Below are positions 1-64,000 of a DNA stretch of 64,000 nt, piece after piece. Under the pieces are notes generated by a model, which saw only the letters and a program-made list of their open reading frames with translations, searched no databases and was not told the origin of the DNA. Both the position numbers and the translations under genes were made by a program. Every line of letters starts with the position of its first letter. Position 1 is the stretch's first letter. The DNA comes from Selaginella moellendorffii (Eukaryota; Plantae; Lycopodiophyta): the NCBI RefSeq assembly GCF_000143415.4, contig NW_003314326.1, positions 941,609 to 1,005,608 on the forward strand. Direction: 5' to 3'.

Positions 1-164
1 TATTTAATACAATAAAATAACTGTACTTTTAATATGAGGTAAAGATGTTTTGAAGTTTTATTCAGATATACCATGTCTAGAAATTTTTCTCAATCTCTTA
101 TTGAGATTAGTATGGAAAAAATGTCAATTTATTTACATATAATTTCCACTTATGAGTATTATTA

Positions 165-168
<4 letters not shown>

Positions 169-205
<37 letters not shown>
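169..205. repeat. (TA)n microsatellite
   Basis: Uninterrupted TA run visible in the sequence. Confidence 0.95.
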
Positions 206-208
<3 letters not shown>

Positions 209-626
209 TAATAATTGTTGAGTGTGCCACCTCAAGAAAGTTGCCGAAGACCTCTCAACCTGATTCTCTGTTGATGATGACTATCTGCTCATCACAGGAA
301 TTAGAAGCTAAAACTCTCTAGATGGATTCAGGGACTTCAATGCACATCGCAGCTCTCAGGTCTGCCTTCCACACTTACACAGCGTTGAAGACCTTGAAAT
401 AAGTGTACATGGGGAACAAGAGAGGCCTCATAGTTTTTGGGCATGGAATAGTGGTCATCAAGCTTCCGGATAGCTCACGCAAATGCCTCGAGAGGATGTT
501 CAGTAGCTGGTCAAATAGTTCTTTCTGTTGGCATAGCATCAGACCCAGGCTTCTCAACTTTCTTCTTCGCTACTAGCTGCACCATCTTTGGAACAGATGG
601 TGATCTAGTGGCTAACGGCATCTGGT

Positions 627-930
627 ATGACACTCTACCATCTTAATGTAGAATTGGTGTTTCCTTCAGCTTTTGAGAGGCAGCTCCTCCCTCAGCAAAA
701 TGGCGTTGCCGAGCACGCCAATAGAACTCTTGAGGAGAACACACGCTGTATGCTTCAACACTCTGAACTTTCTCATGTGTCTGGGGAGAAGCGCATAAAA
801 TTTTGGGTGTGTGGCATATGCCCACATTCCTGATGTACACAAGAAACTTGATCCCAAGAGAAGGAAATGCTTCTTCCTGGGGTACCATGATTAGATGAAG
901 GCTTACAAGCTTTACAACTTTGATTGCCAA
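627..930 (+). mobile_element. Degenerate Ty1/Copia integrase remnant
   Basis: PQQNGVAEHANRTLEENTRCML integrase core motif, then KKLDPKRRKCFFLGY in another frame; stops and frameshifts present. Confidence 0.8.
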
Positions 931-1329
931 AAGCTCATGAGCCCAATGGCAAGGTATAACTTGGGGATCAATCAAGGAAAAATCCCTTGTGAAATTTGAG
1001 ATCAAATTTGATGAAGAAAGATTAAGATCTCTCTAGGCTGTCGAAGTTATACAAGGTTGTGAATGAGAAATTCCTGATTAGAAACCAAATTCTTTACTTT
1101 CAAGGAAATGTTCAAAATCTTGGCCCAGAAATGTAACAAAGCTTTGATGAAATTCGTCAGGGTATATGAACAAAGTACCCCACTGCCTCTTTCTCATTTT
1201 GACTAGGTGGTGGATCTTTCACTTATCTTGGACGACATTCCTGAGCCCCTAGCACTGCCCATTTCCCTAGTAATCAAGGAGGGGTCCTTATCAATCCAGC
1301 CGCCATACCTAGTGGCTTCGTCAGGATAT

Positions 1330-2180
1330 CGGCCACCATCGATTGGAAAAACACTCTGATTTCTTCCGGCCAGGAACATCTCGTCAATCTGCCACACCTG
1401 GATCGATCACTACTCCTGCAAGCCTACGCAATTCCACCAGAATCCACCCCACCGGAGTTCCAGACCGAGACTCTGCCCTCTCCCGACTCCAGCTATGTGG
1501 AGTGAGTATTCCTCTCCTTCATAAGCAGCAGCATTCGATCGCTGCTAGAGAGCGAAAACACCGCGGCTTGATTCGAAATGCTGGCAGCTCACCTCTGGAT
1601 CGCGATCACCTGCGCTAGAACCGACCTCTCGGTTCTTCAACCGCATGAAGAAACAAAGCAAGGGTTCGCGGTGGATGGGAGAAAACATTTCTTTCCTCGG
1701 CTTTCCAATGGATTTCATGGTAATGTAATCTTTGTTGCAACCGCTTCCTCCACCGTTGAGCAGCTGCTGGCAGGACCGATTGACCGTGCTGTGAATATCA
1801 TCCAAGAAGCCAAGGGCAAGATCACGCACCAACACATGCTATCCACAGTGGCATGGATTGCATCTGGCGAGAGCCCGCTAGAGATCTCGCTCTCCTTCCA
1901 CCGCTCGGATCTCATGATCTCGAGCTGGCAGCGATTGGAGATGGCTGGCACGGATTTCGGAAGCGGCAAGCCGGCATTCGTTAGAACCAATGGAATTCCA
2001 TGGGCTGGAGCAGCCACCGTTTGTCCCGAGCTCGAGGGAAACAACGCCTTGTCGTCAACACAATGCTCAAGCACGACCTGTTCTTTGCAGAGATCCCAGA
2101 CTCCTCCCGCGTAAGACGTGGCACAATAGCAAATAAAGCATATTCCCCCATCGTCAAGAATATTTTCGAGCAATAATAAC
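1330..2180 (+). pseudogene. 5'-truncated BAHD acyltransferase pseudogene
   Basis: LAAHLWIAITCAR, VDGRKH...FHGNVI and SSWQRL...DFGSGKP (DFGWG-type motif). The upstream part is frameshifted with stops, and no HXXXD-containing N-terminal half is seen. Confidence 0.75.
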
Positions 2181-2321
2181 AATAGCGAGGACAAAAATCT
2201 CGATCAGCAATGAAAATAACTTCCAAAGTCCAATGAGAGATCATAGCAGCCACCAGCCCGGCGCACGCATCGACACTGAGATTAACTGAATATTTTAAGA
2301 ATATTGGCTGTTTGACTGCTA

Positions 2322-3515
2322 CTATGACTCCGTCCAGTTTTTCAAATTTCCCTTGGGATTGATTGTCGAGGGGCGATCCCGAACGAGCACGTATTCAAAA
2401 CATGCCACTGCAAAAAGAATAGAGAAAGATTCAGACAAGATTCCTTGCCGCTACGAGAACTTGAGAGAATTTTCTTACCGCAACCAATGGTTCTTTCTTG
2501 GAATGCAAAGCTATATCCCATTGCGTCAATGTCTCTCACCAAATCGATGATAGTTTTCACCCAATCTTTGGAGTGCTTGCTCGTTCTTGGATACTCCCAA
2601 GTGTGGAGCTCCACTAGAATATGATCCGGGAGAAATTCCTAGCGATTCGGGTAAAAAGACTTGAAAGAAAAGGAGGGATTGTGGGATACCTCAGGTGCTC
2701 ACTTCAAGCTCTCGAAAACTTCATACTCTCCATGCTCGATATCCATCTTGAGCAAGGTCAAGCCCGACACACCGAGCTCTCGGACGATGGTATTCAATCG
2801 CTTGAAAGTTTTTCCACTCTCATCGATTCGATCCTCGCCACCAAGGCACCAGGTATGGAATTGCGTGTGAGGGTTAGACCACTCGCCAGTGCAATCGAAA
2901 GTGTGGATCTCACACTGCCCCGGCCCGGTGCTACGGACGATCGCCTCCTCGAAGTCGAATTGATTGTTGCTCCCCATGGAGAAGACGACGCATTTGGATC
3001 CAGTGACGCGAATTGGGCCACAGATCCACTTGCCGCCATCGTTGGGCCCTCCAATCCGGCGCAGGTGTTGGAATCGCAGCCATAGGTGGGCGTGATGAGA
3101 TCGAAGATCTGCCAGTGTTGCTGGGGCTGGAATCGCTCCAGATGGCTGGTGGGCATGGCGTAGATCCTGTCCAGCACAGCCAGGAATTGGCGGCGGCGAA
3201 GATCGTTCCAGCATTCTTGAATCGTTTCGCCGTTTGAAGAAGGGGGCAGCGTGAGGCAATCGATGTCGGCGAGCTTCCCGAGCTGCTTGGTCGATCCGGT
3301 TCGATCGTTGGAGAGCTTGATCATCGAAATCTTGGCTTCGAGCTTGATCCGGCTCGATCTGGAGAGGATCCAAGTGGGCTCATAGGGGAATGGGCGACGG
3401 TGATGGACCTCCTGCTACCGCGGCAGATCGAGACAAGCGCCGTGAGCAGCAAGCTGCCCGAGATCGAGGTAACGAGCAGCATCAGCCATGATCGCATCGA
3501 TCGAATCTGGGGCAT
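2322..3515 (-). pseudogene. Methyltransf_22/METTL24-like type II membrane methyltransferase, disrupted
   Basis: N-terminal TM anchor; FDLITPTYGC, RIGGPNDGGKWIC, VFSMGSNNQFDFE, LLKMDIEHGEY, LPDHILVELH. Predicted 50-nt intron 3359-3408; 1-nt frameshift near 3065; in-frame TGA at 2699-2701. Confidence 0.75.
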
Positions 3516-3839
3516 TTCTTTGCCTACGATCCGGAAGCTCGCTGGAGTGATCAACACAGTTATATAACTACACAAAAGCAGAGAATATACTCCTCTCACT
3601 TATCAGAGTAAAAGACGAAGGTAAATTTCTTGCATCGAGTGGAGACCAGGGAAACCGTGAAAGTCGAGAAATGGGAATGAAAACGCTGGTGGATGGGCGA
3701 CGAAGATCAAACGGGTAAAAATCTTTGGCGCGAAGAACATCCATTTCGCCCTAAATTTTGAAATCGCACTGGCGGTTAAGAGCCTTATCCATTTTAAAAA
3801 ATTTTCCCACTCTTTTTATTTTTTCCTAGTCCAAGGAGA

Positions 3840-5160
3840 ATGGAGCTCCTCTCGCGAGCGCTGCTGATCTTGCTCGCGATGCTCCTCTTGCTGCTCGCGC
3901 TGGAGTGGAATCTCGACTGGAAGCATCTCGGATCGGCGCCGGGCGGCCACTACTGCATCGAGGAGAAGCTCGCGGCGGCGGGACGCGATTCTTCCTGGGA
4001 TTTCGGGCTGCTCGGCGTGCCGCACTGCAAGTAAGCGCCGGGATCGTGACCGATCCGGTCGAAATCCTTGATAATCTCGCTCCATCGATCGCATCTATAG
4101 GTCCAAGAAAGAAGTGGCATGGAGCAAGAGCGAGCTTCTCTTGGCGCTCAGGGATTTCATCCCCCTCTACGAGTCGCGGCCGATCAAGCAGTACCAGAGG
4201 GGAGTCTTGGGGCTGGATCATTCCTTCGGCCTCTGGTTCTTGGCGCGGCGGCTCCAGCCGGAGAGTATCATCGAGAGCGGCGGGCACCGGGGCCACTCGA
4301 CGTGGATCCTGCGCCGGGCCGTGCCAGATGCACGGATCATCGCGCTGGGCACGGAGCATCCATCATACGTCCACGCCAACACGATCTACGTGACGAGAGA
4401 CAACGATTTCGGGAATCTCGACTGGGACAATCTTCTCAATCCAAGCGTCCGCAAGACCAAGATCCTGCTCGTCTTCGATGATCACCAGAACCAATTCAAG
4501 AGGTATGCCAGTCGTGTCTTCCCTCTGATTCTCGCTTTCCTTCTACTATAGAGTGCTCCAAGCGAAGAACGCTGGCTTCCAGCATCTCATCTTTGCGAAT
4601 AACTCCGACACTGGCTCCGGGGAGGCGTACTCTCTCCGACAAGTCTGCGACCAGCAAAGCACGGGTAACCAGCAAATCCATCGATCATTCCATCGTTCTT
4701 ACTTTTGCTTCTTGTGATCACACCGGACGATCGTCACGATCATCCAGGTGGTGGCCACAATTGCTCGATCGACAGCCGCGAGGCCGCAGCGAGATCCCAG
4801 CGCAAGAAATCCTGGGACCGTGCCATCGAGATCTCGGAGATTTGCAGCAGCAAAGGAGAGTGGTGGGGTGTCCGGGGCCAGATGCGCGACAAGCCCGATC
4901 GCGCCAGCGTCTACATCACTCACCGGGATCATGCCAGCAACCACGGGATCTTCGAATCCATGCTACAGACTTACTGGGAGCTCCCGCCAGTGGCAAGCCC
5001 CGGATTGAGCAAGCAGCGCTCATACGATCCCGCGAGAACTCCGCCGCCACTCCTGGGTGACGAGGACAGCGTAGTGTTCGACGCCATGGGCCTCTCCCAG
5101 CTCGAGCCATGGCAGTTTGGCGATTACTCCCAGCTGGTCTACGTCCGCCTCGATGGATGA
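3840..5160 (+). CDS. Plant-conserved uncharacterised type II membrane protein (At3g16200-like), probable SAM-methyltransferase fold; 4 exons
   Basis: Signal anchor; FIPLYESRPIK...DHSFGLWFLARRLQPESIIESGGHRGHSTW, VFDDHQNQFKR and YWELPPVA motifs; GT-AG introns. Confidence 0.75.
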
Positions 5161-5231
5161 TGGATGATCCAAGCAGTTCAGCCAGCCAGATTTTCTCGTC
5201 GATCGCAACCCAGGGAGAGCTACCGGATCAC

Positions 5232-6025
5232 TCACTTGAGGGGGCAGTAGAGATCGATCCAAGACTTGGGCGAGTAGCCTCGTTTCATCTTCTTGATCTC
5301 CAGCGACGATGGATACGCCTGCTTCTCCACCAGTTCACCATCGCCATCGATCACTGGGACGAGCAGCTCCTTCGAGAAGCGGCGGTAGATCACCTGGGGG
5401 TGCTCGTCATACTTCTTGGACAGCGTGAAGAGGCACGAGAAGCGGAGGTGGTAGTCCACGTATGGCTTGATCTCCTGGAAGTTGTCGCAGCACTGGAAGT
5501 AATCCAAGATCCCCCGCGCGACGTGAGCGTAGTAGTCCACAATCTCCTCGTCCTCCAGCTCCAGGAAATCCCAGCTCGCCTCGGCTCTTCCCAGGGTGTT
5601 GGCGAAGCCATAGCTGAAGAGGAGATCGTAGAGCTCTCTCTTGCCCGCGATGATCTTGGGCTTGCTACACTTGTAGAGCCGCGGCATTCGCTTCTCCAGA
5701 TCCTCGTCCTCGTCCACCGCCGCCAGGTTCCTGTGCCGCCGCCGCCGCTGCTCCTCCCGGATCCCCGCGTCTTCGTCCTCCTCCGCCAGCGCCGATTCTC
5801 GCGATTTCTGGTGCCGCCATTTCTGGATCCGGGTGTGCCCTTGCAGCCGCTGGAATCACAATCGATGAAATGAAAGAAAATGCGAGGAAATATTTCTTGA
5901 TCGCCACTCACCTCCCAGTAGCCCATGCCAGATTCTCGACCCGGCGCTGCGAATGTGGCCTCCAAATTCGCCAGGTATCCTCCCCGCCGCGCCTTGCCGC
6001 CCTGGATCGCAGCCTTGAACCACAT
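5232..6025 (-). CDS. Stand-alone group II intron maturase domain-X protein, about 243 aa, 2 exons (intron 5850-5911)
   Basis: Splicing GAG|gtgagt...tccag|CGG joins exon 1 in frame to the 5232-5717 ORF. EIVDYYAHVARGILDYFQCCDNFQEIKPYVDYHLRFSCLFTLSKKY resembles the domain X signature; no RT domain is present. Confidence 0.7.
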
Positions 6026-6131
6026 CGATCAATCGATCGATCGTCCAAGAACCCTAAATCTTTTGCTTAAACCCTTTCTCTGTCCCCAAGAACCCTAGAA
6101 ATATTTTGGGGCGCGCGGAGGCGGAGAAGCC
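6026..6131. promoter_or_regulatory. 106-bp bidirectional promoter with telo-box-like motifs
   Basis: AACCCTAA, AAACCCT and AACCCTAG lie between the divergent ATGs at 6025 and 6132. Confidence 0.55.
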
Positions 6132-6789
6132 ATGGCTCCCGCGCTCGATGTGTCCGTTTCCTTCGACAATGTCCGCGACAAGAACATGATGCTGCTCAAG
6201 AAGCTCAATGCCGCGATCTTCCCTGTCAAGTATCAAGACAACTACTACACGGACGCGCTCGCGTCCGGCGATTTCACCAAGCTAGGTAAGCCTCCAAATC
6301 TCTTCTTTGGAGCTCTTCGACTAGATTCCTCTCGTTCTCTTTGGAATCATCGCAATTTTCTCCTACTTGCAGCGTACTATGGCGATATTTGCGTTGGAAA
6401 CATTGCCTGTCGCGTGGAGAAGAAAGAAAGCGAAACGAAGATCTACATTATGACGCTGGGAGTTCTCGCTCCATACAGGAACCTGGGAATTGGTAAGATA
6501 GGAAGGATTTCCAAATTTCTTCTCTCTTTTCTCACTCTGGTAGCTCATGAATTTCTTCGTTTTCGTGTGAGATCCAGGAACCAAGCTGCTAAATTCCGTG
6601 CTGGATTTGTGTCAGCAAGACCCCAAGATCGTAGAGATCTACTTGCACGTCCAGATCAACAACGAGGAAGGCATCAACTTCTACCAGCGAGCCGGCTTCC
6701 AAATCGTGGACACGATCCAAAACTACTACAACCGGATCGACCCGCCGCACTGCCATGTCCTCTCCAAGAGCTTCGCGAAATCGAGCTAG
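6132..6789 (+). CDS. NAA50: N-alpha-acetyltransferase 50; 3 exons
   Basis: LKKLNAAIFPVKY, IYIMTLGVLAPYRNLGIG, IYLHVQINNEEGINFY, YYNRIDPP; two GT-AG introns. Confidence 0.93.
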
Positions 6790-7410
6790 CTAGCAACCTG
6801 TGAGAAAAGAGAAAAGATCACCCCATCAGAGGCACAAGGAGAAAAACGAGGTGAAAGTTTTGTTTGACACTCACGAGCTCTTGATCGGTATTCCTGGAGA
6901 TGACTCCGATTCTTCGCTTGTCCTGGCGGCTCAAGCTAAACGCCACCACTCCTCCGCCACAAATCGCGAAGGCGATGGTGGCGAACACTCCCACCGTCAC
7001 AGGCCGGCTAAACACCGTCCGCATGATCGGCATTTGCTCCGAGCGATTCGCCTGGCGGTAGCCAAACGATCGCAACCTCTCCTCCGCCTCGCCGCCGCCA
7101 CCTCCGCCGCCGCTAGCAAAGTGGCTCGTGTTGATCTGGAGCTCCTCCTGTGGAGCCCTGTTTATAATTCGCTGGTACGCGGCCGAGAGGCGCTGGAATT
7201 CTCCGTGATTGTTGGGGCTCAAATCGGGATGGCTGCGAAAGAAAGAGAGAGAGATAGAGAAGAATGGATTACTCCGCTCCACCAGAAGAAAAAACTCTAC
7301 CATTTCAAAGCTAAGCGCCTGTACGCCGCCTTGACCTCGCTCGCGCTCGCGCTCGGGGTCAATCCCAGCGCCTTGTACGCTGATCCCAGAGAGACACCCG
7401 CCTGATCCAT
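6786..7410 (-). CDS. Small J-domain (DnaJ type C) protein with C-terminal TM helix; 3 exons
   Basis: MDQAGVSLGSAYKALGLTPSASASEVKAAYRRLALK spliced to CHPD...EFQRLSAAYQRI; hydrophobic tail; predicted last exon VAS*. Confidence 0.8.
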
Positions 7411-7671
7411 AGAAAATCAAAATCTAGGTCGGCATTTTCTTCCACATTAGAGATTTAGGGTTCTTCGGAAACTTCTTCCGTACAACATCATGCGTATTTG
7501 CCGTACATAGCTCCAATGGGTTTTTATTGACGAAGAAAAATTCACAAATGCCGATCTGAGCCAAGTCCTCGAAAAAGCTTTAAAGAAAGAAAAAAATTTA
7601 CCCAGTTCGAGTCGCGGTTATTTTCTCGTGTCCATTTTTATTTCCTTCTTATCGCCATCGCCAGAGCTCCA

Positions 7672-10062
7672 CTATAGTAGCAAAGTCATGGGGTCCTCGA
7701 TGTAGCCTTTGAACGCACCGAGCCAGTGCGCTCCAATTGCGCCTGACGAAATAGATCAATCCCTCGCTCAGATCTTGTGAATCGAACCGAAAGAAGAAAA
7801 CGAAACTTACCATCCACAACTCTGTGATCACAGCTCAAAGTAGCAGACATGAATGTAGCCGCTGTGTACTCGCCATCGTTCTCACCAGGAATCACTCTCT
7901 TGTCAGCTACAAACAAAACGATCGAAGATATATCAAAGTTGGGAAATGGCGCCTGAGACGTTGAAAACTTACTCGTGCCGACGGCAAGAATGCACGACTG
8001 TGGCGGATTGATGATAGCACAAAATTGTTTGATACCAAATGGTCCACCCAAGTTCGAGACCGTGAACGTGCCACCCTGCGACACCAAGGGACTCATGAGC
8101 GTTTCAAGTATCATGCAAAGCAAACGCTTACATCGTAGTCACTAGGCTTCAGTGTGTTCTCCCTAGCCTTCTCCGCCAACGTTCTTACATCGTCCGAAAT
8201 AGCTCCCAACCCTTTCTTATCAGCATCCTGGAATGGCGAGTAGAATGAGAAAAAGAGTAGAGAAAACTAAAGCGCAGCTTACCTTTACAACTGGAACCAT
8301 CAAACCCCGCTCCGTTTGTACAGCAACGCTGATATTTATGTTGTGAAACCTGTAAAAACAGGAACAAAATGAGAAAAAAGAAATAGACCACCGGTAACGT
8401 TTGCACTTACTGCCTGATAAACTCGTCAGTCCACGAGCTATTACACTCTGGAACCTTCTTCAGCGCTAACGCCGCAGCCTAACATGAACTGCCTGATTAG
8501 CTGAGTGCAGGTAATACTACTGTGAAAAACTTACCTTCAAAACGAAATCGTTAACAGAAAGCTTTTTCCTTTTCTCCTTCTCCAGCTTGGCATTCAACTG
8601 AGTCCTTAGTCTGCATAAGCTCAGAGTATTAGCACCAAAAGGAAAAGAACAAAAAAGCGATCAGTAACGTACGCAAGGAGCTTGTCAACACGAACATCCA
8701 CGGTCAAATAATAATGTGGAATCGTTTGCTTTGATTGAAGAAGGCGTTGAGCAATGACCTGAAACAGATGGAAGTTTAAATTTTCTATAAAAGATACCAC
8801 TGTCGCTTACCCGTCTGATTTGTGTGTTTGGTAGATCCGTGTAGTCCAGCGAAGTAGAATCACCAGGCGTTTCAGCACGCCGAGGCTCTTGTACTTGCTG
8901 GCCACCTATAAAAACGACAATTAGAAGCTTTCCAATAGAACAAAATTGAATTTGTACTCACCTTTCAGGCCCTCTACATCCGCTCTGACGATCCGACCTC
9001 CAGGCCCCGTCCCCGCTACTCCTGATAGAGATATCTGAAAGATACCAATTAAGCAAGGAAAAGTGATACAACTTCTTACTTGGTTATCCTGAGCATACTT
9101 CCTAGCGTTGGGGCTGGCTATGATCCTATCACCAGATGCAGCTGGAGCAGGCTTGGGCGACGGAGCCGGTTTTGGGCTTTCTGTGGGTTTCGGTGGAGGA
9201 GGGCTTTCCTTGGGAGCGGGCTTCGGAGGTGCAGCAGGAGCGTCAGCTTTGTAGTCTTTAAACTTATCAATATCCCCTTGTTCTTCGACAGTTATGGCTA
9301 TAATCTGGATGTTTTGCAAAGGCGACTCGGCTCAAGCCAGAAAGACGGACCAAATCAGCATACCTGTCCAACTTTTATGTCTTTTGCACCGTCCGAAAAT
9401 ACGATCTTAGCCAAGTAGCCGTCTTCCATGCATTCCATGTCAACTGTTGCTTTATCCTGAAATTTGCTGGTCAGGCATTCCAGAAAACAATCATCCCAAT
9501 GAAAAGCTCTACCGTTTCAATTTCGCAAAGCACATCTCCGGCAGTAACCTTGTCACCCTCCTTTTTCTTCCATTTCACTATGTTTCCCTGTAAAGAAAAC
9601 AGCCGCCTTTTCATACAAAAAAGCGATGGAAAAGAAAAGGAAAAGCCTACACACCTGTGTCATGGTTGGAGAAAGAGACGGCATTCCAAGAGGCTGATGC
9701 GAAGGCACTAGACAGGAAAAAAAAACATGATCAGTCAAGCATAGAATCGAGAGAAAAAGGAGCATACTATCAGCGTAGAAACGCCTCGAAACGTACTGTC
9801 CAGGCGGACCAAATCTAAAAACCATAGTTGACCTGGGACAAGCAAGAAAAAGAGAATCGAGTCACCGATCGCATTGCAATCGAGCTAGATCTGACCCTCA
9901 CCTGAGATAATCCTGCGCCTCATGGTGATGATGTAACCACGAGGAGAAGCAGCGCATCCTCAATTCCCACACGCCGCCCTGATGCGATCCATTGGCCATA
10001 CAGCTGCAATGCGAGAGGAGCCTCCGGCGCCCCACACCAACGGCGGCGCGCATGAGCGCCAT
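7672..10062 (-). CDS. DLAT: Mitochondrial pyruvate dehydrogenase E2 (dihydrolipoamide acetyltransferase), multi-exon
   Basis: Arg-rich presequence; lipoyl domain MPSLSPTM...IETDKAT; Pro-rich linker; ASPNARK...GTGPGGRI binding domain; catalytic SCDHRVVDG; ends PMTLLL*. Confidence 0.93.
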
Positions 10063-10181
10063 CACCGCTGCGCTCTTCCCCAAACCCTAATCCTCCGATC
10101 GAAAGCGCCACAGCCTTGTTGCCTCTACTCGCGCATTTTCCTAAACCCTTCCACAAATCGCCGGATATAGCTTCCTCTTCC

Positions 10182-10206
10182 CTCTCTCTCTCTCTCTCTC
10201 TCTCTC
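10182..10206. repeat. (CT)n microsatellite in the DLAT/TEX10 divergent promoter
   Basis: Visible CT run. Confidence 0.9.
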
Positions 10207-10295
10207 CTCACACCTGTCCTGTCCTAAAAACCTAGTTTCTTGTCAAAACAGGGGAGCCCTAAACCCATTCTAGGGCTCTTGAGGGTTTTTGCGCC

Positions 10296-13200
10296 ATGGC
10301 GCCGGCCGCTGGGAGCAAGAAGAAGACCAAGAGCAAGCGGTCCGGCGTTGGAATCGACTTCAAGGTAAGATTTCCCTGGAATTTCACGATGATCGGCCTG
10401 CATTTTCGTGGATTTTGTGTAGAAAGTGAAGCACAAGGTTGGTCGGAAGATCCCTGCTCCTCAGAACGCGACTAAGGTCGAGTTTAAGTCGAAGAGTGCG
10501 TTTCTTCTGTCCTCTATGCTCTTCATTTTGCTGCTAAAATCCAGAGGTTTGTGTCGACAGAGATTGTTTTGCACGAACAAAGTGTGAAGGTGGACAAGGA
10601 TGGATTGGCTGTGAACCAGCGGAACAAAACGCTGAAAGAGCTTCTCAATCAGATTGCTCATTACAATGCGAGAGTCCGGAAAGGCAAGCTTTTCTCTCTT
10701 TTTTTTCTTCGATGAGTTGGTTTTATATGTCGTGGTTTTCCTGGCAGACGCTTTGATGGGAATAAAGGATTTGTTCTCGAGGCATCCCAAGGAGCTCGAA
10801 TGCAATGCCATAACTACGATCCAGAAACTGACTTCTCGTTTTACTGATGGGGACAAAGCTGTGAGACATGCGTTATTGTTGGTGCTACGAGAAACATTTT
10901 CCAGCGTTTCGAAGGTATGAAACTGTTGAAGGTGCTGCGAGTTCTCAAAACAAAATTTTTCTTGTGCTACAGAGTGTTATGAAGCCCATTGTTTCCATAG
11001 TGATGGCTCACTTGGGGACTGCTATGACACATATGGCAAACGATATTCGTTTAGACGCGTTTGCCTTTCTCGATCTCTTGCTTCAGCACTATTCATCATT
11101 ACTAATTCCTATGTACACTAGCCAGGTATGAGAGATTTCTCTTTTGATTCTCTTAACCCCCTTGATATTTAGATATTTGACCATTATAACCATTTCCTTG
11201 GTTTCGGTGGCTCGCATAACTTCGATCCAAATGCAACGCTTACGGTTGTAGGCAGCTTAACACGCGTCTTATCCGTTGTAAGCACTTCTGGCTCGTCCGA
11301 CACAACTTGTACGATTGGAACGTGTCATAGGTGGTCGCAAAAGTACGACTTACAGACGCTGAGGCCGTTGCATGGGTACAACAGCATCGCTGCTGACATC
11401 TCAGAGAAATCTTTCGCTACAAGCTCTGTCGATTCTAGCGGTAAGATTCTTTGTCTTCATAATGCTTAAGTTGCATGTTCTAAGAGCAAACAAAACTGTT
11501 GTAGGTTCCGGCACGAAATGGATTGACATAAGCGCTTCATTAGTGGACGCCCTTCTAAAATGCTGGGCTGAACTGGCGCCAACCGTCTGCTCCAGTCCGT
11601 TGCCTGATGCCGTGAGCCTGGATTGCATGGTTTCAATAACCAGATGCCTATGTCTACTTTTTGAGTGGCTAGAACGCTCGCCGGAGAGTTGTCAGATGAA
11701 GATGGAGCTGAGACACAGGTTTCTTTTGCCATGCTCGAGTCGACTAATGGCCAGTTTTCCAATGTCAGCTCCTGCAGTTCGAACCATTGCCAAGGTTTGG
11801 GGCTGTTGGAGTATTGCTCGCATCATAACAACTTTCTTTCCAGATTGAAGAATGCTTGTGTGCACTCAATGCCGGGATATGCGAGACGATCTTGCACTTT
11901 GTTGTTGCTGGATTGCACGACTTCGATTTTACTAACGTCCTGCAGTATTACGAGGGTGCTTTGCTAGGAAAGGTTTGCGAATTTTGTTATTGTTTGTCAT
12001 TTTTTTCTGATCTTCGGTGCCATTTTGTAGCTGCTGTCGTTGTCCCTGTTCTCGTTTTCTGCGAGCCACAACAAAGCATTGGATCCCTACATAAAATCCT
12101 TGCTAGCATTTGCTCCTCTTGTGTTTGACTATGCTGACATTAACTGGAAGTTCAAAGTGTTACAAGTCGGTAACGGTGAACTTATTTGTTTCGAAGACCA
12201 ACCGTCTTGTCTTGCAGGCCATAACAAATGCTTTCGATCGCAGCACTCCAGAATCTAGTATTAAACTTGGATGCCTTACTGCAATGTCCAAAATTCTCCT
12301 TTCAGTACGTTCTTTCCCTCCCCCCTCTTTCTATTTTGTTATCGCTCTTATAAATTGATTTCACCAGGAAAGTCAGGACCGTAAAGAAACCCAAGCTCCC
12401 TCTGTTGCTGAGCAGTTCAGTAAGAAATGGCTGGTGTCATTTCCCAGGCTTCTTTGGGAGCTCAAGTGTAATCAACTTGCGTCTTCAAAGGTTTGTGTCA
12501 AGACGCCATTTAATCCCATTCGCATCGTAATGTTTCTCTTTCTTTTTTGCAGATTGTTCTAGAGATGCTACTCCGCCTTGGAAAGTTTGCAGTAGCTGGC
12601 TCTACTTTAGCAACAGATTTTGGAATGCTTCAATCGGCAATGATACCGTTTTTCTGCACTGTGTTGCCAGCCAAGGAAACGCCAGGTTCCGTTGCGTCTC
12701 CTAAATCTAGCAAAGAAACTAACTTTTCACATTCCAGACAAGTATTTGTACGGTCCGTTTATTAAGCTTCCTAGGGACTGCCAAGAGATTGCGGTCGACG
12801 TATTGTACTACTTCAGCGGCTTCCAACCTTTCTTTCTCAAAGCACTGTTAGCTTGCTGTCTGTGTAAGTGCGCATTATGGCTTACATCTTCTAACCTGGA
12901 AAACCTCGACTCGCAGCTCCGGACATGGATCTGCAAACTTTGGTCCGTTTGTTGGAAGTGGTGCGAGTGTCCTTTGTTCAAGGTCGGGTTGAAGTTGCAA
13001 ACTTTTTCAGTTTCCTTCTTACGCTGGTGGTGGAGTGCTCGCATGCACACGGTAAATATCTCCTTTTTTCTTTTCGGGCAATTTCTAACTGCTGATACTC
13101 TTTTCAGAAACTGCTGAAGAGAGAAAGAAACACTGGATAATACTGGGTGTGGTGTCCCGTAGCCTATTCCAGATTGGAGATATCGACGTAGTTATGCATT

Positions 13201-13898
13201 TGTTGGCCAAGCCAATGTCCGAACATCTGGTGCGTAATTTTTCACACCTGTTGCTGTTTCTAACAGTCAATTACAGTCGGCTCGGCCTTCCCCAATGTTG
13301 TTAGCTAGTTCACTAAAAGTTCTGGCTACTCTGAGCCACGATGTGGAACATGTGGAGGTCCCTGAGTTGCTATTGAGCGTTCTGGTGGCGCAAACCGCGA
13401 GCTTTGCGGTTTCAAGACTTCTGGTATACACCCGCGTTTTATCATGTGTATGATAATATGAATTGCAGGCTAAAGACCAAATGGTGATGGTTATTGTTCG
13501 CAATGCGGTGGACTTAGTTTTCAAGAACAAGAGGTTTGCACAATCCTTGATGAAGGAATTAGCTCTGAATCTCTCAGGTTCGTTTGTTATGTTCTTCTGT
13601 CTTACGGCTGAGTGTCTATTCTCTTCAGGTGGCAAAGATCAAGTTTATGCTGTGGGAGTTTTGACGAACGAAATATGCAAGCAAAAAGCGATCCAGAAGC
13701 ACCTCAAGTTTTCAGATGTTAGTGAGATATTTCGAGCAGTAAAGGTACGACTAGTATGAACTTTATGTTTCACATACACGTTGTTTTGTGTCGCAGACAA
13801 TTTTGAAGGAGGCACGCATGGACCAAGCTAAGTCCAAGCAGCTTTTCCACTTAGAGATCAGCATCCGAGATGCGTTTGGATCGCAAGTCCTAGTTTAA
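10296..13898 (+). CDS. TEX10: TEX10/Ipi1-like pre-rRNA processing ARM protein, many short exons (GC-AG intron at 10684-10747)
   Basis: IDFK-KVKHKVGRKIPAPQNAT, IVLHEQSV, TLKELLNQIAHYNARVRK-DALMGIKDL, AMTHMANDIRLDAFAFLDLLL. Confidence 0.85.
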
Positions 13899-14803
13899 GC
13901 TGTGGCAAAGAGCTCGGGTATTCCGTGGCTTTTGGGAATCCTGTGCTTGAGCTTTAATATTATCTGCCGCATCCTGGAAAGGTCAGTCGATTTTCGGGGC
14001 TTGGCGATGGCGGCATCAGTTTTTTTCTTCTCCACAGCCGGCTTGGTGGAGATTAGTTCTGAGACGGCACCCCAGTAATTTAGTGGTGCCCTCGCATGGA
14101 GCTCTTCTCGGGACTCCAACGATACCTGCATGAGGAAGAGAGGTCAGTTTAAAACATAAAATCTATCTTCTTGACGACCTTTTCCTTCTCACGATTTGCT
14201 TTTTTGCTAGCTTCGACTTCTGCGTTCCGTTTTGCAAAGAGCTCTCGTTTGTGCTCCTCGGCAGCGCAAAGAGTTTTTGCAAGCCTGTCCCTCTCGTCAT
14301 TCTCCTTCGCTTCTAAAGCTTGCGCGTTTTTCCTGGCAAGAAACCGTAAGTGATTTTCTAAAAAGCTTCCTAGCGACTTACCTCTTCCATTCCAGGAATT
14401 TAAGATGCGATGGATCGAAGGTAGCTGTGGCGTTGCTGGTGCTGAAGATGTCCCGAGGATCATCAACGTCCTTTTTCTTTGTCTCGAGAAGATCGTGAAG
14501 CTCCTGAACGCCACTGATGGTGAAGGTCTTTTCGTTCAAGCCGCCGTCATCCTCGGCATCCCAGCGAGGATCAAGATCAAACGCCTCGGTGAAAGAAGCC
14601 GTCCGAATTGCCTCTACTTCTTCACTCACCTGGATCTTCTCCTCGTGCCTGTGCAACACGCTGATTGAAGGCGCTGCTCGCGACTGCTTCTCAAGGACAG
14701 CGTACGTATCTTCCATGCATACGCTCGCCACGGTTGTGACAGTGATGCTCTCAAAGCTGTGACAGGCAGACGGCGGTGCTCGTGGATCGAACTCGCCATC
14801 CAT
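13895..14803 (-). CDS. Clathrin light chain-like, copy 1; 3 exons
   Basis: EWKR-KNAQALEAKE...KKANREKEK-...YWGAVSELI...STDLSRMRQIILKLKH matches the plant CLC C-terminus. Confidence 0.85.
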
Positions 14804-14934
14804 CGTAGCGTTTTCTACTCACTCAAACAGCTCCTCCTCCCGCGGCCAAAAAGAAAACTGAATGTCTTTCTTGGCATGTTGGGCGAGGGAGAAGCTGATT
14901 AACGATATTAAATGGAAAGATAAACAACAATGAC

Positions 14935-16578
14935 TTAGTCCGTGGCATGTTCTTTGTTATGAAACCATTCTCCCTTGTCAGATGACAGTATAGCCTCGTA
15001 AATACGAGTATCCTTCTCGAGCATGCCCAGGTCCTCTTTAGTCAAGTTGGAGATCACCTTCTGGAAAGTGGATTCATCCATGAACCATATCCAAGCTGCC
15101 ACCAGCCCAACTACAAAGTCGATGAGCTTTGACTCGGCACCAATAACCTCAGGGACAATCCCGGACAGGTCGATAGTGCTCTGCTTGTTCTTGAGTTTGC
15201 TGAAGTCCACCCTACTCAAAAACTTGTTCATGATATCTGACCTCGGAACGTTCATACTGAAGACTGTTCTAATAGGACCAGCAACTGATTCATATCCAGC
15301 GACAGCTTCAAGCTCGCCTCCATCTAATGACACCTGTCGCCTCTCAATGAAAATCCTGTGAAAGATATCTGCAGGATCAAAAGCATAGCTCCGGTAAACT
15401 CTCGGATTCCTCCACCACTCTAAGAATGTCCAGGCGGCTTTGGCTTTGATCATGTCGTCGCTTCCGTGAATAATGGATCTGATTAGATACTCGGATGCTT
15501 GCTTGGAAACTGCTTCACGAGGAAGGAAGCCCACTGGTGCTACTCTGACAATGTGGTCCAGGAATTTGATTACGTCACCGTCCACAACCGCCAAAGGAAT
15601 TATTCCAAATTCTCGCACAGCTAATACGAAGTTGTGTAACTGACCTGGTGTTAATACAACCTTTGCTAGAATCTTGTTTGCAGTATGCCTTGCTCCTTCA
15701 TGATATGATGTTTCGAGAACAATGAGCTGAATCATGCATTTGATACTTGCGAAGGTTCTAGCTTCATCAGGTATGTTCCAGCAAAGGAGCTCCAGTAAAG
15801 TCCCGTGATCGGAGCTGCATTCTTGGTCTTCATCCAAAAACCAATTGATGATGTAAGTGAAAAGATTTACACCTAATGCTTTACTGAATCCCTCTCTCAT
15901 AAACGCCTCATGTACACGTGGGCCAACATGGACGGCAAGTATATGCGCTTCAGGGTCCTCCTCAATATTTATCAGCCACAACACGAGGGAGTCCCAACCC
16001 AGTAGTTTGACCGCCAAGAAAACTGATGACTCCACCAAAGTCAGAATGTAGAACAGCCTCATCCCATACACAAAGTTGGCCACCTGACCTGCATCCGACG
16101 ACGAGATGCGTTTGTAGTCTCCTGACTCGAGCCGAGCAAGGGAGAAACCAAATGTTACAGCTGCACTACACACTTGGAGCCCATGGAATATCAGATGTAT
16201 GGACAGGTCCTTTATCATTTTTGTCACCTCCATCCCATAGCGAATGCGACAACCTAGGAAAACGCAGTACAATGGAGAGGTAAGTATCCCTCCCCAGGTA
16301 CTTTCCTGGAACCTAGCGGCTACTACGTAATCAACATTCTTGCTGACTAGGAACACTCGCACACCTTCTGAAAGCAGCAGACCAGAAATGAGCTTGAAAT
16401 CGTAGGGCTTGAGCTGAGAGACATAACCCCCCAGCAAGACCACTGTGGCACCCACGAACGCTATTTGCCCTATGTATGTTGCACCCTGCTCCAAGGCTGC
16501 CAATACGAGAGCCACATATTTCACTTGCACTGACAGACTCACCAATCTCTGAGCTCTCGCTCTCAACTCAACGTCCAT
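14935..16578 (-). CDS. BLE2-like multi-TM/ARM-repeat family protein, copy 1 (intronless)
   Basis: LEQGATYIGQIAFVGATVVLLGGY...DFKLISGLLLSEGVRVF resembles the N-terminus of the BLE2/At5g18980-type family; first ATG at 16578. Confidence 0.7.
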   Translation of the reverse strand: MDVELRARAQRLVSLSVQVKYVALVLAALEQGATYIGQIAFVGATVVLLGGYVSQLKPYDFKLISGLLLSEGVRVFLVSKNVDYVVAARFQESTWGGILTSPLYCVFLGCRIRYGMEVTKMIKDLSIHLIFHGLQVCSAAVTFGFSLARLESGDYKRISSSDAGQVANFVYGMRLFYILTLVESSVFLAVKLLGWDSLVLWLINIEEDPEAHILAVHVGPRVHEAFMREGFSKALGVNLFTYIINWFLDEDQECSSDHGTLLELLCWNIPDEARTFASIKCMIQLIVLETSYHEGARHTANKILAKVVLTPGQLHNFVLAVREFGIIPLAVVDGDVIKFLDHIVRVAPVGFLPREAVSKQASEYLIRSIIHGSDDMIKAKAAWTFLEWWRNPRVYRSYAFDPADIFHRIFIERRQVSLDGGELEAVAGYESVAGPIRTVFSMNVPRSDIMNKFLSRVDFSKLKNKQSTIDLSGIVPEVIGAESKLIDFVVGLVAAWIWFMDESTFQKVISNLTKEDLGMLEKDTRIYEAILSSDKGEWFHNKEHATD

Positions 16579-17152
16579 TTTTATTTTGGCCACTCTACAG
16601 CTATGTCACAGCTCACAGCGATGTACACCAACGCAATTACAAGCAGGGAGTTGGGAAGGTGTCGTAAACTAATATAGCACATGAAAGCACCATTCCCTTG
16701 AGTATGAGACAATGCAAGCAAAGCATAATGTAACAGGACAGTGCGGCTTGGAGTTTTGAGGGGAAAAAAAACACAAAACGTTTCCTGGGCATCTTATTTT
16801 ACAAGGTTGCTGCTCAGCATTAGATACTTCACTAGTTTGAAATCTAGGCAAAGGAGATTCAAGGCTCAAAAGACTAGTTTGAAATGCAGGCAAAGCAGAT
16901 TCAAGACTCACATCATCAACTATGTGTAATGAAAACATCAATTATGTTGACTAATACCATATAGATCTCAACATAGTCTTCGCAAAGACTGTTAGCTGGA
17001 AGGACGTGTAAGCTTTACAAGCCTTTATCGCATACCATCTTCTCTGGTTCAGCGCTTACGTTCCAGAGGAGTTCGAAACCCTTGAGAAGCTCTTCGAGTT
17101 CTCAAATATTTGGAGCAGTAAAAGTGTGAGCCAACGAAATGTCACAAGCGTA

Positions 17153-18263
17153 TCACTCTCCATTGAGAATGATTTTGTAAATCACAGCGCTGTAAATGCC
17201 ATCACCTGGGCTGGTTCTCGACTCTTCCACCTCGCGCAACTCCAGGTTGTGCTCAGATGCCTCGTTAAAGAATGCTCGATCAGTGCTGAAAAAAAGAAAC
17301 AAAAGATTCAAGAAAACACAAAAAGAGAAGCGAAGTGACCTTTGTATGCGAGAGATGTAAGCAAGAAAAAACTTGCGGCAGTGGTGATGTTGCAAAAGCT
17401 TGTTGACAGTCCTGAGTAGCGGAGGAATGTTGCATTGCTGGTAGCGTGATAGGATCTGTTCAAGGAGAAACTTGGAGTCAAAAAGCTTCCATCAAAAGGA
17501 TATAAATGTCGGCTCCAAGGATGTAGTCAAATCCCTCCGGATGCTTGTCAAGGATGAGAGAGAGCTGTTCTTCATTCCCCCACTCAAGCTTTTCACAGGC
17601 AATCCCTGCAATGAGGAAAAGAAAAAAAAACAAACGAGATCTCTCATATATCAGTGAGAAAGAACCCACGTGATAGCAACGCCGTGTCCTGCTGAAGCGC
17701 CACGTTTTTCCTCATGATCTAGCAGCGATCCCCAAACTTGTTTTAAGAAACCATGCATGAAAATTCCTGCCTTTAAAACGGTGTCATTGTGATCAGTCAT
17801 GACGACTTGGCGGCAGCCAATCCTTCCACACAAAAGGCCAGTCACTCCTACAAACCATGAAAAAAAACAAGTGTTAGAAAAAAAAAAGAGAGAGAAAGAA
17901 GAGAAAACCATGCGAAGAACTTCATACCAACACCAGAGCCCAGCTCAATGATCGAAGCTCCTTGAAAAATTTGGCTATGATCCACAATGTAATTGAGGAG
18001 AAGCTCGGTGCCAGGCCAGATTATCTGGCCAGTGAGGTCGTAATCCGCTGCGAGCTATCGCATTGAAAGAGAGGAACCGAGAGAGAAAGAACACACTCAC
18101 TGGAAGAGCATTGTAGGCTGAGCACAGGAATCTCGTGATGGCCGATGGAAATGCGCTGCTCAACGTAGCTAGCAGTGGATGATAGAATCGATTAAATCCT
18201 AGTAGCTTACTTCTCGTCCAGGAACAGCGATCCAATACCTCCTCCATAGTCGTCCTCGTCCAT
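17153..18263 (-). CDS. Family-16 (METTL21-like) protein lysine methyltransferase, copy 1
   Basis: DYDLTGQIIWPG, IIELGSGVG, VVMTDHN, KLEWGN, FDYILGADIC; includes a GC-AG intron (17719-17770) and an AT-AC intron. Confidence 0.87.
17446..17503 (-). other. U12-type AT-AC intron, 58 nt (paralogues at 23252-23309, 40112-40169, 47573-47630)
   Basis: 5' ATATCCTT, branch-like TCCTTGAAC, 3' CAC; removal restores GADICYQQCNIPPLL. Confidence 0.85.
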
Positions 18264-18321
18264 CGCATGAGCCCTAAGAGAATAAGAATCTTAGTAAAGC
18301 CCTAGGGGCTAGGGTTTATGA

Positions 18322-20313
18322 ATGGCGGCAAGATTTGGATGCTCGCGCATTGCCCGGCTATCGCGCATTGCCCAGGTACCCAGCCGCGCCAGATCGATCG
18401 CCACGCTGCAGGTAGCTCAGGAATCTACCGAGGATGAGGGGGACGATCTTGCCGCTTGCTCCAATGCGGGCGTCTGGAGCTACAGGGATTTCGCGCAGAT
18501 GCTCCACTCTTCCTCCTCTTCCAGTCATTCGATCGAGGCGGCGGTGGGCAGGCTACGCCGGGAAATCTCCACTGACGCCGTGGTGAAGATCTTCCAGTGC
18601 CTCAAGGACGCCGATCTCGCCTGGGAGCTCTTCCAGTGCCTCTCCTCCCCTCGATTCGGCTTCCAGCACAGCGTCCACACGGGGAACGCGCTCCTGGATG
18701 TGTTTGCCAGAACCAAGCGCCACAGGGAGGCCGGGAATCTCCTCAAGAACGAGCTCGCGACGACATTTCTGCCGGATGTGGAGACCTGGAACGTCCTCAT
18801 CACCGGCTACTGCCTGGCTCGCGAGCCCGAGGAGGCATTCGCGGTTATTAGGGAGATGGAGGAGGATTACGGCGTGGCGCCGTCGCTCAAGACCCACAAT
18901 CTCGTCCTCCACGGCCTGTGCAAGTCGGGCAAGGTCCTCGCGGCGATGGATCACTTCGAGACGGTGAGGAGATCCATGCCGGTGAGTGCTGCGACGTTCT
19001 CGATCCTCATCAATGGCCTCGTCAAGGCAGGTATGATGATCCAGGCTCACTCCCTCGCCCAGGAGACCACGACCAATGGCTGCACGATCGACATCCACAC
19101 GTACACCGCCATTGTGGATTGGCTCGCCAAGAACAAGAAGATCCAAGATGCCGTGGCTCTGATGGAGAAGATCACTGCCAATGGGTGTACTCCCACCATC
19201 GCCACCTACAACGCTCTCCTCAATGGTCTTTGCAAGATGGGACGGCTCGAAGAAGCCATCGATCTCCTTCGCAAGATCGTCGACAATGGCTGCACACCGG
19301 ACGTGGTCACTTACACCTCGCTCATTGATGGCCTCGGCAAGGAGAAGCGATCCTTCGAAGCTTACAAGCTTTTCAAGGAGATGGCTTTGCGGGGACTGGT
19401 TCTTGACACCGTCTGCTACACTGCTCTCATCCGGGGACTCCTCCAGGCCGGGAAAATCCCGCAAGCTTCCTCGGTCTACAAGACAATGACGTCCCAAGGC
19501 TGCGTTCCAGACGTGGTAACACTCAGCACCATGATCGACGGCCTCTGCAAGGCTGGGAGGATTGGAGCGGCAGTCCGGATCTTCAAGTCGATGGAAGCTC
19601 GAGGCCTGGCTCCAAACGAGGTGGTGTACAGCGCTCTCATCCACGGCCTGTGCAAGGCCAGGAAGATGGACTGTGCGCTGGAGATGCTGGCCCAGATGAA
19701 GAAGGCGTTTTGTACCCCGGACACCATCACTTACAACATCCTCATCGACGGGCTTTGCAAGAGTGGCGACGTTGAGGCAGCACGGGCCTTCTTCGACGAA
19801 ATGCTCGAGGCCGGATGCAAGCCCGACGTTTACACGTACAACATTCTCGTATCGGGGTTCTGCAAGGCCGGGAACACCGACGCTGCCTGTGGAGTCTTCG
19901 ACGACATGAGCTCTAGCCACTGCTCGCCAAACGTTGTCACCTACGGGACTCTCATCTCCGGCCTCTGCAAGCGCCGCCAGCTGACCAAGGCCTCTTTATA
20001 CTTCCAGCACATGAAGGAGAGAGGCTGCCCTCCGGACAGCTTCGTCTACAGCAGCTTGGTGGACGGGCTCTGCAAGTCGGGGAAGCTCGAAGGTGGCTGC
20101 ATGCTCTTTGACGAGATGGAGAGGAGCGGTGTTGCAAACAGCCAGACGCGGACCAGGCTGATCTTCCATCTCTGCAAAGCGAACCGGGTCGACGAGGCCG
20201 TGTCGCTTTTCAACGCCATCAGGAAGGAAGGAATGCCGCACCCTTACGCCTACAACTCGATAATCAGCACGCTCATCAAGTCGGCAAAGGTGAACCCGTG
20301 TACCAGGAGATGA
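18322..20313 (+). CDS. P-class PPR protein, copy 1, with C-terminal frameshift
   Basis: Tandem 35-aa motifs (PDVVTYTSLIDGLGK, etc.); 10-nt deletion near 20295 relative to copy 5. Confidence 0.9.
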   Translation: MAARFGCSRIARLSRIAQVPSRARSIATLQVAQESTEDEGDDLAACSNAGVWSYRDFAQMLHSSSSSSHSIEAAVGRLRREISTDAVVKIFQCLKDADLAWELFQCLSSPRFGFQHSVHTGNALLDVFARTKRHREAGNLLKNELATTFLPDVETWNVLITGYCLAREPEEAFAVIREMEEDYGVAPSLKTHNLVLHGLCKSGKVLAAMDHFETVRRSMPVSAATFSILINGLVKAGMMIQAHSLAQETTTNGCTIDIHTYTAIVDWLAKNKKIQDAVALMEKITANGCTPTIATYNALLNGLCKMGRLEEAIDLLRKIVDNGCTPDVVTYTSLIDGLGKEKRSFEAYKLFKEMALRGLVLDTVCYTALIRGLLQAGKIPQASSVYKTMTSQGCVPDVVTLSTMIDGLCKAGRIGAAVRIFKSMEARGLAPNEVVYSALIHGLCKARKMDCALEMLAQMKKAFCTPDTITYNILIDGLCKSGDVEAARAFFDEMLEAGCKPDVYTYNILVSGFCKAGNTDAACGVFDDMSSSHCSPNVVTYGTLISGLCKRRQLTKASLYFQHMKERGCPPDSFVYSSLVDGLCKSGKLEGGCMLFDEMERSGVANSQTRTRLIFHLCKANRVDEAVSLFNAIRKEGMPHPYAYNSIISTLIKSAKVNPCTRR

Positions 20314-20592
20314 CTCGCTGGTGGAGGCCCGATCGCGTCACCTACAACGCACTGCTCAATGGGATGATCACAGCAAACAGGATCGACAGAGCTCATTTTT
20401 ATTACCTGGAGATGACCGGCAGAGGCTACGTTCCTCCCATGTCCATACTGACGACTGACTGAAGGAGCAAGCTTGATACTCAGTGTTGTTGGCTGTGACG
20501 TCGATCTCCAGATGTGGTACCAATGCCTGTGTACAGTACATATTGTATTTGTGAATTACAAGAACTTCGTGTTAGAAAATGGTGGTTACTGG

Positions 20593-22329
20593 CTAGAGAC
20601 CAGCTATATAAACTCCCTTACCTTCTAAAGATAGTGTGTGTCTGTTGTGAAACCATTCTCCCTTCTCAGATAACAGTATAGCCTCGTAAATACGAGGACT
20701 CCTCTTGAGCATGCCCAGCTCCGCTTCACTCAAGTTGGACATTGCCTTGTGGAAAGTGGATTCATCCATGAACCATATCCAAGCAGCCACCAGCCCAACT
20801 ACAATATCGTCTAGCTCTGACTTGGCACCAATAACCTCAGTGACAATGCCAGACAGGTTGATAGTGCTTCGCTTGTTCTTGAGTTTACTGAAGTCCACCC
20901 TACTCAAAAACTTGTTCATGATACCTGACCTCTGATGTTTCTTACTCAAGACTGTTATAAACGGACCAGTAACTGATTCATATCCCGAACCTGTTTCGAG
21001 CTCGGAATGGCTTACTTGTCTTTTAGATATTGACCACTGCCTATGAATGAAAATCCTGTGAAAGATATCTGCAGGATCAAAAGCATAGCTCCGGTAAACA
21101 CTCGGATTCCTCCACCACTTTAACAATGTCCAGGCCGCTTGGGCTTTGATCTCGTCATCGCTTCCGTCAATAATGGATCTGATTAGATACTCGGATGCTT
21201 GCTTGGAAACTGCTTCACGAGGAAGGAAGCCCACTGGTGCTTTTGTGACAATGTGGTCCAGGAATTTGATTACGTCACCGTCCACAACCGCCAAAGGAAT
21301 TATTCCAAATTCTCGCACAGCTAATACGAAGTTGTGTAACTGACCTGGTGTTAATACAACCTTTGCTAGAATCTTGTTTGCAGTATGCCTTGGTCCTTCA
21401 TGATATGGTGATCCGAGAACAATGAGCTGAATCATGCATTTGATACTTCCAAAGGTTCTAGCTTCATCAGGTATGTTCCAGCAAAGGAGCTCCAGTAACT
21501 CCTCGTGATCGGAGCTGCGTTCTTGGTGTTCTTCATCCAAAAACCAATTGATGACGTAAGTGAAAAGATTTACACCTAATGCTTTACTGAATCCCTCTCT
21601 CATAAACGCCTCATGTACACGTGGGGCAACAACATGCATTGTAAGTTCACCTTCCCCCGCAATACATATCAGCCACAACACGAAGGAGTCCCAACCCAGT
21701 AGTTTGACCGCCAAGAAAACTGATGACTCCACCAAAGTCAGAATGTAGAACAGCCTGATCCCATACACAAAGTTGGCCACCTGCCCTGCATCAGACGATG
21801 AGATGGGTTTGTAGTCTCCTGACTTGAGCCGAGCAACGGAGAAACCAAGTGTTACAGCTGCACTACCCACTTGGAGCCCATGGAATATCAGATGTATGGA
21901 CGCCTGTTTTATAAATATTGGCGGCAGCCTCCTCCGATAGCAAATGTTATAACCTAGGGAAGCGCAGTACAATGACGAGGTGAATATCCCTCCTAAGATA
22001 CTTTTGTGGTACCCAGCGGCTACTAAGTAATCAACATTCTTGCTGCCTAGGAACACTCGCACACCCTCTGAAAGCAGCAGACCAGAAATGAGCCTGAAAT
22101 CGTAAGACTTCAGCTGAGAGACATAACCCCCCAGCAGGATCACTGTGGCACCCACGAACGCTATTTGCCCTATGTATGTTGCACCCTGCTCCAAGGCTGC
22201 CAATACTAGAGCCACATATTTCACGTGCACTGACAGACTCACCAATCTCTGTGCTCTCCTCGTAAGCTTTTGATGTTCTTCCGTGATCCCATCTGAGCCC
22301 CCAACTGGTATTGCTGTATCATTCTCCAT
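20593..22329 (-). CDS. BLE2-like TM/ARM protein, copy 2 (578 aa)
   Basis: Intact ORF paralogous to copy 1. Confidence 0.75.
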   Translation of the reverse strand: MENDTAIPVGGSDGITEEHQKLTRRAQRLVSLSVHVKYVALVLAALEQGATYIGQIAFVGATVILLGGYVSQLKSYDFRLISGLLLSEGVRVFLGSKNVDYLVAAGYHKSILGGIFTSSLYCASLGYNICYRRRLPPIFIKQASIHLIFHGLQVGSAAVTLGFSVARLKSGDYKPISSSDAGQVANFVYGIRLFYILTLVESSVFLAVKLLGWDSFVLWLICIAGEGELTMHVVAPRVHEAFMREGFSKALGVNLFTYVINWFLDEEHQERSSDHEELLELLCWNIPDEARTFGSIKCMIQLIVLGSPYHEGPRHTANKILAKVVLTPGQLHNFVLAVREFGIIPLAVVDGDVIKFLDHIVTKAPVGFLPREAVSKQASEYLIRSIIDGSDDEIKAQAAWTLLKWWRNPSVYRSYAFDPADIFHRIFIHRQWSISKRQVSHSELETGSGYESVTGPFITVLSKKHQRSGIMNKFLSRVDFSKLKNKRSTINLSGIVTEVIGAKSELDDIVVGLVAAWIWFMDESTFHKAMSNLSEAELGMLKRSPRIYEAILLSEKGEWFHNRHTLSLEGKGVYIAGL

Positions 22330-22579
22330 TGTAATTTCGGCTGCTCTACAGCTATGTCACGGCGATGTACACCAACGCAATTACAAGCAGGGATTTGGGA
22401 AGCTGTCGCAGTATCGTAACAAATATAGCACACGAAAGCACGATTCCCTTGAGTATGAGACAATGCAAGCAAAGAACAATGTAACAGGACAGTGCATCTT
22501 GGAGTTTTGAGGGGTCAAAACAACAAAATGTTTCGTGGCAGCTTATTTTACAAGGTTGCTGCTCAGCAATAGATCCTTC

Positions 22580-22740
22580 ACTAGTTTGAAATCTAGGCAA
22601 AGGAGATTCCAGGCTCAAAAGACTAGTTTGAAATGCAGGCAAAGGAGATCCAAGGCTCAAAAGACTAGTTTGAAATGCAAGCAAAGGATCCAAGGCTCAA
22701 AAGACTAGTTTGAAATGCAAGCAAAGGAGATTCAAAACTC
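22580..22740. repeat. 42-bp tandem repeat, about 4 units (about 2 units at paralogous sites near 16830, 39553, 46982)
   Basis: ACTAGTTTGAAATGCAGGCAAAGGAGATTCAAGGCTCAAAAG-like units start at 22580, 22622, 22664 and 22704. Confidence 0.9.
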
Positions 22741-22922
22741 AGATCATCAAGTGTGTAATGAAAAGATCAATTACGTTTACTAATACCATATAGATACCAA
22801 CATAGTCTTCGCAAAGACTGTTTGCTGTGTAGTTTCCAAGCCTTTAATGGCATACCATCTTCTCTGGTTCACTGCTAACGTTTCCAGAGGAGTTTGAAAC
22901 CATTGAGAAGCTCTTCGAGTTC

Positions 22923-24070
22923 TCAAATATTTGGAGCAGTAAAGGTACGACAATTGTGACAATCTCGCTTGAGAATGATTTCGTAAATCACACCGCTGTA
23001 AATGCCATCACCTGGGCTGGTTCTCGACACTTCCACCTCGCGCAACTCCAGGTTGTGCTCAGACGCCTCGTTAAAGAATGCTCGATCAGTGCTAAAAAAA
23101 AGAAAGAAAAGATTCAAGAAAACACAAAAGAAGAAGCAAAATAACCTTTGTATGCGAGAGATGTAAGCAAGAAAAAACTTGCGGCAGTGGTGGTGTTGCA
23201 AAAGCTTGTTGACAGTCCTCATTAGCGGAGGAATGTTGCATTGCTGGTAGCGTGATAGGATCTGTTCAAGGAGAAACTTGGAGTCAAAAAGCTTCCATCA
23301 AAAGGATATAAATGTCGGCCCCAAGGATGTAGTCAAATCCCTCCGGATGCTTGTCAAGGATGAGAGAGAGCTGTTCTTCATTCCCCCACTCAAGCTTTTC
23401 ACAGGCAATCCCTGCAATGAGGAGAAAAAAAAAACAAACAAACGAGATCTCTCATATATCAGTGAGAAAGAACTCACGCGATAGCAACGCCGTGTCCTGC
23501 TGAAGCGCCACGTTTTTCCTCATGATCTAGCAGCGATCCCCAAACTTGTTTTAAGAAACCATGCATGAAAATTCCTGCCTTTAAAACGATGTCATTGTGA
23601 TCAGTCATGACGACTTTGCGGCAGCCAATCCTTCCACACAAAAGGCCAGTCACTCCTACAAACCATGAAAAAAAAAACAAGTGTTAGAAAAAAAAAAAGA
23701 GAGAGAGAAAGAAGAGAAAACCATGCGAAGAACTTCATACCAACACCAGAGCCCAGCTCAATGATCGAAGCTCCTTGAAAAATTTGGCTATGATCCACAA
23801 TGTAGTTGAGGAGAAGCTCGGTGCCAGGCCAGATTATCTGGCCAGTGAGGTCGTAATCCGCTGCGAGCTATCGCATTGAAAGAGAGGAACCGAAAGAACA
23901 CACTCACTGGAAGAGCATTGTAGGCTGAGCACAGGAATCTCGTGATGGCCGATGGAAATGCGCTGCTCAACGTAGCTAGCAGTGGATGATAGAATCGATT
24001 AAATCCTAGTAGCTTACTTCTCGTCCAGGAACAGCGATCCAGTACCTCCTCCATCGTCGTCCTCGTCCAT
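22923..24070 (-). CDS. Family-16 methyltransferase, copy 2
   Basis: Near-identical to copy 1 with splice sites retained; longer C-terminus (KRDCHNCRTFTAPNI). Confidence 0.8.
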
Positions 24071-24143
24071 CGCATGAGCCCTAAGAGAATAAGAATCTTA
24101 CTCACAAAAGATGCCCTAAAGCCCTAGGGGTTAGGGTGTATGA

Positions 24144-25482
24144 ATGGCGGCAAGATTTGGATGCTCGCGCATTGCCCGGCTATCGCGCATTGCACAGGTA
24201 CCCAGCCGCGCCAGATCGATCGCCACGCAGCCGGTAGCTCAGGAATCCACCGAGGATGAGGCGGACGATCTTGCCGCTTCCTCCAATGCGGGCGTCTGGA
24301 GCTACAGGGATTTCGCGCAGATGCTCCACTCTTCCTCCTCCTCTTCCAGGCATTCGATCGAGGCGGCGCTGGGCAGGCTACGCCGGGAAATCTCCACTGA
24401 CGCCGTGGTGAAGATCTTCCAGTGCCTCAAGGACGCCGATCTCGCCTGGGAGCTCTTCCAGTGCCTCTCCTCCCCTCGATTCGGCTTCCAGCACAGCGTC
24501 CACACGGGGAACGCGCTCCTGGATGTGTTTGCCAGGACCAAGCGCCACAGGGAGGCCGGGAATCTCCTCAAGAACGAGCTCGCGACGATATTTCGGCCGG
24601 ATGTGGAGACCTGGAACGTCCTCGTCACCGGCTACTGCCTGGCTCGCGACGAGGAGGCATTCGCGGTGATGAAGGAGATGGAGGAGGATTACGGCGTGGC
24701 GCCGTCGCTCAAGACCCACAATCTCGTCCTCCACGGCCTGTGCAAGTCGGGCAAGGTCCTCGCAGCAATGGATCACTTCGATCACAGTGAGGAGATCCAT
24801 GCCGGTGAGCGCTGCGACGTTCTCGATCCTCATCAATGGCCTCGTCAAGGCAGGTATGATGATCCAAGCTCACTCCCTCGCCCAGGAGACCACAACCAAT
24901 GGCTGCACGATCGACATCCACACCTACACCGCCATTGTGGATTGGCTCGCCAAGAACAAGAAGATCCAAGAGGCCGTGGCTCTGATGCAGAAGATCACTG
25001 CCAATGGGTGTACTCCCACCATTGCCACCTACAACGCTCTCCTCAATGGTCTTTGCAAGATGGACGGCTCGAAGAAGCCATCGATCTCCTTCGCAAGAAC
25101 GTCGACAATGGCTGCACGCCGGTCACTTACACCTCGCTCATCGATGGCCTCGGCAAGGAGAAGCGATCCTTCGAAGCTTACAAGCTTTTCAAAGAGATGG
25201 CTTCGCGGGGACTGGCTCTCGACACCGTCTGCTATACTGCTCTCATCCGGGGACTCCTCCAGACCGGGAAAATCCCGCAAGCTTCCTCGGTCTACAAGAC
25301 GATGACGTCCCAAGGCTGCGTTCCCGACGTGGTAACTCTCAGCACCATGATCGACGGCCTCTCCAAGGCCGGGAGGATTAAAGCGGCAGTCCGGATCTTC
25401 AAGTCGATGGAAGGTCGAGGCCTGGCTCCAAACGAGGTGGTGGACAGCGCTCTCATCCACGGCCTGTGCAAGGCGAGGAAGA
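24144..25482 (+). pseudogene. PPR copy 2, 3'-truncated, with two compensating frameshifts
   Basis: +1 near 24783 and -1 near 25062; ends at the junction with TEX10 intron sequence. Confidence 0.85.
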
Positions 25483-27049
25483 GTACGTCCTTTCCCTTCC
25501 CCCCTCTTTCTATTTTGTTATCGCTCTTATAAATTGATTTCACCAGGGAAGTCAGGACCGTAAAGAAACCCAAGCTCCCTCTGTTGCTGAGCAGTTCACT
25601 AAGAAATTGCTGGTGTCATTTCCCAGGCTTCTTTGGGAGCTCAAGTGTAATCAACTTGCGTCTTCAAGGTTTGTGTCAAGGCATTCGCATCGTAATGTTT
25701 CTCTTTCTTTTTTGCAGATTGTCCTAGAGATGCTACTCCGCCTTGGAAAGTTTGCAGTAGCTGGCTCTACTTTAGCAACAGATTTTGGAATGCTTCAATC
25801 GGCAATGATACCGTTTTTCTGCACTGTGTTGCCAGCCAAGGAAACGCCAGGTTCCGTTGCGTCTCCTAAATCTAGCAAAGAAACTGACTTTCCACATTCC
25901 AGACAAGTATTTGTACGGTCCGTTTATTAAGCTTCCTAGAGACTGCCAAGAGATTGCTGTACTACTTCAGCGGCTTCCAACCTTTCTTTCTCAAAGCACT
26001 GTTAGCTTGCTGTCTGTGTAAGTGCGCATTATGGCTTACATCTTCTAACCTGGAAAACCTCGACTCGCAGCTCCGAACATGGATCTGCAAACTTTGGTCC
26101 GCTTGTTGGAAGTGGTGCGAGTGTCCTTTGTTCAAGGTCGGGTTGAAGTTGCAAACTTTTCCAGTTTCCTTCTTACGCTGGTGGTGGAGTGCTCGCACAC
26201 ACACGGTAAATATCTCCTTTTTTCTTGTCGGGCAATTTATAACTGCTGATACTCTCTTCAGAAACTGCTGAAGAGAGAAACAAACACTGGATAATACTGG
26301 GTGTGGTGTCCCGTAGCCTATTCCAGATTGGAGATATCGACGTAGTTATGCATTTGTTGGCCAAGCCAATGTCCGAACATCTGGTGCGTAATTTTTCACA
26401 CCTGTTGCTGTTTCTAACAGTCAAACACAGTCGGCTCGGCCTTCCCCAATGTTGTTAGCTAGTTCACTAAAAGTTCTGGCTACTCTGAGCCACGATGTGG
26501 AACATGTGGAGGTCCCTGAGTTGCTATTGAGCGTTCTCGTGGCGCAAACCGCGAGCTTTACGGTTTCAAGACTTCTGGTATACACCTGCGTTTTATCATG
26601 TGTATGATAATATGAATTGCAGGCTAAAGACCAAATGGTGATAGTTATTGTTTGGAATGCGGTGGACTTAGTTTTCAAGAACAGGAGGTTTGCACAATCC
26701 TTGATGAAGGAATTAGCTCTGAATCTATCAGGTTCGTTTGTTATGTTCTTCTCTCTTACGGCTGAGTGTCTATTGTCTTCAGGTGGCAAAGATCAAGTTT
26801 ATGCTGTGGGAGTTTTGACGAACGAAATATGCAAGCAAAAAGCGATCCAGAAGCACCTCGAGTTTTCAGATGTTCGTGAGATATTTCGAGCAGTAAAGGT
26901 ACGGCTACTATGAACATGTTTCACATACACGTTGTTTTGTGTCGCAGACAATTTTGAAGGAGGCACGCATGGACCAAGCTAAGTCCAAGCAGCTTTTCCA
27001 CTTAGAGATCAGCATCCGAGATGCGTTTGGATCGCAAGTCCTAGTTTAA
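25483..27049 (+). pseudogene. TEX10 3'-half duplicate
   Basis: Copy of 12305-13898 with an 11-nt exonic deletion near 25957. Confidence 0.9.
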
Positions 27050-27475
27050 GCTGTGGCAAAGAGCTCGGGTGTTCCGTGGCTTTTGGGAACCCTGTGCTTG
27101 AGCTTCATCTGCCGCATCCTGGAAAGGTCAGTCGATTTTCCGGGCTTGGCGATGGTGGCATCAGTTTTTTTCTTCACCACTGATGGTGAAGCTCTTTTCG
27201 TTCAAGCCGCCGTCATCCTCGGCATCCCAGCGAGGATCAAGATTAAACGCCTCGGTGAAAGAAGCCGTCCGAATTGCCTCTACTTCTTTACTCACCTGGA
27301 TCTTCTCCTCGTGCCTGTGTAACATGCTGATTGAAGCCGCTGCTCGCGACTGCTTCTCAAGGACAGCGTACGTATCTTCCATGCATACGCTCGCCACGGT
27401 TGTGACAGTGATGCTCTCAAAGCTGTGATAGGCAGACAGCGGTGCTCGTGGATCGAACTCGCCATGGCGTTCCAT
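27046..27475 (-). pseudogene. Clathrin light chain copy 2, internally deleted
   Basis: About 480 bp missing at 27176, at a CCAC microhomology. Confidence 0.88.
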
Positions 27476-27622
27476 CGTAGCATTCTACTCACTCAAACAG
27501 CTCCTCCTCCCGCGGCCAAGAAGAAAACTGAAAGTCTTTCTTGGCATGTTGGGCGAGGGAGAAGCTGATTAACGATATTGAATGGAAAGATAAACAACAA
27601 CAATGATTTAGTCCGTGTCGTG

Positions 27623-29012
27623 TTATTTGTTCTGAAACCATTCTCCCTTGTCAGATGACAGTATAGCCTCGTAAATACAAGTATTCTTCTTGAGCATGCC
27701 CAGGTCCTCTTTAGTCAAGTTGGAGATCACCTTCTGGAAAGTGGATTCATCCATGAACCATATCCAAGCTGCCACCAGCCCAACTACAAAGTCGATGAGC
27801 TTTGACTCGGCACCAATAACCTCAGGGACAATCCCGGACAGGTCGATAGTGCTCTGCTTGTTCTTGAGTTTGCTGAAGTCCACCCTACTCAAAAACTTGT
27901 TCATGATATCTGACCTCGGAACGTTCATACTGAAGACTGTTCTAATAGGACCAGCAACTGATTCATATCCAGCGACAGCTTCAAGCTCGCCTCCATCTAA
28001 TGACACCTGTCGCCTCTCAATGAAAATCCTGTGAAAGATATCTGCAGGATCAAAAGCATAGCTCCGGTAAACTCTCGGATTCCTCCACCACTTTAAGAAT
28101 GTCCAGGCCGCTTGGGCTTTGATCTCGTCGTCGCTTCCGTCAATAATGGATCTAATTAGATACTCGGATGCTTGCTTGGAAACTGCTTCACGAGGAAGGA
28201 AGCCCACTGGTGCTTCTGTGACCAGGAATTTGATTACGTCACCGTCCACAAAAGGAATTATTCCAAATTCTCGCACAGCTAATAAGAAGTTACCTGCTAA
28301 TACATCCTCTAATACGCCTTAGTTTTTTTTTACGTGTTCCGAGAACAATGCGCTGAATCATGCATTTGATACTTCCGAAGGTTCTAGCTTGATCAGGTAT
28401 GTTCCAGCAAAGGAGCTCCAGTACCTTCTGGTGATCGGAGCTGCATTCTTCTTACACACCATCCAAAAAATTATTGATGACATAAGTGAAAAGATTTACA
28501 CCTAATGCTTCTGTCATAAACGCCTCATGTACACGTGGGCCAACATGGAGTGCAAGTATGAGCTTCCCCTGCAATACTTCTCAGCCACAACACGAAGGAG
28601 TCCAGTTTGACCGCCAAGAAAACTGATGACTCCACCAAAGTCAGAATGTAGAACAGCCTGATCCCATACACAAAGTTGGCCACCTGCCCTGCATCCGACG
28701 ATGAGATGGGTTTGTAGTCTCCTGACTTGAGCCGAGCAAGGAGAAACCAAATGTTACAGCTGCACTACCCACTTGGAGCCCATGGAATATGAGATGTATG
28801 AACAGGTCCTTTATAAGCTTTGGCGGCTGCCTCCTCCGATAGCAAATGTTATAACCTAGGGAAGCGCAGTACAATGACGAGGTCAATATCCCTCCTAAGA
28901 TACTTTTGTGAAACCCAGCGGCTACTAAGTAATCAACATTCTTGCTGACTAGGAACACTCGCACACCCTCTGAAAGCAGCAGACCAGAAATGAGCCTGAA
29001 ATCGTAAGACTT
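27623..29012 (-). pseudogene. BLE2-like copy 3, 5'-truncated and disrupted
   Basis: Small deletions, scrambled stretch at about 28290-28335, 5' end fused to a PPR fragment at 29012/29013. Confidence 0.85.
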
Positions 29013-29716
29013 GGTGAGGAGATCCATGCCAGTGAGCGTTGCGACGTTCTCCATCCTCATCAATGGCCTCGTCAAGGCAGGTATGATGATCAAAGCTCAC
29101 TCCCTCGCCCAGGAGACCACGACCAATGGCTGCACGATCGACATCCACACCTATACCGCCATTGTGGACTGACTCGCCAAGAACAAGAAGATCCAAGAGG
29201 CCGTGGCTTTGATGGAGAAGATCACTGCCAATGGGTGTACTCCCACCATCGCCACCTACAACGCTCTCCTCAATGGTCTTTGCAAGATGGGACGGCTCAA
29301 AGAAGCCATCGATCTCCTTCGCAAGATCGTCGACAATGGCTGAACGCCGGACGTGGTCACTTACACCTCACTCATGGATGGCCTCGGCAAGGAGAAGCGA
29401 TCCTTCGAAGCTTACAAGCTTTTCAAAGAGATGGCTTCGCGGGGACTGGCTCTCGACACCGTCTGCTACACTGCTCTCATCGGGGGACTCCTCCAGGCCG
29501 GGATAATCCCGCAAGCTTCCTCGGTCTACAAGACGATGACGTCCCAAGGCTGCGTTCCCGACGTGGTAACTCTCAGCACCATGATCGACGGCCTCTCCAA
29601 GGCCGGGAGGATTGGAGCGGCAGTCCGGATCTTCAAGTCGATGGAAGCTCGAGGCCCTTCTTCAAACGAGGTGGTGTACAGCGCTCTCATCCACGGCCTG
29701 TGCAAGGCCAGGAAGA
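29013..29716 (+). pseudogene. Internal PPR fragment, copy 3
   Basis: PPR motifs with in-frame TGA codons (near 29170 and at 29341); truncated at both ends. Confidence 0.88.
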
Positions 29717-31268
29717 GTGCGTTCTTTCCCTTCCCCCCTCTTTCTATTTTGTTATCGCTCTTATAAATTGATTTCACCAGGGAAGTCAGGACCGTAAAGA
29801 AACCCAAGCTCCCTCTGTTGCTGAGCAGTTCAGTAAGAAATGGCTGGTCTCATTTTCCAGGCTTCTTTGGGAGCTCAAGTGTAATCAACTTGCATCTTCA
29901 AAGGTTTGTGTCAAGAGGCCATTCGCATCGTAATGTTTCTCTTTCTTTTTTGCAGATTGTCCTAGAGATGCTACTCCGCCTTGGAAAGTTTGCAGTAGCA
30001 ACAGATTTTGGAATGCCTCAATCGGCAATGATACCGTTTTTCTGCTCTGTGTTACCAGCCAAGGAAACGCCAGGTTCCGTTGCGTCTCCTAAATCTAGCA
30101 TAGAAACTAACTTTTCACATTCCAGACAAGTGTTTGTACGGTCCGTTTATTAAGCTTCCTAGGAACTGCCAAGAGATTGCAGTCGACGTATTGTAGCGGC
30201 TTCCAACCTTTCTTTCTCAAAGCACTGTTAGCTGGCTGTCTGTGTAAGTGCGCATTATGGCTTACATCTTCTAACCTGGAAAACCTCAACTCGCAGCTCC
30301 GGACATGGATCTGCAAACTTTGGTCCGCTTGTTAGAAGTGGTTCGAGTATCCTTTGTTCAAGGGCGGGTTGAAGTTGCAAACTTTTTCAGTTTCCTTCTT
30401 ACGCTGGTGGTGGAGTGCTCGCATGCACAGGGTAAATATCTCCTTTTTTCTTTTCGGGCAATTTATACTCTTTTCAGAAACTGCTGACGAGAGAAACAAA
30501 CACTGGATAATACTGGGTGTGGTGTCCCATAGCCTATTCCAGCTTGGAGATATCGACGTAGTTATGCATTTTTTGGCCAAGCCAATGTCCGAACATCTGG
30601 TGCGTAATTTTTCACACCTGTTGCTGTTTCTAACAGTCAAACACAGTCGGCTCGGCCTTCCCCAATGTTTTTAGCTAGTTCACTAAAAGTTCTGGCTACT
30701 CTGAGCAACGATGTGGAACATGTGGAGGTCCCTGAGTTGCTATTGAGCGTTCTCGTGGCGCAAACCGCGAGCTTTACGGTTTCAAGACTTCTGGTATACA
30801 CCTGCGTTTTATCATGTGTATGATAATATGAATTGCAGGCTAAAGACCAAATGGTGATAGTCATTGTTTGCAATGCGGTGGACTTAGTTTTCAAGAACAA
30901 GAGGTTTGCACAATCCTTGATGAAGGAATTAGCTCTGAATCTATCAGGCTCGTTTGTTATGTTCTTCTCTCTTACGGCTGAGTGTCTATTTTCTTCAGGT
31001 GGCAAAGATCAAGTTTATGCTGTGGGAGTTTTGACGAACGAAATATGCAAGCAAAAAGCGATCCAGAAGCCCCTCGAGTTTTCAGATGTTCGTGAGATAT
31101 TTCGAGCAGTAAAGGTACGGCTACTATGAACTTCATGTTTCACATACACGTTGTTTTGTGTCGCAGACAATTTTGAAGGAGGCACGCATGGACCAAGCTA
31201 AGTCCAAGCAGCTTTTCCACTTAGAGATCAGCATCCGAGATGCGTTTGGATCGCAAGTCCTAGTTTAA
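29717..31268 (+). pseudogene. TEX10 3'-half duplicate
   Basis: Copy of 12305-13898 with 15-nt and 8-nt exonic deletions. Confidence 0.9.
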
Positions 31269-32179
31269 GCTGTGGCAAAGAGCTCGGGTGTTCCGTGGCT
31301 TTTGGGAACCCTGTGCTTGAGCTTTAATATTATCTGCTGCATCCTGGAAAGGTCAGTCGATTTTCCGGGCTTGGCGATGGCGGCCTCAGTTGTTTTCTTC
31401 TCCGCAGCCGGCTTGGTGGAGATTAGTTCTGAGACGGCACCCCAGTAATTTAGTGGTGCCCTCGCATGGAACTCTTCTCGGGACTCCAACGATACCTGCA
31501 TGAGGAAGAGAGGTCAGTTTAAAACATAAAATCTATCTTCTTGACGACCTTTTCCTTCTCACGATTTCCTTTTTTACTAGCTTCGACTTCTGCGTTCCGT
31601 TTTGCAAAGAGCTCTCGTTTGTGCTCCTCGGCAGTGCAAAGAGTTTTTGCAAGCCTGTCCCTCTTGTCATTCTCCTTCGCTTCTAAAGCTAGCGCGTTTT
31701 TCCTGGCAAGAAACCGTAAGTAATTTTCTAAAAAGCTTCGTAGCGACTTACCTCGTCCATTCCTGGAATTTAAGATGCGATGGATCGAAGGTCGCTGTGG
31801 CGGTGCTGGTGCTGAAGATGTCCTGAGGATCATCAACGTCCTTTTTGTTTGTCTCGAGAAGATCGTGAAGCTCCTGAACGCTACTGATGGTGAAACTCTT
31901 TTCGTTCAAGCCGCCGTCATCCTCGGCACCCCAGCGAGGATCAAGATCAAATGCCTCGGTGAAAGAAGCCGTCCGAATTGCCTCTACTTCTTCACTCACC
32001 TGGATCTTCTCCTCGTGCCTGTGCAACACGCTGATTGAAGGCGCTGCTCGCGACTGCTTCTCAAGGACAGCGTACGTATCTTCCATGCATACGCTCGCCA
32101 CGGTTGTGACAGTGATGCTCTCAAAGCTGTGACAGGCAGACGGCGGTGCTCGTGGATCGAACTCGCCATGACGTTCCAT
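31265..32179 (-). CDS. Clathrin light chain-like, copy 3, apparently intact
   Basis: All three exons open and splice sites conserved. Confidence 0.75.
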
Positions 32180-32313
32180 CGTAGCGTTTTCTACTCACTC
32201 AAACAGCCTCCTCCTGCGGCCAAGAAGAAAACTGAATGTCTTTCTTGGCATGTTGGGCGAGATTAACGATATTAAATGGAAAGATAAACAACAACAATGA
32301 TTCAGTTCGAGTT

Positions 32314-34011
32314 TTAAAACCATTTTCCCTTGTTAGATGACAGTATAGCCTCGTAAATACGAGTATTCTTCTCGAGCATGCCCAGGGCCTCTTCAGTCAA
32401 GTTGGAGATCACCCTCTGGAAAGTGGATTCATCCATGAACCATATCCAAGCTGCCACCAGCCCAACTACAGTGTCGTCTAGCTCTGACTCGGCACCAATA
32501 ACCTCAGGGACAATCCCGGACAGGTCGATAGTGCTCCGCTTGTCCTTGAGTTTGCTGAAGTCCACCCTACTCAAAAAGTTGTTCATGACATCTGACCTCT
32601 CAGGTTCCACCAAGTTAATGAAGACTGTTCTAATAGGACCAGCAACGGATTCATATCCAGCGACAGATTCAAGCTCGCCTCGATGTAATGACACCTGTCC
32701 CCTCTCAATGAAAATCCTGTGAAAGATATCTGCAGGATCAAAAGCATAGCTCCGGTAAACTCTCGGATTCCTCCACCACTTTAAGAATGTCCAGGCCGCT
32801 TCGGCTTTGATCTCGTCGTCGCTTCCGTCAATAATGGATCTGATTAGATACTCGGATGCTTGCTTGGAAACTGCTTCACGAGGAAGGAAGCCCACTGGTG
32901 CTTCTGTGACAATGCGGTCCAGGAATTTGATCACGTCATCGTCCACAACCGCCAAAGGAATTATTCCAAATTCTCGCACAGCTAATAAGAAGTTGTGTAA
33001 CTCACCTTCTGTTAGTACAACCTTTGCTAGAATCTTGTTTGCAGTATGCCTTGGTTTTTCATGATATGATGATCCAAGAACAATGAGCTGAATCATGCAT
33101 TTGATACTTCCAAAGGTTCTAGCTTCATGAGGTATGTACCAGCAAAGGAGCTCCAGTAACTCCTCGTGATGGGAGATGCGTTCTTGGTGTTCTTCATCCC
33201 ATTTTTGGTGTTCTTCATCCAAAAACCAATTGATGACGTAAGTGAAAAGATTTACACCTAATGCTTTACCGAATCCCTCTCTCACAAACGCCTCATGTAC
33301 ACGTGGGCCTACATTGACTGCAAGCCCTTCAGCTTCCCCTCGAATACAGGACAGCCACAACAAGAGGAAGTCCCAACCCAGTAGTTTGACCGCCAAGAAA
33401 ACTGATGACTCCACCAAAGTCAGAATGTAGAAGAGCCTGATCCCATACACAAAGTTGGCCACCTGCCCTGCATCCGACGATGAGATGGGTTTGTAGTCTC
33501 CTGACGTGAACCGAGCAAGGGAGAAACCAAATGTTACAGCTGCACTACCCACTTGGAGCCCATGGAATATGAGATGTATGAACAGGTCCTTTATATACTT
33601 TGTCAGCTCCGTCCTCAGACAGCAAATGTCAGAACCTACGAAAGTGCAGCACGCTGCCCAGGTGAATATCCCTCCAAAGGTACTATTGTGGAACCCAGCG
33701 GCTACTGAATAATCAACATTCTTGCTGACTAGGAACACTCGCACACCCTCTGAAAGCAGCAGACCAGAAATGAGCTTGAAATCGTAGGGCTTGAGCTGAG
33801 AGACATAACCCCCCAGCAAGACCACAGTGGCGCCCACGAACGCTATTTGCCCTATGTATGTTGCACCCTTCTCCAGGGCTGACAATACTAGAGCCACATA
33901 TTTCACTTGCACTGACAGACTCACCAATCTCTGTGCTCTCCTCATAAGATTTTGATGTTCTTCCGTGTTCCCATCTGAGCCCCCAACTTGTATTGCTGTA
34001 TCATTCTCCAT
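32314..34011 (-). CDS. BLE2-like TM/ARM protein, copy 4 (565 aa)
   Basis: Intact ORF; in-frame 21-bp duplication gives DEEHQKWDEEHQER. Confidence 0.75.
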   Translation of the reverse strand: MENDTAIQVGGSDGNTEEHQNLMRRAQRLVSLSVQVKYVALVLSALEKGATYIGQIAFVGATVVLLGGYVSQLKPYDFKLISGLLLSEGVRVFLVSKNVDYSVAAGFHNSTFGGIFTWAACCTFVGSDICCLRTELTKYIKDLFIHLIFHGLQVGSAAVTFGFSLARFTSGDYKPISSSDAGQVANFVYGIRLFYILTLVESSVFLAVKLLGWDFLLLWLSCIRGEAEGLAVNVGPRVHEAFVREGFGKALGVNLFTYVINWFLDEEHQKWDEEHQERISHHEELLELLCWYIPHEARTFGSIKCMIQLIVLGSSYHEKPRHTANKILAKVVLTEGELHNFLLAVREFGIIPLAVVDDDVIKFLDRIVTEAPVGFLPREAVSKQASEYLIRSIIDGSDDEIKAEAAWTFLKWWRNPRVYRSYAFDPADIFHRIFIERGQVSLHRGELESVAGYESVAGPIRTVFINLVEPERSDVMNNFLSRVDFSKLKDKRSTIDLSGIVPEVIGAESELDDTVVGLVAAWIWFMDESTFQRVISNLTEEALGMLEKNTRIYEAILSSNKGKWF

Positions 34012-34190
34012 TGTAATTTCGGCTGCTCTACAGCTATGTCACGGTGATGTACACCAACGCAATTAGAAGCAGGGATTTGGGAAGCTGTCGCAGTATTGTA
34101 ACAAATATAGCACATGAAAGCACGATTCCGTTGAGTATGAGATAATGCAAGCAAAGCACAATGTAACAGGACAGTGCATCTTGGAGTTTT

Positions 34191-34290
34191 TGTCGAGATG
34201 TCAGTCTCGATCAGCCGACGTGGCATGTCCACGTGGGCATGAGTCATGTCCCTCATGAGTGTTATGTCCATCCCTATTAACATCACAACA
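34191..34290 (+). repeat. 5' LTR (100 bp)
   Basis: TGTCGAGATG...CATCACAACA followed by the PBS. Confidence 0.92.
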
Positions 34291-35483
34291 TGGTATCGGA
34301 TTTCGACGATCCTGGTTGGTTGATTTGACGTTGCTGTCATGACCGCTTCAACCCCACCACCACCTCCGCCGCCCCCACCACCACCGCCGCTGCCGCCGCC
34401 ACCGGTCGTCTCTCACGATCTTCTAAATCGATATTTTACATAGTAACCCTGCCCTATTATATTGGCGGCGATCTGTGGAGAAATTCAGTGGCACGAATTT
34501 CTTCACATGGGCGACTGATCCTCTCTGCGAAACGAGCGTGGAACATCGTTGATGGGACTTCGCACGATCTTCGTGGCCCAAGCCGCAAATTCTTCCATGT
34601 TGCTGAATCAACAATTCTTGGCGCTTCACATGGAAACGGGTGAAACCATTGCTGTGTACGTGGGACGGATTCGAGGGCTAATGGCTGAATTGACTGGTGC
34701 TGGGTCTCCTGTCACGGACGATCGCGCCAGGGCGTTGCTGCTTGCAACCGTCACGCCTGCGTTTAGCACGCTCGCATCTGTACATGGCCATGAACTTTGA
34801 TCAAGTCGTGGGTGCCCTAATTGAATAGGAACGCAAGATGAAGGTCAGCCAAATCTTCCTTGCTTTATGCTGGCGCTGCGGGAGGATCATCCTCGTCCTC
34901 TCAAGCTCAGCCGAACGACACTGGTTTTCGTGGCATTTGTCACTATTGCCACAAATCTGGACACTTGGCGAGGGATTGCAAGAAGAAGAAAGCTGATCGT
35001 GCTAAAGCTGCCAAGAACAAAGACAAAGGAAACAAAGACAAGGGCTCTGGGACACCTCGTAAGCACTTGATGCCTCGCTCTGCAAGCAGCAGCCACCAGC
35101 CCGTGCTCGGACCAGAGCTGTGGCTGGATTCTGGAGCGTCATTCCATATGACGCCCATGGCTTCCTTGTTTTTTTGACTACCGAGAACCATGTGAGAGTG
35201 ACGCTGTGGGACTCGGTGACTCCTCTGCTCACGACGTACTAGGCAAAGGAACAATCAGGGTTCAGCTCTCTTCTGGAGAAATCCGGGAGATCTATCCTGT
35301 GTCTTATGTTCCAGGACTTACACACACGCTGCTGTCGATTGGAACTGCTGCTCAAGTAGTCTTCGATACTCTGTTCACAGCACAGGGAGCGTTCGTGCTG
35401 GATGCCGAGACTGGAGACAAGGTCGCTTTTGGAGTTCCAGTTGATACGCTCTACCGCCTGGATGCTCACGTGATCCTTCCACC

Positions 35484-36553
35484 CATGGTTGGTCCCGACC
35501 GTTCCGAACGCCGACCGGCCGACCGGCCGACCGTGGTTATCGACCGGCTGTGAAAATGCCGAACGGCCGAACGGTTCACAAAATTTTTTTGATAAAAAAA
35601 AAAACATTTTAAGTAAAACCATATTAATAAAAGTAGAAAAACCAAAGCATTAAACCAAACCAAACCAAACCAAACCATGGTATAGCATTCAAGAAAATGA
35701 ACTTTGATATCGCATCATCTAAGTTCATGTTTCTTGCATCATCAAGCATTTCCCCAATATTGCCATCTCGCATTCACTTTCGACCAATAGATGATCCTTC
35801 ATAGCCTATAGAAGCACTCATAGGCTGAGATTGACTAGCACTTTGTGTACCAGCTCCAGAAGCAGATGCCCCATCAAAATGTCTATTCTGTAGATTTGCT
35901 GTAGAAGGTAAAGACGAAAGGGCATTTGCAATTTGCTCCACAAACATTCGGCGAGCTTGGTTCTGAACATGAAGAGGAACATTTGAAGCACTACATACTT
36001 CAATATCACGCCCAGAAACTTTAGCAAGATGCGCCTTGATTCGTTTCGGCGGACCGCCATACATTTTACCACAATAATTACATTTCCAACGCCCAGCTCT
36101 TTTGCCGGAAGCATAAGGAGTGAGCTTGGTAACATGGGACCATGCCCAATCGGGCGCCATCACTCAATTGTGCCAGAATTGCTACGAATCTCTAGAATCA
36201 AATCTCTGAAATCACTGGAATTTCCATTTTAGGGCAAAAATTTCAAGCGTTGCGGACTGCGCGATTTGATTTGCGAGGCAGCGAGCTGCTCTGCTCCACA
36301 CTCAATCGAAAGCAGAGGCAGTGGTGATGGCAATCAAAAGCAGAGGCAGTGGTGATGGCAATCAAAAGCAGAGGCAGTGGTGGTGATGGCGATAGCCGCT
36401 GGAGCATCAGAAATCTAGCGCGATCACAATTTTTTTTTTTCACATTTTTTTTTTTGCCGAACAGAATACCGAACGGAGCTGTCCGACCGCGTTCGGCCGA
36501 CCGCGTTCGGCGGCGGTCGGAATGATGGCCAAACGCATTCGGGACCAACCATG
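35484..36553 (-). mobile_element. Internally deleted hAT DNA transposon nested in the Copia pol gene
   Basis: 15-bp TIRs CATGGTTGGTCCCGA / TCGGGACCAACCATG; 8-bp TSD CTTCCACC (35476-35483 and 36554-36561); subterminal CCGACCG motifs; BED zinc-finger ORF 35774-36163 (WSHV...WKCNYC...KAHL...C). Confidence 0.93.
36303..36391. repeat. 28-bp tandem repeat x3 inside the hAT element
   Basis: CAATCAAAAGCAGAGGCAGTGGTGATGG-like units at 36303, 36331 and 36359. Confidence 0.9.
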
Positions 36554-39384
36554 CTTCCACCTGTGGCGCTGATGGCTCGGGCTCCACCGACACTTGCAAC
36601 CTGGCACCAGCGCCGTGGTCACGTGAACGAGCAACAGCTAAAAAAGGTGGATGTTCCTGTGGCGCCTGGGAGCGCGCTGCCCTTTTGCGAAGCTTGTGTT
36701 GGTGGAAAACACCACGTTTTTCCTTTTCCACAGGTTTCTCATTCTCGAGCAAGTTCTGTTCTTGAGTTGGTACACTCGGACGTTTGTTCGATTGTGGTTG
36801 AATCTTTGGGAGGCAAACGTTACGTAGTCACCTTCCTGGATGATTACACGCGGTACCTGATCGTGTACCTGCTGGCTCACAAGTGAGAGGTGTTCTCCTG
36901 CTTTTGCCAATACAAGGCTTTGGTAGAAAATCTACACAGCTGTTTAGTTCATGTGCTCCGCTGTGATCGTGGAGGAGAATTCATCTCTGGAGAATTCGAG
37001 ACGTTTTGTGCTGAAGCTGGGGTCCAGCGCCAGTTTGCTGTCCCTGATGCTGCCCAGAATGGTGCTGCCGAGAGGGTGAATCGCACCATCATAGAAGCTG
37101 CGCTTCATGTGGGAATGCCGGCTGCTTTCTGGGGTGAGGCAGTTAACACGGCTGTTTATGTTCGAAACCGGTTGCCAACACGTGCCCTGCCTGGGAAGAC
37201 CACTCCTTATGAACTTTGACTGGTCACGCAGCTGGTTACGATCATCTCCGCATTTTTTGCTGTTTTGCCTACGCACACGTTCCACACAAGCAACGCTGAA
37301 AGCTGGAGTCAAAGGCTGAGCCATCCATTTTCCTGGGATATTTGGAAGGCATGAAAGGATATCGCCTTTATTCTCTCAAGCGCAAAACTTTGCTGGAAAG
37401 ATGGGATGTGCTCTTTGATGAGAGCAAGCTGTACAAGGATCTCTGCTGGTGGTAACGTGGTGGTTCCTCCAGCACTGCCACCACGCCCTCCAGCTACGCC
37501 TCTGCAAGAATCTCCTCCAGTGAGAACACCTAGCTTCTCTGAAGAGCTGATGAACACTTACTTCGAGGGCGACGAGGAATTTCAAGCTGCTCCTGAGTTC
37601 TTCCTCGGTTCATCTTCAGTGGGAGCTGGACGTGGATCATCACCTTCAGTGGGAGCTGGAAGCAGGTCGCCAACTTCAGTGGGAGCTCTCCCAGACTCTC
37701 CACTTGTTCCACCACCTGTGGTCCACCCTCCAGCACGTCCTGAACCTCGACGCTCTGCTCGAGTTCCCGTACCATTGCGGCTGCAACTGGAAGCTGAGCA
37801 ATCTCGTCCCTTCTTTAGTTTTGGAAAAATTAAAAAGAAAGGAACGCACCAGGCTAACTTCGTGGCTGCTAATCCAGGGCGAATCCCCATTCCAGCGAAT
37901 GTTGACGAGGCATTAGCTGTACCTCATGCTGCCCAGTGGCGAGAAGCCATGAATGCTGAAATGCATTCGCATGAGCGAAACAATACAATGACAAAGACAA
38001 CCTTACCTGAAGGTGCTCACCTTGAGAGCTCGAAATGGATTTACACAGTCAGATGGAACTGTAGCAAAGTTCAAGGCCAGGTTTGTCGCACGGGGATTCA
38101 GCCAGATTCCAGGTTTGGAATACATGGAGACGTACTCACCAGTTGTGAAGTTGACCTCTGTGCGAGTGATCCTTGCACTGGCTGCCAAGTACGACCTGGA
38201 ACTGCACCAGTTGGACGTTCGCACTGCTTTCCTGCACGGCAAGTTGAACGAGGAGGTCTACGTCACGCAACCACCTGGATTCGTCAAACCTGGTGAGGAA
38301 CATCTTGTTTGCAAGCTGAATCGCGCCCTGTATGGGCTTAAACAATCCCCGAGGGTTTGGTTTGAACGCATTGATGCGTTCTTCAAGAGCCTGGGGTGTG
38401 TTCCTCTTGCAGTGGAAGGAAACGTGTACCTGTACAAGAGTGGTGACGATTTTCTCCTGGTTGCTGTGTACGTTGACGACTGCATTCTCGGTGCAAAAAC
38501 CCGCCACCTGCTGGACGAGATGAAAAAGAAGCTGAGTGAAGAATTTGAGATGTCTGACCTGGGCGAGCTTCGCCATTTCCTTGGCATCCAAATTATACGC
38601 AATCGAGGAGCACGCACCTTGAGCTTGACACAAGCTCACTATGCAAGGGAGATCTTGGAACGCTTCCATATGCTGGAATGCTCTTCCCTGGCCACACCTC
38701 TTGAGGTCAATCACAAACTCAGCCGTGACATGGCCCCTGTCACAGAGGAAGAACGAGAGTACATGGCCACGGTGCCATATCGTCAAGCAGTGGGAAGTCT
38801 TGTTTATTTGATGCTGGGAACGCGACCAGATCTCGCCTATGCTCTTGGGATGGTCTCCCAGTTCCTCGAGAACCCCGGACCTGCGCATTGGCAAGCTTTC
38901 CGCTACGTTCGAGGTACCTTGCATTTGCAGCTTCACTATGGCGCTGCTGTGTCACAGGAACTTCATGGGTACTCTGGATGCGGACTGGGCGGGCGACCAG
39001 GACTCAAGGCGCTCTACCTCCGGGTATGCGTTCTTGCTCCATGGGGCTGCTGTGTCCTGGAGCAGTAAGCGCCAGCCGCTGGTGGCTCTGTCCTCGACAG
39101 AGGCAGAGTACATTGCCCTAACCGCTGCCACCCAGTTCTGCCGTGACCTGCCCCAGATTCCTGCTTGCACCGGCCCTATGGTGCTGTTCTCGGACAACCA
39201 ACGTGCTCTTGCACTGGCCGCCAATCCTCGCTTCCATTCTCGGACGAAACACATCGAGATTCGTTTCCACTACGTGCGGGAACAAGTCCAAAATGGAAAG
39301 TTGTTGCTGGAATATTGCCCCACCGAGGCAATGGTGGCTGATATACGTAGTCCATCCTCTCAGCTGATCGAGCCAGAGTGGGAG

Positions 39385-39476
39385 TGTCGAGATGTCAGTC
39401 TCGATCAGCTGACGTGGCACGTCCACGTGGCCCTTGAGTCGGGAGTGTTGTGTCCATCCCTTTTAACATCACAACA
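39385..39476 (+). repeat. 3' LTR (92 bp)
   Basis: Matches the 5' LTR and is followed by the TSD. Confidence 0.92.
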
Positions 39477-39783
39477 GTTTTGAGGGGTAAAAACAACAAA
39501 ATGTTTCATGGCAGCTTATTTTACAAGGTTGTTGCTCAGCAATAGATCCTTCACTAGTTTGAAATTTAGGCAAAGGAGATTCAAGGCTCAAAAGACTAGT
39601 TTTAAATGCAGGCAAAGGAGATTCAAAACTCAGATCATCAACTAATACCATATAGATACCAACATAGTCTCCGCAAAGACTGTTTGCTGTGTAGTTTCCA
39701 AGCCTTTATGGCATACCATCTTCTCTGGTTCACTGCTAACGTTTCCAGAGGAGTTTGAAACCATTGAGAAGCTCTTCGAGTTC

Positions 39784-40951
39784 TCAAATATTTGGAGCAC
39801 TAAAGGTACGACAATTGTGACAATCTCGCTTGAGAATGATTTCGTAAATCACACCGCTGTAAATGCCATCACCTGGGCTGGTTCTCGACACTTCCACCTC
39901 GCGCAACTCCAGGTTGTGCTCAGACGCCTCGTTAAAGAATGCTCGATCAGTGCTGAAAAAAGAAACAAAAGATTCAAGAAAACACAAAAAAAGAAGCAAA
40001 ACAACCTTTGTATGCGAGAGACGTAAGCAAGAAAAAACTTGCGGCAGTGGTGGTGTTGCAAAAGCTTGTTGACAGTCCTGATTAGCGGAGGAATGTTGCA
40101 TTGCTGGTAGCGTGATAGGATTTGTTCAAGGAGAAACTTGGAGTAAAAAAGCTTCCATCAAAAGGATATAAATGTCGGCTCCAAGGATGTAGTCAAATCC
40201 CTCCGGATGCTTGTCAAGGATGAGAGAGAGCTGTTCTTCATTCCCCCACTCAAGCTTTTCACAGGCAATCCCTGCAATGAGGGAAAAAAAAAAAAAACAA
40301 ACAAACAAACAAACGAGATCTCTCATATATCAGTGAGAAAGAACTCGAGAGAAACTCACGCGATAGCAACGCCGTGTCCTGCTGAAGCGCCACGTTTTTC
40401 CTCATGATCTAGCAGCGATCCCCAAACTTGTTTTAAGAAACCATGCATGGAAATTCCTGCCTTTAAAACGGTGTCATTGTGATCAGTCATGACGACTTTG
40501 CGGCAGCCAATCCTTCCACACAAAAGGCCAGTCACTCCTACAAACCATGAAAAAAATCAAGTGTTAGAAAAAAGAAAAAGAGAAAGAAGAGAAAACCATG
40601 CCAAGAACATCATACCAACACCAGAGCCCAGCTCAATGATCGAAGCTCCTTGAAAAATTTGGCTATGATCCACAATGTAATTGAGGAGAAGCTCGGTGCC
40701 AGGCCAGATTATCTGGCCAGTGAGGTCGTAATCCGCTGCGAGCTATCGCATTGAAAGAGAGGAACCGAGAGAGAAAGAACACACTCACTGGAAGAGCATT
40801 GTAGGCTGAGCACAGGAATGTCGTGATGGCCGATGGAAATGCGCTGCTCAACGTAGCTAGCAGTGGATGATAGAATCGATTAAATCCTAGTAGCTTACTT
40901 CTCGTCCAGGAACAGCGATCCAATACCTCCTCCATCGTCGTCCTCGTCCAT
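39784..40951 (-). CDS. Family-16 methyltransferase, copy 3
   Basis: Near-identical paralogue with splice sites kept. Confidence 0.8.
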
Positions 40952-41019
40952 CGCATGAGCCCTAAGAGAATAAGAATCTTACTCACAAAGATGCGCTAAA
41001 GCCCTAGGGGTTAGGGTTT

Positions 41020-42337
41020 ATGAATGGCGGCAAGATTTGGATGCTCGCGCGGCTATCGCGCATTGCACAGGTACCCAGCCGCGCCAGATCGATCGCCATG
41101 CAGCCGGTAGCTCAGGAATCCACCGAGGATGAGGCGGACGATCTTGCCGCTTGCTCCAATGCGGGCGTCTGGAGCTACAGGGATTTCGCGCAGATGCTCC
41201 ACTCTTCCTCCTCTTCCAGTCATTCGATCGAGGCGGCGCTGGGCAGGCTACGCCGGGAAATCTCCACTGACGCCGTGGTGACGATCTTCCAGTGCCTCAA
41301 GGACGCCGATCTCGCCTGGGAGCTCTTCCAGTGCCTCTCCTCCCCTCGATTCGGCTTCCAGCACAGCGTCCACACGGGGAACGCGCTCCTGGATGTGTTT
41401 GCCAGGACCAAGCGCCACAGGGAGGCCGGGAATCTCCTCAAGAACGAGCTCGCGACGATATTTCGGCCGGATGTGGAGACCTGGAACGTCCTCATCACCG
41501 GCTACTGCCTGGCTCGCGAGCCCGAGGAGGCATTCGCGGTTATTAGGGAGATGGAGGAGGATTACGGCGTGGCGCCGTCGCTCAAGACCCACAATCTCGT
41601 CCTCCACGGCCTGTGCAAGTCGGGCAAGGTCCTCGCGGCGATGGATCACTTCGAGACGGTGAGGAGATCCATGCCGGTGAGCGCTGCGACGTTCTCGATC
41701 CTCATCAATGGCCTCGTCAAGGCAGGTATGATGATCCAAGCTCACTCCCTCGCCGAGGAGACCACAACCAACGGCTGCACGATCGACATCCACACCTACA
41801 CCGCCATTGTGGACTGGCTGGCCAAGAACAAGAAGATCGAAGAGGCCGTGGCTCTGATGGAGAAGATCACTGCCAATGGGTGTACTCCCACCATCGCCAC
41901 CTACAACGCTCTCCTCAATGGTCTTTGCAAGATGGGACGCCTCGAAGAAGCCATTGATCTCCTTCGCAAGATCGTGGTCACTTACACCTCGCTCATTGAT
42001 GGCCTCGGCAAGGAGAAGCGATCCTTCGAAGCTTACAAGCTTTTCAAGGAGATGGCTTCGCGGGGACTGGCTCTCGATAGCGTCTGCTACACTGCTTTCA
42101 TCCGGGGACTCCTCCAGGCCGGGAAAATCCCGCAAGCTTCCTCGGTCTACAAGACGATGATGTCCCAAGGCTGCGTTCCCGACGTGGTAACTCTCAGCAC
42201 CATGATCGACGGCCTCTCCAAGGCCGGGAGGATTGGAGCGGCAGTCCGGTTCTTCAAATCGATGGAAGCTCGAGGCCTGGCTCCAAACGAGGTGGTGTAC
42301 AGCGCTCTCATCCACGGCCTGTGCAAGGCCAGGAAGA
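41020..42337 (+). pseudogene. PPR copy 4, 3'-truncated but with an open frame
   Basis: In-frame 24-nt deletion (DNGCTPDV lost); same TEX10 junction as copies 2 and 3. Confidence 0.8.
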
Positions 42338-43908
42338 GTACGTTCTTTCCCTTCCCCGCTCTTTCTATTTTATAAATTGATTTCGCCAGGAAAGTCAGGA
42401 CCGTAGAGAAACCCAAGCTCCCTCTGTTTCTGAGCAGTTCAGTAAGAAATGGCTGGTCTCATTTCCCAGGCTTCTTTGGGAGCTCAAGTGTAATCAACTT
42501 GCGTCTTCAAAGGTTTGTGTCAAGAGGCCATTGCCATTTAATCGCATTCGCATCGTAATGTTTCTCTTTCTTTTTCGCAGATTGTCCTAGAGATGCTACT
42601 CCGCCTTGGAAAGTTTGCAGTAGCTTTAGCAACAGATTTTGGAATGCTTCAATCGGCAATGATACCGTTTTTCTGCACTGTGTTGCCAGCCAAGGAAACG
42701 CCAGGTTCCGTTGCGTCTCCTAAATCTAGCAAAGAAACTGACTTTCCACATTCCAGACAAGTATTTGTACGGTCCGTTTATTAAGCTTCCTAGAGACTGC
42801 CAAGAGATTGCTGTACTACTTCAGCGGCTTCCAACCTTTCTTTCTCAAAGCACTGTTAGCTTGCTGTCTGTGTAAGTGCGCATTATGGCTTACATCTTCT
42901 AACCTGGAAAACCTCGACTCGCAGCTCCGAACATGGATCTGCAAACTTTGGTCCGCTTGTTGGAAGTGGTGCGAGTGTCCTTTGTTCAAGGTCGGGTTGA
43001 AGTTGCAAACTTTTCCAGTTTCCTTTTTACGCTGGTGGTGGAGTGCTCGCATGCACACGGTAAATATCTCCTTTTTTCTTGTCGGGCAATTTATAACTGC
43101 TGATACTCTTTTCAGAAACTGCTGAAGAGAGAAAGAAACACTGGATAATACTGGGTGTGGTGTCCCGTAGCCTATTCCAGATTGGAGATATCGACGTAGT
43201 TATGCATTTGTTGGCCAAGCCAATGTCCGAACATCTGGTGCGTAAGTTTTCACACCTTTTGCTGTTTCTAACAGTCAATTACAGTCGGCTCGGCCTTCCC
43301 CAATGTTGTTAGCTAGTTTACTAAAAATTGTGGCTACTCTGAGCCACGATGTGGAACATGTGGAGGTCCCTGAGTTGCTATTGAGCGTTCTGGTGGCGCA
43401 AACCGCGAGCTTTGCGGTCTCAAGACTTCTGGTATACACCCGCGTTTTATCATGTGTATGATAATCTGAATTGCAGGCTAAAGACCAAATGGTGATGGTT
43501 ATTGTTCGCAATGCGGTGGACTTAGTTTTCAAGAACAAGAGGTTTGCACAATCCTTGATGAAGGAATTAGCTCTGAATCTATCAGGTTCGTTTGTTATGT
43601 TCTTCTCTCTTACGTCTGAGTGTCTATTGTCTTCAGGTGGCAAAGATCAAGTTTATGCTGTGGGAATTTTGACGAACGAAATATGCAAGCAAAACGCGAT
43701 CCAGAAGCACCTCGAGTTTTCAGATGTTGGTGAGATATTTCGAGCAGTAAAGGTACGACTAGTATGAGAACTTCATGTTTCACATACACGTTGTTTTGTG
43801 TCACAGACAATTTTGAAGGAGGCACGCATGGACCAAGCTAAGTCCAAGCAGCTTTTCTACTTAGAGATCAGCATCCGACATGCGTTTGGATCGCAAGTCC
43901 TAGTTTAA
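42338..43908 (+). pseudogene. TEX10 3'-half duplicate
   Basis: Copy of 12305-13898; shares the 11-nt deletion with the 25483 copy. Confidence 0.9.
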
Positions 43909-44818
43909 GCTGTGGCAAAGAGCTCGGGCATTCCGTGGCTTTTGGGAATCCTGTGCTTGAGCTTTAATATTATCTGCCGCATCCTGGAAAGGTCAGTCGA
44001 TTTTCCGGGCTCGGCGATGGCGGCATCAGTTTTTTTCTTCTCCGCAGCCGGCTTGGTGGAGATTAGTTCTGAGACGGCACCCCAGTAATTTAGTGGTGCC
44101 CTCGCATGGAACTCTTCTCGGGACTCCAACGATACCTGCATGAGGAAGAGAGGTCAGTTTAAAACATAAAATCTATCTTCTTGACGACCTTTTCCTTCTC
44201 ACGATTTGCTTTTTTACTAGCTTCGACTTCGCGTTCCGTTTTGCAAAGAGCTCTCGTTTGTGCTCCTCGGCAGCGCAAAGAGTTTTTGCAAGCCTGTCCC
44301 TCTCGTCATTCTCCTTCGCTTCTAAAGCTAGCGCGTTTTTCCTGGCAAGAAACCGTAAGTGATTTTCTAAAAAGCTTCGTAGCGACTTACCTCTTCCATT
44401 CCAGGAATTTAAGATGTGATGGATCGAAGGTAGCTGTGGCGGTGCTGGTGCTGAAGATGTCCTGAGGATCATCAACGTCGTTTTTGTTTCTCTCGAGAAG
44501 ATCGTGAAGCTCCTGAACGCCACTGGTGGTGAAGCTCTTTTCGTTCAAGCCGCCGTCATCCTCGGCATCCCAGCGAGGATCAAGATCAAACGCCTCGGTG
44601 AAAGAAGCCGTCCGAATTGCCTCTACTTCTTCACTCACCTGGATCTTCTCCTCGTGCCTGTGCAACATGCTGATTGAAGGCGCTGCTCGCGACTGCTTCT
44701 CAAGGACATCGTACGTATCTTCCATGCATACGCTCGCCACGGTTGTGACAGTGATGCTCTCAAAGCTGTGACAGACAGACGGCGGTGCTCGTGGATCGAA
44801 CTCGCCATGGCGTTCCAT
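43905..44818 (-). pseudogene. Clathrin light chain copy 4, frameshifted
   Basis: 1-nt deletion at 44230/44231 in exon 2. Confidence 0.75.
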
Positions 44819-45048
44819 CGTAGCGTTTTCTACTCACTCAAACAGCTCCTCTTCCCGCGACCAAGAAGAAAACTGAATGTCTTTCTTGGCATGTTGGGCG
44901 AAGGAGAAGCTGATTAACGATATTAAATGGAAAGATAAACAACAACAATGATTCAGTTCGAGTTCTAAAACCATTTTCCCTTGTTAGATGACATTACAAG
45001 AATTACAAGAATTACAAGAACTTCGTGCAAGAAAATGGTGGTTACTGG

Positions 45049-46751
45049 TTAGAGACCAGCTATACAAACTCCCTTAGCTTCTAAACATAGTGTGTGTCTG
45101 TTGTGAAACCATTCTCCCTTCTCAGATAACAGTATAGCCTCGTAAATATGAGGATTCCTCTTGAGCATGCCTAGGTCCGCTTCACTCAAGTTGGACATTG
45201 CCTTCTGGAAAGTGGATTCATCCATGAACCATATCCAAGCTGCCACCAGCCCAACTACAAAGCTGTCTAGCTCAGTGGCAATGCCAGACAGGTCGATAGT
45301 GCTCCGCTTGTCCTTGAGTTTGCTGAAGTCCACCCTACTCAAAAACTTGTTCATGATATCTGAAGTCCAAGTACTCAAGACTGTTCTAATAGGACCAGCA
45401 ACTGATTCATATCCAGCGACAGCTTCAAGCTCGCCTCGATCTAATGACACCTGTTGCCTCTCAATGAAAATCCTGTGAAAGATATCTGCAGGATCAAAAG
45501 CATAGCTCCGGTAAACTCTCGGATTCCTCCACCACTTTAAGAATGTCCAGGCGGCTTCGGCTTTGATCTCGTCATCGCTTCCGTCAATGATGGATCTGAT
45601 TAGATACTCGGATGCTTGCTTGGAAACTGCTTCACGAGGAAGGAAGCCCACTGGTGCTCCTCTGACAATGCGGTCCAGCAAATTGATTACGTCATCGTCC
45701 ACAACCGCCAAAGGAATTATTCCAAATTCTCGCACAGCTAATACTAAGTTATGTAACTGACCTGGTGTTAATACAACCTTTGCTAGAATCTTGTTTGCAG
45801 TATGCCTTGGTCCTTCATGATATGATGGTCCGAGAACAATGAGCTGAGTCATGCATTTAATACTCCCAAAGGTTCTAGCTTCATGAGGTATGTTCCAGCA
45901 AAGGAGCTCCAGTACCTCCTCGTGATCGCAGCTGCATTCTTCTTCTTCACCATCCAAAAAATAATTGATGACATAAGTGAAAAGATTGACACGTAATCCT
46001 TTTCTGAATCCCTCTGTCATAAACGCCTCATGTACATGTGGGCCAACATGGTGTGCAAGTACATGCGCTTCAGCCTTACCCGCAATACTTCTCAGCCACA
46101 ACCCGAAGGAGTCCCAACCCAGTAGTTTGACCGCCAAGAAAATTGATGACTCCACCAAAGTCAGAATGTAGAACAGCCTCATCCCATACACGAAGTTGGC
46201 CACCTGCCCTGTACCCGACGACGGGAGGGGTTTGTAGGCTCCCGACTTGAGCCGAGAAAGGGAGAAACCAAATGATACAGCTGCACTACCCACTTGGAGC
46301 CCATGGAATATCAGATGTATGGACAGGTTCTTTATCATCTTTGACCCCTGCATCCTCCCACACCAAATGCCATAACCTACGAAAGCGCAGTAGTATGGCG
46401 TGGTAAGTATCCCTCCCCAGGTACTTCCCCGGAGCCGAGAGGCTATTAAGTAATCAAAATTCTTGCTGACTAGGAACACTCGCACACCCTCTGAAAGCAA
46501 CAGACCAGAAATGAGCCTGAAATCGTACGACTTGAGCTGAGGGACATAACCCCCCAGCAGGACCACTGTGGCACCACGAACGCTATTTGCGCTAAATATG
46601 TTGCACCTTGCTCCAAGGCTGCCAATAGTAGAGCCACATATTTCACTTGCACTGACAGACTCACCAATCTCTGTGCTCTCCTCTTAAGATTTTGATGTTT
46701 TTCTGTGTTCCGATCTGAGCCCCCAACTTGTATTGCTGTATCATTCTCCAT
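45049..46751 (-). pseudogene. BLE2-like copy 5 with a single 1-nt frameshift near 46574
   Basis: GCACCACG versus GCACCCACG in paralogues; the remaining 505 codons are open, so a recent lesion or sequencing error is possible. Confidence 0.7.
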
Positions 46752-47243
46752 TGTAATTTCGGCTGCTCTACAGCTATGTACCAACGCAATTACAAGCAGG
46801 GATTTGGGAAGCTGTCGCAGTATCGTAAGAAATATAGCACATGAAAGCACGATTCCGTTGAGTATGAGGCAATGCAAGCAAAGCACAATGTAACAGCACA
46901 GTGGAGTTTTGAGGGGTAAAAACAACAAAATGTTTCGTGGCAGCTTATTTTACAAGGTTGCTGCTCAGCAATAGATCCTTCACTAGTTTGAAATCTAGGC
47001 AAAGGAGATTCAAGGCTCAAAAGACTAGTTTGAAATGCAGGCAAAGGAGATTCAAAACTCAGATCATCAACTATGTGTAATGAAAAGATCAATTATGTTT
47101 ACTAATACCATATAGATACCAACATAGTCTTCGCAAAGACTGTTTGCTGTGTAGTTTCCAAGCCTTTATGGCATACCATCTTCTCTGGTTGACTGCTAAC
47201 GTTTCCAGAGGAGTTTGAAACCATTGAGAAGCTCTTCGAGTTC

Positions 47244-48400
47244 TCAAATATTTGGAGCACTAAAGGTACGACAATTGTGACAATCTCGCTTGAGAATGAT
47301 TTCGTAAATCACACCGCTGTAAATGCCATCACCTGGGCTGGTTCTCGACTCTTCCACCTCGCGCAACTCCAGGTTGTGCTCAGATGCCTCGTTAAAGAAT
47401 GCTCGATCAGTGCTGAAAAAAAGAAACAAAAGATTCAAGAAAACACAAAAAGAGAAGCGAAGTGACCTTTGTATGCGAGAGATGTAAGCAAGAAAAAACT
47501 TGCGGCAGTGGTGATGTTGCAAAAGCTTGTTGACAGTCCTGAGTAGCGGAGGAATGTTGCATTGCTGGTAACGTGATAGGATCTGTTCAAGGAGAAACTT
47601 GGAGTAAAAAAGCTTCCATCAAAAGGATATAAATGTCGGCCCCAAGGATGTAGTCAAATCCCTCAGGATGCTTGTCAAGGATGAGAAAGAGCTGTTCTTC
47701 ATTTCCCCACTCAAGCTTTTCACAGGCAATCCCTGCAATAAGGAAAAAAACAAACAAACAAACAAACAAACGAGATCTCTCATATATCAGTGAGAAAGAA
47801 CTCACGCGATAGCAACGCCGTGTCCTGCTGAAGCGCCACGTTTTTCCGCATGATCTAGCAGCGATCCCCAAACTTGTTTTAAGAAACCATGCATGGAAAT
47901 TCCTGCCTTTAAAACGATGTCATTGTGATCAGTCATGACGACTTTGCGGCAGCCAATCCTTCCACACAAAAGGCCAGTCACTCCTACAAACCATGAAAAA
48001 AAACAAGTGTTAGAAAAAAAAAAGGAGAGAGAAAGAAGAGAAAACCATGCGAAGAACTTCATACCAACACCAGAGCCCAGCTCAATGATCGAAGCTCCTT
48101 GAAAAATTTGGCTATGATCCACAATGTAATTGAGGAGAAGCTCGGTGCCAGGCCAGATTATCTGGCCAGTGAGGTCGTAATCCGCTGCGAGCTATCGCAT
48201 TGAAAGAGAGGAACCGAGAGAGAAAGAACACACTCACTGGAAGAGCATTGTAGGCTGAGCACAGGAATGTCGTGATGGCCGATGGAAATGCGCTGCTCAA
48301 CGTAGCTAGCAGTGGATGATAGAATCGATTAAATCCTAGTAGCTTACTTCTCGTCCAGGAACAGCGATCCAATACCTCCTCCATCGTCGTCCTCGTCCAT
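47244..48400 (-). CDS. Family-16 methyltransferase, copy 4
   Basis: Near-identical paralogue with splice sites kept. Confidence 0.8.
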
Positions 48401-48468
48401 CGCATGAGCCCTAAGAGAATAAGAATCTTACTCACAAAGATGCGCTAAAGCCCTAGGGGTTAGGGTTT

Positions 48469-50682
48469 ATGAATGGCGGCAAGATTTGGATGCTCGCGCG
48501 GCTATCGCGCATTGCACAGGTACCCAGCCGCGCCAGATCGATCGCCATGCAGCCGGTAGCTCAGGAATCCACCGAGGATGAGGCGGACGATCTTGCCGCT
48601 TGCTCCAATGCGGGCGTCTGGAGCTACAGGGATTTCGCGCAGATGCTCCACTCTTCCTCCTCCTCTTCCAGTCATTCGATCGAGGCGGCGCTGGGCAGGC
48701 TACGCCGGGAAATCTCCACTGACGCCGTGGTGAAGATCTTCCAGTGCCTCAAGGACGCCGATCTCGCCTGGGAGCTCTTCCAGTGCCTCTCCTCCCCTCG
48801 ATTCGGCTTCCAGCACAGCGTCCACACGGGGAACGCGCTCCTGGATGTGTTTGCCAGGACCAAGCGCCACAGGGAGGCCGGGAATCTCCTCAAGAACGAG
48901 CTCGCGACGATATTTCGGCCGGATGTGGAGACCTGGAACGTCCTCATCACCGGCTACTGCCTGGCTCGCGAGCCCGAGGAGGCATTCGCGGTGATGAGGG
49001 AGATGGAGGAGGATTTCGGCGTGGCGCCGTCGCTCAAGACCCACAATCTCGTCCTCCACGGCCTGTGCAAGTCGGGGAAGGTCCTCGCGGCGATGGATCA
49101 CTTCGAGACGGTGAGGAGATTCATGCCGGTGAGCGCTGCGACGTTCTCGATCCTCATCAATGGCCTCGTCAAAGCAGGTATGCTGATCCAGGCTCACTCC
49201 CTCGCCCAGGAGACCACAACCAATGGCTGCACGATCGACATCCACACCTATACCACCATTGTAGACTGGCTCGCCAAGAACAAGAAGATCCAAGAGGCCG
49301 TGGCTCTGATGGAGAAGATCACTGCCAATGGGTGTACTCCCACCATCGCCACCTACAACGCTCTCCTCAATGGTCTTTGCAAGATGGGACGCCTCGAAGA
49401 AGCCATTGATCTCCTTCGCAAGATCGTCGACAATGGCTGCACGCCGGACGTGGTCACTTACACCTCGCTCATTGATGGCCTCGGCAAGAAGAAGCGATCC
49501 TTCGAAGCTTACAAGCTTTTCAAGGAGATGGCTTCGCGGGGACTGGCTCTCGACACCGTCTGCTACACTGCTCTCATCCGGGGACTCCTCCAGGCCGGGA
49601 AAATCCCGCAAGCTTCCTCGGTCTACAAGACAATGACGTCCCAAGGCTGCGTTCCAGACGTGGTAACACTCAGCACCATGATCGACGGCCTCTGCAAGGC
49701 CGGGAGGATTGGAGCGGCAGTCCGGATCTTCAAGTCGATGGAAGCTCGAGGCCTGGCTCCAAACGAGGTGGTGTACAGCGCTCTCATCCACGGCCTGTGC
49801 AAGGCCAGGAAGATGGACTGTGCGCTGGAGATGCTGGCCCAGATGAAGAAGGCGTTTTGCACCCCGGACACCATCACTTACAACATCCTCATCGACGGGC
49901 TTTGCAAGAGTGGCGACGTTGCGGCAGCACGGGCCTTCTTCGACGAGATGCTCGAGGCCGGATGCAAGCCCGACGTTTACACGTACAACATTCTCATATC
50001 GGGGTTCTGCAAGGCCGGGAACACCGACGCTGCCTGTGGAGTCTTCGACGACATGAGCTCTAGCCGCTGCTCGCCAAACGTTGTCACCTACGGGACTCTC
50101 ATCTCCGGCCTCTGCAAGCGCCGCCAGCTGACCAAGGCCTCGCTATACTACCAGCACATGAAGGAGAGAGGCTGCCCTCCGGACAGCTTCGTCTACAGCA
50201 GCTTGGTGGACGGGCTCTGCAAGTCGGGGAAGCTCGAAGGCGGCTGCATGCTCTTTGACGAGATGGAGAGGAGCGGTGTTGCAAACAGCCAGACGCGGAC
50301 CAGGCTGATCTTCCATCTCTGCAAAGCGAACCGGGTCGACGAGGCCGTGTCGCTTTTCAACGCCATCAGGAAGGAAGGAATGCCGCACCCTTACGCCTAC
50401 AACTCGATCATCAGCGCTCTCATCAAGTCGGGCAAGGTGAACGAAGGACAGGCCGTGTACCAGGAGATGACTCGCTGGTGGAAGCCCGATCGCGTCACCT
50501 ACAACGCACTGCTCAATGGGATGATCGGAGCAAACAGGATGGACAGAGCTCACTTTTATTACCTGGAGATGACCGGCAGGGGCTACGTTCCTCCCGTGTC
50601 CATACTTCACAAGCTCGCCGACGACCGACTCAAGGACATGCCGGCTCCTGCTTCGCGGCCTTGTTCTTCGTCTCGTTCTTGA
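48469..50682 (+). CDS. P-class PPR protein, copy 5, complete C-terminus (737 aa), likely organelle-targeted
   Basis: Uninterrupted ORF of tandem 35-aa PPR motifs; no E or DYW domain. Confidence 0.92.
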   Translation: MNGGKIWMLARLSRIAQVPSRARSIAMQPVAQESTEDEADDLAACSNAGVWSYRDFAQMLHSSSSSSSHSIEAALGRLRREISTDAVVKIFQCLKDADLAWELFQCLSSPRFGFQHSVHTGNALLDVFARTKRHREAGNLLKNELATIFRPDVETWNVLITGYCLAREPEEAFAVMREMEEDFGVAPSLKTHNLVLHGLCKSGKVLAAMDHFETVRRFMPVSAATFSILINGLVKAGMLIQAHSLAQETTTNGCTIDIHTYTTIVDWLAKNKKIQEAVALMEKITANGCTPTIATYNALLNGLCKMGRLEEAIDLLRKIVDNGCTPDVVTYTSLIDGLGKKKRSFEAYKLFKEMASRGLALDTVCYTALIRGLLQAGKIPQASSVYKTMTSQGCVPDVVTLSTMIDGLCKAGRIGAAVRIFKSMEARGLAPNEVVYSALIHGLCKARKMDCALEMLAQMKKAFCTPDTITYNILIDGLCKSGDVAAARAFFDEMLEAGCKPDVYTYNILISGFCKAGNTDAACGVFDDMSSSRCSPNVVTYGTLISGLCKRRQLTKASLYYQHMKERGCPPDSFVYSSLVDGLCKSGKLEGGCMLFDEMERSGVANSQTRTRLIFHLCKANRVDEAVSLFNAIRKEGMPHPYAYNSIISALIKSGKVNEGQAVYQEMTRWWKPDRVTYNALLNGMIGANRMDRAHFYYLEMTGRGYVPPVSILHKLADDRLKDMPAPASRPCSSSRS

Positions 50683-50904
50683 GCAAGCTTGATACTCGGT
50701 GTTCTTGGCTGTGATGTCCCTCGGATGGATCCAGATAGTAGTACGTATACATTTTTGTAAATTACAAGCTTTAGCAAGAACTTATGTGCTTACCAGTAGC
50801 TGCGATGTTGCCAAGCCATTGCTATAGAGACAAACTCCAAGAGAACGCTAAGCTAGCTAGCTTTGGCTAGAAAGAAAAGGAAAGAATAATAGTCTTGCCT
50901 GAGG

Positions 50905-50933
50905 GAGAGAGAGAGAGAGAGAGACAGAGAGAG
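50905..50933. repeat. (GA)n microsatellite
   Basis: Visible GA run. Confidence 0.88.
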
Positions 50934-51021
50934 CTCACTTTCATTACCTGGAGATGGCCACCAAGAGCTTCTCTTCTCTGTTTCTCGAGCTGGCTAGATT
51001 TTTATTACACTTGGAGCACTC

Positions 51022-51742
51022 CTAAAGCAGCCGGGCACTGAAGTAGGCATTGACGAACACTACCGAGGCTGCAATGCTGATTGCTAGTAGCAATCCAGAC
51101 GGTATGGGCTGTCGAGTTGCTGCCAGACGAATGCCTGTGTAGTAGATCTAGAATTTGTAAGTCCTTTCTAGCAAAGTGAGAGTGATTACCAAAAACTGCG
51201 ATGAAAAGAAATGCCACGCCGAATCCTATGGCATTGGCGAGGTCTTTGGTGTCGGGGTTGAGCATCAAAAGATACGCCTGAAAGAAGATCCAAGGAGATA
51301 AGCGAGCTATAGATCATGAGCTAGCTATGGCTAGACAGATTTGCTTACCACCGCGAATGCGATGCCGCCAGTGAGGCCACCCACAAGAGATCCCTTGCTG
51401 CCAGTTCTCGAGTCTGCAAAGAAGAAAGAATTATATCCTTGCCAAATGCAAGAGCTCGCATTGCAAAGACTCACAGGCAAAGAATCCGCCACTGAGAAGC
51501 GTCAATCCATACGCCGCCGCCGTCGCTGGCGCAATCTCCTCCAGCCCCGCCCTGCATCGCAGCACATCGATCCTCCTCTTCCTGCCATTGCTTCTGCCAA
51601 CGCGGAGATCTGTGACGCCTCCCACCCTCGCATTGCCAATCTTGAGGCTGCTCGAGCTCGCATTGCCGATCCTGCGCGGAGAAAGCCCGATCTTCACGTC
51701 GATTGCCCTAGACGGAGCTCTTAGCCCTAGAATCGCCTCCAT
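51022..51742 (-). CDS. FAX4: Plastid FAX4-like TMEM14-family fatty acid export protein; 4 exons
   Basis: Ser/Arg-rich transit peptide; APATAAAYGLTLLSGGFFA-...SRTGSKGSLVGGLTG...AIGFGVAFLFIAVF-GIRLAATR. Confidence 0.8.
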
Positions 51743-51800
51743 AGCCAAACTCCCACGCGATGCTCGCTCCTTCGGACACAATGCACAAACATGTGGCAGT

Positions 51801-51861
51801 GACACGTGGCTTCGGCCGATTCAGCCGGCGCCCAGCTTAGGGCTGACGAAGTCCACGTGGC
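51801..51861. promoter_or_regulatory. Two G-box/ABRE motifs (CACGTGGC) in the FAX4/CCDC113 divergent promoter
   Basis: GACACGTGGC at 51801 and TCCACGTGGC at 51852. Confidence 0.5.
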
Positions 51862-52103
51862 TTCTCGAGATTCGTCCAGCGGATGCGCGTAAAACCGCCA
51901 GAGGGGAGTTTAATGGCGCGCTAGAGCCCTGGATCTTCGCCACACGATCGAGGCGAGCTCCAGCTTCTCAAGCTCGATCCAAGCGCACAAGCTGGGAGAT
52001 CATCGCCCGGTAGGGTATTTCGATGAGGTTTTGTGGATCCGGCCGCCGGCATTGATCCAAGAAGCTGGGATTTCCAGCGAGGAGACCGCTAGGGCAGATC
52101 GCC

Positions 52104-53619
52104 ATGGACGAGTACGAGATCATGGAGAGGAACAAGGAGCTGCAAGCGCTCCAGGTGAAGCAAGAGGCAGTGCGAATGGAAAATACGCTACTCTCGGAAC
52201 ATCTATCGGTAAGTTCTTTCCAGATTCTAGCTTCGTTGTTCGTGAGTTTTTCCTCTCGTTTCCAGAGGATTGTGACACGCAAGGGGAGCTTGCAACTTCA
52301 TCTGGAAAAGATGGAAGAAGAAGAAACTGAGAAGGAAGAACAGGAGGCAGCCGAGGCACTACGCCGGAGCTCGAGACGATCGTTCCGGATTTTTCACGAT
52401 GGTCCTCCGGTGCCAAGAGCCACAGTACGATTCTTGTCGCCGCCAAAGATACCTTCGCTCTCGCCACCCAAGCAAAGAGCCGAGGCGCTTCCCATGAGCA
52501 CCGAGGAGAAAGTTGAGATCGCTGACGAAGAATGCGGACATCTCACTGATCAAGTCGAGAAGTTGCGAGCGGAGAACGATCGCTGCCTCGATGATCTTGG
52601 TGCTGTTTACAATGAGGTGAAGCGAGGCATGAGGGAAACGAAGAAGGAGAAGAACAGCTTCTACAGGGAGGTGATTCTTTTGTCAGAGATCAATCCCGGA
52701 AAGGTGATCTATGCCGAAGATGTGTTGAGGTAATGCTTGTTCTTGGCTTTTCTTTGTCTGATGGAATGTGTTTTCTTCCTTTTTTTTCTTTCAGATATCT
52801 CTATGACAAGCTGCGAAGAAAGCAAAATGTGAGAGACAAATTGCAAGAGAAGAATGATTTGCTTCATATGGAGATCATGGAAGCCGAGCACCAGTTCAGC
52901 ACGAAAAAGGATCTCAAGGACATCTTACATGCCATCGACTTCGATCAGCTTCAGATCCAAAACGTCCAGCTCCACGCCAGGATACGGGACAGGACTTACG
53001 AGATCTGGGACCTCAAGAGCGCGGTCAAGAGAACGCTCAAGGTACGAGTGAGAAAAATCTCTCTCGAAAAAAATCTCTAGACTGACACCAAACTCGGATG
53101 TCCTGAATTCCAAGGCTCTGGAGACAACACGGCGGAAGCTTGGTGGCATTGTGGATCGGGGGACAAACATCAAATGTTTCCTCAAAGATCGCCAGCCTTT
53201 GTTGGAAAGCTTACGAGACAACATCAGAACGGAGACCTTTCAAAAGGTATTCTAGCTCAAACTTATTCCATCCAAACTTATCCTTGGTGTTCTCTCTTCT
53301 CTTTCGTAGAGCAAGCTTCACGAATCCGTGGTAGCGCATATGCAAGAAGAAGATGGGCCTCCTCGTCCCACAGCTCTCGACTACATGCGTTGTAGACATA
53401 ACAACGACGAGTTGTCCAAAGAGGTCAAGACTTGGAAGAACAAGGTGAGTGCTCTTCACTCTAGATTCTATCATCTTCACGCTTGATTTTGACCGATTTT
53501 TCCAGGTTGAGGTAGCGGAACTAACAAACATCCAGCTCCACAAAATGCTCAAACAAGCACTCAAGAATCGCGAAGTCTCGGTTCGGCAAGAAGCATCAAC
53601 AGTGGTGGCGGTGTGCTAG
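52104..53619 (+). CDS. CCDC113: CCDC113/CFAP263-like (DUF4201) ciliary coiled-coil protein
   Basis: LHAIDFDQLQIQNVQL...; VPTALDYM...KTWKNK-VEVAEL; coiled-coil composition. Confidence 0.72.
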
Positions 53620-53749
53620 CGAAAATTCTAACTTGTGCTAACAAAGTGTTGGCATCTTATTTTAATTGTGGAGGATATTCTAGCTAACAAGCATCCTATT
53701 TTAGGCGGAGAATATTCCCATCTTAGGGCTTATGTAGTAAAGAGGGAGG

Positions 53750-55735
53750 ATGGAAGGCGGCAAAGTCGCGGTGCGCGATCCAGCGCTGCCGCGATGGTAC
53801 TGTCAAATGTGCAAGCATCCATTTGTGATCTCTGGCGCGGATGCCTACGCGGAGCGAGTCTCAGGTTAGGGCTGCTGGGTTGTCGATGGATGCATTCCAA
53901 GCTCTGCTTTGTTGCAGCTGCCGGCAGTGGGAGCGTCCTAGCTGCGAGCAGAATGGATCAATCGTTCGTGCTCTTGCCGAAGCACAAAGCCGGCTATCCT
54001 CCTCCAAGGCCGCGAGGGGCGATGAATTATCCAACTCCTGGTTATTATCCAACCCCAGGTTTGTCTTTTCAGCTCTTGGATCCTCTCTAGCAATCAAAAT
54101 CGGATTTTGCAGCTGCTGAGAGCCACCATGGCGGAAGAACAATGGAAGAGTCCTTTGTTGTGTTGCCTTCCGCAGCAGCATCCATGTATAGGAACGATTT
54201 GTCTGGCGAAGGCCAGGCTGGAAGCAGTGGAAATTCCAGTGGCGGAGGAGCACAGCCACAGACAAGTAACGCTAGCTTCAATGCTAGTGTGAATGTCTTG
54301 ACGAGGGTCTTCGAGATTGCTTCGGCACAAACTCAGGTTTGTGATGTCTACATCTCTATAGTCTGGATGGGTTTTCTTACATAGTTCTTTCTGTTCTTAG
54401 GTGGATCAACCCCTGTGCCTCGAATGCATGCGTGTTTTGTCTGACGAGATGGAAAAACAAATTGAAGAGGTTACCAAGGACATAAAAGAATACGAGTCTT
54501 GTCTTGATAGATTCGAGAAGGAGCAACGGACTTCAGTGAGCGAGGAGGAGTTTACGGTAAAGAGCATACTTGCATGACGATCGAAGTTTACTAAGTTTAT
54601 TGTGCTTTTCTTTTCCAGGTTGAAGAAGAAAGAAAGCTTGAAGCGACGATTGAGCAGCTTGAGCGACAAAATCTGGAGGTGAAGTTGCAACTGGAAGACT
54701 ATGAGCGCAAGTTTAAAGATCTCGATGAATTGGAACAAAGGTAGGCCTGTTTTTTGTCGGAATGATCTCTTCTTTCTGATAAACCTCATCCAGATTCTGG
54801 CACGACTTCAACAACTTTAAACTTCGGCTCACTGTTCATCAGGTAAAGATAAACTTGAAACGTTTGTTTCGTATTTATTCTTGCTTACAGGAGGAGAGAG
54901 ACGCCGTCTTGGCAAAGATTGACGTTGCAGGTGCACAATTGACTGCGCTAAAAGCTGCAAACGTTCTGAACGAGGCGTTTTACATTTGTCACGACGGTGA
55001 TTTTGGAACTATTAACAATTTCCGGCTTGGTCGCCTTCCAAATGTTCATGTAAGACCATATTTTTCTGTTTCTTGTTTTGTGAGATTGTCCCTGTATCAG
55101 GTGGAATGGGATGAGATCAATGCCGCCTGGGGACAGGCGTGTCTATTGTTGCACACTATGGCACAATATTGCCAACTCAATTTTACGTATGTAGACTTCT
55201 TTTTCCTTTTCTTTCTTTTGAATTGTGTTGCTGCTTGCAGGTATAGATTGATACCCATGGGAAGTTATGCCTGTATTGCTGATAGCAAAAACACATACGA
55301 GCTGTGAGTTTTCACTTTCGTGTTTTGTGAGTAACTTATACTCTCTTGTGGCAGCTACGGTCCAGTAAATCTGTTTTGGAGCACGCACTTTGACAAAGCA
55401 ATGGTTTATTTCCTCGCATGTCTCAAAGAGTTTGCCGATTTTGCAAATGCCAAGGACCGGGCTGCTAGAGTGGCTCCAGGCAAATGCTTCACGCTACCTT
55501 ACTTGTAAGTCCTTCGTATCAACAGCGCTTTTCTGATCTTGGCATGTTTTGAAGGATTGAGAATGACAAGGTGGAAGGATTTGCAATCACTCAAAGCTTC
55601 AACCGACCAGAGAAGTGGACAAAGGCTCTCAAATTTATGCTGTGTAATCTGAAATGGTCATTGTATTGGCTTATAGGGAACACACTATTTCAACCAACGT
55701 CCCCTGTTAGTTCCTCCCTCACAATCAGTACATAA
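53750..55735 (+). CDS. ATG6: Beclin-1 / autophagy protein 6
   Basis: [64 protein letters not shown]. Confidence 0.95.
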
Positions 55736-55848
55736 GGCGAAAACTACAGATGTATATAAAATCAGGACAATATATAACATTCCTTCCAACCTTTTCATTT
55801 TGAAAATAAGTACTATCCTACCTCATTTAGGGTTCATACTCAGTGTTC

Positions 55849-56472
55849 ATGGCTCAACTTGGCGAACAGCGCGTTGGCGATCGAGGCAAGCCGACTTTGA
55901 TCCTTGATCTCGATGGGACTTTGATAGCTACTTCGAGGCAAGCTAGCTTACATGCGTGTTTCGACTTCGTGGTGGAGTTTGATTCCGAGGAGCAGCCCGT
56001 TTGGGTGTCCAAGCGACCAGGGCTGGAGGATTTCCTTCGGCAAGCCTCAGAGATTTACGAGGTGGTGGTGTTTAGCCTCGGAAGGAAATCCTATGTGGAG
56101 AAGATGAGGGAGGCGATTGATCCCAGTGGATTATTTGTGGCAACATGGCTTGCTCGGGACTCTTGCAGCGGGAGCTCGGAGATCAAGGACTACAAGGACT
56201 TGAACAGTCCAAAGCTTGGGAGGGAGTTGCGGAAGGTGGTGTGGGTGGACGATTTCCGGGACTCGTTCAAGATGAATCTCGAGAGCGGGATCGTGGTGCC
56301 CATGTTTCGGAACAGCAGCAGGGATGACGATCGCGTCTTGTTTGATTTGCTGCCGCTGCTCAAGAGAATTGCCGGCGAGGATGATTTGAGGCCTGCTCTG
56401 CTCGCGTTGCCCCTGCCAACGCTAGAATCCAACCTTGCAAAGGCGATCAGTCGCCCAAAGCTTACAAGTTAA
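55849..56472 (+). CDS. Intronless SCP/FCP1-like (NIF) HAD phosphatase
   Basis: TLILDLDGTL (DxDxT), VSKRPGLEDFL, KDL...LGRELRKVVWVDD. Confidence 0.88.
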   Translation: MAQLGEQRVGDRGKPTLILDLDGTLIATSRQASLHACFDFVVEFDSEEQPVWVSKRPGLEDFLRQASEIYEVVVFSLGRKSYVEKMREAIDPSGLFVATWLARDSCSGSSEIKDYKDLNSPKLGRELRKVVWVDDFRDSFKMNLESGIVVPMFRNSSRDDDRVLFDLLPLLKRIAGEDDLRPALLALPLPTLESNLAKAISRPKLTS

Positions 56473-56809
56473 AAGGATGAATCTCGTGATTTAGCTAAGT
56501 GATCTTCGAGAATACTTTATAATAGTTTATTGAATAAATGAAGGTTTCACAGTTCATTGCCTGCATAGATAGGATGTTAAATCATGAGATTTCATCTTAA
56601 ACAACTCTTCGAATGTCAATTTGGAGCTGGATTCTATATATCAACGAGATGACATATTACTCCAAAACATGAGACAAAATATCATTAGGATGTGCGTGCT
56701 TCTCTTCCAGCTTAAATCGATAGACAAGTTTAATAGTTACTATGACGCTTAGTAGTATTTCTTCTATGGGGCATTTCATTCAAAGTTGAAAGCTTGCAAC
56801 AATCTATCA

Positions 56810-57500
56810 GAAGGACGAACATGTTTCTGGCATGCTCGCAAATGGCACACGTCGAGGAGATGAGGAGGATCTTCGATGGTATGCCGGAGCGCCACCTGGT
56901 GCCGTGGAATGCGATGCTTACTTGCTACACGCAGGGCGAGGAGACGACCACCACTTTTTTATGACATGAATATGATGAATGAACAACAGAATATTGGTGA
57001 TTCATGCATGGTAACTTGTAGAATTGGATCCACACTAGTATACAAGATGAAAGCTTTAACACAATTGGAACTACTATCAGCCAAGAGATTCAGGTTGCAC
57101 TGCCCCCCTCAAAACTGTGGGAGATCCACAGATGCTTGTCAAAGCTTCCAATCGCGTGGTAAGTGTTGAGAATGTTGCGATTGTTGGAAACACCAAATAC
57201 TATAGGTATGCTGGTATATGTACCAATACGTATATTGGTAAACAATATATCAATGCTTCAACCGTGGACAAAGGCTCTAAAATCTATACTGAAATGGTCA
57301 CCGTATTGGCTTATAGGGAGGAAAATCACGTCCCCTGTTAGTTCCTCCCTCACAATCAGTGGATAAGGCGATTGTTGGAAACAACAAACTCCATCATCTA
57401 GACGTTTGGGTGGGAGACATTGGAGATCTTCCTCACGATGGGCCGAGATGCTAGATCCTGGAACGCATTGATCGCTGCCAGGGAAACGGTTTGGAGAGCG
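56810..57500 (+). pseudogene. Mosaic of PLS-type PPR, MLP 5' and ATG6 3' fragments
   Basis: RRIFDGMPERHLVPWNAMLTCY; degenerate copy of about 57760-58090; copy of the ATG6 end (about 55613-55740) at about 57264-57371. Confidence 0.75.
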
Positions 57501-57924
57501 TGAACAAGCACTTTCTAGTTAAAGTGAGATTTGTCATTATCTCACGTTTTTTAGTAAAGAAGATAAGGTAACAAGAAAAAAAGTGAAGTTTCTCATGTGA
57601 TTTTTCACATTAATGTATTATAACATGGTCAATGAAATAAATAAATAAAAAAAGTTAATGCAGATATTAAATGAATGAACTATATAAACACATATTAACG
57701 AGAGAATCCCACTTTAATGAAAAGGAGCTTGCACCGTAAGTTCACAAATGAGGGATCTTTGATGGTATGCTGGCGTTGTGGAACGAGATGCTCACTTGCT
57801 ACACTCGGAAGGAGGAGATTTTTAACTGAAGGTCGTGACATGAAGAATGAACAACAATAGAATAGCAGGGTTGACAATCTAGACTAGTATAAAAAATGAA
57901 AGCTTAGTAGCAAACTTAGACACA

Positions 57925-58466
57925 ATGGGAGCTCCATCGCCTATCAGCCGAGAGATTCAGGTTGCACTCCCCCCCTCAAAACTGTGGGAGGCTCTCAAGG
58001 ATCCACAGATGCTTGTCAAAGCTTCCAATCAGGCCGTGGTGAGCATTGAAAATGTTGATGGCGATGCTGCCACCGTTGGAAACACTAGGATGGTCAAGTT
58101 CAATACTGGTGCGTGATATTTCTGGGAGAGATCTTTGTTTGTTTGATCTTCATCTTTCTTCTCTTTGGTGTTCTTGGAACTTCATCTACAGATCTTGTTC
58201 CTTATCCATTCATAAAAGAGGAGCTGACTATGATCGATGAATCCACTCATACTATTGGGGTGAGCGTGATCGAAGGGGGACTGGTTGGCACGCAAGTGAG
58301 TTCTCTCAAATGGAAACTGACGCTCAAGCCTGAAGGAGAAGGAAGCCTGCTTCTGTGGTCCCTCGATTACGAACCCAAAGTTCCAGGCACGGAGGAAGTT
58401 GACAAGTTTGCCGATGGCTTCGTTGCTAGCATCAAGCAAGTCGAGGCCTACGTCCTCTCACTATAG
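57925..58466 (+). CDS. Bet v1/MLP/PR-10 (START-like) protein; 2 exons
   Basis: REIQVALPPSKLWEAL, VDGDAATVGNTR, IKEELTMIDESTHTIGVSVIEGG, IKQVEAYVL. Confidence 0.85.
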
Positions 58467-58597
58467 TTCCAGAAACTCTGGATCTGAGCTGTGTGTGCTT
58501 GTGTTCTTGAAGCTATAAACTTGGAAATGCCAAGAACTTGACTGCTGTGATTTCTTAGAGTGCTTTGCAATCTAAGCAACAACAGGGAGTAGAAAAA

Positions 58598-61500
58598 TTA
58601 AAAGTGTACCTGCGCATCATAGAAAACTTCCGTGTCACCATGCCGGCTTGGGTTTTGGGATCTCCCAGCACCGCCACCACGGCGGCCTCGTCTTGGATAA
58701 GCAACACCACGGCCACGTCCAGAAGCTCGATCCTGTGCTTGTCCTCTCCCTGCATAGAGTTTCTGTTAGCCGAGCAAGGAAAGCAAAGTTCGAACCTGAG
58801 GGAGCAGGAGGTGCTCTATAGATATTCATAATGTCATTCAGCACAATGTCACAGCCACCCACGCAACCTGCAAGAGATTGTTAATTTAGCAGCATGGGGT
58901 TTCCTGAAAATCAGCTTTCACCTGTGTGATAAATGCTGTATTGTGGTGGTATCTCTGCTCTCTTGAACTTGAAGTCAATTTTGTAAACTGGAGCTGGAAT
59001 GCACGAGTTGCAAGTGTGTGTAGTGACTGTCGCTTCCATGACGACGGAGGGTAGCCACACGACATTTTTACACTGAAAAGAAAAGCACCATTTTACAAAA
59101 GTAAAAAGCCAAGCAAGCAGCATACCTGTGGAAAGTTGCGACAACCAACCATAAACTTGCTATCCTGGTGTAACAAAGTCAGTAGTGGCCTACAAGCAAA
59201 CGGGATGAAGAGGAAAAACTCACTGGTCTTCTCTTTAAAACCATGTCCGCTTCACGACACATTGGGCACCTTCGAACGATTCCACCGACTTGCACCGCTT
59301 CAGGGACTTGATTTTGGCTTCTGTTGGAGCGATCCAAGTAAAAACTAATGCCAAAGAACGCATGCTTACCTCTCAAAGAAAAGACCCATTGCCTCTATAA
59401 GCTTTTGTTGCTGAACTCTAGCCTGGAAAAAATAAGAAAAATAAGAAAATAAAGCAGCAGCTGAAAAGCTTTAAAACCTACATCGAGAAAGCACGTCTTC
59501 ATTTGCTGCAGGCATGTCTCCAGGACATTCTCCTTCACCTTTATTCCGTCGCCCACGGCCTTCATGTCTCTCTCCATTATAGATCTGAGATGGGGCTTCC
59601 AAAGCTCGTACCTGAAACAAAACTTCTAGAATGTCTCTCATCTTGGAATTGAATATAAAGAAACTAGAAATATGAAAACCAACCCCATCGTGTCATATCC
59701 CATAACCAGTGCCTCGCCCTGTAAGATAATCTCAACTTAGTTGAAAGCACTTTTCCTGGTTGTGCCGCGTACCAAGTTTGTGGGACAAAAGCGTGTCTGC
59801 GCATCTTTGGTAGCGTAGCGCCGGTCCAGCAGCTTTTTTATGTGATCATGCATAGTAGCATCCGTTCCAATTCCCTCCTGGCCGCACAGAGAATTCAGGT
59901 CTTGAAAATGCTGGAACTAAGAAACCACCTTGTCCATGAGCGCGATTAAATCCGCTTCTGACAAAAGGGGTGGGGGTTGCGTTCTGCCAGCATCCAGCGT
60001 AAGCCTGGTTGGAATGAACTGCGAAGCAACACACGCAAAGTAAGAAAATACTCGCAGTCTGAAAATGTGTACCTGTTGTCCAAGGTCAAAGTTTGGAAGA
60101 GTTGAAGCAGCCCAGTTTTCGTATCTATAAACTTCCAAGTAATTTCTCTGAGATGAAAACGAGCAACACGGTCTCAATTCCTAGAAACAACGAGAAAGTT
60201 TACTTACAGCAGTCACCATGAGTCCATTAGCAGAGAACTGTTCCCCAGCAATGTCAATCATGGCTTTTGTTGCGTATCCTACAGCCGGCTGCGAGACACA
60301 CGCAAGAAAGTGTCGCACAACAAGCTCATATACTGCCTGCAAAGAAAACAAAATACAGAAATCAAAGTGACATTAATAAAAAAAGCTACCTTGTGATCGT
60401 TCCTCCATTGTGGTTCTCCATCCGAAAACCTGGTAGGATGTATAGGCGGATGAGCTTTATCGTCGTGTCCACCATTGCTCGGATGTCTCCACAAATTCTC
60501 TCGAGAGTCAAGAAGGCGATGGGCATAATTTCCCCACACAGGATGCCTGGTCTGCTCCTCTACCATGCGCTGCGTAGACAACATTATATCAGCTCAAAGA
60601 GACTAGGAACCGATGCAACACAAACTCGAAGATCAGTATTCTCCGAAAAGTAATCTGTCTCAGTCCGGGGATAGCTGATGAATCCTTGCTGGTAGAGCTC
60701 TTCAGCAGCCTGCAAGTTCAAAGGTTGGCGATTGATAAACACAATCCAACAATACCTTCATTGTCTCCTGGGACCCAAGGCGTAGAAACCGTGAAGCGCG
60801 CTTCACCAGCTCAACAGTATTCAGTGGATGCGGTGGATTTTTACGTGTCTCACGTCCAGTAACAGAGAAAACCTGAAAGAGAAGGTTTGAAGGCTTTCGA
60901 GCATGCTGGAAGGAAGATAAATTAACCGTAGCAAGAGGCTCTTCCACGCACATTTCATATATGGCGACGGCGGCTACATAGTCGAAAAGATGGCCACGCC
61001 TGCGAAACATACAAACTCAGCAAGCCTGGGATTAAAAAAAATCATGACTTACGCCCATTTGAAGGAAGCACTGTCGTTCTCCGACCTGTACACGCAGTTT
61101 ATGGTCCAAAAATCTTCAGGCTGGTGTGCTTGAACTTGCCAATATCTTTCAACGACAAAGCCTAGAGTTGGAAACTAGCGCAAAAGTATGTTGGCTATTG
61201 GACTGGAGATTATCATTTATCTCGTTACCTGGCACGGACCATAGCTAAGAATGGCCTTCTCATGCTCGTCAAATGGAAGAACAAAGCGATCTTTCAAGAG
61301 CATTGTCTGAAAGCGAGTGAAGGAAGCACCTATACGTAGATCGATCTCCTAAGCATCGGCACGGCTTTCTTTTAGAACTAAAAACGATAAAGGAAGTTTA
61401 AAGCTTAGAGAAAAACCTGGCGCGCGTCCACAGCATCCGAAAGATTGCGATTTGGCCGGTGCAAATTCTGTGCAGCGTGCTGGATTTCCCTGCAAAAACT

Positions 61501-62069
61501 ATGAGTCCCCGAAGGAAAGATGGAAGTGACAAAAATCATACCTCTCGATAAATGCTGAGAAGCGAGCTCGTAAGACGTTGAGTCCCCGGTTAACATTGAG
61601 ACAGACCTCCACCACTTCGTAGGCAATGTTCTCTCCTTCTCGATCGCAATCGAGCCAAAGAACAAGCCACTGGCAATTCCTAGCCTGTTCTTCCAGCGTC
61701 CGTTTGATTCCCAGCTTGTCCTAGAGAACATTTCCCTGCCTGTGAGAATCCACATTCTTTCTTTTCCTTTCCTATCGAAATCCTTCGTACCTGGGGAACG
61801 TATCTCCTCACTGGCGCCTGGAACAAATCGGCCGGATCGCAGTAGTACCATTTCCGGAATTGCTCCTCGAAATCCAGCTCCATGAGATGGCCGCTGACAG
61901 AGGTCATTACCATTCGGCATGGCTGACCACCGATCATGTAGTTGAAATGGAAGATCCTGTTGTAGACAGAATGGCCGCTCAAGCTCCGGCAATCGCCATG
62001 TGACAAGATCTGCGCGATCTCCTTGGCGGCGCTGGGCTTCTCCGCCACATTCAAAACATTCACAGCCAT
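58598..62069 (-). CDS. TOP3A: DNA topoisomerase III alpha, multi-exon (3' end uncertain, 58598 or 58461)
   Basis: [55 protein letters not shown] and zinc-finger cysteines. Confidence 0.93.
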
Positions 62070-62171
62070 AAACCCTAAATGTGCATAACCAAAAACTAAA
62101 ATAAAGGTAACGAAGAAGATGTTCAATAAGGGAGGGAGATTCAAGCGCCAAGGACGCGCTAAACGATGCAA

Positions 62172-62350
62172 ATCTGAACGAGGTGTTTCACATTTGGCAC
62201 AAGGATGATTTTGGAACAATCAACAACTTCCAGCTTGGTTGGATCGTCTGTGTTTGTGTCGCACACTATTTGGCAACAATATTGTTAACTAAATTTTATA
62301 TATATAGACTTCTTTTACCTCTTTCTGATTTGTGTTTGATTTGTGTTGGT
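62172..62350 (+). pseudogene. Degenerate ATG6 internal fragment
   Basis: [21 protein letters not shown] matches ATG6 at about 54965-55032, followed by similarity to about 55150-55220 including intron sequence. Confidence 0.75.
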
Positions 62351-62639
62351 TTGCTTGTAAATATAAATATCATATCACTTTCAATCTAATGTCAGGTTCA
62401 CCAGCTCAAACCAAAGACGATATAAAAAATATCAATTTGAACAATTCTCTTATTCTCTAAGTCCTTTTATTTTGTTTCTCCAATCCAATTTTTTCATATG
62501 AGTTTGGAGATATTATTTTTTAAGATATTGGTTCTGTCTTTGCAATTGTCATTCATTTAACACCAACTTTGTCTATTTAGACCCAATCCATTCTTCCCTT
62601 TAATTATTATGATTTCAAGGGTGTTAATCACTACCATTT

Positions 62640-62880
62640 AGTCTTGTCTATAATCTTTTATCAACAGAGTTGGACATATTACATAGATATATTGAGAAGA
62701 TTCCAAAGGTTTATTTGGTCTTCTCAATCTCCAATTAGTGCACTTTTCTTTTGTGTCCAAGGAGAATAACAACTTAAACAAATCTCCTAATCTATATTAC
62801 AACCTAAACAAAGTTATCATTCCTAATAAATACCCACTTTCATTGGTCCTTAAGATATTAGAATATATTGCAAATGTGAT
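62640..62880 (+). mobile_element. Ancient Ty3/Gypsy reverse transcriptase relic
   Basis: YNLLSTELDILHRYI...SQSPISA...FVSKE...NLNKVIIPNKYPL resembles the Gypsy RT N-terminus; AT-eroded. Confidence 0.6.
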
Positions 62881-63457
62881 TACGGGTATCAAAAGCTACC
62901 TATCAGCTCTTTTTTATTCTTCTTTTATTGCCACGATGACAAGAGGTCGATATTGTTAAACTATAATTAGTCTCCTCTCAAAGTAGTTGAGAAACTACTT
63001 TTCATATATGCATTTGGCCATAGGAGCATAAGGATGGAATTTCTAAATGCTATTATTTAAGCATATTTAACTTGGTTAGAGAGATTTATTTGTTGGCTTG
63101 CACTTACTAATGTTGGGAACCCCTGCAATATTGAACTTGTTTCCTTAATATTTACTATATAATAGTTTACTATATCTACTAAGACACTCTTACTATCATG
63201 CCCCATTTGTTGGTCCCGTTGTGAAACACAAATCCCTAAGCCCTAAAGTGGAGCAAAAAAGATGCCACATGGTAGTGGTCAAAGTGAAAGTCCAACAAAA
63301 CATAACATATTTGGATCAAAATTTCCAATTTGAAAAGTCGAGAGCGTGAGTGAAACTCTGAACAAAGTGCTCAAGGAATAAGCACAAAGCAATTGGTGAA
63401 TGAATTTCTAAAAATGGACACAAAAAAAACTAACACATGGAAGTGCCAGGAATAGAT

Positions 63458-63773
63458 AGAGTCCGAGATGGACCCGAGATGGAATTTGAGATGGACCTGA
63501 GATAGAGTCTGAGATGGAGTCCAAGATGGATTCAAGATGGAATCTGAGATGGAGTCTGATATGGACCCAAGATAGAGAGTCTAAGATGGACCCGAGATGG
63601 AGTCTAAGATGGACCCAAGATGGAGTCTGAGATGGATCCGAGATGGAGTCTGAGTTGGACCTGAGATGAAATTTGAGATGGACCCGAGATAGAGTCCAAT
63701 ATAGACCTGAGATGGAGTCCGATATGGACCCAGGACAGAGTCCGAGATGAAGTCTAAAATGGACTCAAGATGG
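63458..63773. repeat. Approximately 12-bp degenerate minisatellite (GAGATGGAGTCY / GAGATGGACCCR), about 26 units
   Basis: AGATGGA core recurs about every 12 bp. Confidence 0.92.
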
Positions 63774-64000
63774 ATAATTAAGTGTCGAAATAACACTTGC
63801 AAAGATGGTCCTTATGAAAGGGGATGTGAATACAAGAAGTTGTATTTAAGTGTGATGCACCTCAAAAGTAGTTGGGAGGCTAGGGCTTTATGAGATGTTG
63901 GATTAACAAGTCCAAAAGCTGGATGACTTCGCAGAGTTAAGAGATAGTCCTAAAGGCTTGGAGGAATCTCGTTTAGATAGAGGTGTTTTGTACCCTACAA

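Follow-up and report, generated by a model that had tools for sequence, protein, structure and literature searches.

A tandem array of shortened TM-ARM-like genes with an apparently fast-evolving loop in the lycophyte Selaginella moellendorffii

Described systems and layout of the array

A described system for comparison is the rice protein Ptr (Pi-ta2; LOC_Os12g18729, AWV95397.1), in which an N-terminal transmembrane (TM) region of about 234 aa is followed by ARM repeats (PMC5966436, PMC7070119). Oryza genomes hold 0-1 copies of Ptr, a single-copy gene, and the polymorphisms behind its specificity fall in residues 789-899, in the C-terminal tail (PMC7070119, PMC13621481); the susceptible (Amane) alleles carry a 4-aa insertion, KPEK (PMC5966436). 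Of the other namesakes, OsBLE2 alone has been characterised, as a growth gene induced by brassinosteroid (PMC5172446).

The locus analyzed here lies in a window of 64,000 nucleotides (the whole stretch that was analyzed, to which all positions refer), and S. moellendorffii scaffold GL377630.1 is 100% identical to it. The window holds a tandem array (Table 1) whose units are composed of module A, a TM-ARM-like ORF, a Methyltransf_16 gene and a PPR gene. A previous sequence-only reading had reported five intronless paralogues of this ORF, and all of them (c1 to c5) are present, in place and on the minus strand; likewise, the peptides it had given for two variable segments (Block 1 and Block 2) and for the near-invariant ones match the translations exactly. 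Module A shows a weak TEX10-like TPR match, and a Ty1/copia fragment, seen as a gap in the collinearity of the units, separates c4 from its methyltransferase and PPR genes.

Table 1. Features of the array (positions in the window)
Feature	Position	Strand	Remarks
Whole tandem array	12304..50682	.	five partly rearranged units; self-BLAST and repeat families
c1	14935..16578	-	intact, 547 aa from its own ATG
c2	20593..22329	-	intact, 578 aa
c3 (pseudogene)	about 27596..29012	-	5'-truncated; frame-breaking deletions of 1, 8 and 17 nt
c4	32314..34011	-	intact, 565 aa; RefSeq LOC112351712
c5	45049..46751	-	open except one 1-nt deletion at about 46575
Minor GT..AG intron in c4	33750..33924	-	175 nt; RNA-seq, joints table
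Block 1 in c2	21901..22020	-	aa 104-143; loop between predicted helices 2 and 3
Block 2 in c2	21625..21690	-	aa 214-235; linker from four-helix membrane domain to helical C-terminal domain
PPR, unit 1 (P-class)	18322..20313	+	663 aa; Pfam PPR_2 E 1e-174
PPR, unit 2	24144..25532	+	truncated, one stretch out of frame
PPR, unit 4	41020..42375	+	truncated, 451 aa
PPR, unit 5	48469..50682	+	full length, 737 aa
Methyltransf_16 gene between c2 and the unit 2 PPR	22923..24070	-	annotation with PF10294
Further Methyltransf_16 copies	39784-40951; 47244-48400; about 17091-18250		last by homology
Module A	29716..32300	+	spliced transcribed unit, introns 47-68 nt
Other module A copies	12304-14900; 25482-27600; 42370-44990
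Ty1/copia retrotransposon fragment	34190..39476	.	RVT_2 E 4e-67 on ORF 38013-39068

The copies are in different states of preservation. Copy c1 has lost 51 nt in frame after its ATG and has an altered C-terminal tail, and c3 is fused to, or abuts, a PPR fragment. Public gene models exist for c4 and c5 only, the latter as part of the old fused model SELMODRAFT_446149, and c2 has no annotation in the public protein sets. The absence of expression had been named beforehand as a refutation of the sequence-only reading; in stranded RNA-seq, of which 12% of each run was read, transcripts of c4 come from the minus strand, which is the correct one, at a depth of 4-15, comparable to that of the neighbouring module, and the c3 remnant is nearly silent, with a depth near zero. 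This evidence of expression covers c4 only, whose reads show no fixed differences from the assembly; a minority of them splice out the 175-nt intron, which would shift the frame.

The tandem array is young and probably arose when unequal crossing-over multiplied a unit of several genes; it has been seen so far in S. moellendorffii only, and its subfamily at this locus only. A history of tandem birth and death, as already suggested from the sequence, is supported by the intact (c1, c2 and c4), frameshifted (c5) and broken (c3) copies lying side by side.

Homology and protein architecture

A Pfam search of the ORF gave no match, ARM included. An exhaustive phmmer search returned 80 matches: those below 1e-30 are models of this very locus only, and all others come from land-plant TM+ARM proteins 750-1000 aa in length (best E 2.6e-23), with alignments that cover residues 35-110 and 143-220. 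Among the direct matches there is a Hordeum protein (P0061) with the UniRef name 'BLE2 protein', which also falls in the grass family found with P0024. The tie to OsBLE2 and At5g18980 rests on such UniRef names of the matches ('BLE2 protein', 'ARM repeat superfamily protein'). A Zizania protein (P0174) is likewise named 'BLE2 protein' by UniRef. The comparison of the paralogues with 24 family members by hhalign gave a probability of 99.1% (E 7.5e-19, query 35-290), and BLASTP aligned residues 39-352 with LOC9657217 (P0082; E 5e-25), an intronless single-copy gene of S. moellendorffii. This gene is the closest relative of the array: in the tree the clade of the window, whose branch is very long, is grouped with it (support 99/97). 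Hence the homology to the land-plant membrane-anchored ARM family covers residues 35-350 of the ORF, and the likeness of the N-terminus to BLE2-type proteins, proposed from the sequence, is borne out by phmmer, hhalign and BLASTP and also takes in the start of the helical domain.

Like this family, the window proteins have a four-helix membrane domain at the N-terminus, in which its motifs recur (LE.GA..G..AF..ATV.LLGG...DF..I..LLL.EG.R.F and N...YG..LFY.L.L.E...FL), and a helix 2-3 loop that is variable, and the homology goes on to residue 352, taking in the first ARM-like repeats; as in LOC9657217 and the Oryza protein P0147, the gene is intronless, and tandem pairs or clusters occur at other family members too. 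However, the helix 2-3 loop is about 50-70 residues shorter in the window proteins, which are 547-578 aa long against 720-1000 aa in the family, where the C-terminal ARM domain spans about 450-600 aa. Beyond residue 352 no alignment to the family is detectable by hhalign or BLASTP, and the C-terminal motifs of the family consensus (PRIRRF...TTSELE.F.VFSG.VG..RH) are absent from the window proteins. The gene appears to be an offshoot of this family that has become shorter and has diverged strongly.

The AlphaFold2 model built with the alignment (mean pLDDT 71) contains four long N-terminal helices (17-66, 75-107, 137-170 and 181-224; pLDDT 80-95), and the loops that hold Block 1 and Block 2 have a pLDDT <50. 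According to hydropathy and charge, Block 1 lies on the positive side of the membrane. It aligns to a long, poorly conserved loop, the least conserved one of the family, and it embeds the invariant residues S110, G113, G114, I115, T117, C122, G126 and I129. The C-terminal domain is predicted to be all-alpha, and its matches to ARM/HEAT folds are weak but consistent (Foldseek against ARM proteins, E 4e-3 to 6e-2; atlas TM-scores <0.5; language-model scores 0.81-0.83). The model is consistent with four helices acting as a putative membrane anchor, followed by an ARM-like all-alpha solenoid.

Divergence, selection and possible explanations

The strong divergence of these ORFs beside near-identical neighbours, on which the sequence-only reading was built, is real. 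The other modules of the array (PPR, Methyltransf_16 and the spliced plus-strand one) differ by about 2-3% and the ORFs by 9-10%; when unit 2 is compared with unit 5, the ORF has diverged by 10.3%, the PPR gene by 2.9%, the methyltransferase by 2.4% and the upstream intergenic region by 2.2%, and in the comparison of unit 1 with unit 5 the ORF stands at 9.1% and the flanks at 2.3-2.8%. Across all copies, the divergence of the ORF is 9-15%. However, part of the contrast is due to age or uneven homogenisation, since dS is higher in the ORF (0.08-0.125; 0.07-0.10 in the PPR) than in the non-coding flanks (0.02-0.03). The paralogues are recombinant mosaics, whose informative-site partitions cluster along the gene.

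Selection holds the copies open, more than chance or decay would. Indeed, four ORFs have no stop codon despite 70-129 substitutions each from the consensus, for which neutral simulation gives a chance of 0.7-5% per copy (jointly about 1e-7, treating the copies as independent), and about 10 of the 11 internal indels are in frame. In addition, Block 1 apparently evolves unusually fast under positive selection, as judged from four usable sequences and a window picked after seeing the data: pN/pS is 2.7-2.9 by NG86 (P 0.002-0.015) and omega is 4.6 by ML GY94 (LRT 12.5, P 4e-4), with dN 0.25-0.29 and a dS (about 0.10) that is not elevated; a Bonferroni correction over about 14 windows brings the ML P to about 0.006 and the counting P to 0.03-0.2. 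Recombination violates single-tree models, a problem partly remedied by region-specific topologies. Block 2 combines an omega of about 1-1.4 with a high dS, so that the diversifying selection claimed for both blocks is supported for the first and not for the second. Omega is about 0.4-0.5 in the TM core (NG86 0.4, P 0.02), mostly near 1-1.4 in the C-terminal half, which is compatible with weak constraint, and 1.0-1.3 (NG86) or 1.43 (ML GY94, P 0.008) over the whole gene. The neighbouring PPR genes, a control suggested together with the original claim, are under purifying selection (dN/dS 0.26 between those of units 1 and 5).

With somewhat more confidence than doubt, we suggest a young array of a shortened TM-ARM offshoot in which one loop is under fast change, paralogues exchange sequence and copies are lost. 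Selection would keep the copies open and conserve the membrane helices, amino-acid changes in the helix 2-3 loop would occur 3-5 times faster than synonymous ones, recombination or gene conversion might shuffle blocks between paralogues, and copies would be lost over time (c3 being dead and c5 newly frameshifted). According to the positive-inside rule, the loop and the solenoid may face the same, cytosolic side and might together offer a variable protein-binding surface, a candidate for tracking one or more changing partners, whose pathogen origin is hypothetical.

It is rather unlikely that we are dealing with an ordinary birth and death of dispensable duplicates under relaxed constraint and with no recognition function, the omega above 1 being an artefact of multi-nucleotide mutations, micro-conversion and the post hoc choice of the window. 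Many Block 1 codons carry two or three changes, so that multi-nucleotide mutations or micro-conversion from diverged donors could inflate omega, and since Block 1 corresponds to the least constrained loop of the family, relaxed constraint accounts for part of its variability; the whole-gene NG86 omega, the value of about 1 in the C-terminal half, the mosaic copies and the two copies out of five already broken also fit this explanation. However, pure relaxation gives an omega of about 1, not above it, which speaks against relaxation as the source of the value of 4.6, reached with normal dS; the stop-free ORFs, the mostly in-frame indels and the expression of c4 point in the same direction, and the invariant residues inside Block 1 argue for a structured element.

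The sequence-only reading saw in the array, by analogy, a non-NLR immune-receptor cluster of the Ptr type that recognises pathogen molecules through its variable blocks; we regard this as improbable. The array does behave like a resistance cluster in its tandem copies and pseudogenes, its sequence exchange and its localised positive selection. Pi-ta2-like paralogues are reported from Oryza chromosome 12 (PMC13621481), and a chromosome-sized 25-Mb record of O. glaberrima, presumably chromosome 12, carries the family member P0147. The published layout of Ptr, a TM region plus ARM repeats, is broadly alike (PMC5966436, PMC7070119). However, among the 120 matches listed from two family-wide searches there is no Oryza protein of 864 or 905 aa, and P0147, tried as Ptr, was rejected (intronless, 826 aa, at 18.7 Mb, with a different C-terminus). 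Moreover, Ptr is single-copy and has its specificity in a C-terminal tail that is absent here (PMC7070119, PMC13621481), and the other characterised namesake is a growth gene (PMC5172446). A C-terminal KPEK occurs in none of the retrieved family proteins. An extension of this reading, in which the lycophyte array would be an independently expanded receptor cluster of an ancient BLE2/Ptr-type class whose cytosolic loop binds pathogen effectors, is highly doubtful; if true, BLE2/Ptr-type membrane-anchored ARM proteins would represent an ancient non-NLR recognition class in land plants.

Finally, it is hardly credible that misassembly (haplotypes collapsed or wrongly joined) created the array or that all its copies are dead pseudogenes, because, even though the public S. 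moellendorffii assembly contains both haplotypes and gene models exist for two copies only, the 9-15% difference between ORFs, the rearrangements, the copia insertion and the truncations go far beyond allelic divergence, no fixed difference is seen between c4 and its RNA reads, and the ORFs are maintained.

Comparison with Ptr and resistance-gene clusters

The array resembles Ptr, by its published description, in its broad layout, an N-terminal TM region followed by ARM repeats in Ptr and by a putative ARM-like domain here, and in the lack of NLR domains. In Ptr, natural variation sets recognition specificity, an immune function demonstrated in rice only. Unlike Ptr, which has 864/905 aa, introns and a single copy, the genes analyzed here are intronless and form five tandem copies; furthermore, variation peaks in the TM2-TM3 loop, whereas that of Ptr does so in the C-terminal tail that the window proteins lack. 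An immune role of the array is put forward, by analogy, as a hypothesis only. Unlike NLR clusters, it contains no NB-ARC, LRR, kinase or other known immune domain; like NLR and other resistance-gene clusters, it combines tandem birth and death, pseudogenes and mosaics formed by exchange between paralogues with an omega that exceeds 1 in a putative binding segment only, within a conserved scaffold and beside neighbours under purifying selection.

Organization and transcription of the array

The window is 100% identical to S. moellendorffii scaffold GL377630.1 (assembly GCA_000143415.2), and its self-comparison revealed a rearranged tandem array whose unit embeds four parts, that is, a module A on the plus strand, the TM-ARM-like ORF and a Methyltransf_16 gene on the minus strand, and a P-class PPR gene on the plus strand. 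Unit 3 is a stump, and a Ty1/copia fragment interrupts unit 4. The five paralogous ORFs described in the sequence-only reading (c1 to c5, numbered by unit) were all recovered, with their coordinates, minus strand and absence of introns, and the peptides quoted there match the translations exactly. No public protein corresponds to c1 or c2, and exact-protein look-ups of c2 and c4 across public assemblies gave no match; in the older annotation, the methyltransferase and c5 are joined in a single 850-aa model, SELMODRAFT_446149.

Features of the tandem array in the window
Feature	Position	Strand	Remarks
Tandem array	~12304 to 50682		
c1	14935-16578	-	intact, 547 aa; 51-nt in-frame deletion after ATG
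c2	20593-22329	-	intact, 578 aa
Replaced segment of c2	21000-21060		codons ~430-447
c3	~27596-29012	-	5'-truncated; deletions of 1, 8, 17 nt among others
c4	32314-34011	-	intact, 565 aa; RefSeq LOC112351712
Minor c4 intron	33750-33924		175 nt, GT..AG, not a multiple of three
c5	45049-46751	-	1-nt deletion at ~46575, open otherwise
Methyltransf_16 genes	22923-24070, 39784-40951, 47244-48400	-	
Module A copies	12304-14900, 25482-27600, 29716-32300, 42370-44990	+	
Unit-2 PPR	24144-25532	+	truncated
PPR4	41020-42375	+	truncated
Ty1/copia fragment	34190-39476		RVT_2 E 4e-67, ORF 38013-39068

Each TM-ARM-like ORF has a Methyltransf_16 gene ~600 nt upstream, located on its own strand and arranged divergently to the PPR gene. 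The unit-2 PPR, which is truncated and, compared with its paralogues, has an internal stretch in another reading frame, is probably in decay; PPR4 is likewise shortened. Module A is transcribed and spliced, its introns being very short (47-68 nt), and a piece of its ORF showed weak similarity to a TEX10-like TPR (E 4e-6, slightly short of the Pfam cut-off). Splicing the unit-4 module A by its read joints yielded no single ORF; the reads placed on it carry many fixed differences and therefore derive from another, expressed copy.

The analysis of three stranded RNA-seq runs from one study (~12% of each was read) revealed that c4 is covered end to end, at a depth of 4-15 and with no fixed differences from the assembly. 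The first mates map to the plus strand, which implies that the c4 RNA comes from the minus strand, as the ORF predicts, and read depth is about that of the neighbouring plus-strand module. The c3 remnant gave almost no signal. The Ty1/copia fragment stands between c4 and its methyltransferase and PPR genes, and c4 transcription persists. A minority of the reads are spliced at the minor c4 intron, whose removal would shift the frame and takes out the first membrane helix region; the spliced form was also found in one Logan contig from run X1, which must therefore contain RNA. In that run, 36% of the 31-mers of c2 are present, 35% of those words being common to other copies.

Kinship with the TM+ARM family and predicted topology

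A Pfam search of the ORFs gave no match, and querying the PDB sequences with the profile of the paralogues returned nothing meaningful. An exhaustive phmmer search produced 80 matches, with E-values below 1e-30 only for the gene models of the locus itself; the remaining ones are land-plant proteins of ~750-1000 aa (from Selaginella, Diphasiastrum, Marchantia, Riccia, Calypogeia, Pinus, magnoliids and monocots), aligned over residues 35-110 and 143-220 and called, where named, "ARM repeat superfamily protein". One direct match, a Hordeum protein (P0061), bears the UniRef name "BLE2 protein" and is likewise a member of the large grass family found with the query P0024. Comparing the profile of four paralogues with that of 24 family members gave a probability of 99.1% (E 7.5e-19, query 35-290), and BLASTP against LOC9657217 (P0082), a single-copy, intronless gene of S. 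moellendorffii, reached E 5e-25 over residues 39-352, that is, into the first ARM-like repeats. The window clade also groups with LOC9657217 in the maximum-likelihood tree (support 99/97), on a branch so long that its exact placement is uncertain.

The window proteins show no alignment past residue 352, lack the conserved C-terminal motifs of the family and are 200-400 residues shorter than its members, and thus represent a truncated, strongly derived offshoot rather than typical members. Hence, the BLE2-type TM+ARM assignment proposed previously holds for the membrane domain, which matches, but not fully for the ARM domain, which is truncated and divergent. Longer TM+ARM genes (821, 796 and 457 aa) form a second tandem cluster in S. 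moellendorffii (GL377651.1:530277-552985). In monocots, tandem pairs of canonical TM+ARM genes seem to be common, judging from adjacent locus tags in Eleusine (PR202_gb19959/19960), Paspalum (BS78_01G347400/347500) and Juncus (LUZ60_008215/008216). Conservation of the family extends from liverworts to grasses; to our knowledge, almost nothing is known about its role.

The AlphaFold2 model obtained with an 86-row alignment (mean pLDDT 71) has four long helices (17-66, 75-107, 137-170 and 181-224, pLDDT 80-95) and, after them, an all-alpha domain; the model from a single sequence (pLDDT 43) was too poor for use. Hydropathy speaks for four membrane helices, and fold and language-model searches gave weak matches, uniformly of the ARM/HEAT type. 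Of the two variable segments singled out from the sequence, block 1 (residues ~104-143) is a low-confidence loop joining helices 2 and 3, whose counterpart in the relatives is far longer and poorly conserved, and block 2 (~214-235) is a linker past helix 4. Since the net charge of block 1 is positive (+5 in c2), the positive-inside rule would place this loop and both termini in the cytosol.

Divergence, recombination and selection

The different modules of the array have diverged to different extents. Between units 2 and 5, the ORFs differ by 10.3%, versus 2.2% in the upstream intergenic region, 2.4% in the methyltransferase and 2.9% in the PPR; between units 1 and 5, the corresponding values are 9.1% for the ORF and 2.3-2.8% for the flanks. 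An island of divergence reaching into the promoter is found in units 1 vs 5, where ~500 nt upstream of the ORF have diverged too (8.9%), but not in units 2 vs 5. Part of the contrast between ORF and flanks reflects a deeper coalescence, or a lesser homogenisation, of the ORF segment, in that its dS (0.08-0.125) exceeds both that of the PPR (0.07-0.10) and the divergence of the non-coding flanks (0.02-0.03). Recombination among paralogues is evident, as the quartet favoured by informative sites changes along the gene (B at codons 65-79, C in block 1, B again at codons 504-566), and the birth-and-death turnover that had been suggested is clear in the array, together with paralogue exchange. In c2, ~60 nt are replaced, including a 12-nt insertion (HRQWSISKRQVSHSELETGSG vs ERRQVSLDGGELEAVAG in the other copies), with both dS and dN high; the pattern resembles a short tract of conversion by an unseen donor, or else a complex mutation.

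The ORF copies are not neutral relics. None of the four ORFs contains a stop codon, despite 70-129 substitutions from the consensus; in neutral simulations, the probability of remaining stop-free was 0.7-5% per copy (jointly ~1e-7, on the assumption of independent copies). Moreover, ~10/11 internal indels are multiples of three. In contrast, c3 carries three frame-breaking deletions.

dN/dS by region among the four ORFs (ML with region-specific topology)
Region	NG86	ML GY94
TM core	~0.4 (P ~0.02)	0.53 (not significant)
Block 1	2.7-2.9 (binomial P 0.002-0.015, independent pairs)	4.6 (LRT 12.5, P 4e-4)
Block 2	~1 (dS and dN both high)	1.44 (not significant)
C-terminal half	~1	1.40 (P 0.08)
Whole gene	1.0-1.3 (pairwise)	1.43 (P 0.008)

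The regions of the gene are heterogeneous, and the diversifying selection proposed for it has reasonable support in block 1 only. The tests rest on four sequences of a gene with evident recombination, and the block 1 window was picked after inspection; a Bonferroni correction for ~14 windows leaves P ~0.006 for the ML test and 0.03-0.2 for the counting one. The co-duplicated PPR, with which a comparison had been suggested, is under purifying selection (dS 0.072, dN 0.018, omega 0.26). Among the explanations other than selection, multi-nucleotide mutation or micro-conversion may contribute to the signal, since many codons have multiple changes. A local mutation hot spot fails to explain it, because dS in block 1 (~0.10) is not above the gene average while dN is high (0.25-0.29); eight scaffold residues are invariant within the block. 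Lastly, the idea of a pseudogene array was rejected on account of the maintenance of the ORFs and of transcription.

Meaning of the array and comparison with Ptr

Based on these data, the array most likely encodes lineage-specific, selectively maintained, membrane-anchored ARM-like proteins, which adapt to a changing partner through their predicted cytosolic loop. An expressed, truncated offshoot with an adaptive hot spot points to the TM2-TM3 loop as a putative functional interaction surface, and the paralogues represent natural loop-swap variants that can be used in experiments.

A hypothetical immune-receptor role of the array, suggested on the basis of a proposed kinship with Ptr/Pi-ta2, the atypical rice blast resistance protein, is possible but is the less likely reading. 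The one characterised namesake of the family, OsBLE2, is a brassinosteroid-induced growth gene (PMC5172446). Among the retrieved family matches listed, none showed a C-terminal KPEK (the 4-aa insertion described from susceptible alleles of Ptr), and no Oryza protein had a length of 864 or 905 aa; the Oryza member P0147 is not Ptr, being intronless, 826 aa long, located at 18.7 Mb and different at the C-terminus. If Ptr is not a family member, the locus would represent a clean case of module-specific divergence, in which the other array genes were kept nearly identical.

In Ptr, ARM repeats come after an N-terminal transmembrane region of ~234 aa, in which the helices at 85-106, 165-185 and 214-232 are strong; its isoforms are 864 and 905 aa long (PMC5966436, PMC7070119). 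Unlike the five-copy, intronless Selaginella array, Ptr is single-copy (0-1 per Oryza genome; PMC7070119, PMC13621481) and has introns; moreover, its specificity polymorphisms fall at residues 789-899 (PMC7070119, PMC13621481), a region that the Selaginella proteins do not have. Nevertheless, from its published description, Ptr shares the layout of the TM+ARM family and, should it prove to be a member, the array would allow the diversification of such proteins to be compared in a seed-free plant.
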